The notes under the pieces were generated by a model. It ran no database searches. It had not been told where the DNA came from and worked only from the letters and a program-made list of their open reading frames with translations. Of a stretch of DNA of 64,000 bases, positions 1 through 64,000 are shown piece by piece. Position numbers and translations under genes: made by a program. Source of the stretch: Ginglymostoma cirratum (Eukaryota); assembly GCA_024137785.1 (NCBI GenBank), contig JAHRHZ010000080.1, positions 20,765,233 through 20,829,232 of the forward strand, in the 5' to 3' direction. Every line of letters begins with the position of its first letter. The first letter of the stretch is position 1.

Positions 1-434
1 TATCACTCGTTGTTCTGATCCCAGTGGTTTTAGCTTTGGCAAGACTTTCTCTTCCTGAAGTCATGTCAGCACGTTAGCTCCTCCAATACTTTGTCCATTG
101 TGGGTACTCTTCTCAAACATCAAGACTTAAATTGTCCACAAACTAATTTATCACAGAAGCAACCACAGTCCTGTTCACATATACCTACATGTGTATATTC
201 CCAATACAGGTCAATGGACAAATGAGCAGCAAGAAACAGTCCATTTTGTCCCATTCCTAACCCACAGGAATGCCAGTTAGTGCTGCAAATAACTTAACAA
301 CAATTGACAATCAAAAAGCGAACCAACTTAATAAAGTTCAGTGCTTGGTTGCTCACTACACCACTGTGCTGATTTTTGACATGATCTTAATCATACATAT
401 TTCAGTGAGTGACAGAACACAATTCATCCAAGGC

Positions 435-583
435 TCAAAATGCTTTCTGTTGTGCAAACACAAAAGTGTTCCATGTTCCACAAACAACATCGAGAACAGA
501 AAGACGGTTTCGGACAAAGTACTCAACAAGTCTTGGAAGATCAGAACTATTAGACAGTCCGTGGCCAAGTTGCCCGTAGTTAC
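435..583 (-). CDS. RCCD1: RCCD1 coding exon 8 (last)
   Basis: tttccag acceptor; (G)[48 protein letters not shown]; TGA at 437-435. Confidence 0.93.
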
Positions 584-3500
584 CTGGAAAATATGAACAA
601 TCTGTAAGCAAACCTGTGAAAATAATACACTTGTATCCACACAAGAAAGTCACAAAGGACGTCAATCGAATTGTTTGTAAAGCACAAACTGTAAATAGGA
701 GAATGTATCTGCTGTGTTTTACAAAAGCAGCATCCAACAACTTATCACCGAGATGAATGATATAATTAGTCTGTTCGATACTGTAATGGTTGTGGTGAAA
801 GACACACCAAGAGCTTTAAGAGTGTTATGGTATCTTCAACATCTGTCAGAACAGAAATAGATTCAAAGGATCGCATCTATAACAATATTCAACACTACAT
901 GATTGGCAAGTTAAGAGCCCAAACTCTCAACTTTCTAGTGCAAAAAACAACCAGCTAAATAAAGATCAAATCACCAACAAGATTAATACTCACCCCAACC
1001 CCAAGTGAAGAGTTTACCTTCCCCTGGAAAACAGGGAAAATGACATGGTTAAAATCAATGCTGAAGTAACATCAAAAATAATTTGGAGATTTATGGATAG
1101 CAGGTTAAATTCAGATCAGTTGTTGAATTGCAGAGAGCAGGCTTAAGGAGCCAAGTGGTGCAAGGACCACTTATTTTTAAGAACCTTGAACTAAAAAATG
1201 GGAAAAGATGCTGGTTTGAACCAAGGAAATTGTAGAAGATGATGTCTGCAGTTTTAAAAATGTGTTACTGTAACACATTGTGACTTCTATCCACAATATT
1301 ACCTTATGCAAGCGGGGAAGGAGAATTCTAGACAAAGTGGCACTGTCTAGTTGTATTCAAGGCAGTTTTGCCTAGACAGCCTTTTGATGTATTTTTTCCA
1401 ATCATGATCAATTGTTCTGGGCTCAGGAAGGCTCAGCATAGTAACAACCATTTAATTGGTTCCTGGGCATATGACCATAGCCTGTGTGTGAGATTAATAC
1501 CAAAAGCTTCTAGCTTGTAAAGAGAAAGCACCTAACTCTCTTTCTCGTCCTCCTGTGTAATGAAGGGACAGGAAATCTCCTGATATCTGCTCTCACTATT
1601 TCCCTGCAGAAGCTCTCTCTGCAAATTCCTTTGTTGAGAAGAAAAAGAGGGAGAAAACACGTTGAGGCACTGATAGGGTAAATCCTCAGGTAATGACAGA
1701 CCGAGGATCAGTGTATTCACAACCCTGCATCATTAGCAAAGAATCAAACGGAATCAAAAGAAAACAAGTCATTGACGTCTACAATTTGGACTGGTGCCAG
1801 AACTGCGTTTCAGACCTTTTACTCCCTCTCAGCCCTTAATACTGGTGTTTTGTCTTGGCTCATTGTGTGTCTATTTGTGTGTACGTGGGAACTTTAAAAA
1901 AAGGCTGAGTTTAAGTTAGAGTTATAAGTTAGCAATTCATGTTTCTTTCTGGCCATTAGTTCAAAATGGTTCAATTACAGAAAATGGTTATTTACTCGTT
2001 AATAATTAAAACCCGGTGTGAATATTTTTAAAACTTGAATCAGTGAGGTAGATGCAGTTGGACAATTCCATGGTTTAATCAAATTTTCATTACCGTATGA
2101 CTCCAGGAATAGAATCATAGAATCCCTACAGTGTGGAAACAAGCCATTTGGCCCAACAAGTCGACACCAACTCTCTGAAGGGCATCCCACCCAGACTCAC
2201 CCCCCTACCCTATCCCCTGGCTAATCCACCTAACCTAAACACCTTTGGACTGTAGGAGAAAACCAAAGCACCCAGAGGAAACCCACGCAGACATGGGCAG
2301 AATATGCAAACTCCACACAGACAGTTGCCCAAGGATGGAATCGAACCCAGGTCCCTGGCACTGTGAGGCAGCAGTGCTAACCACTGAGCCACCGTGCCTT
2401 GATTTCCAGGATATTACCCCAATAAACTATGAATAAGGCCTACTCCTGCTCCTAATTCATATGAAACTTTGAGGGTCTTTGAGACACTTCAATGTTAAAA
2501 TCAATATTATTGACACATACGAAGTTTGAAAGTTAGGTCAATTATACCAAGTCCATAATTAAAATTTGAATTGTAAGTTCAAGTTCTAAGGCTCATTAGT
2601 GATAGCATTAAAGTTCTCAGTAAATACTGCCTCCACATCATGAAAGAAATGAAATAAATCATTTATAATTTTAAGAACAGGCTAATCTTCACTGATTTAT
2701 CCCATAGTGTAGTGTATTCAAACAATAAGACCCAAGAGCTTTATTGAAATTGCTATGACAGTTTACCACAGATTCAAAGAGCTAGAAAGACATGGTAATG
2801 TCTCAAATATTAATCCAGCTTTATTGAATTAGTCCTGTTTTGTAGTTCTAGGTCATTTTTCTCATTTTTAGTTTTCTGCTCACTACCAATGGTGTGTGAA
2901 ACTGAAATCAGCTTGTTATCTTCAAATCAATAATGTGGTAAATAGACTATTATTACTTCATGCTTACAGTCATGAGTGATATCAAGTAACCTTCAGAGTT
3001 AACCACCTCATTTAGACAGCATGGAAAGAGACAGACTCTCCTACCGTTAAAATTCCACATTACCACAACATTAAAGTGACTTGTTTTATAATGGAGTTTA
3101 GTGGTTATATCCTGAGAAACTCTCTAAACAAAATCCATTTTCTTTAAGCCAATTTATCGAGCCAAAAATACTACTGGCACTCCAGCGCCAACTGTTACTT
3201 ACTGGTGATGACCGCACTATGTCGTGACCCACAGCTGACCTTGCTGACCTCTAACTCCTCTGGTAAATCCAGCAATGCAGGAAAGGCTTGAATTGAGATG
3301 AAGACATTAGAATCACCCAGAGCTGTTATCTTATTTGCTGATTTTATAACCGTGTTGTTTGCCTCACTCAAGGATGGTGTGACTGTGTGTAAGATTAAAA
3401 ATCAAAGATTAAGTTTAACATTAATATGTAAACGTCAGCTAACCCTGAGAAACAAAGTGGCTGTTTTATAAAAAACTAACATGAAAAATGATGGCCATAA

Positions 3501-6500
3501 AATGAATCATATCGAAAGTAAAGAAGTCATAGTGTAATTTGTCAGTTCCCATTGGTGCTCAACCTGTCCCATTTCTATGTTGGGGCAAATGCTGCAACTA
3601 CACAAGGATCACTAGTACGTACTTGCTCTGAATAACTTCAACACTATTCTACACATGCTAATTTCTTACATTTGTTAATATTGTAACTTTGTAGGGTGGT
3701 TTTTCCAAGGACAACGTTCTGTAGAAACAAGCTGAGAACTCAGTGACAGTCAAAAAGACTGGCACGATAACAAATGTAATGGGAGCTTTTGGCTCAAGGC
3801 AGTGAAATCACCGTTCTTGAACAGTTTCGTGACTTTCAATGGCTTCAGTGCTTGATTGCCTCTAATGTTTGACTTACTTTTAGAGGCAATACTGTAATAC
3901 CAAGGGGCATGGCGGAATCTGAGATAGTAGCACATTGTTAAAGCATTCAGACATTTGGACATGGATGAACTGGCTAATTAACAGAGCAACCAGTTGAGCC
4001 ACACCATCGAGAAAAACATCTGTACGGGGGAGGTGATGGCCTAGTGGCATTATCGCTGGACTGATTAATTCAAAGACCCACATAACATTTTGGGGACCCA
4101 GGTTCAAATCCCGCCACAACAGATGTTGGAATTTGAATTCAATAAATATCTGGAATTAAGAATTTAATGATGACTGTGAAGCCATAGCTGATTGTTGGGA
4201 AAAACCCATCTGGTTCACTAATGCCCTTTAGGGAAGGAAACTGCCATCCTTACCTGGTCTGGCCTACATGTGACTTCAGACCCACAGCAATGTGGTTGAC
4301 TCTTACCTGCCTGTGGGCAATTAGGGATGGGCAATAAATGCTGCCGAGCCAGTGACACCCTCATCCCGTGAATGAATAAAGAAAACAAAAATTCAAGGCC
4401 GAGATAGATTTTTAATTAGTAAAGGAATGGAGGATTTTGGGGATAAGACTGGAAAGTGGAGTTGAGGATTTTCAGATCAGCCATAAGGGAATGGTGAAAC
4501 AGGCTTGATGGGCCGAATGGCTTACTGTTGCTCCTATGTCTTAATGGTCATACTGACCAGAGAGGTTTCAGAATTGACAGTCACTCATCAGAGTTAGCTA
4601 CGTTTGAATTCAAGCATTTTTCTCTCCTAATCAAGGAATTCTGCTTGAAAATGTACATGTCTACCAGATCAGAGCACAGGAACAGGAGATGGCCATTCAG
4701 CCCATCAAGCCTGCTCCACCATTCAAATACACTATGGCGGATCATCTGTCTCAATGCCACTTTCCCATACTCTGTCTGTATTCCTTGATCTAATTAATTG
4801 TCCAAAATCCAGCAATTTCTGTTTTGAAAATGCTCAATTATTGAGCTTCCACAGTGCTCTGGGGTACAGAATGCCAAAGATTCACCACCCTTGGAGTAAG
4901 GAACTTCCTCATTTCAGTCTTAAATAGTCTACCCGTATTCTGAGATTATGCCTCCTGGTTTTACACTCCCCATAAGGAGAAACATTTTATCAACATCCCT
5001 GCGACACCCTGTAAGCATTTTCAAAGTGTCAATGTGATCACCTCTCATTCTTCAAAACTCTAGAGAATACAGACTCGGGTTCCTCTATCTTTCCCCACAG
5101 GACAATCCTACAATCCCAGGGATTAGTTTGTTTATTCTTTGTTGCACTCTACCTATGGCAAGTATATACTTCCTTACGTAAGGAGTTACTGCTGACCTCT
5201 TCTGTGTAAATTCAAAGCCTTGACCAATCAGAATCAACCTGTCTGGGTTAAATGTTAAAACGAGGCTGAGTGTCATTGTTAACTGGTGCATTTGCCATAG
5301 CAACAGGTCTACCAGAGTTGACTTGCCAACCAATCATTAAAGTGACCCAGCCAGTCTTTGGACTAAACATAAAACAAACAGTCATCCTTACGTTGCACTA
5401 CACAACAGTATTTATCAAGAGTGTAAAACATCAATGTAGAGAGGGAATATGTAGCATAGCAAGAGCAAATCTTGCAACTCAATTTTTGTCGAAAATATTC
5501 TTACTTTTCGGAGGTACACAATAATTCTCATCTTACCCTCTCCCAAGAATCTCTTTTGCTGAGGGGTCTTCCAATGCTTCTCCTCTGAGCATGACTTCGC
5601 AGGTAGTCCCAACTGTCCAGACTCATTCCATCCCCAAACATAAAGATCTCCTGATGCTAAAGGGATTTTAAAAAAAAATAATGACAAATAATGGGCAAGT
5701 TATAAATAAATATATTGATAAACCAGATTTACACATTTAAGTATATGCCAATGGCAGATGAGGGTAAACATCTAGACTTTTAGACCAAGCGGAGGCTCGG
5801 AATCTATTGTATCTGCTGTTCCCAATGTGGTCTCCTCTACATCGGGGAGACCAAGCGGAGGCTCGGAGGCAACTTTGTGGAGCGCCTGCGCTCGATTCGT
5901 GACAGTCAACACCTCCCAGTCGCGAACCACTTCGACACTCCATCCCACTCCCTGGACGACATGTCCATCCTGGGCCTCCTCCAGCGTCACAAAGATGCCA
6001 CCTGGAAACTGGAGGAACAGCACGTCGTATTCCACCTTGGAAACCTACAACCCAATGGTCTCAATGTGGACTTTACCAGTTCAAAATCTCCCCAGCCCTG
6101 ACCTCATCCCAAGACCAGCACCCACTTCATCCCCGCCTCCTTGGCCTGTCCGTCTTCTCTCCCAACTATCTGCCCCTTCCTCCTCACTGACCAACACCCA
6201 TCCCCACTTCCTACCTACACGTACCTTTACTAGCTTCATCCCCACCTCCTTGACCTGTCCGTCTTCTCTTCCACCTATCCGCTCCACTATCCACCTTCTA
6301 TCACTGTGCCCCCTCTCTATTTATTTCAGAGCCCCCTTCCCCTCCTCCATTTCTGAAGAAGGGTCCAGCCTGAAACGTCAGCTTTCCTGCTCCTCTGATG
6401 CTGCCTGGCCTGCTGTGTTCATCCAGCTCCACACTTTGTTATCTCAAACTCCAGCATCAGCAGTTCCTACTATCTATGAGTAGATTTTTTAACAGTTGCG

Positions 6501-9500
6501 CTTTAGATTCCTGTAGTTTCTCAGTTATTGAGAGAGCCCTAAACAACTATGGTACCCCACTGTCATTCCTAAACAATTTAGTTTATAAACTGCTATTATT
6601 GGATAAATACATAGTGTTGTACTGGAGTATATAGAGCAGAAAGTCTCCTGTTTGATTCTCGCTCTGTTCCAAATTAGCTGATCCAAATAAAGTCAGATGG
6701 ATCTGAGAGAAAAAGATCTTAAAACTACTGCTGGAAATGGCCATCCCTGGGCAATGAGATAAGGACAGGATCTGGTGCAACTGATATGGTTTCTCTAGTT
6801 GAATATTCAGCTACCACAGGCTCACATAAAGGTCGCATGAATGAGGTAGCAGGGGTATGTGATGATCCAGCATGTCTCAATATCAGCAGAGGCAAAGGAG
6901 GAGAAACCAGAGGGAAAGTTGTTTTGGCACAGTCTTGTAGATGTGACATTCAGTTTCAGACATAAAGGCAATGAAGGATAGAACAGGGGCCAAATTCAAC
7001 AACCAGTGTCTTCTATTTATAGGTGATCAAATAAGTCCCCAGTTCAAGTCCACTATCTGAACACAATTAAACACTTGGTTACTATACCATCAACAGCAGG
7101 GTCTGCCATCAGTGCATAGAGATGTACACCTTATCAGCAGGCAACTGTGAGGACATTGACATAGTACTCTTACGTATAGGAATAGAAACCGCACCACTGT
7201 TTGTCTCCAGTACTACAAACTATCAGTGTCAGAGAAGAGCGTGTGGGAGGAAGTTCAGGTGTCTATAAATATATTGTAAATTAAGACGTTACTGCAGCAA
7301 CAAACCTTACCACTTGAACTCACAGAATGCCAACCTCCTGCTGCTATTTCAGCCATTGCCAGACCATGTAATGCCTCCACAATACGTGGTTCTGCTTCAT
7401 CTTCAACACCACCATGTCCCAGCTGACCATGCCTGCAAAAATATCACTATGGTGAAAAACAAGCATTGTTTGGATATTTTCAACAACCTTCAAAGTTCTT
7501 TCCCAAAGTAAATCTCCCAAGAGATTTCACAGATAAAAAAAAACAATCAACAATAGGAGTGACACCGTAGCAGAAAAGGGTGATACTGATGACACTTTCA
7601 AAGATGCGAAATATGGAATGATGGATGTATTTAGTGAATAGGTCGAAATAGCTGTATGTTTAGAAGAGGAGATGTATTCTCAATTAAATTTACCATACAA
7701 TGCTGTCAATAGTATGGTAATAAAGATCACTGCACCTATAGAGATGTCAAATCAGTGCCACAGCAACAATCACAAGCATTTTCCAAATTGAAACCAGCTC
7801 AGTTTTCATTTCTCCCCCAGATATTCTCTTTCCCATATGCTGAAGGTTCTGCTGTATTTTTCTAGCGGTGTTCACGAGTCTGTATAATTAATGCCAGCAG
7901 GTTATTTATGCTTGAAATTTTATTATGGCCAAGTCCAATGCTGTCAAAACATGTTCAATTTCCGTAAGGTTCAGTGGATATTAAACAGCATTTGGAACAC
8001 TGGCTGGTACTTTTCACATGGCTCAAGGGCAATCATTCAGTGGTCACATCTAATTAGGCTCAATCAACTCAGCTGAAACAAGCAACCAAACTAGACCTTC
8101 TGGTTTTTGTGGCTTTCATTTTCCTGATGGACCATCAAGAATGCTCATTTTGTTGATTTCATTTAATTAGTTAAATGGTATTTTAGGTGCATAATTATTG
8201 GATGGCTAAATTTAAACTTGTACCAGTCAAAGCCACATTTCTTAATCCAAGTCCAAATTGTAACTTTCACGTTATTGCTGCTGTGGTCAGGAGTATATTT
8301 CCACACGTTAGGACAAAATGTACCAGGTCAAATATCAAACAATGTAAAAATCCTTAGTGTACAGGATAGTATGATTAAATACAATAACAAAGATGTTATC
8401 ATGTATAACAAAGAATGAAATAATGGTTTGAAAGCTGAAGCAGAACTGATTTTAAAGACAAAATCAATATTAAGTGAATGGGAGATATTATTCAATGATC
8501 TGAGCTATTTTCAGAATATCTAACCACTACCACTGAATTTAAACCAAAATTAGAGACTGTAATTTCCAACACAACAACATGTAATTATATAACCACCTTT
8601 AATTTTACAAAAGTCAGAAACTGACATGATACTATATAAGGAATCATTTTAATTTGCATCAGCTTGTTATGGTCACTAATGACAAATGGGAATTCCATCA
8701 TCACTTCAAATTTAGGCGAAAAGGTGTTTTAACCCACATGGGTAAGGCTAGGTACAAAAATACATTTTAATTACTAGATTTAAACTGACTTCTTGGTTGC
8801 TACTGAATCCTTTTAACAACTGTTTATATTGAGTCTAAAATCAAGAAAATTGGCCAATGATATACCAGTATATGGATAGCTACAGGGTAAGGCTTACCTT
8901 CCTGAGCCCCAGGAATACACTGTAAAATCACTGCTTAGGAGGACTGCATGCTCACTGCCAAGTGCCAGCTTTCTTGCACGAAGTTGTGGTGCCAATGGTT
9001 TGTAAAATGGAAGAGCTGTTGTGACATAACCATCAGGGATCAGTGGAAGTGCTTAGAGGGGGAAAACAGAGGGAGAAAATAAGTGTTTTACCTTGGCATT
9101 CCCTGGTAATTAGAAAACCTACACAAAGTGACAAAAATGTACAGAGAAGACCTCGGTCTTCACTGAGTTAATAAATTCATTTGGACGAAAAATAGATGTT
9201 ATTAATGGTCTCTGTAACCCTGGGCCAGACTGCAGTAACTCAGCCCAAGTTGCCATTCCTCATCACTAACCAGCTTCTTTGATTTGCAACACAAACTGGA
9301 AATGTATAGATCCATCAGCAACAGTAAAAGAAAGTTAATGTATTCGCAATAAATTTTCTAGGAGACATGCTGTAATTTTACAGCAGGTTTAGGTTCTCCT
9401 CTTGCTTCCTAATTTAGGAAGAGTAACGCAAGGTATAGCACCCCCACCATCTTGGCACAAAATCAGGGACTGTCAGGCCCTGTGACCCGAATTAATCTCA

Positions 9501-12500
9501 GCCATGTATTTCACAAGCAAGCCACATCAGGTTGAATTCTCTTTGAGGTGTTACTTGATGCATAAATCAATTGCACGTCTTGAATAACGAGAGGAGAGCA
9601 CAAAGTCATCTCCTACTGATTTAAACTGGAGTTAATACATCCCCAGGACCAACTCCCAATTAATTCCTTCCATTTCCTCATGGCAGAAGAGATAACACTA
9701 CAGCATGAACTGTGTTACGCACAGAGGAATCAAATTCACTGTACAGCATGTTTATACGGCTGCTTTACTGAGATAATAAGCAAGTGAATATCCTTTCATC
9801 TATTACCAATTCAGTTTAACTGTTGCTCTCAGCAATGGGATTTTGCATTGGCTGTCGTACAAAGCACTCAACTTACCTCTACAGGAATTATTATCACAAC
9901 ACATTAACTCTGAATGAAAGAACTGTTTTTCCAATTCAATCAGAAATCATTCATTTAGTTTTAGACACAAGTACTCAATAAATGAGTTAGTTAATTCAGT
10001 TGGTGCAACAATTGTTGTAGGACAGTATTATTCATTATCAAAGTCAAGAGCTACAATCTTACCAAATGCCTTATTCAAGGGCTGCACCGACCAATGTGCT
10101 ATTACAAATGACGTGTTGAATTTCGCCTGTGATTTTCTAGTCCCTTTCAGTTAATGTCACTCCGCAGGCTTCCCCACACAAAGGTACAGAAAACAAACTT
10201 AACTCAAATACACAGTGTCACTTTAATAGGGGTACTCTCATTCGTCATACAGACGCTAGGACAGGTCTAAGATGTCTTGCCGGTAATGTCTTAGATTCTA
10301 CTCTTTTAAGCTGAAAGTAAAACTCCCTCTACACAGTCCCCAAACACTCCCAGTACAGGGTCAGAGACAAAGTAAAGCTCTCTCTATTCTCTTAAACAGA
10401 AAGTACATGTCCTCAACACTGTCTACATCAAACACTCCCAGTACAAGATAGGCATTAGATTCTCAGCTTGAGCTGCACAGCAGACTTTCAATGGTCTTCA
10501 ATTGAAGCTAAAAAACAAAAAGCAGCAAATCTTCTGACTGCCACATTGTAAGCACCACAGCTATATTGACACTTACTTATTATTAATACTTCACTGAAAC
10601 AAATTTGAAATGTTATGAAATCATGAACCAGCAGCATCTAATTCCAAAAAAAAACCCAACCCACTTCAATCTCTCTATCATACGTATGTGGTGAGAAACC
10701 TACTTGAAGACCCTTTGATACTTGGGAAATTTTTGAAAAATTGGCAAGAGTCTCTGGCTACAAGATTTGATTAACTCACTTATAGTAATCAGCAGCTCAG
10801 TTCCACACACTTGAAAGTTCAATCCCATCTCTGCTGACTGTGTCGGTCTCAGTTGGTAAAGTTATTACAATTGACTTGAATTATACTACCTGAAAGAGGG
10901 GGGAAGAAATAGGCCCATGGAAAGAAAGCCAGAAGTCAAGTGCTCCAAACCCAGCATCTAGAGACTATATGCAAATAGGGGGCAATTCAGAACCCCTACT
11001 GACACTGAGGCATGTGGGTCAGTATTAGAGAACCACGTGCACCTATGTTAAAATATACAGCAAGGAAATACCCTAAGAGGGCAGAAAATACGTGGATATA
11101 AAAAGGAAAAGAATAGGAACAGGTGAAAAGCTTGCACTGCCTTTAAATTACCAACCTGTACATTGCTTTTCCCCGTCCTTCAGTTGCTTCACCCAAATCA
11201 AGTCACCCTTGACCTCTCCAGTAGAAAGGTTCTGGATATCCCTGCATTCCACTCTGTCCTGCCATAACATTAACAAGTATTTCTCAGAGGACAGGATGTC
11301 CATGCAACCCTGATGGGCTTGGTTACTAATGCACATCTGTTGCCAAGGGCGACCATCAACAAAGCCGAACACATAAACAGATCCATCATCTGAAACAAAA
11401 CTGAAACAAGTTAATGAGATGGAATTTTTTCTTTGGATTTATTCTGACCTGCAAAAAGAGCAGAATGAACCTCAAAATCGTTCAACAGTATTAACCTGTA
11501 AACATGTTCTTTTTTTCCCCTCTTCTCCTTAAAAGCACTGATCCAAGCATCATTCCAATACATTTCCAATGGGCCAAGTTTCACATTAAGAGAAGCATTG
11601 CTCACTTGCAGGTGTAATGGGCCAAGATGCAGAAAACAGTATATTGAAACAAAGCATTGGCTAGCTTTAATAAACTTGATTGATGTAGATTTTGTTAGAT
11701 ATGGGAATCAAGGGATATGGGGTAACATTCCTAAGGAAGCACACAACACTGTGGTACATTTGGGAAGATGTAGCCCTGAGAATCCTCAACAGTGACTCCA
11801 GTCCCTATGAAATCTCATGGCACGACATCAAATACCAGGAAGAAAACCTCATGATTGCCACCTACCACCCTCCCTTAGCTGATCAATAACTCCTCCACTG
11901 CTTTATTTCAAAAAGAAATAGAACATAGAACAATACAGCGCAGAACAGGCCCTTCAGCCCTCGATGTTGCGCCGCCCTGTGAACTAATCTAAGCCCATCC
12001 CCATGATGTATAAAAATGGGGAATAAAAGCAAAATACTGCAGAAGGTGCAATGTTGAGACAGTAACGCGGGGGGGGGGGGGGGTGTGCAGATTAGGCATG
12101 ATCTTATGTAATGGCGAAGCAGGCAAGGGGCTGAATAGTCTAATTCTGCTCCTAATTTGTATGTTCAGAATTGGCTGTTGTGCCTGAATATAACTACTAG
12201 CCTTATCCACCCGGATGCCTAAATCACTCCAAATGCAAACATTTTCCAACCCCGAACAATTTTTTTAAAATTCTGTTCAATTGTTTTGGAAGGAAAAATT
12301 GAAAACTTCATACTCCCCAAAATCCTAATCCATTTGCCATGTTCTTGCCCATTTTGTTGAGACACCTGTAGACTCAACTGAAGGATACATGCTCACTGCG
12401 TACATTCCACTCTCACCTGGATCACTTTCATCATGAGACAGCCTCTTTACCACAGAGCCCCTCACCAGTGATTCCTTCCTCAGCATCAGCCTATATTCAA

Positions 12501-13024
12501 GGCTGAGACAGACAGATGGTTAATCACTTAATACTACCGAGGCTTATGTGGAAAAGGCAGGAAAGTAGAGTTGAGGTTGATTAGATCAGCCATGATCTCA
12601 TTGAGTGATGGAGCAGACTTGATGGGTTGAATGGCCTCCTTGTTGCTCCCACGTCTTGAAGTCCCTCATCTGAGACACCCTCCCCACCTGAGAATTGCCA
12701 CCAGTCATTCCCTACCTGAGACTCTGTTTCCTCTCACCAGAGACTCTCCCGAGACTCCACCCCCCCGCCCCCAAGCTCGGCCCTCTCCCTCCTCCTTGAA
12801 GCCTCCACGTCCTAACCTCCCAGGCAGGCAGTGTGACTCCAAGCGGGGCTCAGCTTCCTCAAGCAGGATCCGCCCGCCGGCCATTGTCCGGCTTTCCCCA
12901 GGCTATGGACGGTCACCGTGACGGGCTCCAGTACCTTCCCGTCCTCCTCGCACTCCTTCCGGTTGATGACCTGCCCGAACTGATTAAACCCGAAGCCAAA
13001 CCAGCGGCCAGGCATCGCCGCCAT
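435..13024 (-). CDS. RCCD1: RCC1 domain-containing protein 1, whole spliced CDS (8 exons, 1197 nt, 398 aa)
   Basis: complement(join(435..583,994..1023,3203..3382,5537..5656,7311..7432,8898..9051,11156..11389,12817..13024)). All introns are GT-AG with matching phases. Motifs [70 protein letters not shown] and VVCGTWNT match recalled human RCCD1. Lies just downstream of UNC45A, as in human. Confidence 0.95.
994..1023 (-). CDS. RCCD1: RCCD1 coding exon 7 (30-nt micro-exon)
   Basis: ttttccag|GGGAAGGTAAACTCTTCACTTGGGGTTGGG|gtgagt; encodes (R)EGKLFTWGW(G), matching human RTGELYTWGWG; absent from the ORF track. Confidence 0.9.
2109..2398 (-). mobile_element. tRNA-derived V-SINE (shark HE1-like)
   Basis: Reverse complement of GGCACGGTGGCTCAGTGGTTAGCACTGCTGCCTCACAG...GGTTCGATTCC (A/B boxes), V-domain, (ATTCTATG)n tail. 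Confidence 0.85.
3203..3382 (-). CDS. RCCD1: RCCD1 coding exon 6
   Basis: cacacag acceptor, gtaagt donor; ...[34 protein letters not shown]. Confidence 0.9.
4026..4381 (+). mobile_element. tRNA-headed SINE with L2-type 3' tail (family B)
   Basis: GGAGGTGATGGCCTAGTGG..GGTTCAAATCC head; tail GGGCAATTAGGGATGGGCAATAAATGCTG..TGAATGAATAAA shared with L2-like 3' ends at 21960-22650 and 44300-44630. Confidence 0.8.
5537..5656 (-). CDS. RCCD1: RCCD1 coding exon 5
   Basis: ctttag acceptor, gtaaga donor; (A)[39 protein letters not shown]. Confidence 0.92.
5782..6477 (+). mobile_element. Penelope-like element 3' fragment (GIY-YIG endonuclease C-terminus plus 3' end with hammerhead-like core)
   Basis: [16 protein letters not shown]...[21 protein letters not shown]...[23 protein letters not shown]; CTGAAGA-AGGGTCCAGCCT-GAAA-CGTC at 6353-6379. 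Confidence 0.85.
7311..7432 (-). CDS. RCCD1: RCCD1 coding exon 4
   Basis: ttttgcag acceptor, gtaagg donor; (R)[40 protein letters not shown]. Confidence 0.93.
8898..9051 (-). CDS. RCCD1: RCCD1 coding exon 3
   Basis: ccctctaag acceptor (AAG type), gtaagc donor; (A)[50 protein letters not shown](R). Confidence 0.88.
11156..11389 (-). CDS. RCCD1: RCCD1 coding exon 2
   Basis: ttttgtttcag acceptor, gttggt donor chosen by phase; (D)[17 protein letters not shown]...[21 protein letters not shown]...KQCT; this part of the protein is divergent. Confidence 0.82.
12817..13024 (-). CDS. RCCD1: RCCD1 coding exon 1
   Basis: gcaATGG start in a CpG-rich segment; [18 protein letters not shown]...[12 protein letters not shown]; gttagg donor. 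Confidence 0.88.
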
Positions 13025-13094
13025 TGCCAGAGGGGCTGGCGCCCACCAAATTCATGAAGCCCTAAACGCGCAGACTCAGAAATCACCGCTCAAA

Positions 13095-13192
13095 GACCTC
13101 ACTCCCATCAGGCAGAGCTAAACCAACCGACCTCACTCCCAGAAGCCACTGCACGATAGTCACACAGTGGACTGCTACAATTGTAGCAGTCC
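13095..13192. promoter_or_regulatory. Probable RCCD1 promoter: duplicated ZNF143/Staf-like sites and a 24-bp perfect palindrome
   Basis: GACCTCACTCCCA at 13095 and 13129; CTCCCAGAAGCCACTGCA (13136-13153) fits 17/18 of the Staf consensus YWCCCRNMATSCMYYRCR; GGACTGCTACAATTGTAGCAGTCC at 13169-13192. Confidence 0.55.
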
Positions 13193-13464
13193 TTTGGTAC
13201 TGGAAGGAATGTACATAGAAATCGTGTATTGTGTTACCTTTGCACTTTACAGCATAATAAACAAGACCTGTAAAAAGAGCGATAAGGATATATATTCTGG
13301 TACAATACATAAAAATGTTGAATTGCATGATCATCAAATTGAACCGGGATAACATATGAATTCTTATGATTACTTTAAAATATTTTGCCTCCTAAGGAAT
13401 GTGTTAACTTGGCAATATATACAATGATAGTGATTTTTAAATTGCTGTAAAAACTAGTGAACGG

Positions 13465-13583
13465 AGGGCTCTTGTGGCACGGTTTTGTGTCCCTACCTCT
13501 GAGTCAAGAGGCCCAGGTTCAAGTTCCATCTGCTCGACGGTGTGTAATAACATATCTGAACAGTTGTGATTAGAAAATATCTA
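13465..13583 (+). mobile_element. Short (~115 bp) tRNA-derived SINE-like element
   Basis: GGGCTCTTGTGG..CCAGGTTCAAGT..TAACATATCTGAACAG..AGAAAATATC; sister copies at 27056-27178 and about 48027-48150. Confidence 0.6.
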
Positions 13584-13859
13584 AAATCTAGTAAAACTAC
13601 CTCTTCATATACATGACGGGCCTTTTTCTGTGCTTTAATCTTCTGACATAAGTAATTTTAAGCTTTCCTGAAATTTAATTGGATGATTCCCTTGTCTGGT
13701 GATACAATGTCAATAACATGATTTACATTGAGCCTCTTCCTGCACTGCTGTGCTGTGCTGGATGTACTAAAGGAATTTTAAACCCTTGAATTATGTGTTA
13801 TTGTTTGGATGCTGAATTCAGACTGTAAACAAGTTGACAGTCAGTGAAATCCCATCCAT

Positions 13860-14168
13860 ACTGAACCTGTATAGATTAAAGTCCATTACACAATCCAACC
13901 TACCATCCATTGACTCCATCTATATTTCTCTCTGCCATAGGAAGGCAGACAACATAATTAAAGACCCCTCCCACTCCCGTTATAATCTCTTCCAACCTCT
14001 TCCATCAGGCAGAAGGTACAAAAGCTTAAACGCACATACCAACAGACTCAAGAACAGCTTCTTCCTCCCAGTTATCAGACTTCTGATATGATCTGCCTGT
14101 ACAACAAGCAAAACTCACCCTGTACCTAGGTACATGTGACAACAGAAAAGCAAATCAAATCAAATTCA
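13860..14168 (+). mobile_element. Rex1/Babar-like LINE 3' end
   Basis: LPSIDSIY..KADNIIKDPSH..LFQPLPSGRRYKSL..TNRLKNSFF; (CAAAT)n tail. Confidence 0.75.
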
Positions 14169-15482
14169 AATAAAGGGCAAACATTTAGGAGTTGCCACCT
14201 GGTTGGATAGCTAATGATTTCTACACATCGTTAAGAAGGAGTTGTATTAATTCCACTCTGGAATACACACTATATTATCCAGAAATGTCTTTGTTGAGAC
14301 CAGGTCCATGCCATTTCATGGACCCATTTGGATTCGGATTGGGTGGGGAATGGACAAGAGGTCAAGCAAGGGAAAAACAATTTAGCCCTGTTGGTTCATC
14401 CACTAGGCTTGTTGATGAACAAGCTGCTCTTGTCTATCTGTTTCACATGCATCTCATCCTAAATATAAAAGACACTGGCCTGCAACTGACATAATCAACA
14501 TATCGCAGGCCAAACTTTGAGTAGTTCTAGTTACTTAAACACAAGGCATCAATACTGATGTGTTACATTAAAAAACAAAGATTGACGATGTGAAAAACAA
14601 TGAATGTGCAAAGTGTAGAGTGTCGATGAAGCTCATTTTGATAATTAAACAGATTAATCATTTCACCACATACAGGCAACTAGTTTATGGGAAGCTACTA
14701 AGTCTGCATTCACATTAAAAGATTAGTATTCATGTGGAGCAGCATCTGTTATGAAATTCAGATATTGACTCCCAGATGGACTCCAAAGATGAATCATAGT
14801 CTGAGTTCTTTCCACTAAGACTCTTGCTGAACTCCTCAGTGGCAATGCACATTAGATATTCACATTGTGATTTGAAGTTCAAAGCCAGTATAATGAAATG
14901 TTACAAGCTAAGCCAAATTGACAATGTGTAAAATATTGAGTGGATGCAATAAAAATGCAATGACCTAAACGAGAAATCTCTGAAATATTCTGCTCAAAAT
15001 ATCCCAGCTTCCCCAACCAGACTAGAAGCAGGTCAAGGTCATGGTCTACAACAGCCTACGTAGTCAATTAGTTTGCTGACTGTCACTGACCCCATCTACG
15101 AAATCGATGGGTGGTCACTGGGGCTACGAATCAAGAGGGTTCAACTATGCACAGGATGAGTAAAAGCTAACATCTGCTGCAGAGGTGAGCACAAGGGAAA
15201 TATAAATATTCTGAACCATAACAGCTCTTTTCCCGGAAGGATTTTGACACTGAATTAAATTTCTTCAATACCTCATTATATATTACAGGTGCCACATCCC
15301 ATTGGTACCCCTCACAATAAACCAGTGTAAATGAAAGAGCCAACAGACTGCCATATATAAAAACATTGTGCAGAATTGTTTAACACCCAAATATTAGCAA
15401 TTAGCAGTGTTTCACACAGTGAGAGTGTTCCTTGTCTGCAAGCTTGTTCATGTGTCTCTGGAATGTCCTGCATTTGCTTTCA

Positions 15483-15752
15483 CTAAGGGCTGGTCTCCTC
15501 AGTGGGTTTTATTAGTCCGTACTCCACTGCTTGCGAAAGACAATCCTGGGCAGCAGCTGACAACTTGCGTTTCTTTTCATCTCCATCCCTGCTCAAAACA
15601 GACAAGATTTCGAACATCTCCGTCTCCATGAGCAGAGCTGCAAGCTCCCGCTCTGCATTCATTAAGTTGAGAGTGATGACGAGCCCTCGGTGTTGCAGGT
15701 CGACATTCGAGCTCAGCACAAGTGCTTGAAGGATCTCCAACCAGTGGCTTGT
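15483..15752 (-). CDS. UNC45A: UNC45A exon 20 (last)
   Basis: caacag acceptor; [23 protein letters not shown]...[15 protein letters not shown]. Confidence 0.93.
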
Positions 15753-18700
15753 CTGTTGCAGGGGAAGGAGGGTAGAGAGAGGAAAGCACAAGGATGTAAC
15801 TTTCAGCTGCAGTGCAAATTTGTGTCAAAAGGAACAGATGGGGCAGAGTACAGTATCATGGCACTTAAGTTTCCATCAATCATCCCTCATGAGTTTCACA
15901 GACACTAGCTGCTCTCATTACTCTTCTCTGGATCAGTGTCTAGACATCAAGCAAGTTATTTGACCGTGGGACATGTTTAACACAGGTGTCACCACTCAAG
16001 TCAGTAGGTTCTAGGTTCAAATACCACTCCCACATTTAGAAGAGGTGTCCTTCAGATGAGGCATTAACCTGCAGTTCTATCTTCTGAAAATGTCCCACTA
16101 TACAATTTTGTATCCTGGCCAATATTTATCCCTCAACATCACCAAAACAGATTATCTGGTCATTACCTCATTGGTTTCAGTGCGAGCTTGCTGTGTGAAA
16201 ATGCAAGGTTTCTTCACTGGACTACTACAACGTTTAAGCATTAGTCATTTGATAATGACCAAGGGCAATGATTTATCCTCTCCCTTGTTCTGTCTAGCCA
16301 AGGATAGAGATCAGTCAAAGCACCACAGTCAGGTGAGGTCAAATGACTTTCCACAAGCAAGAATGAAACCTGGAGACTACTGGCTCTTTATATAAGGGGC
16401 TGCACATTCACCACCATCATTGGTGACCATAGGTTTCTGTAATTGTGGTTTCCTAAACTCCATGTTTAAACCTACAAAGGCTGTTAACAGAACACTACAT
16501 TCTGTCTGGAAAGCCAGTGCTATCTGTACTGGCTTGGATTTCCATGGAAGTGAAATATTCTCAGCACAACCAAAAATTGAAATTTAAAAACCCATTTCTT
16601 GTCATGAAAAGCCAAATATTGTTGAATTCTCACTTCCTGAACTAGTGTCAGTTGCCACTCACTATCAATTTGTGACAGTATTGGAAGAACCCAGATTTGA
16701 TCACCAAATTCTCTTTTATTTGACTTTGCAAATGTTTATCCTGAACCTTTCTGATCAATACTTGTGCCCTCACTTGCTTTCAGAAGAAAAGCCTGCATTA
16801 CTGAACATCAAAGGTCAATCTCCAACCTTTGCTGTTAACAAATGGGGGAGGCAATGACCTAATGGTATTATTGCCAGATTGTTAACTCAGAAACCCAGAA
16901 AACGTTCTGAGGACCCTGGTTCGAATATGGCCATAGTAAGATGGTGGAATTTGAATTCAATAAGTATCTAGAATTAAGGATCTAACGGTGACTGTGAACA
17001 TATTGTCGATGTTGGAAAAGCCCATCTGGTTCACTAATGTCCTTTAGGGAAGGAAACTGTCATCCTTATCCGGTCTGATCTACCTGTGGCTCCAGACCAG
17101 TAATGTGGTTGACTCTTAACTGTCCTCTGGGCAATTAGGGATGGGCAATAAATGCTGCCTAGCCAGCGAAATCCTTATCCTGTGAATGAATAAAGGAACA
17201 GCACTGGAGGGTGGTAACAATAGGAAGTACAATTAGCCCTTATATTAGTTCCCAATTGGGAACTGAATTAGCAACGACAGCTAGGAGCCCCATTTTTGAC
17301 CACTAATCAGAACTCCCTGCTGAAATGTGAGGTCAGGTGACAATAAGTTTAGGTTCTTTCCTGACACTCTCCTTTGTCAAATGTTTTGCTGACAGATACG
17401 GTCTACGCTCACAGGTGAAGAATGCCATTTGGGCAGAATAACGTAGATGTGTGTAGGTGTGGGAAAAGAGAAAGAGAGAGTGAGCACAGAAATATCTGCA
17501 TCTCAGCACCATTGGGAATAGAGGGTAGCAGATTTCTAGCAGTATGGAAGGTGCAAGGAGGTAAGGAATGAGTAAGATGGAACGAGGGCGATTGTCAAGA
17601 ACAGTACATTGAAGACCCAGAGTGCAGCAGGGTGTGTAGTTACTCACCACCTGTGTCATTTTGGTGCAGAGTTTTGGCTGCAGTGATGTTAAGAAGGCTA
17701 CAGCTCCTGCAGCTGCACACCTCAACTTCTCATCATCTTCACCACTGTACAACACCAGCAGTTTCAGACGATCTGTCCCTTCGGCCAAGAACAGATTCTG
17801 CACCTGAAACAAAATCCAAACAAAAAGAAAAGATGAAGGCTCTGAAAATTATTTTTCCTTCCCAACAAACCAATAATCCAAAGGAAGAGTCTGTTTTTGG
17901 CTAGTCACTTTTTCAAGGTATTTTCTCATTGGAAAACATTTGTCTGCAACAGAGGTCTTTGTATACCACCATGTGACCATTACAGGCAGAAGACACCGAG
18001 TGTCAGCAAAGTACTCAATGCTCGGAAATTTGACCCATTGCCCAAACACAGAGGTTTCCTACATTAGTACCGGATAATCATCATGACCAGACATCTGGGC
18101 TGGTTTTTCTCCTACAGCTGCTGCCCCACTTGAGTTAGCAAAAAAACTGGGGATTGTATCTTGTTCTTTCTTGATGTGGTATAAAGCATACCATATTTGG
18201 AAGTGCATCTACCCACGACAGAAACTCTAACAGCCAAAGATCACAATGCAGTGATGTTTAAAGAAAGCAGCACTAACGCACCTCCTCACTCAGGACCATG
18301 TTGCACATACACTCAGTAGCTGCCAGTCGGATCATCTCATGGTCTTCAAACATGTAGCTCTCAATCATTGGAATGGCTTTTTCCTTAATAATCTTCTGCC
18401 TAAAAGAAGTCAAGAGGTCAAGCAGTCAATTAGTGCCAGCCTTGACCCAGCAAATAGCACAGTCACCAGAGTTAGCAAGTTGTTGAGGCAAAACCCACTC
18501 TAGTATTTTGGCTGCAAGTCTTGGCATCCACTGCAGCACGTTTCTGAGGGACTGCTATCTGTTTAGGCTTTAGGGAACTCCTCCGAATGCGAAGTTTAAT
18601 TTGCTTAACGTACTAAATTTAATTTTACTTAGGACTTGCACACACTCAGCCATCTGAAGTTCCTCAGCACTGGCAGCTCTGCTTACTTAAGACTGACAAA

Positions 18701-21700
18701 CGTGAAATTTTAGTGTGTTTCATGACGTAAGGACATTCCTACAAGGACATTACAGCTGATCAAATGCTTCTGACATGTGGTCACTTTACCACAGGAAAGT
18801 TTTGGTGCTAGGAAAGGATACAAAGGAAAGCAAACAATTCAAAGGAAATACAGTTGTTTCCTTTCTACGCTTTTAAACAAATTGATCGGGCGAACTAGCT
18901 CTCAAGGGGCACTCTAACAAAAATCACAAACAGTTAATAGGAACTTATTTAAGATGAATGAAAATTCACTAGATTAAAAGATTAAAATAACATTGTCAGG
19001 ACTGATAATGCACCCAGCCCCTGCGGTACGCACTAATCTCTAAAGGCCTCTATCGTGCCAGTGAACACCGCATGCTCCCGCTCAACAGACACCTGAGCGC
19101 AAATGTAAGTGAGACAAAGTAGCCATTACAAGGCCCAGGCAGAAGTTACGGAGGGGTACAAGGAACCCCTCTGTAACTTCTGCCTGGGCCTTGTAATGGC
19201 TACTTTGTCCCAACCAAAGAGCAGAACCATGAGAAGGCCCTGTGACCTGTCCATCCCTCTCTACACAGGGTGCCCATAAATCAAGTGAGTGGGGCTGAAG
19301 TCCAACTAAAAATTTAGAAATTCAATTAACTAAACAGGAGCTGCAAATGAAAATATTCAGCATTAATGTGTAAAACTGCTTCCTCTGCCACAAAAACGAC
19401 GTGACCTGGCACCCAATGTATTGATGCACCTTTTGTTGCATGGGACTGCTGCAGGTAGCACTTTCCACTTCAGACTGCTGGACCTCTTTGCGGACGGCCC
19501 TCCACTGGGCATTTCCGCCACTGGAGAGTAAAACATTATGCCTGTATCTGAGCAGTGGACAAAGGGGAGCAAGTGGAGAGTATGCAGCAGCTGTCCATAC
19601 AGGAAATGCCTCCATACTGTTCTGAAGGGCATGGGGGGAATTTCTCTAACATGGCTCAAATTGTGGGGTGCCACACTCCAGAGGAAGGTCCAGTTTACGA
19701 GGCCAATGTCAAGTTTCAGACAGACAGGTGTTAGTTCACTCGGCAAGCTTGGGCACTTCGATTTTCCATGCGGTGTCAGGGCTGAGTACGTCAAACACAA
19801 TGTTCTGGACATCTTAGGCTGCGTGCTTGATGTTGACTAACATCCTCTCAGCCAACAATGCAGGTGAGATCCAGCCCTTTCTATGAGGAGACATCAAGGT
19901 AATCTAATTAAAGATCGAGATACTTGACAAACTGGGAAATGATTTACCATGGGTGAAGAAACCTTTTCATCCGGTCGGGAAGACAGCAAGAGAGTTACTA
20001 ATAAAGTTGCTGATTTATTCATTTGCGTTTATCCAACTGAGCCACTGGAGAAGCTCCTCCCCCAACACAGTCTCACCTTTCACTCAATCACTTACCGCAG
20101 TCTCTCACTAATACCAGCCAAATTGGTTAATGCCATCAGTGACTCAAAGTTCTGCAACCCGGTACGGTCAAGATGTAAAAGGCTGACCAACGGTCGGATT
20201 ACCTCATAAACCTGAGGGAATAAACAGCAAAAGCAGAATGTTTAATCAGTCACCACTTATAATGCATCAACAATGAGCCACACCTCTGACCTCAGCAGCA
20301 TGTCCCTGAACACGCCACTGTGGTATTTGAGATCAACCATCCTTGGACCTTTGAATGACATAGTGATTTAGAGACAGATCTGAGCTGTGGGCCCATGTTC
20401 ACTAGTAACTATATTAAGACTATCCAAACCCATTTACAATGAATCTTCGCAGTGTGCAGACAGAGGCGTCCATCCCCTTAATCAGAACTGAATTTGATCC
20501 CAGTTCCCAGAGAGAAAGGCCAGCTCTTGTCCATTATACCATCATTTTTAAAATGAATCAACGATATTTGAAATTTCTTGCTGAATATTTAGATGCAGAA
20601 AATACAACTATTTTAAAAATTGTGAAATTAATGCAATACTACAAAAAAAAATCCTAAGGCACTGCACATAAATCCCCAGACTCACCCTCTCTCCAGGGAA
20701 GGCAATCTCAGGATTTGAGGTGATTGTTATCTTTGCCAAAGCCTGGGCTGCCTTGGTCTTGCCAACTTCTGTGCCTTCTGATGCCAGAGGAATCAGAGCC
20801 TACAGGACAGGTAGTAGTAATAAGTTACATTGTTAAACGTGCTTATTCGAAGTCCAAGGATTCAAATCCGAAGCCAATCATGGCAACGGTTGCCAAATAT
20901 AGAAGTTACACTTCCCTCACAAGACATTCTATTCCAGAAACCAGTTGGTGAAAGATAGAACTGAAGCCAATCTTTACACATTTTCTTCTATCTGTTTACA
21001 GAGTAGAACATTACATGGATACAGCTACTAACTCGACAACCATTGTCTTAGTCTGTGTCTATTTAGAAGACCTCAAATGAATCCCAGGTTAGTGCCCATG
21101 ACCTGCATAAAATTGAACATAAAGATACAATTAACAATAAGACACAATTCTCATTTCTACATTGAGGAGCTATTTCCCTTTGGGAGTTCCAAATAAAGAA
21201 CCATAGTTATAAGATGGTCATCAATAAATCCATTGGCGAACTCAGGAGAAACCTCTCTACCCAGAGAGGGGTCAGGAAGAAGCAACTGTTATCATAGCAA
21301 ATAGTTGAGGTGAATAGTATAGCTGTTATTAATTAACTAAGTGCTGTTTAAAAATGGAGGAGAAAGGAAAAGGAGAAAGGAGTAAAATGAAGTAAATAGG
21401 GAGGAGGCTATTGCAGAGTATAAACATTAGCCTGGACTAGCTGGGCTGAAGTGCCTGTTTCTGTGCTTTATATTCTATAGAAGTGTGTGATGTGTGTGTT
21501 TGTTGAGAGTCAGTGGATCAAGTTGACTATGATGGCCTTCACTTCATGGTACACTGCCAAACAGAACGGTACTGAAGTGAAAAGGGCACGATATTGGCAC
21601 CCACAACATCATACTCTAGTGTCAGACAGTAATTTCAGAAGAAGAAATACTGTTCTCTGACAACCTTATTACCTTTCGTTGTTATCTGTAGTTCGTATCC

Positions 21701-24700
21701 TACAACTGTTATATGCAGTTCATTTATAAAAAGACAAGAATCATTGATATGGAGAAATCCCAAAGATTAAATCCCAAAGAGTTAACATGCTCATACTCAC
21801 CTTCCCTCCACCCTGAGCTACCACAATTCCACGATCCTCTGGAGTCTCTACCAGAGCTAGGAACACACTGAAATACAGAAAGGTTTGAAGTTCTTGTTCT
21901 TACACGGTTTCCACTCTGTGTTACAGGGCCGCTAAGTAAAGCAGTAACAAGACTTTGGGAGAGGTGATGGTTATAGAGAACTACTGATCCAGACAAGAGA
22001 GAATCCAACCATTGCCCCTTGATTTTCACGGCATTGCCATCATTCAATCTCCACTATTAACATCCTGGGGTTACCACTGACCAGAAACTGAACTGGACTA
22101 GCTATGTAAATACTATGGCTACAAGGGCAGATCAGAGGCTAGGAACCCTGCAACAAGAACTCGCTGCATGACTCCCCAAAATCTGTCCACTATCTACTCA
22201 ACACTCAACAGCTTGACACCATCCAAGACAGAGCAGCCAATTTGATTGGCACCACATTCACAAACATCCACTCCCTCCACTACTGACATTTGGTAGCAGC
22301 AGCGTGTACCACCTAGGATATGTACTGCAGAAATCCACCAAGGATCCTTAGACTACACCCTCGAAACCCATAATCATTACCAAAAAGAAGGACAAGGGCA
22401 GCATATACACGGGAACACCACCAACTCCAAATAATTCACCATCCTGACTTGGATATACATCATTGTATTTGGTGTCATTGGGTGATAGTCCTGGAATTCC
22501 CTCCCAAATGACATTGTGGGTTTACCTACACCAAATGGACAGCAAAGGCTCAAAAACACAGCTCACCACCAACTTCTGAAGGGGAACTAGAAACAGGCAA
22601 TAAATTCTGGCCCAGCCAGTGATACCTGCAGTCCACAAATCAGGAAAAAAACAACTTTTACTTGGCTACAGTGACTTAAAGGGTCCAAACCTCTGAAGCT
22701 TTAGACACCAGCCCACCTTTCAACAATTGCTTGGAGTTAGTGAAGTTGAGACAGACCGAACAGCAGTAACAACTGCTCCTATAGTAGTACTCTCAGCAAC
22801 GGTTTCACTAACCACAAAAACGGGGCATCTCTTCAATTCTACACCAAGTAATAAATACATTTACAGACTGAGTCATAGGCAGGATCAGTGGCAATAAAAT
22901 TAAAATTCCTGTATATTTTTAAAACACACAGATTAGGTTAAATCCTCCAATCAAGTCAATTACCTCTCGAAACAATCTACTAAGAAACCTCAATAATTAG
23001 TGTCTGTTTGCTAGTCACTGAATGCATCATCTGCCCCCAACATAAACATATCTTAGGAAAAGCTAATGCTTACAGACAAGTGGTTGCACCACTGCTAGAC
23101 TTTGGTTAACATACGTTTGTTCCACCAGGGTCACCCTTCCAAGAGCCACTAACTTACAAAGTTAGTGTCAATTCTGAGCAATAAACCACGCTGATGTGTA
23201 AAGCCAATAAACAATGGCACAGTTTTATGAGAATCTTCCTATCCAATAACAGTTCAATTAACGCCACACACATACCGTGCAATCATCTCTTTGCAGGAAT
23301 CTGTCAGGGCTGGACTCTCCTTCTTTGTCATACACACTAGTGCCGACACCACTCCTGCCTTCAGCAGTTTTCCAATCCGTTTCTGCACATACTTGGGTTT
23401 ATCCTGCAGTTCAGAAAATGTCAGTTTAGCACCAAATCATTTTTCAGTTTTCTTAGCAAACCATATTTTTAAAATACACAATGGTTAGATCAATTCACTG
23501 TCAGAGGCATAAGCTGTGGTCTGCACAAAAAGAATTGAGGAATGGGCTGGAAAAAATGCCTTCAGCTTGAGGCACGGGTACAATGTGAAACTCTCTGCTG
23601 GAAATCACTGACATGGACTGAAGTCAAGAAGCACTTCATCACAATGACTGCCACTTGGAATTTTCTCCTTGGTATGAAGAGACATGGAATAAAAGTGGTA
23701 GACAGAATTTAGAAGCAAGTTGTAAAACCAGGCTAAGAGACTAAATGGCATCCACTTGGTAGTACAATTTTAATTTTATGAAAGGATTTATACAATTGTT
23801 TGAAAAATTGTACAGCAAGTCAGATTACAAAAGCTGGAATTTTAAAGAATTTTGGGACTAGGGCTAAACTGAATGATATGGACAGAAAAACCAGCAATGC
23901 TGATTTGATGGACAAAAAGGGTTTGCTTCTGCATGAGATCAGTCTGGTTTGGCTTCACAGCCCTTCCGGCGCTTCAGCACCAAAGAATTGTTCTTCACAG
24001 CTGGACTGACAGTAAGAGTCAACAAGCTACTTGAAGGTATTAAAGCAAGGTCACTGATAAATGCAATGAGATTATGGGGCAGCGCGGTGGCACAGTGGTT
24101 AGCACTGCTGCCTCACAGCACCAGGCACCTGGGTTCGATTCCAGCCTCGGGCGACTGTCTGTGAGGAGTTTGTACATTCTCCCCGTATCTGCGTGGGTTT
24201 CCTCCGGGTGCTCCGGTTTCCTCCCACAGTCCATAGATGTGCAGGTTAGGTGGATTGGCCATGCTAAATTGCCCATAGTGTTCAGGGAGGTGTAGATTAG
24301 GTGGGTTATAGGGGAATGGGTCTGGGTGGAATGCTCTGAGGTTTGGTGTGGACTTGTTGGGCTGAAGGGCCTGTTTCCACACTGTAGGGATTCTATGATA
24401 GTTTTCCCCCCACCATCCTGACAGACACAATCCTCACAAGAGCCAATGGATTAAGAACTAAAGTATTGGTGATTATTTTCTCACCTTGCTCCAGCCAACA
24501 ATGAGGTTCATAAAAATTTCCCTGCAAACTCAGCGGACAGTAGGGGAATAAATTGTAGGTTTGTTTGGCTTACAGGCAAAGCAAGAGTTGCATGTGCAAT
24601 TTTCTGTAAACATAACTATCACCTGTACTGTACCTTGGGATGCTCCTCTGGCACATGCTGTTTGGCGTATTTGGCCAGTTCCAGAAGCTGTGGATCAGGA

Positions 24701-27700
24701 GTCTCCCTATCGTAGCTGTTCGTGCAGTTTACAAGGGTGGAAGCAACTGCAAAGAGAGCAGTTTTATCTTCGGTCTGGGAAGGAGCAAAAGCAAGAGATT
24801 GTTGTACACAGAACAGCGAGAATGGAAGATCAGTAGACACTGATCATCTCATTACAAATGATTTTATCACAAACAACTCAGATCGAACATTAGCAGAGAT
24901 GTGTATCAACCAAGTATCCACTCCCAACTGAGAGTCCAGTATCTGAACCAGAGGTTTTCATTTGAGTTGAGACATCCTGTTTGATTGTGGAGATTATCAG
25001 AGCTGATCTCAATCCTGTCCCAATTTCATATACATACATACAATCACACAGACACTAAAGGCAATCAGAGGGGACCCACCATAATTCTTAGGGCTAAAAG
25101 GATCAAATGGTATGGGGTGAAAGTGGGAACAGAGTACGCCAGGATAATCAACCAAAATCATATTGACTAGTGGAGCAGGTTCGAAGGCTGAATGGCCTAC
25201 TGTTTTCCTGTTTTCTATGTTTCTACGAAATGCTGGTCACCATTCTTACGCCCAATCCCAAGGGATTAAGAGACTAATAGCAATCTTTATTAATGCTCTG
25301 ATTAATAATTCAGCACAGAATAGGAATCAACAGGACAATGCAGTCACTGGCAGACTTGAAATCTATCTCGGTATAACTGCACAGAAAGGCAAGCATGTGA
25401 AGGCCCCTTGAAAGATGAAGGGGTCTGATACAACAAGTCAAAGGACAACATCAAGTGACTGGCCAGCGAACAGGCAAGATCAGCAAACATGCAAGATTCG
25501 TGCTCTTCCCCTCTATTGCTCACTTTTTTCGCTGTTTACCTTTGCCAGTTCAAACATAGCCTGCATTGCGGATTGGTCATCCACAAACTCCTCCTTCACA
25601 TCAGCATCGAAGGTCAGATAGGCCAGTCCCTCCACTGCCCAGCGACGAGTGCTGCACTGATTTGAGTTGTTACATAACCACCTAGCAAGAAAGTGGAACA
25701 GCAATGCGATCAGAAACAGCCTCCGTACACTGTCTATCACTTTACACCATCTCCCCAATTAATTCAGTCCACTGAGCCCACTGACTGTCACTGTACTAGC
25801 AAGTAATACAGGAACACTTTCAGTCCATGTCACTATCTTTTCTTGGACTGTTTTTATATTCTTCCTGTTTGGGAACCAGTACATTTTATTTTATTCATTC
25901 ATGGGATGAAGGCTTCAGTGAATGAGCGAACATTTATTGCCTATCCCTAATTGCCCAGAGTGCAGTTTTAGGAGTCAACCACATTGCCATGGGTCTGGAG
26001 TCACACGTAGGCCAAACCAGGTAAGGATGGTAGTTTAACAACAGAAAGAACTGCGGATGCTGTAGATCAGGAACAAAAACAAAGTTGCTGGAAAAGCTCA
26101 GCAGGTCTGGCAGCATCGATAAAGGGAAAAAAATAGAGTTAACGTTTCAGGTCCAGTGACGCTTCCTTAGAAGGATGGTAGTTTCCTTCCCTCAACAGCA
26201 TTAGTGAACAAGATGGGTTTTTCTGACAATTGGCAATGGATTCATGGTCATCAGTAGATTCCCTATGCCAGGTTATTATTGAACTTAAATTCTACCTTCT
26301 GCTGTGGCAGGATTCGAACCCAGGTACCCAAAACATTACCTGCAGCTCTAGATTAATAGGTCAGCGGTAATACCACTAGGCCATCACCTCCCAATTTAAT
26401 AGCTGTAATATTCAAACTAAACTAGATAGATCAATGGAATAGTCTGGGGCTCTTTAATCTAGACACACAAAGGGTGAGGGGTGACCTGATACAGAACTTA
26501 AATTATTAAGCAAAAACCGAAAGAACTGCAGATGCTGTAAATCAGGAACAAAAACGGAATTTGTTGGAAAAGCTCAGCAGGTCTGGCAGCATCTGTGAAG
26601 AAAAGTCAGAACTGAGGAAGGGTCACCAGATCCAAAATGTTAACTCTGACTTTTCTTCACAGATGCTGCCAGACCTTCTGAGTTTTTCCAGCAACCTCTG
26701 TTTGTGTTCTTAAATTATTCAGCATTCCAATAGTATAGCCGTGGAAAAGGTGCCTCTACTCATTGGGAAGACATGAGCAGGGGACATAAATCCAAATGGA
26801 ATTTCAGGAAAACACCCACAGTCTGTTGAGAAATTTGAACTCGTTCCTACCAGGAGTAGCTGAGGTGAACAGTATAGATGCATTTAAGAGGAATGGTGGA
26901 CAAACATGTGGGAAAGGAATGGAAGGATGTACTGATAGGGTGAGATGAATGAGGGTTAGAGGATGCTCTGGCATGCACCAGCTGGGTCCAAGTGCAGCCA
27001 TTCTGTCCTGTAGCTGTGTGTAGGAGTGTGTAATCCTTCCGAAATCAAAATGTCAGGGCTCCTGTGGTACAGTAGTAGCATCCTTTCCATCTTTGAGCCA
27101 GGAGGACCAGGTTCAAGTCCCACCTGCTCCTGAGGTGTGTGATAACATCTCTGAACAGGCTGATCAGAAAATATCTGAAATCAAACTACTGTGAGGATGT
27201 AACCCAATGAAACAAATGCACAATTACAAAAAAGCATCAATGGATCATGGCTATTCATACACGTGGATGAGTAGTTCCACAAATCCAATTCCTGACGGTT
27301 ATGCAAGTATAATACAAAACTCCCTTCATTAGAAACCTCACTAACAAGAACGACACTGCAGATGGTATAGGAACTATAAAAACGCTAAACTGATGTAGAG
27401 ATACTTTTCTGAAGCACACTGTTCACAGAGCAGAGGGAGCATTCTAAAGTAGGAAGTTCTATTCCCAAGCATTCCCATTTCTCAATAAGCATGAATAATA
27501 TTTAATAAAAAAAATCAGACAAATTGAATAATTGTGATTCTTCTTTCAAGCATCAGGACCCAGCTCACCTGCGACATTGCTTTGCCAGTTTGCAAGTCGA
27601 ACCTTCAGCAAACTGCTTCATGCTGTAGTCCGTTCCACCAGCAGATCCTACCTTGCACAGACCCTGAAACAGGAAACAGATTAAGATATGGGATTACATG

Positions 27701-30700
27701 ACATTGGCTTGACCTACAAAACTGAAAATTAGGGTAGTAAGTTTATACAGTTTACGCGAGAGGTGGAGTTAGAATAAAATGTTCGGTGTAAGAAAACACA
27801 ATAAAATTTATAACAGTTCCTTTAATAATCAGATAGCCTGAAACAAAAATAAAGGAAAATCCAAATGTGTTTAACAAGTATATCAGGGGCAAGAGGATAG
27901 CCATGGAAAGAGTAGCAGTCTTTGGGATAAAAGTGGCAGTGTGTGGAACCGGAAGATGTAGGTGAAGTTTTGGATGAGCACTTGGCATTTGTATTCAATC
28001 TAAAGACAACACAGATACAGAAATCTTATAGGGACAACTGTGATAAACTTGGACAAATTAGCATTACGGGAGTAACAGTAATAGTGATTTCAGCAGGCTT
28101 AAAATTGGATAATTCCCCAGGCCAGATGAGATATATCCCAGGCTACTAGGGAAAGCCAGGGAGGAAAGTGGAGAGCCCAATCCTTAATTTCCAATTTCTC
28201 TGTGGCCACAGAGAACAGCTAATGTGGTGCCAATATTCAAGGGTGGCAGGGCTAAACGAGGGAGTTGTGGGCCAGTGAGTCTAACATCAGTGGTTGGGAA
28301 ATTATTGGGAAAAAATACCATGGACAGAATTAATCTCCACTTGCAAAGACAAAGATTAATCAAGGATGGCTTTCTCAAGGCGAGATCATGTCTAACAAGC
28401 AATTACATTTTTGAGGTGATGACTAGGTGAATAGGTGAGGGGACTACAGTTGACATAGTCTGCAGACTTCAGTAAAGCTTTTGACAAGGTCTTGCATGGG
28501 ACACTGGTCAAGAAGGTAAAAATCCACAGGATGGGGCTGGAACAAAATGGCAAATTGGATACAGAATTGGCTTAGTGGCAGGAGGCAAAGAGTGATGGTC
28601 AAAGGTTGCTTCTGTGACTGGAAGCCTGTATCCAGTAACTTTCCACAGGGGTCAATGCTGTCCCTTGCCATTTGTACTGCACATTCATGATCTAGACATA
28701 GGTATGATCAGTAAGTTCACAGGTCACACAAAAATTGTTGGCATGCTAAAAAGCAAGAGTAGGGTGGCACATGGGTCAGTGGTTAGCACTGCTGCCTCGC
28801 ATCGCCAGGGACCCGGATTCGATTCCACCCTCGGGCGACTGTCTGTGTGGAGTTTGCACATTCTCCCCATGTCTGTGTGGGTTTCCTCCGGGTGATCCGG
28901 TTTCCTCCCATGGTCCAAAGATGTGCAGGTTAAGTGTATTGGCCTTGCTAAATTGCCCAAAGTGTTCAGGGATGTGTAGATTAGGCGGATTAAAGGGGGA
29001 ATGGGTCTTGGTGGGATGTCTGAGGGTCAGTGTGGACTTGTTGGACCGAAGGGCCTGTTTCCACACTGTAGGGATTGATTGATTGATTGAAAGAAGGAAA
29101 GCCTTAGAATACGGGATGATATAGACAGGGTGTTTAGATGGGCAGAACAGTGACAGATGGAATTTAATTCTGAAAAGTATGAGGTGATGCATTTTGGAAG
29201 GATTAACATGGAAAAGGGAGTACATACTGAATGGTAGGACCCTGGGAATTACTGGGGATTCGAAGCACCTTGGTGTGTTTGTCCATAGATCTTTGAAGGC
29301 AACAGGACAAGTCGATTGGGTGGTTCATGGGGCATATGAGATACTTACCTTCACAAGTGGAGGCACCGAGTACAAAAGGTACAGAGGCTAAGATACAGTA
29401 GTTTAAGACATTAGTCAGGCCACATTTGGAATACTGTGTGCAGTTCTGGACACCACATTAGAAGAAGAATGGGATTCCACTGGAGAGGGAGCAGAGGAGA
29501 TTCACCAGGATGTTGTATCAGCTAGTGCTTCAGCTACAAAGAGAGTGTAGGTAAGCTGGGGTAATTTTCTTCGGAGCAGAGAAGGCTGAGGGTTGGCCGG
29601 GCGATGAAGCCTGATTGTGGTGTACACAATTATGCGGGGCACAGATAGAGTAAAAGAACTTCTCCCCTTAGTGGAAGGATTAATAACCCGGGGGAGGGGT
29701 CATGAATTTCAGATAGGGCAGGAGGTTTAGAGGGGATTTATGGTAATTTTTTTTCATGCAAACGTTCGTGGGTATCTGGAACTCACTGCTTGAAGTGGTG
29801 GTAGATGCATGAACCATTGCAACATTTAAGAAATTTTTACATGCATACTTGAAAGGCTATAGCATACAAGGGTACAGGCGAGTGCTGGGCAATAGATAAA
29901 CGCTTGATGACCAGTGCAGACTGAACAGCCTCTTTCCTTGCAGCAATACCTGATGATTATGACTCAAAGGAGAAGTCTCAGGACCCAGACAATGCCTTAA
30001 TGTCCCTCAACATTTTTAATAAATATTATTTCCAACCTCTCTAACCATTCCTGATGATACTGACTCAGTGGAGTTAAATGTACAAAAGGTATTATAGACT
30101 GCATCTGGTATCCAAGAAGTGTCACCAGAGGGGGCTTTAACAATTCCTAATTTAAGGCACTATGACACCTTTCATACCAAATTGGCAAAGATCAGCCAAC
30201 TCAGCAGAGACTCATGGGACTGGTAAATCACTACTGCCTGTAGGAAGCAGGGCAGTGTGAAATGAAGGTAAAAATATATTTTTAATCCCGACTCCTCCAG
30301 CTCCAGGGAGTGGAAATGAAATGAGAGGAGATGCTTGGCTGCCCATAAGACTTCTGTAAAGTTTGTAAATCACTATCTTCAACTTTTACCCAGTGAAACA
30401 GTTGTGACCTACCACCAGAGCTCTAATTTTGATTTGATCGCTTTCATTCTTCTTGTAAATGTCCTTCAGAAGCGTCACCCCGTTTGCAGTAATGAATGAA
30501 GCCCGCTTCGATTTGCCTGCAGCATGAATAAGAGCTTCCACAGCCACCAGCTGGTCAATCTCCCGCTCAGAGCTGCACAATGCTATCATGCACTCCAAAA
30601 TCCCACTCATCTCCAGCACTCGGTTGCCAACGTCTGAGGGCCCCTGTAGTAGGGTGGACACAGTCTGGATGGCCTGCAGCTTTCCATCCATTCCTGAAGA

Positions 30701-33700
30701 CTCAAAGCGGTCCCTGTGCAGAACAAATTTCAGCTGGAGTTCTTTTTTAGGATTTATATTATTCCTTAATCCCTGCTTTAACCCAAGTCAGTGGAAACAT
30801 ATAAGGAGATATTACCGGAAACCAAAAACTTGATTTAAAAGATGGGTTCAAAGGAAATGCTTGAAGTTGATATAAATAGAGAGGTGAAAGTTGTTTAGGA
30901 AGGGAATTCCAAAGCATTGGGTGCAGATAGCAGAAAGCACAGCCACCAATTATGAAGTGATTAGACTTGGGGATGCTCAAGAAAACAGCGTCAGAGAAGT
31001 GGACGGAGCTTGCAGGGTTGTAGGGCTGGTGAGGTTACAGAGATAGGGAGGGGTGAGGTCACAGAGGGGTTCAAGCACTGAGGTGAGTGATCAACTGCGA
31101 TGCCAGAACCTTAGCCTCAGACACATTTCTCTTTCAGATGTCACCTGTTGCATAACAAAACAATGGCTGATTCTTCACGGTGCAGGGCCAAGAAGCACAA
31201 CTGTTGTACATATATCGCAATTTCAACTAAGATCAGCTAACTCAACACAGGTCAGGTATGACAACCTGAACGTTGTTTGTCATTCATACACCAGCTCCCT
31301 ACCTGACATAGTCCTCACAGAGTTTGTTAAAGGCCTCTCGCTCAGCGTCACATTTGAGGTCATCGTAAAGTTTAGTCAGCAATACTGACACACTCATCCG
31401 ACCGCTGTCCGTTACCGAGAGGCTGTTGGGAATTTCTGAAACCGTGCCAGCCACTTCTAAAATCTTCTTCATTCCTGATTGGTGCAGAGAGAAGACAGTT
31501 ATATATGGTGCTCGGATGAGATAAAGAGGGATGGGAGGAATCCTGTCAACACAAGACCTGTTGACCTGAATGACTGGCTCCTATGCTGAAAACTCCACAT
31601 CGCTACGTTCTCGAATAAGACAGCAGATGCTGCGAACACAAAGCTCACTGGAATACCCCTATCCACAAAATCCTCTCCACCCACTTTGCTCTCATCCATC
31701 TAGGAAGGAATTCCAAACATAGAAATATGTGTACGTTGCATCAATGTTACAGTGAATGAATAATTTACATCCAGAATCTCTCAGAAAGAGAAGTGCAGAC
31801 TGTGAAGTTGTAAGCAGTGACAGAATTTTTCACAGTGCTCACCTCTCTACTGATTTGGATGAGTGTTAGAAATGAGTCATCAGACTAGGCCAGCTCCTCT
31901 ACGAAGATTAGATGATGCCTCATGGTCAACTCTGTAAATTCAACCTCAACACAGCCAGATATGGGGAACACAGAGTTATTTCTGAATGCCACCCTCCACC
32001 ACAACAGAACCATATTTTTGTTTTATTTTTACAGTAGGACAGATGTCTCCACAACTTGCCAGTGGGATCAGATAAGCAGACCCTCAAAACCCAGGTAGCC
32101 TAGTTCTGTTCTGATTAATGGTCACTGACCAGAAATGTTACCAGTTTCTCTCTCCATACATGCTGCTAGACCTGAGGAGTATTTCCTGTTTTTATTTAAT
32201 TTTTTTTGCACTCATTTCATACACTCTGCTTTGATTTATTTGAATCTTGTGAAGTTGCATGTTTCTGCAAAGCTCCTAACATTGTTACCGTATAACTATA
32301 TCCTAAACCAGAACAATGTCAGTAAGTGTCTGTAGCTCAGTCAATCCACAAATTAACAGCAGCGGCTGTTTAATCTTTATTTCTCATCAGCCTCATGAAC
32401 AGTGGTTCTGCTTCTGAATCAGTAATTTAAAGACTGAAACAAACATTTTGAAAGTTTGAACGCCCAGGAGTTCAAATACAATCTTACCACCTAAGAAAAT
32501 TAAAATCAGTTAACTAAATAAATTTAGAGTAATAAGCCAGTATCAGCGATTGTGACAATGTAACTAGTGGATTGTCATAAAAACCTATTCAGTTTGCTAA
32601 TGCTCTGTTTGAAAACAATCTAGTTGCCTGAGCAAGAGCACTTTCAGTCACTTTTAGCATGACCTGCATTTCACACTCTGACTGACAGGGCAACTAGCCT
32701 GGTCATATTCTATTGTTGAAAGAAGTTTAGTAAAATTTTCAGTTTACCAGGTTTGATGCTGGATCCTGAATTGGCAAAACAAAACATTCAGTTCTCATGG
32801 AAAACATAGCGTGGGCAATTAGTGATGGCCCAGCCAGGGAAGTCCACAATCAATGAATGAATATGAAGAAGGAAAAGCAGTTTCTGTCTAACACACCCAA
32901 AACCAAGCAGGCGCTGGCTCCTTTAGTTTTATACCTTACCCTGGTCAATTACCCAAATGGTCATGGCGTTGTTGGGATCGCGTAAGGATTTCCGTGGAAC
33001 GTGCTTAATCAGGAGGTTTATGGAATTGTCTCGGCCATGTGTAGATACCTGTGGTTGAACCAACATCTCCAACAACTGGTGAATCATCATCTTCAATTCC
33101 TTTAAGGGTTCTGGAGATCAATTAATAATTGAACATGAGGCCTAATTAATGCTTCATAATCTGAGAGAACTTTTGAAGAAATGTTCAAACTTTTACACCC
33201 AATCTAATTGCCAATACTCTACATGGTATCACCAGTCCAAAACATTTTTGTGGGCTGCCTTTCTAAAAGGCAATGCCAGTTATCTAAACAAAAACAGTAC
33301 TTTAATTGCAGGAAAGAGGACAGTAACACTGAAACTGCTATTGTAAAGAATGGGAAATCATTTCCACAGAGAAATACGTCACTCACCGAGAACCACTGCC
33401 TCCTCTTTTCCTCGAATGTCACTTTTCATTCCCCCTTTCAATGAATCAAACATGCTTTGCAGGACGTTGCAAGCTGCCAGGGAAACCTGCTCCTGGTCAC
33501 TGCCCATCACGCGACAGAACCTGTCCATTCCTATTGTGTGCAAAATCACTGTCACCTGCAAACAGGGATCACAGCTAAATAAAGGCTTTTAGATAATGCA
33601 AAGGCACTATATAACACAAGCTTTTACCAGGCCAAAATAAATAGATCCATCTTAAACTGTATATATTTCTGATGACAGACCAGTGTCAATTGCCACAGAA

Positions 33701-36700
33701 CATTATATTTAGCACTGAATAAAAATTCGCAATGGGAGCAAAGTCAAATACAAAATTATATTCAACATATTTCACAATGCTCCCACTTCCTACCTGGAAA
33801 TTCTACTTTCCGTGATTAAATTTTATTTGAAGCAAACCTATGAACCACCTTGGGACATCTGACTACTCAAAGGCCCCATGGAGATGATGGTATAATGGTC
33901 ACTGGATTAGTAATTCAGAGGCCCAGACTAAATGGTCTACGGACATGAGTTCAAATCCCAACATGGCACTTGAGGAATTTATATTCAATTAATAAAATCT
34001 GCTTTGAAAGCTAGTCTTAGTAAAGGTGACCACGAAAACAAACATTTACGATAAAAACCTATTTAGTTTGCCGATGTTTGTTAGGGAAGGAAATTCGCCA
34101 TCCTCACCTGCCTACTTTATCTGGCCCACATGAGACTCCACAGCCACTGACATGTGGTTGATTCTCAACTGCCTTCTGCAACGGCTGAGCAAACCACTCA
34201 GTTCAAGGGCAATTAGGAATAAGAAAAGAAAAAACTGGAAGAACTGTGGACGTTGTAAATCAGAAACAAAAATAGAAGTTTCTGGAAAATCTCAGCAGGT
34301 CTGGCAGCTTCTGTAAGAAAAATCAAAGTTAACATTTCGGGTCTAGTGATCCTTCCTCAGAACTCAAAACAAGAAAGCTGGCTTTGCTCGTGACATCCAT
34401 ACCCCAAAGACTAAATTTTAAAAAGGCACTACCATACAGTCATAGAGATCTACAGCTCAGAAAACACTTCAGCCCATCATGTCCACGCCAGTCAAAATCA
34501 ATCACCCAACTATTTTAATCCCAGTTTCCAGCACTTGGCCCATAGCACTGTATGCCCTGCTTCTATATGAATAAAACTTGCACAATTTTTTAAATCATTC
34601 TTCTATGTCAACATTTTCCACTTCAATTTTGCAATGACAGTGTCAAGTTGGAGGGTCTGGTCACTGCACGGTTTTATATCATAGAAACTAGTGAGTTTAC
34701 AAAACAGAAAGAGGTCACTTAGCTCATCATGACTCCAAGCCACAAACCTAGTCTCAGTTTCCAGCATTTCAGCCCTATAGATGCTCTGTACAGCAAGACT
34801 TCATCATCATGGAAAATTATTATTCAAAAAGAATGGTGGAGAGATTGCTTTAGTCCTAGTTTTTCTGCGCCTGACTAACCCGGGATTGATGGCCTGAACA
34901 CAACCCCACGAGAGTCCGGAGTGAAGCCAGCATGATGTCTGCATTCCCAGTGTCCAACATCTTCTGGAGAAGGTGCACTCCATCACTGCGAAAAATCCTT
35001 TCAGCCCCTGCATCTTCCCGAGCAAGAACAATCAGATTCTGAATAGCCTGAAGGGGAAAGTAAATATTTAAAACAGGTATCTTATTTGGAATAAGAAGCT
35101 ATATGAATTCTCTGTTACAAATTTAAATTTAAATTCCAGCCATGCCCGGTGGGTAGCACTGTTATCTCAGAATTAGAAGGTTGTCAGGTGAAATCTTACG
35201 CTAGAACCTGACCACAGAAACTAAAATAACTCCAATACTGAAGGAGTGTTCCACTGTCAGAGGAACAGTCTCTCAGATAAGGTTGTTCAGTTTCCTTCTT
35301 AAAGGAGTTCAAAAGACGCCATGGCATCATTGCGGTTTTTTCACTATCAGGAATTTCAGGCAACATGACCAAAAACTAAGTCTTGATTATTTAACTGACA
35401 CTACACAGCTTCCTTCTAGACACAACTCACACACAGAAGTACAAAATCTATTACACTATTAGCTGTTAGTCCACAGTTCAAGGTGAATGCAGAACGAAAA
35501 CATTACACATTCAGTGTTATGCTGTATCTCAAACCTGAGACAGTTATCCTGACCCAGATACTTCTCACCTGCAGCACATACAGACCATTGTCTCTACTGA
35601 AATACTTTTAGTGAAACAGAGACCTTTTGTTTCTTGTCAGAGTCTTTCTCACTGGGATCCAAAAGGATGTTAAACATCTGCTCCACTCGGGCATCTGTAG
35701 AAGACTGCTGTCGGACCTAAAACGGAGATTAGGACACAATATAGTCCGGACATTACACTGGGAATATAAAAAACATCAACAAATTGAACTTCAGTGGCAA
35801 TGATGCAATCCTAAGTGATATTTAGCATCTTTCATTAATGACTTACTAATGACTTAAAAATTAATTTAGGGATCTTTAGAAAAGTTTACATTTCAATTTT
35901 GATTGATACTCTTCTTGTGAGCAAGCTGAAGAACTCTCTCCAAAACAGAGTCCAAGTTTGGAATGACTGACTCTAGAATTGCACACTTTATACACCCTAT
36001 GTTTTAGCTTACTGAAGCTCAGAAGTGACCAGAATAAATACATGGGGATGCAGCCTTGACAAAATAAAATAATCAGTATGAAAAACCTGAAGTCAATTTT
36101 TCTACAAAGCAACGCTGACAACATTTTTACATTTTTTTTGTTTATTCAATGGGCATAGCTGGCTGGGATTTGTTGCCAGGGCCATTTCAAAGGACAGTTA
36201 AGAGTCGACCACATTATCGTCTGGAGTCAATGATTTTCTTCCTTAAAAGGCATTAGTGAACCAGTGGTTTACAACAACCAACCACAAAGCTAGCTTTTAA
36301 TTCCAGATTTTCATTGATTGAAATTTCATCATCTGCCACGGTAGGATTTGATCTCATGTCCCATAACATTAGCCTGGATCTCTAGTTTACAAGTCCAGTG
36401 ATAATAAAAATTGCGCCACCACTTCTCTGTGGACCATGTGTTAAAAGGGAATAAACAAAGAAAACCCCAGAACCATATTTCGCTATAGTTTCTTACAGTT
36501 GTATACAGCTCTCTCCTCTGCCAATCTGACCCTTTCTACCTGAGAGATAGTGGGAACTGCAGATGCTGGAGAATCTGAGATAACAAGGTGTAGAGCTGGA
36601 TGAGCACAGCAGGCCAAGCAGCATCAGAGGAGCAGGAAAGCTGACGTTCCGGGCCCAGACCCTTCCGAAATGTCAGCTTTCCTGCTCCTCTGCTGCTGCT

Positions 36701-38735
36701 TGGCCTGCTGTGTTCATCCAGCTCTATACCTTGTTATCTCTGACCCTTTCTACCTTCTGGCTTTGCTTCTTCTCCTACAGCCTTTTCCCACCAACCAATC
36801 TGTGTCTCCTCCCCTGACCCACCCACATGCTCCTTACCTTCTCCTGGACCTTTGTTGCAATTTGCCGCAATGATTCCTGAAATACTTTGTTCTTTGGTTC
36901 CAGAACAGCACATCTCTGGATATCAGCAAATGCCTGATCCAGCCTTCCCAGTTCCTGCAAGGCCTGGCTCCTACGGAATAAGGCTTTCACATCCTTCCCA
37001 TCTGACTCGATTACTGAGAACAAAAAGACAATCATTGCGTTAGAGCAAACATTCTTCAGGGTCATTGTTGATTTACATAGAAATTCAACTACCTTAAACA
37101 AGGGGGAGAAACAGGTGAAATCCACAGGCCAGAGTGACACAAGGGTGAAATGAGGAACATGATAATTTGGTTAGATGTTTTAAGAACTGACCAAGTTCAC
37201 CACAGAATATAGAGATAACAAGGTGTACAGCTGGATGAACACAGCAGGCCAAGCGGCATCATAGCAGCAGGAAAGCTTGACGTTTCGGGCCTAGACCATC
37301 TCACCACAGAGTATTTTCTGATCCAATACTTTGTTCTCATGATCCAATCTGATTATATCACAAATGGGGCAATTGACACATAAGGTATTCAGACAATTCC
37401 AAATTAAAACATTCTGGGACAGCATTTGCACACAGCCATGTAAACATGGCATCACTGAGCAGCAATAATTTATACACAAAACATACATTTCTTTTCATCT
37501 ACCTTTTGAAGCATCTGCTTCAGCCTTTGAGTACTCCCCCTAGAGAATAAGGAAAAAAAAACACAAAATTCAGACATGGGAACAAGCTGGAAAATCAGTT
37601 AACACCAACTACAATCAGTCAATTCACACTTTTTGTTGGTCACCTGTGTAAGTTTGCATATTTTGGTTTTACTCACCAATTTAAGGTAGCAGGCTGCTCT
37701 GTTGCGGTAAAGGATCATGCCCTCTAACAGGTCCTTGGATAGGTCAATTGCCTGTGTATAGCAGGACAAGGCTCTCTCGTAGTCTCCTGATTTAAAATAT
37801 TTGTTGCCATCCTCCCGCAACAATGCCACACTGGCCTACAACAAAAAATTGATCAGAAATTAGACATATCCAGCAGTATATCATGGGCAGAGATAGCAAG
37901 GTGTACAACTGGATGAACACAGCAGGCCAAGCAGCATCAGAGGAGCAGGAAGGCTGACGTTTCGGGCCAAATCCTTCTTCAGAAAAGGCCCGAAATGTCA
38001 GCCTTCCTGCTCCAAAAATGCTGCTTGGCCTGCTGTGTTCATCCAGCTCTACACCTTGTTATCTTGGATTCTCCAGCATCTGCAGTTCCTACTATTTCAT
38101 ATCATGGGCATTTGTGGGAACTACTGGCCCTGATTTCACACCAGATTGGTAAAGTTTTCAAAGAAGTAAAAAGTTTAGCTGGTGCTGAAATAGAGCACCT
38201 TACAGGGTTTCAGAGAGACACACACGATTGCAGCATTGTAGGGACAGATTTACCTGCCCCCAGAATATTTGATGGGCCAGTGTAGAGAGAACTTCACTCT
38301 CTTTCTAACCCCATGCTGTGCCTGTTCTGAGAGTGTTTGATGGGTGACAGCGTAGAGAGAGCTTTACTCTATATCAAACCTTGTGTTGTCCCTGTCCAGG
38401 GAGTGTTTGATGAGGATAGTTTGGAAGGGGCTTTACTCTGTATCTAAACCCCTACTGTCCCTGTCCAGGGAGTGTTTGATGAGGATAGTTTGGAGGGGGC
38501 TTTACTCTGTATCTAAACCCCTGCTGTCCCTGTCCTGGGAATGTTTGATGGGGGACAGTGCAGAGAGAGCTTTACCCTGTATTTAACACCGTCCTGGCAG
38601 TGTTTGATGGGTATCTGAAGGCTATATCCTGACTCAGGGAATGACGATGCTCAGGAATTGCGAGTCCGGGTCCGAACCCTTCACGTTAACCCCCGGCCAC
38701 ACCCACGCCCACAACCCTCTCACCGTCTCCGCCAT
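15483..38735 (-). CDS. UNC45A: Protein unc-45 homolog A (TPR + central + UCS myosin co-chaperone), whole spliced CDS (20 exons, 2805 nt, 934 aa)
   Basis: 20 exons listed individually below; all GT-AG, phases consistent, no internal stops. TPR motifs ([32 protein letters not shown]) and UCS motifs ([49 protein letters not shown]). Residues such as [11 protein letters not shown] and adjacency to RCCD1 favour A over B. Confidence 0.96.
16844..17194 (+). mobile_element. SINE family B copy
   Basis: Collinear with 4026-4381. Confidence 0.8.
17648..17803 (-). CDS. UNC45A: UNC45A exon 19
   Basis: tttcag / gtgagt; [34 protein letters not shown]...KMTQV. Confidence 0.93.
18282..18399 (-). CDS. UNC45A: UNC45A exon 18
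   Basis: ttttag / gtgcgt; (R)[39 protein letters not shown]. Confidence 0.93.
19113..19209. repeat. Near-perfect inverted repeat (45-bp stem, 7-nt loop)
   Basis: Arms 19113-19157 and 19165-19209 with a single G-T pair; loop ACAAGGA. Confidence 0.92.
19322..19900 (-). mobile_element. Decayed Tx1/L1-like LINE fragment
   Basis: [15 protein letters not shown]...RFCG..SSFTH resembles the C-terminal zf-RVT region of Tx1-like ORF2; frameshifted. Confidence 0.5.
20096..20211 (-). CDS. UNC45A: UNC45A exon 17
   Basis: cctcag / gtaagt; [38 protein letters not shown](R). Confidence 0.94.
20686..20799 (-). CDS. UNC45A: UNC45A exon 16
   Basis: ctgtag / gtgagt; [38 protein letters not shown]. Confidence 0.94.
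21801..21867 (-). CDS. UNC45A: UNC45A exon 15
   Basis: tttcag / gtgagt; (R)[22 protein letters not shown]. Confidence 0.93.
21960..22650 (+). mobile_element. L2-clade LINE 3' fragment
   Basis: [31 protein letters not shown]-type sequence; the tail is shared with SINE family B. Confidence 0.65.
23276..23403 (-). CDS. UNC45A: UNC45A exon 14
   Basis: ctgcag / gtatgt; [42 protein letters not shown](R). Confidence 0.93.
24076..24398 (+). mobile_element. tRNA-derived V-SINE (HE1-like)
   Basis: Same family as 2109-2398; A/B boxes; ends CACTGTAGGGATTCTATG. Confidence 0.85.
24634..24774 (-). CDS. UNC45A: UNC45A exon 13
   Basis: tcccag / gtacag; [47 protein letters not shown]. Confidence 0.93.
25540..25681 (-). 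CDS. UNC45A: UNC45A exon 12
   Basis: tgctag / gtaaac; (R)[47 protein letters not shown]. Confidence 0.94.
25886..26393 (-). mobile_element. SINE family B copy interrupted by a Penelope-derived short element
   Basis: Reverse complement of family B; insert 26037-26170 flanked by AAGGATGGTAGTTT. Confidence 0.8.
26513..26712. mobile_element. Penelope-derived fold-back element (GATGCTGCCAGACCTGCTGAG subfamily)
   Basis: Inverted arms; other copies at about 26037-26170, 34232-34365, 39227-39330, 46555-46785, 48715-48815, 50665-50840, 51000-51135, 52655-52725, 55045-55560 and 59497-59600. Confidence 0.75.
27569..27663 (-). CDS. UNC45A: UNC45A exon 11
   Basis: tttcag / gtgagc; [31 protein letters not shown](R). 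Confidence 0.94.
27860..29960 (+). mobile_element. CR1-type LINE 3' portion (decayed RT)
   Basis: [41 protein letters not shown] and [13 protein letters not shown] motifs with stops and frameshifts. Confidence 0.85.
28761..29088 (+). mobile_element. HE1-like V-SINE nested in a CR1 LINE
   Basis: Same family, (GATT)n tail; CR1 sequence continues on both sides. Confidence 0.85.
30413..30713 (-). CDS. UNC45A: UNC45A exon 10
   Basis: gcacag / gtaggt; (R)[30 protein letters not shown]...[20 protein letters not shown]...IRALV. Confidence 0.94.
31303..31474 (-). CDS. UNC45A: UNC45A exon 9
   Basis: aatcag / gtaggg; (G)[56 protein letters not shown](R). Confidence 0.93.
32940..33110 (-). CDS. UNC45A: UNC45A exon 8
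   Basis: ctccag / gtaagg; (E)[56 protein letters not shown](G). Confidence 0.93.
33387..33555 (-). CDS. UNC45A: UNC45A exon 7
   Basis: ttgcag / gtgagt; [42 protein letters not shown]...RGKEEAVVL. Confidence 0.93.
33878..34222 (+). mobile_element. SINE family B copy (older)
   Basis: Diverged but collinear with 4026-4381. Confidence 0.7.
34880..35047 (-). CDS. UNC45A: UNC45A exon 6
   Basis: cttcag / gttagt; [34 protein letters not shown]...[14 protein letters not shown]. Confidence 0.93.
35624..35716 (-). CDS. UNC45A: UNC45A exon 5
   Basis: ttttag acceptor, weak donor AAG|gtctct; [31 protein letters not shown]. Confidence 0.9.
36141..36425 (-). mobile_element. SINE family B copy (older)
   Basis: Diverged reverse-complement copy. 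Confidence 0.65.
36542..36738. mobile_element. Penelope-derived fold-back element with 17-bp TSD
   Basis: Inverted arms of about 75 bp; TSD TCTGACCCTTTCTACCT at 36525-36541 and 36739-36755. Confidence 0.8.
36838..37013 (-). CDS. UNC45A: UNC45A exon 4 (TPR)
   Basis: tctcag / gtaagg; (V)[58 protein letters not shown]. Confidence 0.94.
37503..37539 (-). CDS. UNC45A: UNC45A exon 3 (37 nt)
   Basis: ctctag / gtagat; [12 protein letters not shown]. Confidence 0.9.
37677..37835 (-). CDS. UNC45A: UNC45A exon 2 (TPR)
   Basis: ttgtag / gtgagt; [32 protein letters not shown]...[12 protein letters not shown]. Confidence 0.93.
37890..38098. mobile_element. Penelope-derived fold-back element with 12-bp TSD
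   Basis: Inverted arms; TSD ATATCATGGGCA at 37878-37889 and 38099-38110. Confidence 0.8.
38268..38615 (+). repeat. ~70-bp minisatellite in UNC45A intron 1
   Basis: Unit about GGGAGTGTTTGATGNGGANAGTNNNGAGNGNGCTTTACTCTGTATCTAAACCCNTGCTGTCCCTGTCCN, about 5 copies, two nearly identical; reverse-strand remnants at about 10310-10450. Confidence 0.85.
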
Positions 38736-38850
38736 CTTCTCTCCTGTTGCCCTGGTGACTGCGGCCGGGTAGTGTCGCAAATTGATGGCGTCACCCCGTT
38801 GGCTGTCAATCAAAGGCGGAGGGGGGCGTGGCTGGTGATGCTGCTCCAGG
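38640..38850 (-). promoter_or_regulatory. UNC45A CpG-rich promoter
   Basis: Local CpG enrichment; YY1-like AAGATGGCGG over the ATG; RFX X-box-like GTTGCCCTGGTGAC (38746-38759); PBX/PREP-MEIS decamer TGATTGACAG (minus strand, 38803-38812); Sp/KLF box GGGGCGTGGC (38823-38832). Confidence 0.65.
38724..38735 (-). CDS. UNC45A: UNC45A exon 1 coding part (MAET)
   Basis: aagATGG Kozak context then ATGGCGGAGACG|gtgaga in a CpG-rich segment; phase 0 fits exon 2. Confidence 0.75.
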
Positions 38851-40841
38851 ACAATGTATTTGAATGAAGCAAGAGTTTGCAAAACCTTTATCCGCAGTGC
38901 TGCCCTTTACGAAATGCAACTGTTTTCATTGAAAGAAAACCGAGCAGGAAGTTTCCATTGAAAGTATCCAATCTTTATCTCTCAATATTGATTATTAATT
39001 TATGAAGATTCTGCAAACAGGGTCAAAACACTCAGGCTGAATGTGTTTCAATGCAATGCAATGCAGCTGCAATCAGCGTGGTATTGGAGTGAAGCACCCT
39101 AAAGTGCTGTATTGTACTTAACCAATTTACGTATGTTGTTCTTTTCTGTAATACCAAACTTTCAATGAGTTGTGCGTGTGCAAATGTTATTATTGAAGCG
39201 CATTTGTGCCAAAAATAGTAACAAGATTCTGTAGAAGCCATTACTGGCCTCAAAACGTTAACTCTATTTCTGTCTCCACAGATGCTGCCAGACCTGCTGA
39301 GGTGCTGCAGCAATATCTGGCTTTTGTGTATTTGCCACACTACTATCAATGCAGTCAACTTAAATCTGCATTATCTACACCCTTTTTCCCCAGCCTTCCA
39401 CAATTACATAAATGTTGTCCCCTCCACACTTCACATCAGCTCTGATGAAGAATCATCTAAAGAAGTAAAGATATCTTGCTGCAAATATGTGGTACCTTAA
39501 GGGACATATTCATTATGTTATTTTCATATCATGGCATGTGACCTGATGGTATAAAGCTCACATTACCTTTCTCTGTCTCCATGGATGCTGCCTGACCCCT
39601 ATGATTTCCAGCATTTTTTATTTTCACCACAGATTCCAGCATCTGCGTAATTTGGTCCTGCAATCAATGTGGTTCATCTGAGGAATACTCATCTGCTGGG
39701 TTTTATAAATTGGCTTTATTTTTGCCAAGTTTCTTTCTGCCTTTTAAAATAATGGCTGTTCACTGTACTGCAGTTCAATGGATTTTGGACGCTTTGGATA
39801 TACAGCAACACCAAGTCTCGGACAAACATTCTGTCTTCTACTCTATAAAGCTTAAATGCCTTGAATAGAAACGGTTCCCCAATCTTGGACCTCCTATCAT
39901 TCGTAGGAACATTGAATCAGAAATGGGCCATTCAGTCCATCAAGCCCACCCAGCAGCTGTAGACAATGTCCAATCATTTCCCCAAGTTACTTTCCTGCTA
40001 TATCTCCATATCTATTAATATTAGTCATATCCAGAAAATACCAATTTTTGCCTTGAAAATGCTCAATGACAGCTTTCACAGCTCTCTGGTGTAGAGAATT
40101 CCAAAGATTCACCACTGTCTGAGTGAAGAAATCCCTCCTCATTTCATTCTTAAATGGCCTATCCCTTACCCTGAGATGATGCCCCTTTCTAGAGTCACCA
40201 GCCAGAGTGATATAAATTTTCATTCTTCAAAACCAGAGAACATGCCCGGTTGCCTCAATCAGTCCACATAAGACAATCCCACCGTCACAAGGATTAACTG
40301 GGCGAATCTCTGTTGCATTCCTTCTATGGTAAGTACATCTTTCCTTCGATAAGGAGACCAAAATTGTACACAGTACTCCAGGTGAGCTTTCAACAAGACC
40401 CTGTTCAACAGCCAATACCAATACTGTGATGCTTACATTAGCTCCCCTAACATAAGGATGAAACGTAGGTCACATAGTACTGAAGACTAATGCTCCCCCA
40501 CTACTGAGCAGGTCCGAGCACACCAATCAGCATGGCATGCTGCAAGAGGACAGAGCTCAGTAAGACGGAGACATGTGAGCTTTATACCATTAGATCACAT
40601 CCCGTGATATGAAGATGACATAATGAGTATATCCCTTAAGGTACCACATATATGAGCAAGATATCTTTTATTCTGTACTTAGATCCCCTTGAAATTAATG
40701 CCAACCTACTGTTTGCTTTCTTAATTGCGCCTGGACACTAGGTATTAGTGACCCATGGACAAGGACACCCACATTTCACAACCTCTGACCATTTAAGAAA
40801 TATTACAGCATTTTTACTACCAAAATAAATAACTTCACACT

Positions 40842-41232
40842 TAGATTTTGGAGTAGATTTGTAGCTCGGGTTGTGGATGTTGTGGTTGGATGGCTCACCG
40901 AGCTGGTTCGTTTTCTTCTCCGCAGACATTTCATTACCCTGCTGGGTAACATCATCAATGCAGCCTCCGACGAAGCGCTGTTCTGTTTTCCCGCCTGGTA
41001 TTTAAACTCTGGAGTCCGTTGAGCTGGATTACCTCACTTCCGGTTTTTCTTCATAGTGGAGCGTATATGGGGTCGAGCTCTATGTGTTTGTTGGTGTCTT
41101 TCTTCATGGAGTACCAGGATTCTAGGAATTCCCGTGCTTGTCTCTGCTTTGCTTGTCCCAGGATTTTGGTGTTGTCCCAGTCGAATTGGTCGTTCTCCTT
41201 ATCCATGTGGATAGAGATGAGTGACAGTTCTT
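40842..41232 (-). mobile_element. Penelope-like element 3' fragment of a second family, with hammerhead-like core
   Basis: Minus-strand SLISIHMDKENDQFDWDNTKILGQAKQRQAREFLESWYS...HIELDPIY (GIY-YIG C-terminus); TTGATGA-TGTTACCC-AGCA-GGGTAAT-GAAA-TGTC at 40958-40925. Confidence 0.8.
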
Positions 41233-41965
41233 TTGGATTTTAAATTCCCACCCAGTTTGATATAATCAAAACATTTGGAAACATTATGATTGGTTGCCAT
41301 ATCCAAATCATTGCTATCCTGTCACCCTGAAAATTATCTGTTTATTCCTACTCTCTGCTTTCTGTCTAACTGATTCTTAATCAGTATAATCTAAACTAGT
41401 ATATTCCCCTAATCTCATGTGCTTTCATTTTATTTACTAACCTCCAGCATGGGACCTTATCAAAATCCTTCTGAAAATCCAAATACACATCATCAACAGG
41501 TTGTCCTTTGTCTATGGTACAAGTGAAATCCTCAAAAAACTCCAAGTTTGTCAAACGTATTTTAGGTTATAAATCTGTGTTGATTAAACCCAATTTTATC
41601 ACTATTTTCTAAATGTTCAGTTATCACATCCATTATAATAGATTCCAACACTTTCCCCGCTATGGCTGTAAAGCTAAAGGTCTGTAATCCCCATTTGTTC
41701 TCTCTTTTTAAATAGTGGCGTTACAGTTGCTATCAGCAGGAAAGTTTCCAGGCTATAGAATTATGAAACAAAATGCATCCACTATCGCTATTGATACATC
41801 CTTCGGGACTCTGGAATGAAACTCATCTCATCCAGGAGATTCATCAACCCTAAGTCCACTTATTTTTCACCCTCTTGACCAGTACTAATTTTTTTTTAGC
41901 TTTTCATTGACATAGGTTCCTTGGTCACATGGTTTCTCTGGGTGATTTTCTGCATCTTTTCTGCA

Positions 41966-42309
41966 GGGGAGGCAATGCCCTAGTGGTGTTATTGCTGGAC
42001 TGTTAATCCAGAGACCCAGATAACATTCTGGCGATCCAGGTTCAAATCCTGCCATGGCAGACAGTAGAATTTGAATTCATTAAATACCTGGAATTAAGAG
42101 TCTAATGAATCCCTTGTCAATTGTCTGAAAAACCCATTTGGTTCATTAATGTCCTTTAGGGAAGGAGACTACCATCCTTACCTGGTCTGGCCTACATGTG
42201 ACTCCAGACCCTCAGTAATGTGGTTGACTCTTAACAGCCCTCTGGGCAATTAGGGATGGGCAATAAATGCTGCCTAGCCAGTGATGCCCTTATTCCCTGA
42301 ATGAATAAA
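41966..42309 (+). mobile_element. SINE family B copy nested in CR1
   Basis: Collinear with 4026-4381. Confidence 0.8.
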
Positions 42310-43120
42310 GAAGAAAAGTCTTCTTCTGAAAAGACAAATACAAAGTAATAGTTTGTGCTTCCACCTTTCCCTGTTCTCCTGTCCCCACCTGCAATTAGCC
42401 CATACTTTATCCTTGCTAATGTTTTCCCGTTAATGTACTGATAGAAGCATTTACAGTTTGCCTTTGTGTTTCCTCACTAGCTTGTATTCACATTCTTCTT
42501 TCCCTCATCAATTTCTAGGTCCTCCTTTGTTCGGTCATAAATTGTTCCTAATCCTCTGGTTTATTCTATTTTGACATTCTTGTAAACCATTTCCTTTGAT
42601 CTAGTGCAACTCTACATATTTTGTTGACCATGGTTGAGTTAAGTTTCCTTGTGGGTGTATATCTGTTATAAACCATGTAGTGTTTATTTAAATACTAGCC
42701 ATTGTCTGTCTGCCATCAAAACCTTACGAGGATTTTCCCAATCCAACCCTAGCCAACTTGCCTCTTAGACACTCAGAGTTTCCTCTGCTCGGAATTAAGA
42801 TCCTAGTTTCAGAATGAACTACTCACATCATGTTTGAATTGTTGTCACTATTACCTATAGGCTCCCTCACTACAAAGTTTTTAAACAACAAATTCAACCT
42901 GATCTTTAATTGGCTTCACAACATACTGTTCCAGGAACCCATCTGGTACGTGCTCCAGGAATTCACTTCCCACAGCATTCGTGCTCTCTCGGTTAAATCG
43001 GTCTATATGCAGATTGAAGTTGTCCATTATTATTGATTAACCATGTGACATGCATCTCCAATTTCCTGGTTTATTGCATGCCCAGCATGAGCTCTACAGT
43101 TTGATGTCCTATGAAGAAGT

Positions 43121-43441
43121 GAAGGCGGTGATGTAGCAGTGATATCTATAGACTGGTGAGCCAGAACCCGAGATTAATGAATGATCTGGACATGAATTCA
43201 AATCCCACCGTGGTAACTGGTGAAATTTGAATTCAGCAAAAATCTGGAATAAAAAGTAATGGCAATCATGTGACCATTGTTGATTGTCGTAAATATTAAT
43301 GTCCTTTGGGGAAGGAAATCTGCCATCATTACCCGGTCTGGACTACATGTGACACCAGACCCACAGCAGTGGGGATGGGCAAATTAGGGATGGGCAATAA
43401 ATGCTGCCTGGCCAGTGACTCCCCCATCCCTTGAATGAATA
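43121..43441 (+). mobile_element. SINE family B copy
   Basis: Collinear with 4026-4381, with internal deletions. Confidence 0.75.
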
Positions 43442-44658
43442 CAGAAAATTGAACGGTAAATAATTATATAGCATAGAGGTAGTCCATTTAGACCCATTCC
43501 TGGTGTTTATGTTCAACATGAGTCCTCTCTACGTCATCTTACCCTGTCAGCATTTCTTTCTGTTATTTATTATTGTACTGTCTGTAAAGATGAAGAGCTA
43601 ATTAGCAGCAATCCATTGTACATTGGGTAAGTGTTCCAGAGGGGCCACATTCATGGCTGCAGTGGAAATCTGCCTTTTGTATATCACAGCACTGGCCCAA
43701 CAGGTCTTCTACCTTAAAGCATTGCAGATTAGAATGAAGTAAAAAGCTCCCAACTTTGTACGCCTAATATATCATTATTTCAAGCATCTAGGAACTGAAA
43801 GACAGAATTCCTTTCTGCCTTGGGTCTTACCCAACTTCCTGTTATTGATGGAATAATCATCACGGCTTACCTCTGTATATGTCAATATTTAGTGATTGAG
43901 AACAGAAATGCACTGTCTACAGAATACGGAATACATTAATAAATGTTGCTGATGTTAAATACTAGTTGCACAGAAGTGACACAGAATGTGATAAATCATA
44001 TTTTATTCTTTCACCTGTAACAGGGATTTGCACAATATCATCCTGTAATTCTACTTTCATAATCATCACATTTACAGAGTGTATATTCAAAGAGTTCATG
44101 TTAGTTTGGCTCAGTCTGTGACACTCTTGCCCCTTTGGTTGATCAGTTTATGAAAGAGAGTTTGAGCTCCACTCTCCAGATGTGATAAAATGCAGCACTG
44201 AGGGAGAACTACTCTGTCAGAGGTGTCATGCTTCAGTTGTGCTGTTGAGCTTGGGGTACCAGCTACCTGGTTCTTGGTTTGCCTAGAGCTTAAAGGACAA
44301 CAAGAACAACTCAACAGGCTCCTCAGACAGCAATGTGCAAACTTGTGACCACTGCGTCTAGAAGGACAAGGGCAGCAGATATAGAGGAAAACTACCCTCT
44401 GCAAGATCCCCTTCATGCTACTCAGCATCCTGACTTGGAAACGTATTGCCTTCCCATCAGTGTCACTGGGTCAAATTCCTGGTATTCCCTCCCTAAGGGC
44501 ATTGTGGGTCAACCCACAGCATATGGATTGCAGCAGTCCAAGATGTCAGCTGACCACCACCTTCTCAAGGGCAACTAGGGACAGGCAATAAGAGCTGGCC
44601 CAGCCAGCAACACCCACATCCTCAGACTGACTCTTAAACAGGACTAATTAAAGAAAAG

Positions 44659-44758
44659 TTTTTCTGATGAAGGGTCTAGGCCCGAAATGTCAAGTTTTCC
44701 TGCTCCTATGATGCTGCTTGACCTGCTGTGTTCATCCAGCTGCACACCTTGTTATCTC
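44659..44758 (+). mobile_element. 100-bp Penelope-derived monomer with intact hammerhead-like core and 11-bp TSD
   Basis: CTGATGA-AGGGTCTAGGCCC-GAAA-TGTC at 44664-44691; TSD TTAAAGAAAAG at 44648-44658 and 44759-44769. Confidence 0.8.
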
Positions 44759-45406
44759 TTAAAGAAAAGGAAGGTGTTTTTAGTGTCCATGGCCTGCTGA
44801 GGGGCAAAGTCACCCATGATCCTGTGCTTCTGCACAACATCTAATGATTCCTATTGGGAAGTATTTGGCCAATGAGAGGAGAGGCACAAGGTTAGCAAAA
44901 CATCTGACCCTCCCATGTAAAGAACGGTTATGAGCATAATGTACTTATGCCAGCCCCAGTAAAGAATAATTGCACAGAACCTTCCTAGCCAGAAGGGAAT
45001 AAATGGAAAGAGTGTGCATAATTAGTTGGTTTTGTTGGCGATCGCAAAGACATTAAAAGTGGTAATTTTCTGATCAGCATCACTGGGAGAAATTATTCCT
45101 GCACCCAGTGTATCCACACAGCCCCAGTCTATTGCCAACAGCCACTGCTCCACATGTAACCTGGGAGACTGGAATTGCAGTCCATCTGTAACAGCTGCAA
45201 ACTCCGAGGCAGAGCAAACAGTCAACGTGGGAACATAGGAATTTGGAAATGAGAAAGACCAGAGTCCATTCAGTTTCCTTCTCTACCATTCTGATAGGTG
45301 TAATACCACAACACTAAATTATTGACTTAGGATACAAACATCTGAATTAGGAGCAGGAGTAGGCCACTCAGCCCTTCGTGCCTGTTCTCCAAATTCAATT
45401 AAGATC

Positions 45407-45625
45407 ATTTCAAAGATAGTAGGAACTGCAGGTGCTGGAGAATCTGAGATAATAAGGTGCGGAGCTGGATGAACACAGCAGGCCAAGCAGCATCAGAGGA
45501 GCAGGAAAGCTGACGTTTCAGGCCTAGACCCTTCTGAAGAATGGCCTAGGCCCGAAACGTCAGCTTTCCTGCTCCTATGATGCTGCTTGGCCTGCTGTGT
45601 TCATCCAGCTCCGCACTTTGTTATC
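45407..45625. mobile_element. Penelope-derived fold-back element with 12-bp TSD
   Basis: Inverted arms of about 83 bp; TSD TCAATTAAGATC at 45395-45406 and 45626-45637. Confidence 0.82.
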
Positions 45626-45889
45626 TCAATTAAGATCGTGCCTGAAACGATTATTCCACATTCCTGCCTGTCACCCTCAGAACATAAGAACTAGGAGTAG
45701 GAGTGGGCCATTCAGCCCCTCGAGCTGGCTCCACTATTTAATACAATCATGGCCGATCTCCTTTCAGCCTCAACTCCACTTTCCTGCCCACTCTTCATAA
45801 CCCTCCAAAGCATTACTCATTAAAAACCTGTCTATCTCCACCGTAAATTTACTCAGCATTTTGAAGCTGCTACTCTAATCCTAAAATAT

Positions 45890-46100
45890 ATCCAAGATGT
45901 GGAAGTGCCTTGTTGGACTGAGGCGGACAAAGTCAGAAGTCACACGACACCAGGTTATAGTCCAACAGGTTCATTTGAAATCACAAGCTTTCAGAATTAA
46001 GTGAAGTCACTTCACCTGACAAAAGAAGCAGTGCTCCGAAAGCTTATGATTTCAAATAAACCTGTTGGACTATATCCTGATGTCATGTGACTTCTGACTA
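45890..46100. mobile_element. Fold-back element of a third family, probably Penelope-derived
   Basis: AGTCAGAAGTCACACGACACCAGGTTATAGTCCAACAGG..AAGCTTTC inverted against GAAAGCTT..CCTGTTGGACTATA..TGTGACTTCTGACT; degenerate core at 46016-46045; monomer at about 56170-56255. Confidence 0.7.
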
Positions 46101-47418
46101 TAATAATGTCATAATCTTTCACCTCCTTGCCTGTCAAGAAGCTATCTATCTCTGCCTTTAAAATACTTAAAGACTCCGCTTCCATTGCATTTTCAGGAAG
46201 AGAGTTCCAAAGAAAATAAATTTCCTTATCTCTGTTTTGAATAGGTAATCCCATATTAAACAGTGTCCGCTCAATCTGGATTCCCCAAAAAGAAACATCG
46301 TCTCCATCCATCCTGTCAAGAACCCTTATATCTTTCAATCAAGTTACCTCTCATCCTTCTAAACTCCAGTGAATACAAGCTTAGTCTGTCCACCCTTTCT
46401 TCATAAGACAACCTTCCCATTCCAGGTGTTAGTCTAGTAAACGTTCTCTGACCCGATTCCAGTATATTTACATCCATCACTGTGATTACACTCTATCCAA
46501 TTGGAAAATCCCCAGTGGTGGAGAACCCTGAGATCTAGGGGTTCAAAGTTACCTAAAAACTGAAATTGCAGGAGAAACTCATCAGATCTGACAGCATCCG
46601 TGGAGAGAGAAAAATGGCGATTACATCTCAGGTCAAATGTGGCTTCTTCAGAACTGAAGGATGTTCCGAAGGATCATTTCAAACTCCAAATGTCAACTTT
46701 ATTTCTCTCACCACAGATGCTTCAAGACCTGCTGAATATTTTCCAGCAATTTATGTTTTTATTTCAGATTTCCAGCATATGCAATAGTTTGCTTTCATTC
46801 CAAAGTCACCTGCTCCTCTCAAAGATGTTGCACTTATCACAGGTTGTCTCAAATTATTTATGTGATCAATCCCAGAATGTTGCCATCTGAATGATGTCTA
46901 TTTAATGTATGTGGTCTGAACCGAGTCATAACACAGTGAGCTTGGGTACAAGTACACGTAGTCTGATTTTATCATATTAGTTATAACTGGTCACCTGAGC
47001 TAGCCCATGGAAAGAAATAGAAATTTACATTTATATACATTTTCATGACTATCAGATACCTTGGAGCGCTTCACTGACAATGGACTACTTTTCACATGTA
47101 GTCACCACTGTAATGTCAGAAATGTAGCAACCAATTTGTGCACAGCAATTTCCCACTATCAGCAATGTAATAATGACAAGGCAATCCTTTTAATGTTAAG
47201 GTATAAATATTGACTAAGACACCATGGAGAATTCTCTCGCTGTCCTTCAAACAGTGCAAGCGATCTGAAGGCATAGACAGAGCCATGGTTGCAATATTTA
47301 GCTGTGAACCCAGCCTCCCCTTAAAGATCAGCTCAATGCTGGCATTTCCACCACTGCCCAGTCATGTCATCAATGAAAAGATCTTTAAATGTCAGTAGAT
47401 CTAAGCTGCCTGAATGCC

Positions 47419-47668
47419 ATTAACCCAGTGATGACCATTAATCCAGTAATGAGCATGAACCCAGTGATAATCATTGACTCATTGATGACCATTAATCCAG
47501 TAATGAGCATGAACCCAGTGATAATCGTTGATTCATTGATGACCATTAATCCAGTAATGAGCATGAACCCAGTGATAATCATTGACTCATTGATGACCAT
47601 GATGGAACATGACCATTGATTCATCGATGACCATTTACTCAGCAATGACCATTGCCCCGGTGATGACA
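47419..47668. repeat. 18-bp minisatellite with 54-bp higher-order unit
   Basis: CCAGTGATAATCATTGAC/TCATTGATGACCATTAAT/CCAGTAATGAGCATGAAC starting at 47461, 47515 and 47569, with decayed 18-mers on both sides. Confidence 0.9.
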
Positions 47669-47672
47669 GCGC

Positions 47673-47859
47673 TCACTTTTGGGTTGTGTCTGAGCTTGTC
47701 TTTTTGTGGTCACCATTGCAGCATCCACAGAGACAGTGGGGAGGCTGGTACCACCAGAGATTGTGCCTGTTTAGCATGTAGTAATGAAGCAGATCTGTCA
47801 ACAACAGGGCCACAACACAGAGACCGTACACAAAGACCACAGCCATTGATCCGTAATTA
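47673..47859 (-). CDS. SHISAL1-like exon: TM segment and Cys-rich cytoplasmic tail
   Basis: Strong acceptor ttttcttctcaccccccccag; NYGSMAVVFVYGLCVVALLLTDLLHYY...; TGA at 47675-47673 overlaps a possible donor (AA|gtgagc), so the true C-terminus may be spliced. Confidence 0.78.
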
Positions 47860-50800
47860 CTGGGGGGGGTGAGAAGAAAACAAGACAGGACACAAATCAG
47901 CTATTAATGATGAACAGCAGAGTACCTGTAATAATAAGTTAGGAAATGTCACCAACACAATTTCAAACAGTCAATCAATAATGAAGCAACCTTTCCTATC
48001 ATGGCATCTATTTATTGTAATATTGGAGAGCTTATGTAGCAATGGGTAGTGTCCCTGTCTCTGAGCCAGAAGCTTCAGGTTCAAGTCCCATTTCAAGACT
48101 TGATGGCCTCGGACACTGCATTTATGACACAGGCAAGTAGGTTGAGGATCAACCTGTAAATCCTTACAATTCACACCAATGGCAGGATGTAAGAGTGGGA
48201 GAGATTCTTGGTCAACCATGTGATGGAAAGAACACTGCAGCCACTTCCATCATCATCCGTGGCTCCAGAGTGCAACATGTGAAAGTGCATGTTGCTACAA
48301 AGGCTCAGTTCCCTTTGGGGAGCCAGTTGGCTGGTGCAGGTACGATCAGTGCTCGTTCCCTGTTCCAGCCTGGGCTGGATATTCGACCTGCCTCCTTGCC
48401 CTACCTATGATGAAGGTGGCAGCACCAGGCATTGGATCTGCCTTTGTGCAGAGAACTGAAGAAGATGATTTAATCAAACAATAGCCATTGCTACTCTTAC
48501 TGGAAGGTACAGGAACTTGATCTCTGGTCTGTATTTTATCAGCTGACCTCAGCTATGGCAATAAAGGTAAGATATTTGACAGTCTGTGCTCCAGGATTAC
48601 AGATAGACCCTTTGCTCCCCGCCCTTCCATGCCCAACACACGTCTCAGGGGTTACAGGGCAGCATCCAGATGTGGGAACATTGGCTGAATTCCAGCACCT
48701 CCTGTCTTTGGCTTCTGATCTGACAAAGGGTCACTCGACCTGGAATGTTAACACTGAATTCTCTCCACGGATGCTGCCAGCTTTGCTGAGCTTTTCCAGC
48801 AATTTCTGTTTTTGTGTCAGCAATGAGCTGCTCCCACCAAGACAACAATCATCCTCTGACTCACTACTACTACACCTCACTTTCCAATCATTAAATTTAA
48901 GAAAACCCACTTTCCTTTCAATTGGCACGGTGGGAGGTCCATGATGGGGAGGTGATGGCCTCGTGATATTATCACTGTACTGCTAATCCAGAGACCCAGA
49001 TAATGTTCTGGGGACCCAGGTTCAAATCCTGCCATGGCAGATTGTGGAATTTTAATCCAATAAATATCTGGAATTAAGAATCTAATGATGACTATGAATC
49101 CGTTGTCGATTGTCGGAAAAACCCATCTGGTTCATTAATGTCCTTTAGGGAAGGAACCTGCCATCCTTACCTGGTCTGGCCAAAATGTGACTCCAGACCC
49201 ACAGCAATGTGGTTGACTCTTAACTGCCGTCTGGGCAATTAGGGATGGGCAATAAATACTGCCCAGCCAGCAACACCCTAATCCTGTGAATGAATAAAAT
49301 AAAATGAAGACACTCCAACTCAAAGCCATCACTAGTTTGACAGCTATCCCGTGAACCTGCACTATTCTCCTGCACCTGCACATACGCTGGTCCCATTTTC
49401 ATACGTACACAGAGCTCCTGGTCTGTGCTGACTTGTTCATTTTCATTGTGCTCTGAAATTCAGCTTCATTGCAGCAATATTTCAAGGTTTGGTTGCTCTG
49501 ACGACAGCAGTGGGTTTGTCTCTGATCTTCATTAAGCCGCGGACAGTGGAATCCAGAGTGGTACTTTTTTGCAGCATCCAGATACGGCTCACAGATCCTG
49601 TACTTAGAAGCAGAAACTGAAAGGCGAGAGGTTATTGTCAGGTCAACATACATTGTGGTTTCAACAGAGGTACAATGCAACTGCAATTCAGGGCAACAAC
49701 ACAACCAAACATCGAAGACTGTGAATATTTTCAGGAAACCAGGCCAACAGATGGCAGATGCAAGTTGATAATCCATAAACAGTCAGGAATAAAACTTTAT
49801 TTTGTCCTTTTCCTACTTCTTCAAAAACCTCCCTTCCTCTTCACAAGCGTGACAGTTAGTGCACAGACCTACTCTAATATTTTACCCAAACATCTCTTTT
49901 TAATGCAATAGTCTAGACAGCAAGTTCAACAGTTTTTTAACTTGTCAAGGTAATCATTAATGGCCCTATCTTGTCCTGATTCATTGCCAAACCAACATCC
50001 CAGCATCAACGAATGGGCAGAGGTGAGACAGACAGGGAGTGCCACCCATGGCTCAGTGGGTAGTACTCTCACTTTGAGTCAGGAAGTTAGAGCCTAGGTT
50101 GACAGCGCACTATGAGAGAGTCATCACACTGTTAGGATAAGACATTAAACTGAAACCCTGATCATACTCTCAGGTGGACATAAAAGCTCCCATGAGACAT
50201 TTTAAACAATGGTAAGGAAGTTCTCACATGGGTCCCGGCTGTTAACTGTGTATTAATTATATTTAATTAAATGCAATTGGTGGTCATTGACTGATGATTC
50301 ACCTAGATCCCTTGACACAGACTGAAACTACGTTTGTTCAGTTAGGAGCTGCATGCTTATAATATGGAACTCTGTGAATACATTTAACTGTGTAAAAATT
50401 AGTGCACTACTCTCTGCACCAGTTGGCTTTCTGCATTAAAACACTGGCCAATATCTTCCCCTTAACTAACGATGCTAAAACAGACTATCTGGTTATTTAT
50501 CATATTGCTGCTCATGAGAGTTTGTTCTGTGGAAATTAGCTGCTGCACTTCCTACATTGTCCCAGTAACTACACTTTTCAAAACGTTCTTAATTGTTTGT
50601 ACAGCACATTGGGACCGGAGATTGTTGAAGATTCTATACACATGCAATTACATAATGTAGGAGCAAATTTCTGCAGATCCTGGAATCCATAATGGAAACA
50701 AACAGTGCTGGAAGTCACAACAGGTCAGGCAGTATCCATCAGCTCTGCTGAAGAGTCATCTAGGCTTGAAACATTAGCTTGCTCTCTCTCCACAGATGCT

Positions 50801-50913
50801 GCCTGACTCGCTGTGGTTTCCAGCATTTTGTGTTTTCAGTTCTTTCTTCACATACCTGTTACCAGTAATTCACACAGCAGCAGTGAAGTCAGGAGTTGAC
50901 AGAAACGTGACAT
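47673..50913 (-). CDS. Shisa-like 1 (KIAA1644)-like single-pass membrane protein, spliced CDS (453 nt, 150 aa)
   Basis: complement(join(47673..47859,49409..49616,50856..50913)): MSRFCQLLTSLLLCELLVTVSASKYRICEPYLDAAKKYHSGFHCPRLNEDQRQTHCCRQSNQTLKYCCNEAEFQSTMKMNKSAQTRSSVNYGSMAVVFVYGLCVVALLLTDLLHYYMLNRHNLWWYQPPHCLCGCCNGDHKKTSSDTTQK*. Signal peptide, six-Cys shisa domain and TM segment resemble recalled SHISAL1 (RVCEPY..YHFGFHCPRL..CC..KYCCNETEFQ..NY..YG..LDLLYY). Orthology is uncertain, so no symbol is given. Confidence 0.85.
48946..49298 (+). mobile_element. SINE family B copy
   Basis: Well-preserved copy in a SHISAL1-like intron. Confidence 0.8.
49409..49616 (-). CDS. SHISAL1-like exon: shisa Cys-rich ectodomain
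   Basis: cctttcag acceptor, gtacgt donor (phase 2); RICEPY..GFHCPRL..HCC..KYCCNEAEFQ. Confidence 0.9.
50040..50650 (+). mobile_element. Ancient DeuSINE (SacSINE1-like), interrupted
   Basis: CATGGCTCAGTGGGTAGTACTCTC..GAGTCAG head and Deu-like GGATAAGACATTAAACTGA..CTCTCAGGTGGACATAAAAGCTCCCATG; related decayed copies at about 15985-16260(+), 35140-35340(+), 44095-44245(-), 47020-47270(-) and 59180-59680(-). Confidence 0.6.
50856..50913 (-). CDS. SHISAL1-like exon: start codon and signal peptide
   Basis: gccatcATG; MSRFCQLLTSLLLCELLVT; CAG|gtatgt phase 1 matches the next exon; candidate upstream acceptors near 50949 and 50969. Confidence 0.8.
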
Positions 50914-52937
50914 GATGGCATCCAAAGCCTGGATCTCTAATTGTCATCCTAAAGGATGTTGCTGGTACCTTAAAACAAAGTAGACCTTTTATTTAAAACA
51001 AAACCCGAAAGAACTGCAGATGCTGGAAATCTGAAACAAAAACAGAAATTGCTGGAAAAGCTCAGCAGGTCTGACACCATCTGTGGAGACAGATCAAAGT
51101 TAATGTTTTGGTCCAGTGACCCTTCCTCAGAAGCAGTTCTGTTCTTCAATTCTTCAGTTAATGAAACATCAGAGTAGGTTCACTGGACTAATACCTGGAA
51201 TAGGAGAGTTGTCTGTCATGAGGAAAGGTTAGACAGGTTTGGAGTATAAAACAGTCATTGATGACTTGATTGAAAAATCAAAGATCCTGAGGGGACTTGA
51301 ACAGGTGGAGGTGGAAAGGATGTTTCAGCTTTGGAGAGGAACTTGGGGCCACTTTTAACATCTGGGGTCACCACTTTAAAACTGAGATGAGGCAATTATT
51401 TTCACAAGTCTCTGAAGAAGATGGGGCAGAGTCTTTGGGTATTTTTAAGGCAGATGTGTGTGGATTCTTGTTAAGAGAGGAGGTGAAAAGTTATCACAAG
51501 TAAGTGGGAGTGTGGAATTGAAGTTACAATCAGGTCAGCCATGATGTTATTAAATGGCAGAGCAGGCTCGAGGGGCTGAATGGTCTATTCCTTCTTGTTT
51601 CTATTTTCATATTTCAAACATTAAAACAGTGACTGTCACAGGCAGGCAAGTGGTTTGGTAAAGTTGTAGGAAAGTTGTAAAGGGCTCTGTGGAAAGACAA
51701 AGTTGTTTCTTTATCAATCTGTGTTGATGCTAATAATTTGGAAGCTGCTGTAAGCTTCCCTTGTTGTAAACAGTATTTCAAATAAGTGATAGCTGTTTTG
51801 TAGTTACTACTCCAAATCTTACAGACATTTATAGGATATTGAATGGCATGGATAGAGTGGAAAGTATGAGGCCTTTTCCCAGGCTGGAGGGGTCAATTAC
51901 TAGGGGCACAGATTCGAGGTGCAGGTGGGAGATGTTTAAAACTGATGTACGAGTCAAGTTTCTCTCACAAAGCTGTAGTGAGTGCCTGGAACACACTGCC
52001 AGAGGAGGTGGTGGAAGCAGATACAATAGCAGCATTCAAGAGGCACCTGGATGACTACATGAATAGGAAGGGAATAGAGGGATATGGATCCTATAAGTGA
52101 AGACAGTTTTCATATGGAATGGCAAAATGTGTTGGTGCAGGCTTGGAGGGCTGAAGGGCCTGTTCCTGTGCTGTCTTGTTCTTTGTTCTTGTTCTTATTA
52201 ACTATGATCTCTGCTTGGACCTACACCTTGCTGCTTTCCCTTATGTGGCCAGATCCTCCCATTGGCCAGAGTCATACTGACAAAGAGAAGGAGATGGGCA
52301 AAGAGACAGAGAGAGAGGGATGAAAGTAGAATTCAGAGAAAGTGGGGGGGAGAGTAAAAAAAGAGAAAGAACAGAAGAGGGACAACTAAAGGACAGTGAG
52401 GAAGAGAGAAAAGATATTGAAAAGGTAATTTCTTTCCCTACCAACCTAATAAAATAGCCTTTCAATAATCACAGTTTCAGTTCACATGAAAAAAAATGCA
52501 CGTTGGGAGAGAAGAAGGCTGGTGTCTAGAGAATGTACTTGAGTAAATAGTAAATCTTGGGGAAAAATAGGAAAATCAGAATCATTCCCAATGGATTTTA
52601 CGTACAGTGCACTCTGAGGATCTTTCTACTACATTCCAGACCAATGGTAAATTAAAGAAACGAAAGATCTGCAGATGCTGTAAATCGGGAACAAAAACAG
52701 AAGTTGCTGAGAAAGCTCAGTAGGCAGCAATAGGTGTCATGGGGCCCTGACCAAGTTAACTTGTACGTTCGTATCAGTCCTACACCTTTTTTAACGGACC
52801 CCTGCCCTCTCAGCCTCCTGACCCCACTGTCTCAGTTCTGACTGAAGAAATCACGACAATTGTCAAGCCTTGATACGTGGTCACAGTCACAACAGGTTTG
52901 AAAAGCGGTGGTATATCACTAGTTAATCTCTTATGAT

Positions 52938-53435
52938 AATACAGGAAAGATATGGAAGCGTTGGAAAAGGTGCAGAGGAGATTTACCAAGATGTTGCCTG
53001 GAATGGAGGGATGGTCTTACAAGGAAAGGTTGAGAGGGCTAGGGCTTTTGTCTTCAGAATGATGAAGGACGAGAGGTGGCTTGATAGAGGTGTACAAAAT
53101 GATCAGAGGTATAGATAGAGTGGACAGCCAGGGACTTTTTCCTAGGGTGGAGGTAGCTATTATGAGGGGGCATAGTTTTAAAGTGAGTGGAGGTAGATAT
53201 AGGGGAGGCATCAGAGGTAGGTTCTTTAACAAGGGGCGTGGAGTGCATTGCCGGAGAGGGTAGTGGAGTCGGCCTCATTAGGGGCATTTAAGTGGCTATT
53301 AGATAGGCATATGCATGATAGTATAAGGTAGGGGTGGAGGTTAGATAGACCTTAGGTTTAGGGTAAAAGTTCGGCACAACATTGTGGACCGAAGGGCCTG
53401 TATTGTGCCGTACTGTTCTATATTCTATGTTCTAT
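52938..53435 (+). mobile_element. CR1 (HER1-like) LINE 3' end
   Basis: LEKVQRRFTKMLPGME..LIEVYKMIRGIDRVD..TTCTATGTTCTAT tail. Other CR1 3' fragments at about 4390-4550(+), 4670-5180(-), 21170-21480(+), 46100-46470(-), 51170-51610(+), 51830-52195(+), 56265-56615(+) and 58025-58520(-). Confidence 0.85.
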
Positions 53436-54577
53436 ATATTCCTTTGGGGGAGTCAAAACTGTACAGTCTGAAAGCGTTGATGTGCGACACCAGTACATAA
53501 TAGACCAGGGCATGTAGATATAATTCATTTTAAAGTCATATGATCTATCCTAACTTTTAATATTTATGTAAATATAAATTACTGTTCTTACTTTTCTAAC
53601 GGAAACCACTTATGTAAAGCCCCTCCACCACACCACACGCACCCCACAACCACTGTTGGCGCTGTAGCACCTCCTCTGCTGAATTTTAATACAGCATGAC
53701 ATGTTTACATCAGTAACTTCCACTGTGAATGCGAGCAGGAACTTGAGAATACTTCAAAAGTATTTATTTCATAAACATATAAAGCAGGTCAAAATTTCCA
53801 TGAAGACTGAACCTGTCACTATTTAAGTTTGAAAGTTACAACAAAAAGTTATCGCCTAAGACCATTTTTAAAATTACTGTAAGGCCTCGATTACATTGAC
53901 TCAGACTGGGTGAAATTCCCAGTGTAACAGAGTTCATTTCAGAGTCGGCTGCTGGAGAAATCTCTGATGCCAAACAGCCACAATAAGGAAAGTTAATTTT
54001 TTTTTCCAGAAATGTAAATAGAATAACAGAGAGGGGAAAGAAAAAGCATTTGTGCACTTGGATTGTTTGCAGATGGTATCTACAAATGAAAAGAGCAGAT
54101 TTAGTTCACTGAAGAATATGACGGGAAAAAGTTAAAGGAACTAAAATTTAGGCCAAGGCCAATTTCAAATGACCGTTCATCGCAAAATACTTCATGGGTG
54201 GTGTATGCTATTCGACTTGAGAAGCGTCACTTTCCACATCTGCATCTCCCAGCAGAGTCTCTGAATCAGGAATTGTCATCCCAGACTATTGACGTTTTCC
54301 GGACAGACTCGGGTTGGAATGTTGACAGAGGCCCGCAAGTGGAGTATTTTAAATAGACCTTAGGGTCACAGCGATCCCTGCCACTCGAGTTAGGGATTTA
54401 ACATTTTACATTGAATCTGAAAAAATAAATCAAGACACGGTTCTTGCCGTGTCGTAGAACGAATATTAGACAAAATTCACCAAACTCATGTCTAGGCTGA
54501 CGAAGAAAAGACACCCAAGAGGGAACAAAGGAGGTGAAATGACAAGAGCTGGCAGTTTCCCCAGAGGTGAAACTTAC

Positions 54578-54930
54578 CTGCTTCAGGTGAGGACCTCAGC
54601 CAGGTCCCTGCAGTTCTGCCCAGGAAAGCTTCAAGCATCTGAGAAAACGCAATCTGCTCTTTTTTTTTTATTCGGAATGTTTGTTTGTCTCAGCACTGCT
54701 CCACATAACGGAATATTCCCTTTCCATTTTCGCTTTACATTGGCAATCTGCAGTTTCCGAGTTCTGCAGATCCGCACTGTTTCTGCCCGCTGAGCCTCTG
54801 TGGAGCTTGTTTCAATTTGTCGTTCTGGGTCCAGATCGCTGATCCAACTGCGTGTACCGTGCAGCGATGCGGGGCAATTTTGTTTTTAATTTGTTGCGAT
54901 GTTTAGTTAAAAGAGTCCTCCGGGAGGGTG
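54578..54930 (-). promoter_or_regulatory. Probable non-coding first exon and promoter of the SHISAL1-like gene
   Basis: Perfect donor CAG|GTAAGT at 54578/54577 inside a repeat-free stretch with local CpG enrichment; the start site cannot be determined. Confidence 0.5.
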
Positions 54931-57155
54931 TGTTCTTATCACCTTTCTATTTAATTACTCCCATGTCAGCCATTATACAGTGACGCCTCTCTGCCAGCAA
55001 TGTCTAAGTTCCCAATCCTTTCCGCAAACAAATCAACTTTTCGTGACCAAAATAGAAATTGCTGGAGAAACTCAGCAGGTCCGGCAGCATCTGGGGAGAG
55101 AGAAACAGAGTTCCGGTCCAGTGACCCTTCTTCAGAACTGATTGTACCTCGGTAAAGGCTGGTACATATGCTGCACACAGGGAGTGGGGGTAGGTGAGAG
55201 AAAGGAGTAAGTGATAGGTGGAGATGGAGCCCAGAGAGAGAAAGAAATTAGCACTGGTCAAACCAAGAGATGGATAATGGTGAGCCAAGAGAAAGAAAAG
55301 TTGCTAATGGACCGTTAGTGGGTGAAAATGGGTTAGTTATGATGAAAGCAGCCCATGTGATGACAGGGCCAAGGGTGTGGGAGTGAGTAAACTTCAGCAT
55401 CTGCAATTATTGATACAAAAATAGAAATTGCTGGAAAAGCTCAGCAGGTCTGGCAGCATCTACCCAGAGATATCAGCGTTATCCACAGATGCTACCAGAC
55501 CTGCTGATTTCTTTTTTAAAAGCAATTTCTGTTTTCGTTCTGATTTACAGCATTCACAGTTCTTTTGGCTTTTTATCTCAAATTATTGAAATCGATATTG
55601 AGCCCTGAAGGCTGTAGGGTCCCCAAGTGGATAATGAGCTGCTGCTCTTCAAGTTTGCAGGAGCCAGAGACAGAAACATTGGCCGGGGAACACGTTAATT
55701 CCAACCCTGTGTCTCCAAAGGGCCCCTTCACACTGGTAGATGATTTTCGACTTCAGGAGCTTTACCTTCAAAATGCCTCACCTAATTCCCAGGCCCAGGA
55801 ATTTCACTCTTTCCATGTCATTTCTCTTCTGTCACTTATGACTTGATTGTGATCATGAAATTAATTTGTTTCAACATGTGAAATCATGTTTTGTAGATTA
55901 TGGCTCAAACCCACTGTCCCTTACATCTGCTTGTGTGTCATTAATGGTTACATTGCAAGCATCAACGAGACAAATGTCATGGAATGGAAGAATTGAAACA
56001 GCCTCTGATGAAACCTCACATTTTTTATCCAACTGTCTCTACAAAGTGAGAATTCATCTTTAAAAAAGTCAAACCACCATCACTCGTTCCATCTCCATCA
56101 ATTTCACAGGCATTGGTCACTCCCTCTCCTTCCATCCCAAATGATCCCTTTGGATCTTCACCTCTTCTTCACCTGACAAAGGAGCAGTGCTACAAAAGCT
56201 TGTGATTTTAAATAAACCTGTTGGACTATAGCCTGGTGTCATGTGACTTCTGACCTGGGGGTCTTGACGGAACAGATGCAAAAATGCTGTTTCCCCTGGT
56301 GGGAGTGTCTCGGACTACAAGGCATAATCTCAGATTAATCAGTTGCACAATTAAAACAGAGATATTGATGAATTTATTTTCCCATGAGAAAGTGAATCTG
56401 TGGAATTCTTTACCGCTGAGGGCTGTAGAAGCTGGATCATTAAGTCTATTCAAGGCTGAGATGGACAGATTTTTAATCAGGAAGGGAATTAAGGATTATG
56501 GGGAAAAGACAGGAAAGTGGAGTTGAGGATTATCAAACCAGACACGACCTCCTCGAAGAGTGGAGCAGATATAATGAGTTGAATGGTCTACTTCTGTTCC
56601 TATGTCTTATGGTCATTTAGTATTAAACCACATTCCATATTTTACCTCAAGAACACCCACCAGAAAACAAATAACTGAAACACACAAAACATTTCAGGGA
56701 GTGCAGTTATTATTATTTAAAATTATGTATTTGTTTTAAATTGAGCAGAAATTAATCAGAAATTTGAATGTTTTGAGTTTAATTATAACTTGGCTGTAGT
56801 TTATATTCTGTACAAGTAGTGAAGACATTAAGTGATTTCAATTCCATGTAAAACTCTTATTAATAATAATTTTCATGCACTTTTAAAACTAAATTGAGAT
56901 TGGCCTTCAAATGAAAGTACACATCTGCTCTAAACCATTACTCCATCATGTAATTCACTCCCGGACTTCCTTTCAACAACATGTAAACCAGCAAGGAGGA
57001 GCGGCAGAGTCCATCCCTAGCCTTGAGTATCATCAATCATTCATGACATGGTGGGCACAAAGAGGGAAGGGCACAACAGATGGAGAACGAGTTAATAATG
57101 GAGCTTCAGACGGATGTGACCAAGTTGTGGAAAACAACTGAGTGGACCTCAGTAT

Positions 57156-57460
57156 GGGGAGGTGATGGCCACCTGGTATTAATAACTGGAGTGTTAATCC
57201 AGAGACCTAGGTAATGTTCTGGGGACCTGAGTTTGAATTCCGTCATGTACACATGTTGGAATTTTAGTCCAATAGAAATCTAGAATTAATGATGACCAAG
57301 AAACCATTTCCATTGTTGGTAAAACCCGTCTGATTCACTAACGTCTTTTAGGGAAGGAATCTGCCATCCTTACATGTGACTGCAGACTCCGAGCAATGCC
57401 CTCTGGGATGGGCGATAAATGCTGGCCTAGCCAACAATTTCCCCATCTGGTGAATGAACA
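57156..57460 (+). mobile_element. SINE family B copy
   Basis: Collinear with 4026-4381, with deletions. Confidence 0.75.
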
Positions 57461-57539
57461 AAAAAAACTCATCCTGCAGAACTTTGGTAACGCCTACATT
57501 AATATTTTGGTGGGAAATATGACACAAAATCCTGCAAAT

Positions 57540-57840
57540 CCACTGGCAGGACAGGCACTCCTATATGAGGGTCCTGTCAACATCTCCAGGATCGAGGTCA
57601 AACAACTGCATTAGGCAGGCCACATCATCCACATGCCTGACACGAGACTCTCAAAACAAGCTCTCTACTCAGCCTTGTCCTGGCAAGCAGTTACCAGGGG
57701 AGTGTAAGAAATACTTCAAGGACATCCTGAAAGTTGACTGAGAAATGCAATGTCCCCTCTGACTTGTGACAATCTCTAACCCAGACAGCCCAAACTGGAG
57801 AAGCTGCAAGGGAGTCGACCAGTTTCAACATCTCCAACGG
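57540..57840 (+). mobile_element. RTE-clade LINE fragment
   Basis: QLH*AGHIIHMPDTRLSKQALYS..KYFKDILK matches the RTE C-terminal consensus QLRWAGH..RMPD.RLPK. Confidence 0.6.
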
Positions 57841-60167
57841 GCCTAGGTTAGGTTATAGATAACACAGTGTGGAGCTGGAGGAATACATTTTTGAAGAAAG
57901 GTCCTGACCTGAAACATCAACTTTCCTGCTCCTCTGTTGCTGACTGGCCTGCTGCGTTCCTGCTGCTCCACAGTGTTATCTCTAACTCCAGCATCAGCAG
58001 TTCTCACTATCTCTAGATTAGGTCAAAGAGTTTTATACATGGAAAGAGACCCTTCAGCCCATCATGTCCATGCGTCATCAAATGTGTATCTATTCCAGTC
58101 CCATCACTTCACCTGTAGCCTTGTATGCTATAGAGTGATCATCCAAATACTATTTAATCATTGGGATGATTCCTCCCTCTACCACCCTTTCAGGCAGAAT
58201 TCCCGATACCCACCACCCTCTGGGTGAAAAAAATTCTTCCTGAAGTTCCTTCTAAATCCCCTGTCTTTTCTTTAAATTTATGCTGCCTGGTTATTGATCC
58301 CTTTACCATGGGGAAAAGATTATTGCTATCTACCTTATCCATGCCCCTCATAATTTTGCCATCTCAATCAGGCTCCCTCCTCAGCCTTCTCTGCTCTAAC
58401 AAAAACAACACCAGCCTATTGTGTGTCTTCAAAGCTGAAGCACTTCAGTGTAAGCAACATCCTGGTGAATCTTCACTCAACCTTTCCAGTGCAATGACAT
58501 CCTCACTATTGTGTGGCAATCAAACACAAACTGGAGAGTGTTGAAACCCCAAGGATCGATCCACCGACCTGCCTCTCTCATTGAACACCACCTACCCCTC
58601 CTGAGGCAGGGTGGACAGAGCCAGCAGCTGACTGTTCCCTCACCTCAGGACCTACAACTCCTGCATGTGAGAAAGTCATCAACAGTCCTGAGGGACTGCA
58701 TACAATGACAAGAACACTTCTGTGAAGTTGCTCGGTTTGCCATTTTAACAAGTTGCTAATATGTTAAAATATTCATGGCAATATTAACCTCTTTTTCAAG
58801 ACATAAGACATAGGAGAAATAGGCCATTTAGCCCATAAATCTGTTGTACCATTTAGTTCACCTCCACTTTCTTGCCCTTTTGTCAAAACCCTTGATTCCC
58901 CTATCTGATTAAAAAGTTGTCTATTTCAGCCTTGGATATATTTAATTACCCAGCCTTCAACAGTCCTGTTCTATAAAGAATTCCACAAATTGCCTACTTG
59001 CTGAGAGAAAATGTAAAGAGTCATGTTCTCCTGGTTCAATGGCCCTCCCACAATGAGCACCAACAAAAGGTTGACTGGTCATTCGTCACATTGCTTTCAG
59101 TGAGTTATCACCTGTAAAGAATGGAAGCTGTTTGTTTTACAAAAATAATTACACTTCAGAAAGAAATTCATTATTAAAGAAAAAAAAAATCAGCATTTAT
59201 ATCATGCTTTCCACCAACACCGTTCATCTAAAAGCTCTCCACAGCCAATGGTGCACTTTTAGGATTGAGTAATTATCGTGATGTAGGAAATATGGCAATT
59301 TGCATACATAAGATTCCCACAAAAAACAAAGATAATGACTAGACAGTCTATGTTGTGAGGAATAATGGTCTGGACCCTGGATTACTCCTTTACTTTTCAA
59401 AATAGTATGATGGGATCTCTGACATTCACTTGAGGGGACAGAAAGAACCACTGTTTAATGTGTCATCCGAAAGACGGACAACATTCTGTTCCTCTGTTCC
59501 TCAGAACAGAGGAAGGGTCACTGGACCCAAAACGTTAACACTGAGTTTTTCTTCACAGATGCTGCCAGACCTGCTGAGCTTTTCCAGCAACTCCTGCTTT
59601 TGTAACATAGCAACACTTCCTCAATGGAGTGGAGTGTCAGAACAGATTGTGATATTCAAGTCCTTGTGTGAAACATGAACCAAGAATGCTATCCAAGCTG
59701 ATCCTGAGATGATAAAACACATTAGATTATTAAACAATGTGACAAAGCATTGAAAATAAAACTTGACACCTGAGGTCTTTAAAGTTGTGGAAGGGTTCAA
59801 TAAAGCAAGCACAAAGATATTTCACTTGTGACTGAGTACCACAAAAAGGGAAATGTCACTAATGGGTCAAAGAATTTAGGAGGAATTTCTTTACCTAGAA
59901 AGTGATGAGATTGTGTAACTTTCTGTCACTGAGTGGTTGAAGCAGTTACTGTTGAGAGAAATACATAACAGGAAGGAATAGAGAGATAAGGGACTGTTGA
60001 GGGAGATAATAGAGTGTGGATGGAGTCTTTTGTTGAATATTAATATTAGCACAAATCACTTGGACTGAATAAGCATGGGGCTGGATGAGCACAGCAGGTC
60101 AAGCAGCATCATAGGAGCAGGAAAACTCGACGTTTCGGGCCTAAACCCTTCATCAGAAAAAGGGTTT

Positions 60168-60567
60168 NNNNNNNNNNNNNNNNNNNNNNNNNNNNNNNNN
60201 NNNNNNNNNNNNNNNNNNNNNNNNNNNNNNNNNNNNNNNNNNNNNNNNNNNNNNNNNNNNNNNNNNNNNNNNNNNNNNNNNNNNNNNNNNNNNNNNNNNN
60301 NNNNNNNNNNNNNNNNNNNNNNNNNNNNNNNNNNNNNNNNNNNNNNNNNNNNNNNNNNNNNNNNNNNNNNNNNNNNNNNNNNNNNNNNNNNNNNNNNNNN
60401 NNNNNNNNNNNNNNNNNNNNNNNNNNNNNNNNNNNNNNNNNNNNNNNNNNNNNNNNNNNNNNNNNNNNNNNNNNNNNNNNNNNNNNNNNNNNNNNNNNNN
60501 NNNNNNNNNNNNNNNNNNNNNNNNNNNNNNNNNNNNNNNNNNNNNNNNNNNNNNNNNNNNNNNNNNN
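60168..60567. other. Assembly gap (400 N)
   Basis: Run of N. Confidence 1.
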
Positions 60568-61149
60568 AGTTGCTGATTTAAAACAGAGAAATGAGATTTC
60601 AGTTATGTATTTAACTTTCTTTCAACTGCAGGTTCCAACAAAATACCACAGATGACTAGCTAATTTACATTGTTAGTAATTTCGAGCAAAGGTATGTTGG
60701 ATCATTTGCTGAGATTTGGAGAGTCGTATGCACTACTGTTCCTATTTCTTATACACTCACTTTCAAAATGGAATTGGATAGGGACTTGAAGGGAAGCAAA
60801 GTTACAAAACCACAACAGAATAGAAAAGAATAGAATATCCTTTATTGTCACGTGTAGTCTATTGTAGAAGCACAGTGAAAAATTTCTAGAATGTCTGCTT
60901 CTTATGGACACAAAAGAGGAATAAGTAGTTGCATTACCCGCACTTTAAAAAATAAGTTAGAAATAAGACATCATTAAAGGATTGACATTACAGTCGGGTA
61001 AAAAATGTCAAATAAACATTACACTGTCGCAGCTCAATGCAGGGGCTCTACTCGTGGTCTGACCGCAGATCCCAGTCCTACAGCCATCCCTGCTGCACTC
61101 CAAGCCTCCAGTCTCCTCTGTACCAGTACTCAGTTGCTCCAAGCTTATG

Positions 61150-61637
61150 TTCCAAGGAAAGAAATTTACAGATGCACCATAGAAAGCATACTATCCAGGT
61201 GCAAAATGGCCCAGTCCTACACCTTCTCTGCCCAGGACTGTTAGAAACTATTGAAAGCTGTGTGGACAGCCCAGACCATCACGAAAGCCAACCTCCGATC
61301 CACAGACTTCATTTACTCATCTCACTGCCACGGAAAGGTTGCCAACATCATCAAAAACCCCTCCCACCCTGATAACGCTCTCCTAGAACCTCTTCTGTCA
61401 GGCAGTAGATACAGAAGCTTGAACAGACGCATCAATAGGTTCTAGATCAGTTTCTTCCCTGCCATTATTAGACTAATGAATGGACTCTCTAACTTCAAAT
61501 CATGTTGATCTTGTTAATGCTGACCTTGCTTCACGCATCTCCTGTGCAGTGCAACCTGTATGTCTGACTCTGTCCAAGCACCCTTTAATCTGCCTGTACT
61601 TGGGTACACATGGCAATAAATCAATTCAATCAATCAA
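61150..61637 (+). mobile_element. Rex1/Babar-like LINE 3' end
   Basis: YRCTIESILS..KVANIIKNPSHP..LLSGSRYRSL; (AATC)n tail. Confidence 0.75.
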
Positions 61638-64000
61638 GATTTGATTTTGGAAGTGATTTCTTTTTCTAGAAGACCTTGATCATCGCAGATTTTTTTCTCC
61701 ACACCTCAGACAGGTTTCTCCCTCTGTTGTCATTGCTGTTCTCACTGGTCAGATTTTCCAGATGCTTACCCAAATGGCCACCATTGATGGATGATGCAAG
61801 ATAGTGAGAATCAGGATATTCCACCATAGCAGCAGCACAGCAAAGGCCAACCTTATCACAGGAACAGAATTATACACTACTGTAGGCCACTCAGCCCATT
61901 GTTCCTGTAACAACTATTTGCCACACCAGCATACTCTTCACTTGTGGCTTTGTAACTTTGCTTCCCTTCAAGTCCTTATCCAATTCCCTTTTGAAAATGA
62001 GTACATCAGAAAAAGGATGTACTCCTCAAGCCTGCTCCACCATCCAATGGTCATGGCTGATCTTTTGCATCAGCACTTTCCTGTCCTGCCTCATAACCCA
62101 ATAATTTCCTTAGTGCCCAAAACTTCAACTTGGTTTTGAAAATACTCAGTGCCTGAGCATCCACTGCCCTCTGGCCTAAATGGTTCAAAACATTCATAGT
62201 CTAGTAAACAGATTTCTCAACTCAGTCGTAAATGGTCGATCCCTTATTCTTAGGAAATGTTCTCTCTTTTTCAGAGCACCAGACAGGGAAACAGTTATTG
62301 TTAAACATGCTTCCACTTCCATTTCAGGCAGTGCCATCCAGATTGTAACAACTTGATTGCAAAAATGATTTTCTCCAAACCTATTGAAGCCTCCACTCCG
62401 TGCAAATGCACTATGTTAAAAATAATTCATGCTGTCTCTCAAACATCTCGTTGCTACTCCTTTGAGCACTTGAAAATTTCTCATTGTCCTCAGCAAACAC
62501 CAGCATTCCTACATAGGAACTTGAGCAAGAAACCTAACTGATTTGCTCTCTCCCAACAATCCAGTCAACCTTAGAGATCCCTCATAATTTAATGGATGCC
62601 AGGAATGGGGAATTTCCTGGGTCAGTAGCGGTGTACATTGGGGAGAAAATTGCAATGAAATAGGCGTACAACAGATTTCCTTACACCTTTTGGACTCAGA
62701 ACAATACTACCGTTCCTTCATTACCATTGGGTCAAAATCCTGGAGCACTGAGTGCATGCTTGCATTACACAGACTGTCGGAATTCAAGTAGAGAGGCTCA
62801 TCTCAATCTTGTCAAGGGGAAGTAGGGATGGCCAGCTTTGACAGAGATACACTAACCTTTGAATGAATCCAAAACAAAATTCTCACAAAAATGGCAGTTT
62901 ATCAACTTGTTTTTCTGAATTTCCCCATTCTCAAAAAGGTATGGTGACACAATGAATTCTTCCCCCAATGTTGTTTTGTGTGTGCATCTCTGTCCGTGGA
63001 TGGGTGTGTGGCAGTGCTTGGGATTTCAACGCTAACAAAATAAGTTTCTTCATTTTTAAAAAGGGTTGGGTAAGTCTTTCAATTAATAATAGTATGAACA
63101 GAGACCAAAAATAATGGGTTGAAGATGCAGCTAGACTGTCAGAAAAATTATCCCGATGATAGAGGAAGTATCTGAGTACAGGAAGGGGGAGATGCAAAGC
63201 CATTCAGGAGTAATAAAACAAAGTGCTGGAGGAAATATTCATAGGTCAGGCATCAATGGACAGGAGCTAGTGATCGGGGAGAATAGATTCCTTTGAGAGT
63301 CTTTCCAAACTAGATTTACAAAAAAGCCAAACACCGTTCCAATTGGCATTTGCTGTATTGCTATAAAACACCACCAGCTATACAGTGTAACTATTTATGG
63401 GCAGAGGTCTGTAGCAGTCAAGTGCTGCGGGGAATAAGCAGTACCCTCCCAATATAAATGCTGGTATTTAATGAGTTAAGAGCTCTATCAGAACCTCTAA
63501 TCAAGGATATCACCACACTAGGTTCTCTGCTCATTGATATGCAGTGAACATGGAGGTAAGTCTGAGAGAGATGGATGAAAATTTTAGCCAATACATCAAT
63601 GCTGACATAGAGCTGTCAGGTATGGTACAAATCAATACAATGTTGACATTTTGTTTTTTTTAAGCTTGCGTGGGAACCTGCGTTCAGGCATTGAGTTGAT
63701 TTAACTACTGTCCACATTGCCCAATCAATCACTAAGGGATTTTTAAGAACAAGGGGCTGGCAATCAGCTCAATGCTGAGAAATATTTCAGGCAGGAACCA
63801 TAAATATTAATCTGGCACTACACTGGCTCTTGGTTTGCTTACTGCAAACATATTAAAAATGGATATTCATTTTCTAGGTGACAATTACAAAAGCATAAAG
63901 CAGTCTGCAGGAAGAATTAGGTTATACCTGCTGAATATTCACCAATAAATGCAATATTAACAAACTAGACTTATACTTGCTTCAATTTTTCATTCTTTTG

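Follow-up and report, generated by a model that had tools for sequence, protein, structure and literature searches.

Endonuclease-bearing (EN+) Penelope-like elements (PLEs) provide the closest described precedent for the repeats considered here, and both the elements and their layout are already known for this group. In the available portions of two reports (A. vaga Pen2a, PMC3846280; Craig 2021, PMC8557442), EN+ PLE insertions display an inverted pLTR, a tail of 30-40 bp on one side and a TSD, and a Cys-rich linker between reverse transcriptase (RT) and endonuclease (EN) defines Neptune (PMC3846280). The origin of the inverted pLTRs and the one-sided tail is described as undefined in PMC2377424 and in the accessible parts of PMC8557442 and PMC3846280. 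The accessible sections of Cervera and De la Pena 2014 (PMC4209133) give hammerhead counts of about 4,000 for coelacanth and 9,000 for Xenopus, obtained with a descriptor other than the one used here. For the Anolis Poseidon element PAc, the available text of Frangieh 2024 (PMC11167929) indicates that in vitro both strands are cut and extended, that RT starts at two internal sites bounding the tail, with no difference between strands in start site, and that hammerhead cleavage is unnecessary for insertion. A literature search, conducted mostly at title level, returned nothing on elasmobranch-type elements of this sort, PLE strong-stop products, or PLE twin priming.

The window, that is, the whole 64-kb stretch of Ginglymostoma cirratum DNA analysed here, contains 31 hammerhead-region arms in 24 insertions belonging to four PLE families. 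These figures derive from a profile search, with insertions counted from the result tables; its 32 matches comprise the 31 arms with a terminal repeat and one coding-only fragment. Family C contributes 16 arms (and the coding-only fragment), family A 11, family B three, and family P one, and seven head-to-head palindromes are present. A previous sequence-only reading had anticipated about 20 copies in at least three families, an estimate that the profile search sustains and raises, and all five motifs that it quoted were found at the coordinates it gave. The palindromes, the TSDs, and the two kinds of 3' end were missing from it. Many insertions lack any coding body and copy number is very high, which sets them apart from EN+ PLEs as far as the published sections describe these.

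Family A is represented by a 5'-truncated Neptune-type remnant at 5782-6476 (+), in which the end of a GIY-YIG frame (to 6101) is followed by 3' UTR/pLTR, hammerhead, and tail. The predicted +1 is the A at 6349; 31 nt above it lies a TATA-like hexamer at 6318-6323 (+), a predicted promoter that the short copies lack. The minimal hammerhead core at 6353-6379 (+) is intact, with cleavage predicted after 6379 and a helix I of just 2 bp. Head-to-head pairs of one tailed and one untailed arm occupy 36543-36744 (17-bp TSD, 36525-36541 / 36739-36755), 37890-38098 (12-bp TSD, 37878-37889 / 38099-38110), and 45414-45628 (12-bp TSD, 45395-45406 / 45626-45637), the last with both arms starting at -2, where positions are given relative to core C3. 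At 57857-58014 (+), a tailed arm (57886-58014) adjoins a short inverted untailed arm (57857-57887) within an 11-bp TSD with one mismatch. Single untailed arms lie at 37212-37297 (-; 14-bp TSD, one mismatch) and 44661-44758 (+; start at -3, intact core 44664-44691, 11-bp TSD 44648-44658 / 44759-44769). A further arm at 60076-60159 (-) starts at -3 and retains an intact core (60156-60129), its upstream flank being masked by an N run (60168-60567).

Family C includes single tailed arms at 26036-26181 (-; core decayed, 13-bp TSD-like repeat), 34230-34364 (-; start at -4, core boxes intact), and 51000-51132 (-; start at -2), together with a tailed 3' fragment at 52653-52724 (-). Untailed copies are found at 48719-48818 (+; single), 55046-55381 (-; longer), and 59501-59603 (+). 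Older material comprises an old arm at 32105-32186 (+), a decayed arm at 39253-39327 (+), and an old head-to-head pair at 46555-46783, and a divergent arm at 50693-50836 (+) has intact core boxes at 50748 and a partial inverted arm upstream. Of the remaining pairs, that at 26512-26725 joins a tailed minus arm to a plus arm with an unclassified end, and that at 55412-55575 is untailed plus tailed, without hammerhead, and flanked by a 15-bp TSD with two mismatches. Family B is limited to a tailed plus untailed pair at 45896-46099, whose degenerate core (46016-46045, +) has G8 changed to A, and a single untailed arm at 56167-56254 (+). The 5'-truncated Poseidon-type remnant of family P at 40843-41232 (-) combines a GIY-YIG end with a hammerhead at 40958-40925 (-) that has 5 bp in helix I, 7 bp in helix II, and C3 changed to T.

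On sequence criteria, the short repeats are identified as terminal-repeat pieces of endonuclease-bearing PLE retrotransposons, in family B putatively so. The peptide at 5784-6098 gives a weak Pfam GIY-YIG match (E 0.012, below cut-off), and that at 41051-41239 gives no Pfam match. The link is settled by longer relatives, which carry an RVT_1 match (E 1e-6, L033) and frames with RT, Cys-rich linker, and GIY-YIG (parents L045, L278, L281, and L287), and the PLE origin proposed by the sequence-only reading thereby stands. That reading also placed the motif directly behind the GIY-YIG remnant at 5782-6477; the linkage holds and the adjacency does not, as about 250 nt of 3' UTR intervene between the frame end (6101) and the motif (6353). 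The linker motif FPCN..C..C, present in the A and C parents and missing in P, assigns A and C to the Neptune type; P is of the Poseidon type, and B is assigned to neither. This linker, together with a putative TATA and Inr in the pLTR, is shared with EN+ PLEs as portrayed in the available parts of PMC3846280 and PMC8557442.

Full-length parents display a consistent order: TATA-like box, Inr-like motif, minimal hammerhead, tail, and ORF start. In L287, L281, and L280, the pLTR stands in partial tandem ahead of the ORF, and the 5' pLTR and tail run into the ORF, about 40 nt past the tail; in family B (L218, L210), the tail extends as far as the ATG. The search for the family A ORF start with L033:1-500 matched a nested family C copy alone and so yielded no full-length parent of that family. 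The coding part of family B is confined to the N-terminal ~780 nt of the ORF (L218), which has no Pfam match and contains motifs that we take to be PLE-like.

The hammerhead is judged to be real and retained in active parents, where self-cleavage is predicted, and to be a passenger in the short copies. Minimal hammerheads number 55 in a 709-kb genome sample versus 0-4 in ten shuffles, and three window arms pass a descriptor that also requires a helix II of at least 3 bp, versus none in each of ten shuffles. The boxes CTGANGA..GAAA..TH are kept in 7 of the 31 window arms, in agreement with the suggestion that most cores are mutated, and copies decay mainly at CpG. Helices I and II covary between families, with bp 1 of helix I reading U-A, U-A, C-G, and A-U over the four families and bp 3 of helix II reading G-C, G-C, A-U, and U-A. 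Among 64 distinct core-only matches, pairing in helices I and II reaches 0.69 and 0.85 versus 0.56 and 0.68 when permuted (0 of 1000 as high), a signal driven by four lineages only; pair counts were anchored by script because MAFFT core alignments put family B out of register. The palindromic helix III remnant, which would permit dimers, is ACGT in 32 of 72 core-only matches, with CpG-decay forms in 27 more, and AGCT in the family B profile. The minimal type I architecture that had been proposed is thus borne out, as is the covariation of helix II expected from it.

Relative to the hammerheads in the accessible sections of PMC4209133, those described here share the core, the extra nucleotide before helix II, the G10.1-C11.1 pair, a short helix I, the palindromic helix III remnant, and a distribution as mostly single dispersed copies, there ascribed to truncated PLEs. 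They differ in that helix I of family A has only 2-4 bp; the weakness previously attributed to helix I applies to this family. Excess conservation of the core, a further expectation, is not seen in family A (median variability 0.04 in the core vs 0.04 downstream), and the mixture of subfamilies in family C confounds its lower value (0.07 vs 0.11). Only in P does the monomer fold stand out (z -2.2), and the predicted fold of the palindromes hides the core within a long hairpin. The 29 Rfam matches of the window at E<=10 include no hammerhead; they are miRNA-like hairpins caused by the palindromes. The sample contains ~78 descriptor matches per Mb, a density equivalent to roughly 170,000-340,000 genome-wide when extrapolated. 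Where hammerheads reach such numbers in a genome of this kind, most of the count comes from dead copies, not active ribozymes.

The 5' ends of the copies cluster 3-7 nt upstream of the core, approximately 30 nt before the predicted cleavage site. In the sample, 34 of 77 family A ends fall within -8..+1 (P ~1e-42 vs uniform truncation) and 29 of 68 family C ends within -8..-1 (P ~4e-34), which supports the clustering near the ribozyme reported earlier. The family A count omits 23 of 100 arms beside N or a locus edge, and 15 ends at -190, an internal-repeat alignment artefact, were assigned to long copies and still count toward the total. Identity to the parent in 64 short A copies is 86-97% at -1..-3, 36% at -4, and at background further out. 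Family P exhibits no 5' clustering among 12 copies. A single TATA-like hexamer occurs in the 680 (A), 624 (C), and 313 nt (B) upstream of the core, at -35, -33, and -37, respectively, and 29-31 nt above an Inr-like A. In family A the box reads TATTTA, a variant that entered the pattern only once it had been seen, and the three boxes do not represent independent tests because A and C are related. Short copies lack the box, and the junction has no excess of cap-derived G (13/64 in A). The 5'-end cluster likely marks the RNA start of the element. Such a pile-up at the predicted start site differs from EN+ PLEs as characterised in the published portions.

The 3' ends are bimodal, tailed or untailed, and lie 31-38 nt apart. 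Among 30 head-to-head pairs in the sample, 25 join a tailed with an untailed arm, one joins two untailed arms, none joins two tailed arms, and four are unclassified. Since one pair is a local duplicate, the independent count is 24 of 25 (P 8e-7). Search-derived loci add 39 tailed plus untailed pairs out of 39 classifiable ones (five unclassified), bringing the total to 63 of 64. Head-to-head pairs carry TSDs of 12-17 bp, and a TSD score of at least 9 is reached by 21 of 30 pairs versus 0-3 in ten shuffles. Single arms attain it in 14 of 91 cases versus 0-1 in shuffles, leaving 77 of 91 without a detectable TSD. Arms resemble each other more within than between pairs in family A (identity 0.918 vs 0.866, p 3e-4), with p 0.06 in family C; gene conversion could also raise within-pair identity. 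None of 63 palindrome junction strings recurs, and the only repeated palindrome is a local duplicate in L169 whose flanks are shared. The head-to-head inverted pLTR, the tail on one arm, and the TSD resemble EN+ PLEs in the available parts of PMC3846280 and PMC8557442, where TSDs measure 8-10 bp. Tail and TSD signatures agree with the earlier proposal of insertion by PLE RT/EN, and the mirror pairs likely record how PLEs insert.

We consider it probable (about 0.65) that the short copies are dead by-products of this process, formed when RT initiates 80-135 nt inside the RNA leader, using a separate internal site for each of the two nicked strands, and then runs off the RNA at its 5' end. The Pol II start would coincide with the 5' edge of helix I, about 30 nt below the TATA box. 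The GIY-YIG domain would then nick both target strands 12-17 nt apart, for which there is in vitro precedent, and each nicked 3' end would prime RT, with the distal start site giving a tailed cDNA on one strand and the proximal site an untailed cDNA on the other. Both cDNAs would halt at or before the RNA 5' end. Head-to-head joining of the two, through microhomology or filler that varies between copies, would follow, a single arm remaining if the other aborts. Retroviral minus-strand strong-stop DNA is likewise a cDNA that begins internally and extends to the RNA 5' end; here, in contrast, the short cDNA would be integrated. L1 twin priming also uses both target strands as primers, whereas the two arms here would copy the same segment instead of adjacent ones.

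Anolis PAc, in the available text of PMC11167929, offers a similar arrangement, with the tail bounded by two internal RT start sites and both strands cut and extended, as may apply here. The hammerhead lies near the ORF start in both, and its dispensability for insertion is a PAc result. PAc is a Poseidon element with a hammerhead overlapping the ORF, while A and C are of the Neptune type with the hammerhead in the leader. Strict one-of-each pairing is not reported for PAc in vitro in that text (PMC11167929). Such pairing requires a strand difference in RT start site, unlike in vitro PAc.

A distinctly unlikely alternative is that the short copies propagate themselves as SINE-like or retrozyme-like units: an internal promoter or read-through would supply their transcripts, hammerhead dimers would process these, and PLE RT/EN would insert them anew. 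Non-LTR retrozymes, in the accessible parts of PMC7229834 and bioRxiv 10.64898/2026.07.22.740005, are similarly non-coding and pLTR-derived, with a type I hammerhead and large TSDs, and those of Xenopus derive from pLTRs (bioRxiv 10.64898/2026.07.22.740005). Also in keeping with this alternative are the very high number of copies (190 arms in 709 kb), the inclusion of the whole ribozyme within a fixed 5' boundary, and the lower variability of the family C core. D. virilis Penelope has a TATA-less internal promoter (PMC2377424), and short copies here might therefore still be transcribed. However, retrozymes form head-to-tail arrays that yield circular RNA, whereas copies here are single or head-to-head: only two same-strand short-short neighbour pairs occur among 208 arms, and TRF detected no hammerhead array in the window. 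Short and long copies intermingle on trees of family A (16 changes vs 18.3 shuffled; 69/500 shuffles as low) and family C (9 vs 10.1), built on ~95 columns and of little power, and one short copy is identical to two long copies. Together with non-recurring junctions and a family A core that decays at CpG and is conserved no better than downstream positions, these observations speak against the self-propagating, retrozyme-like units suggested by the sequence-only reading.

The palindromes could instead arise by fold-back or self-priming of a single cDNA (or from an antisense template, as proposed for A. vaga), with the endonuclease trimming the second arm at the short end. This explanation, unlikely in our estimation, is a published model for head-to-head PLE junctions in the available part of PMC3846280 and accounts for both the strict pairing and the high within-pair identity. 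Yet fold-back of a tailed cDNA predicts a tailed arm that always reaches at least as far 5' as the untailed one, and in 20 of 63 junctions it is the untailed arm that extends further, by more than 10 nt (a hand count in which search loci are biased toward full arms). In unbiased pairs, 9/28 tailed and 8/28 untailed arms fall short of the start, and no tail can be copied from an untailed cDNA. The comparison of arm reach could be blurred by deletions that occurred later at the palindrome centre. The 5' boundary itself might be structural, set by RT fall-off or RNA trimming at the 5' edge of a folded or protein-bound hammerhead, or by a splice acceptor. In families A, B, and C it does coincide with the 5' strand of helix I, the junction has no cap-G signal, and an intron ends at helix I in D. 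virilis (PMC4209133, accessible sections). Nevertheless, since RT encounters the 3' side of the structure first, stalling would be expected to yield ends downstream of the core; the boundary lacks an AG in A and B (C copies often retain one), the short copies have no upstream exon in common, and the TATA spacing is left unexplained. A structural origin is accordingly very unlikely. Hammerhead cleavage as the source of the ends is scarcely credible: the main peak lies ~30 nt upstream of the cleavage site, and ribozyme cleavage therefore does not make these ends. A few family C alignments begin at +27..+29, but they are old (81-88% identity) and several retain a decayed core upstream. This candidate was rejected, with no peak near +28 to +30, where a cleavage product would begin.

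Returning to by-products of two-site priming, the pairing (63/64) and 5' ends within ~1 nt of the predicted start site provide counts that constrain the PLE mechanism, and both patterns are testable with the existing in vitro PLE system. A more far-reaching version is tentative and, on balance, doubtful. The genome would hold ~0.6-1.2 million integrated strong-stop-like cDNAs, a dimeric RT-EN would prime both nicks, always at two different sites, and copy the leader to the cap, and a full-length copy would need a jump. The 32-nt stretch from start to cleavage site could serve as an R region like that of retroviruses, and cleavage in the 3' pLTR would create the RNA 3' end to match it. If true, this R-region model would assign the PLE hammerhead a definite function and account together for pLTR regeneration, inverted repeats, and the one-sided tail. 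The structure of L218, which runs from the start site to the ORF interior and then into a second start-site copy, resembles such a jump.

PLE elements occupy this part of a 4.36-Gb vertebrate genome between minus-strand host exons (window 435-812, 5415-5696, 30386-30784, 36775-37167, and 49399-49779) that match RCC1, UNC45-central, TPR, and Shisa_N. The sequence-only reading proposed dispersed hammerhead-like copies in several families, and profile search bears this out: the window holds 31 terminal-repeat arms in 24 insertions, belonging to families A, B, C, and P. The same search recovered 190 arms (A 100, C 68, B 10, P 12) from a genome sample of 140 stretches of 10 kb, taken at round positions on large contigs and with about half of the letters N. 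Extrapolation gives ~0.6 million arms genome-wide if N-masked DNA has none, or 1.2 million at uniform density.

The five hammerhead motifs located by that reading were all correctly placed, and three have intact cores; the motif at 40958 lacks C3 and that at 46016 lacks G8. A descriptor (CTGANGA, helix II of at least 3 bp, GAAA, NN, TH) matched three times in the window versus 0 in 10 shuffles, and 55 times in 708,630 unmasked sample bases versus 0-4 in shuffles. An Rfam scan of the window returned 29 matches, with no hammerhead among them. The motif fits the minimal architecture outlined in PMC4209133. Between the four families, helices I and II vary in a compensatory manner, and a covariation analysis, which had been proposed for helix II, found pairing above all 1000 permutations among 64 distinct matches picked by core boxes alone, a signal driven by only four lineages. 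The anticipated weakness of helix I and of most cores was also found, with 2-4 bp in family A and intact core boxes in only 7/31 window arms. Helix I reaches 4 bp in a low-divergence A subfamily (loci L092, L143, L149, L161, and L253, and window 60156), surpassing older A subfamilies; next to the 60156 copy, a 400-N run (60168-60567) conceals the flank upstream and whatever inverted arm may lie there. Across genomic copies of family A, the core shows no excess conservation and decays like its surroundings, core decay in genomic copies being mainly at CpG. In the predicted folds of three window palindromes, the GAAA core is base-paired to the other arm. Together with the compensatory changes between families, this decay and pairing indicate selection for the predicted hammerhead in active parents and passenger status in the present copies.

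A PLE origin of these repeats is almost certain. The remnant at 5782-6476 has thousands of candidate matches in the genome; RT (RVT_1), a Cys-rich linker, and GIY-YIG are present in longer versions of it, which upholds the suggested Penelope link. By the criterion set out in PMC3846280, such an arrangement makes family A a Neptune element. Family C is likewise Neptune; at eight loci its terminal repeat is connected with parent sequence upstream that matches GIY-YIG. The remnant at 40843-41232 lacks the Cys linker and is Poseidon-type. The 5' pLTR and tail lead into the ORF at three family C loci (L287, L281, L280), and in family B, where only the ORF start was observed, the tail ends at the ATG; both arrangements place the hammerhead in the mRNA 5' leader, and homology suggests the same for family A. 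In family C, a pyrimidine tract and CAG are found 2 nt ahead of the ATG (L287 ~600-635; also L281, L280, and L278, which begins just upstream of them), a candidate 5'-UTR intron acceptor as in D. virilis Penelope.

The 5' ends cluster near the ribozyme, as had been noted, with 34/77 family A arms starting at -8 to +1 relative to C3 and 29/68 family C arms at -8 to -1. At the single-base level, 64 short A copies agree with the parent at -1 to -3 and reach background by -5, family C drops at -3 to -5, and family B, a set biased by its query, at about -7. Family P shows no 5' clustering among its 12 copies. A single TATA-like hexamer precedes the ribozyme in A (-35), C (-33), and B (-37), in each case 29-31 nt above an Inr-like A (-4 in A and C, -7 in B); A and C are related, and the search pattern was extended to the A variant only once that variant had been seen. 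The position of this pile-up suggests that short copies probably begin at the predicted transcription start. No cap-derived G was seen at 5' junctions, and D. virilis Penelope uses a TATA-less internal promoter (PMC2377424). Hammerhead cleavage as the source of the 5' ends was rejected: it would place ends at about +28 to +30, where few alignments begin, and these belong to old, decayed copies. The sharpest boundary occurs in two family B palindromes (L210, L214), whose arms join via a single central base exactly at -7.

The 3' ends group at two positions separated by 31-38 nt, the interval being the PLE tail. Among 30 head-to-head pairs from sample and window, 25 combine a tailed and an untailed arm, one has two untailed arms, none has two tailed arms, and four could not be classified; with one local duplicate set aside, 24/25 independent pairs are tailed plus untailed. 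At L169, one palindromic insertion is present twice with shared flanks (1302-1521 and 3377-3596), a local duplication. Search-derived loci show the same pairing in 39/39 classifiable cases, with five unclassified. TSDs, mostly 12-17 bp, flank 21/30 pairs (0-3 in shuffles) and 14/91 single arms. Given this pairing and the TSDs, each palindrome is one insertion event. No palindrome junction recurs among 63, and a short inverted piece lies upstream of 17/91 single arms versus 2 in control flanks. At L018, an inverted tail piece adjoins the 3' end of an untailed family A arm.

For Anolis PAc, PMC11167929 describes cutting and extension of both strands in vitro, a predicted dimer, RT starts at two internal sites bounding the tail, and no need for hammerhead cleavage. 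A comparable twin synthesis would start from each nicked strand at one of two leader sites, extend both cDNAs as far as the 5' end of the RNA, and join them in head-to-head orientation. A palindrome could also arise if one tailed cDNA folded back, a scheme close to the self-priming model presented in PMC3846280; the tailed arm should then always extend furthest on the 5' side, whereas the untailed arm extends >10 nt further in 20/63 junctions by hand count. In unbiased pairs, tailed and untailed arms fall short of the start equally often. Both observations favor two priming events, to which we assign a probability of roughly 0.6, although later deletions could blur this test. One family B copy (L218:594-1628) runs from the predicted start site through hammerhead and ATG into ~780 nt of ORF and is directly adjoined by a second start-site copy with a tail, an arrangement suggestive of a template jump following run-off.

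The hammerhead PLE repeats are real, yet their proposed status as retrozyme-like non-autonomous units did not hold. Retrozymes are described as head-to-tail arrays giving circular RNA (PMC7229834; bioRxiv 10.64898/2026.07.22.740005), whereas tandem copies are nearly absent here; unlike a self-propagating lineage, the short copies form no clades of their own, at low tree resolution. They are very likely by-products rather than self-propagating units. The inverted pLTR, one-sided tail, TSD, and putative TATA and Inr of PLEs appear in PMC3846280 and PMC8557442, and dispersed minimal hammerheads from truncated PLEs in PMC4209133. No report of the start-site pile-up or strict tailed/untailed pairing was found in the literature searched, although supplements and subscription papers may hold some. 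Both features offer a useful, testable clue to PLE integration.

Other repeats in the window include a near-perfect palindrome at 19110-19212 with 91% self-identity, built of ~45-bp arms around a 7-nt loop and without a match to family A, B, C, or P. Tandem repeats lie at 38268-38586 (period 69) and 47417-47654 (period 18/54, inside a repetitive minus-strand open frame). Dispersed repeats at 24082-24407, 28772-29084, and 41966-42312 resemble SINEs or LINEs, and the window repeats appear shark-like; a weak tRNA match occurs at 41977-42059.
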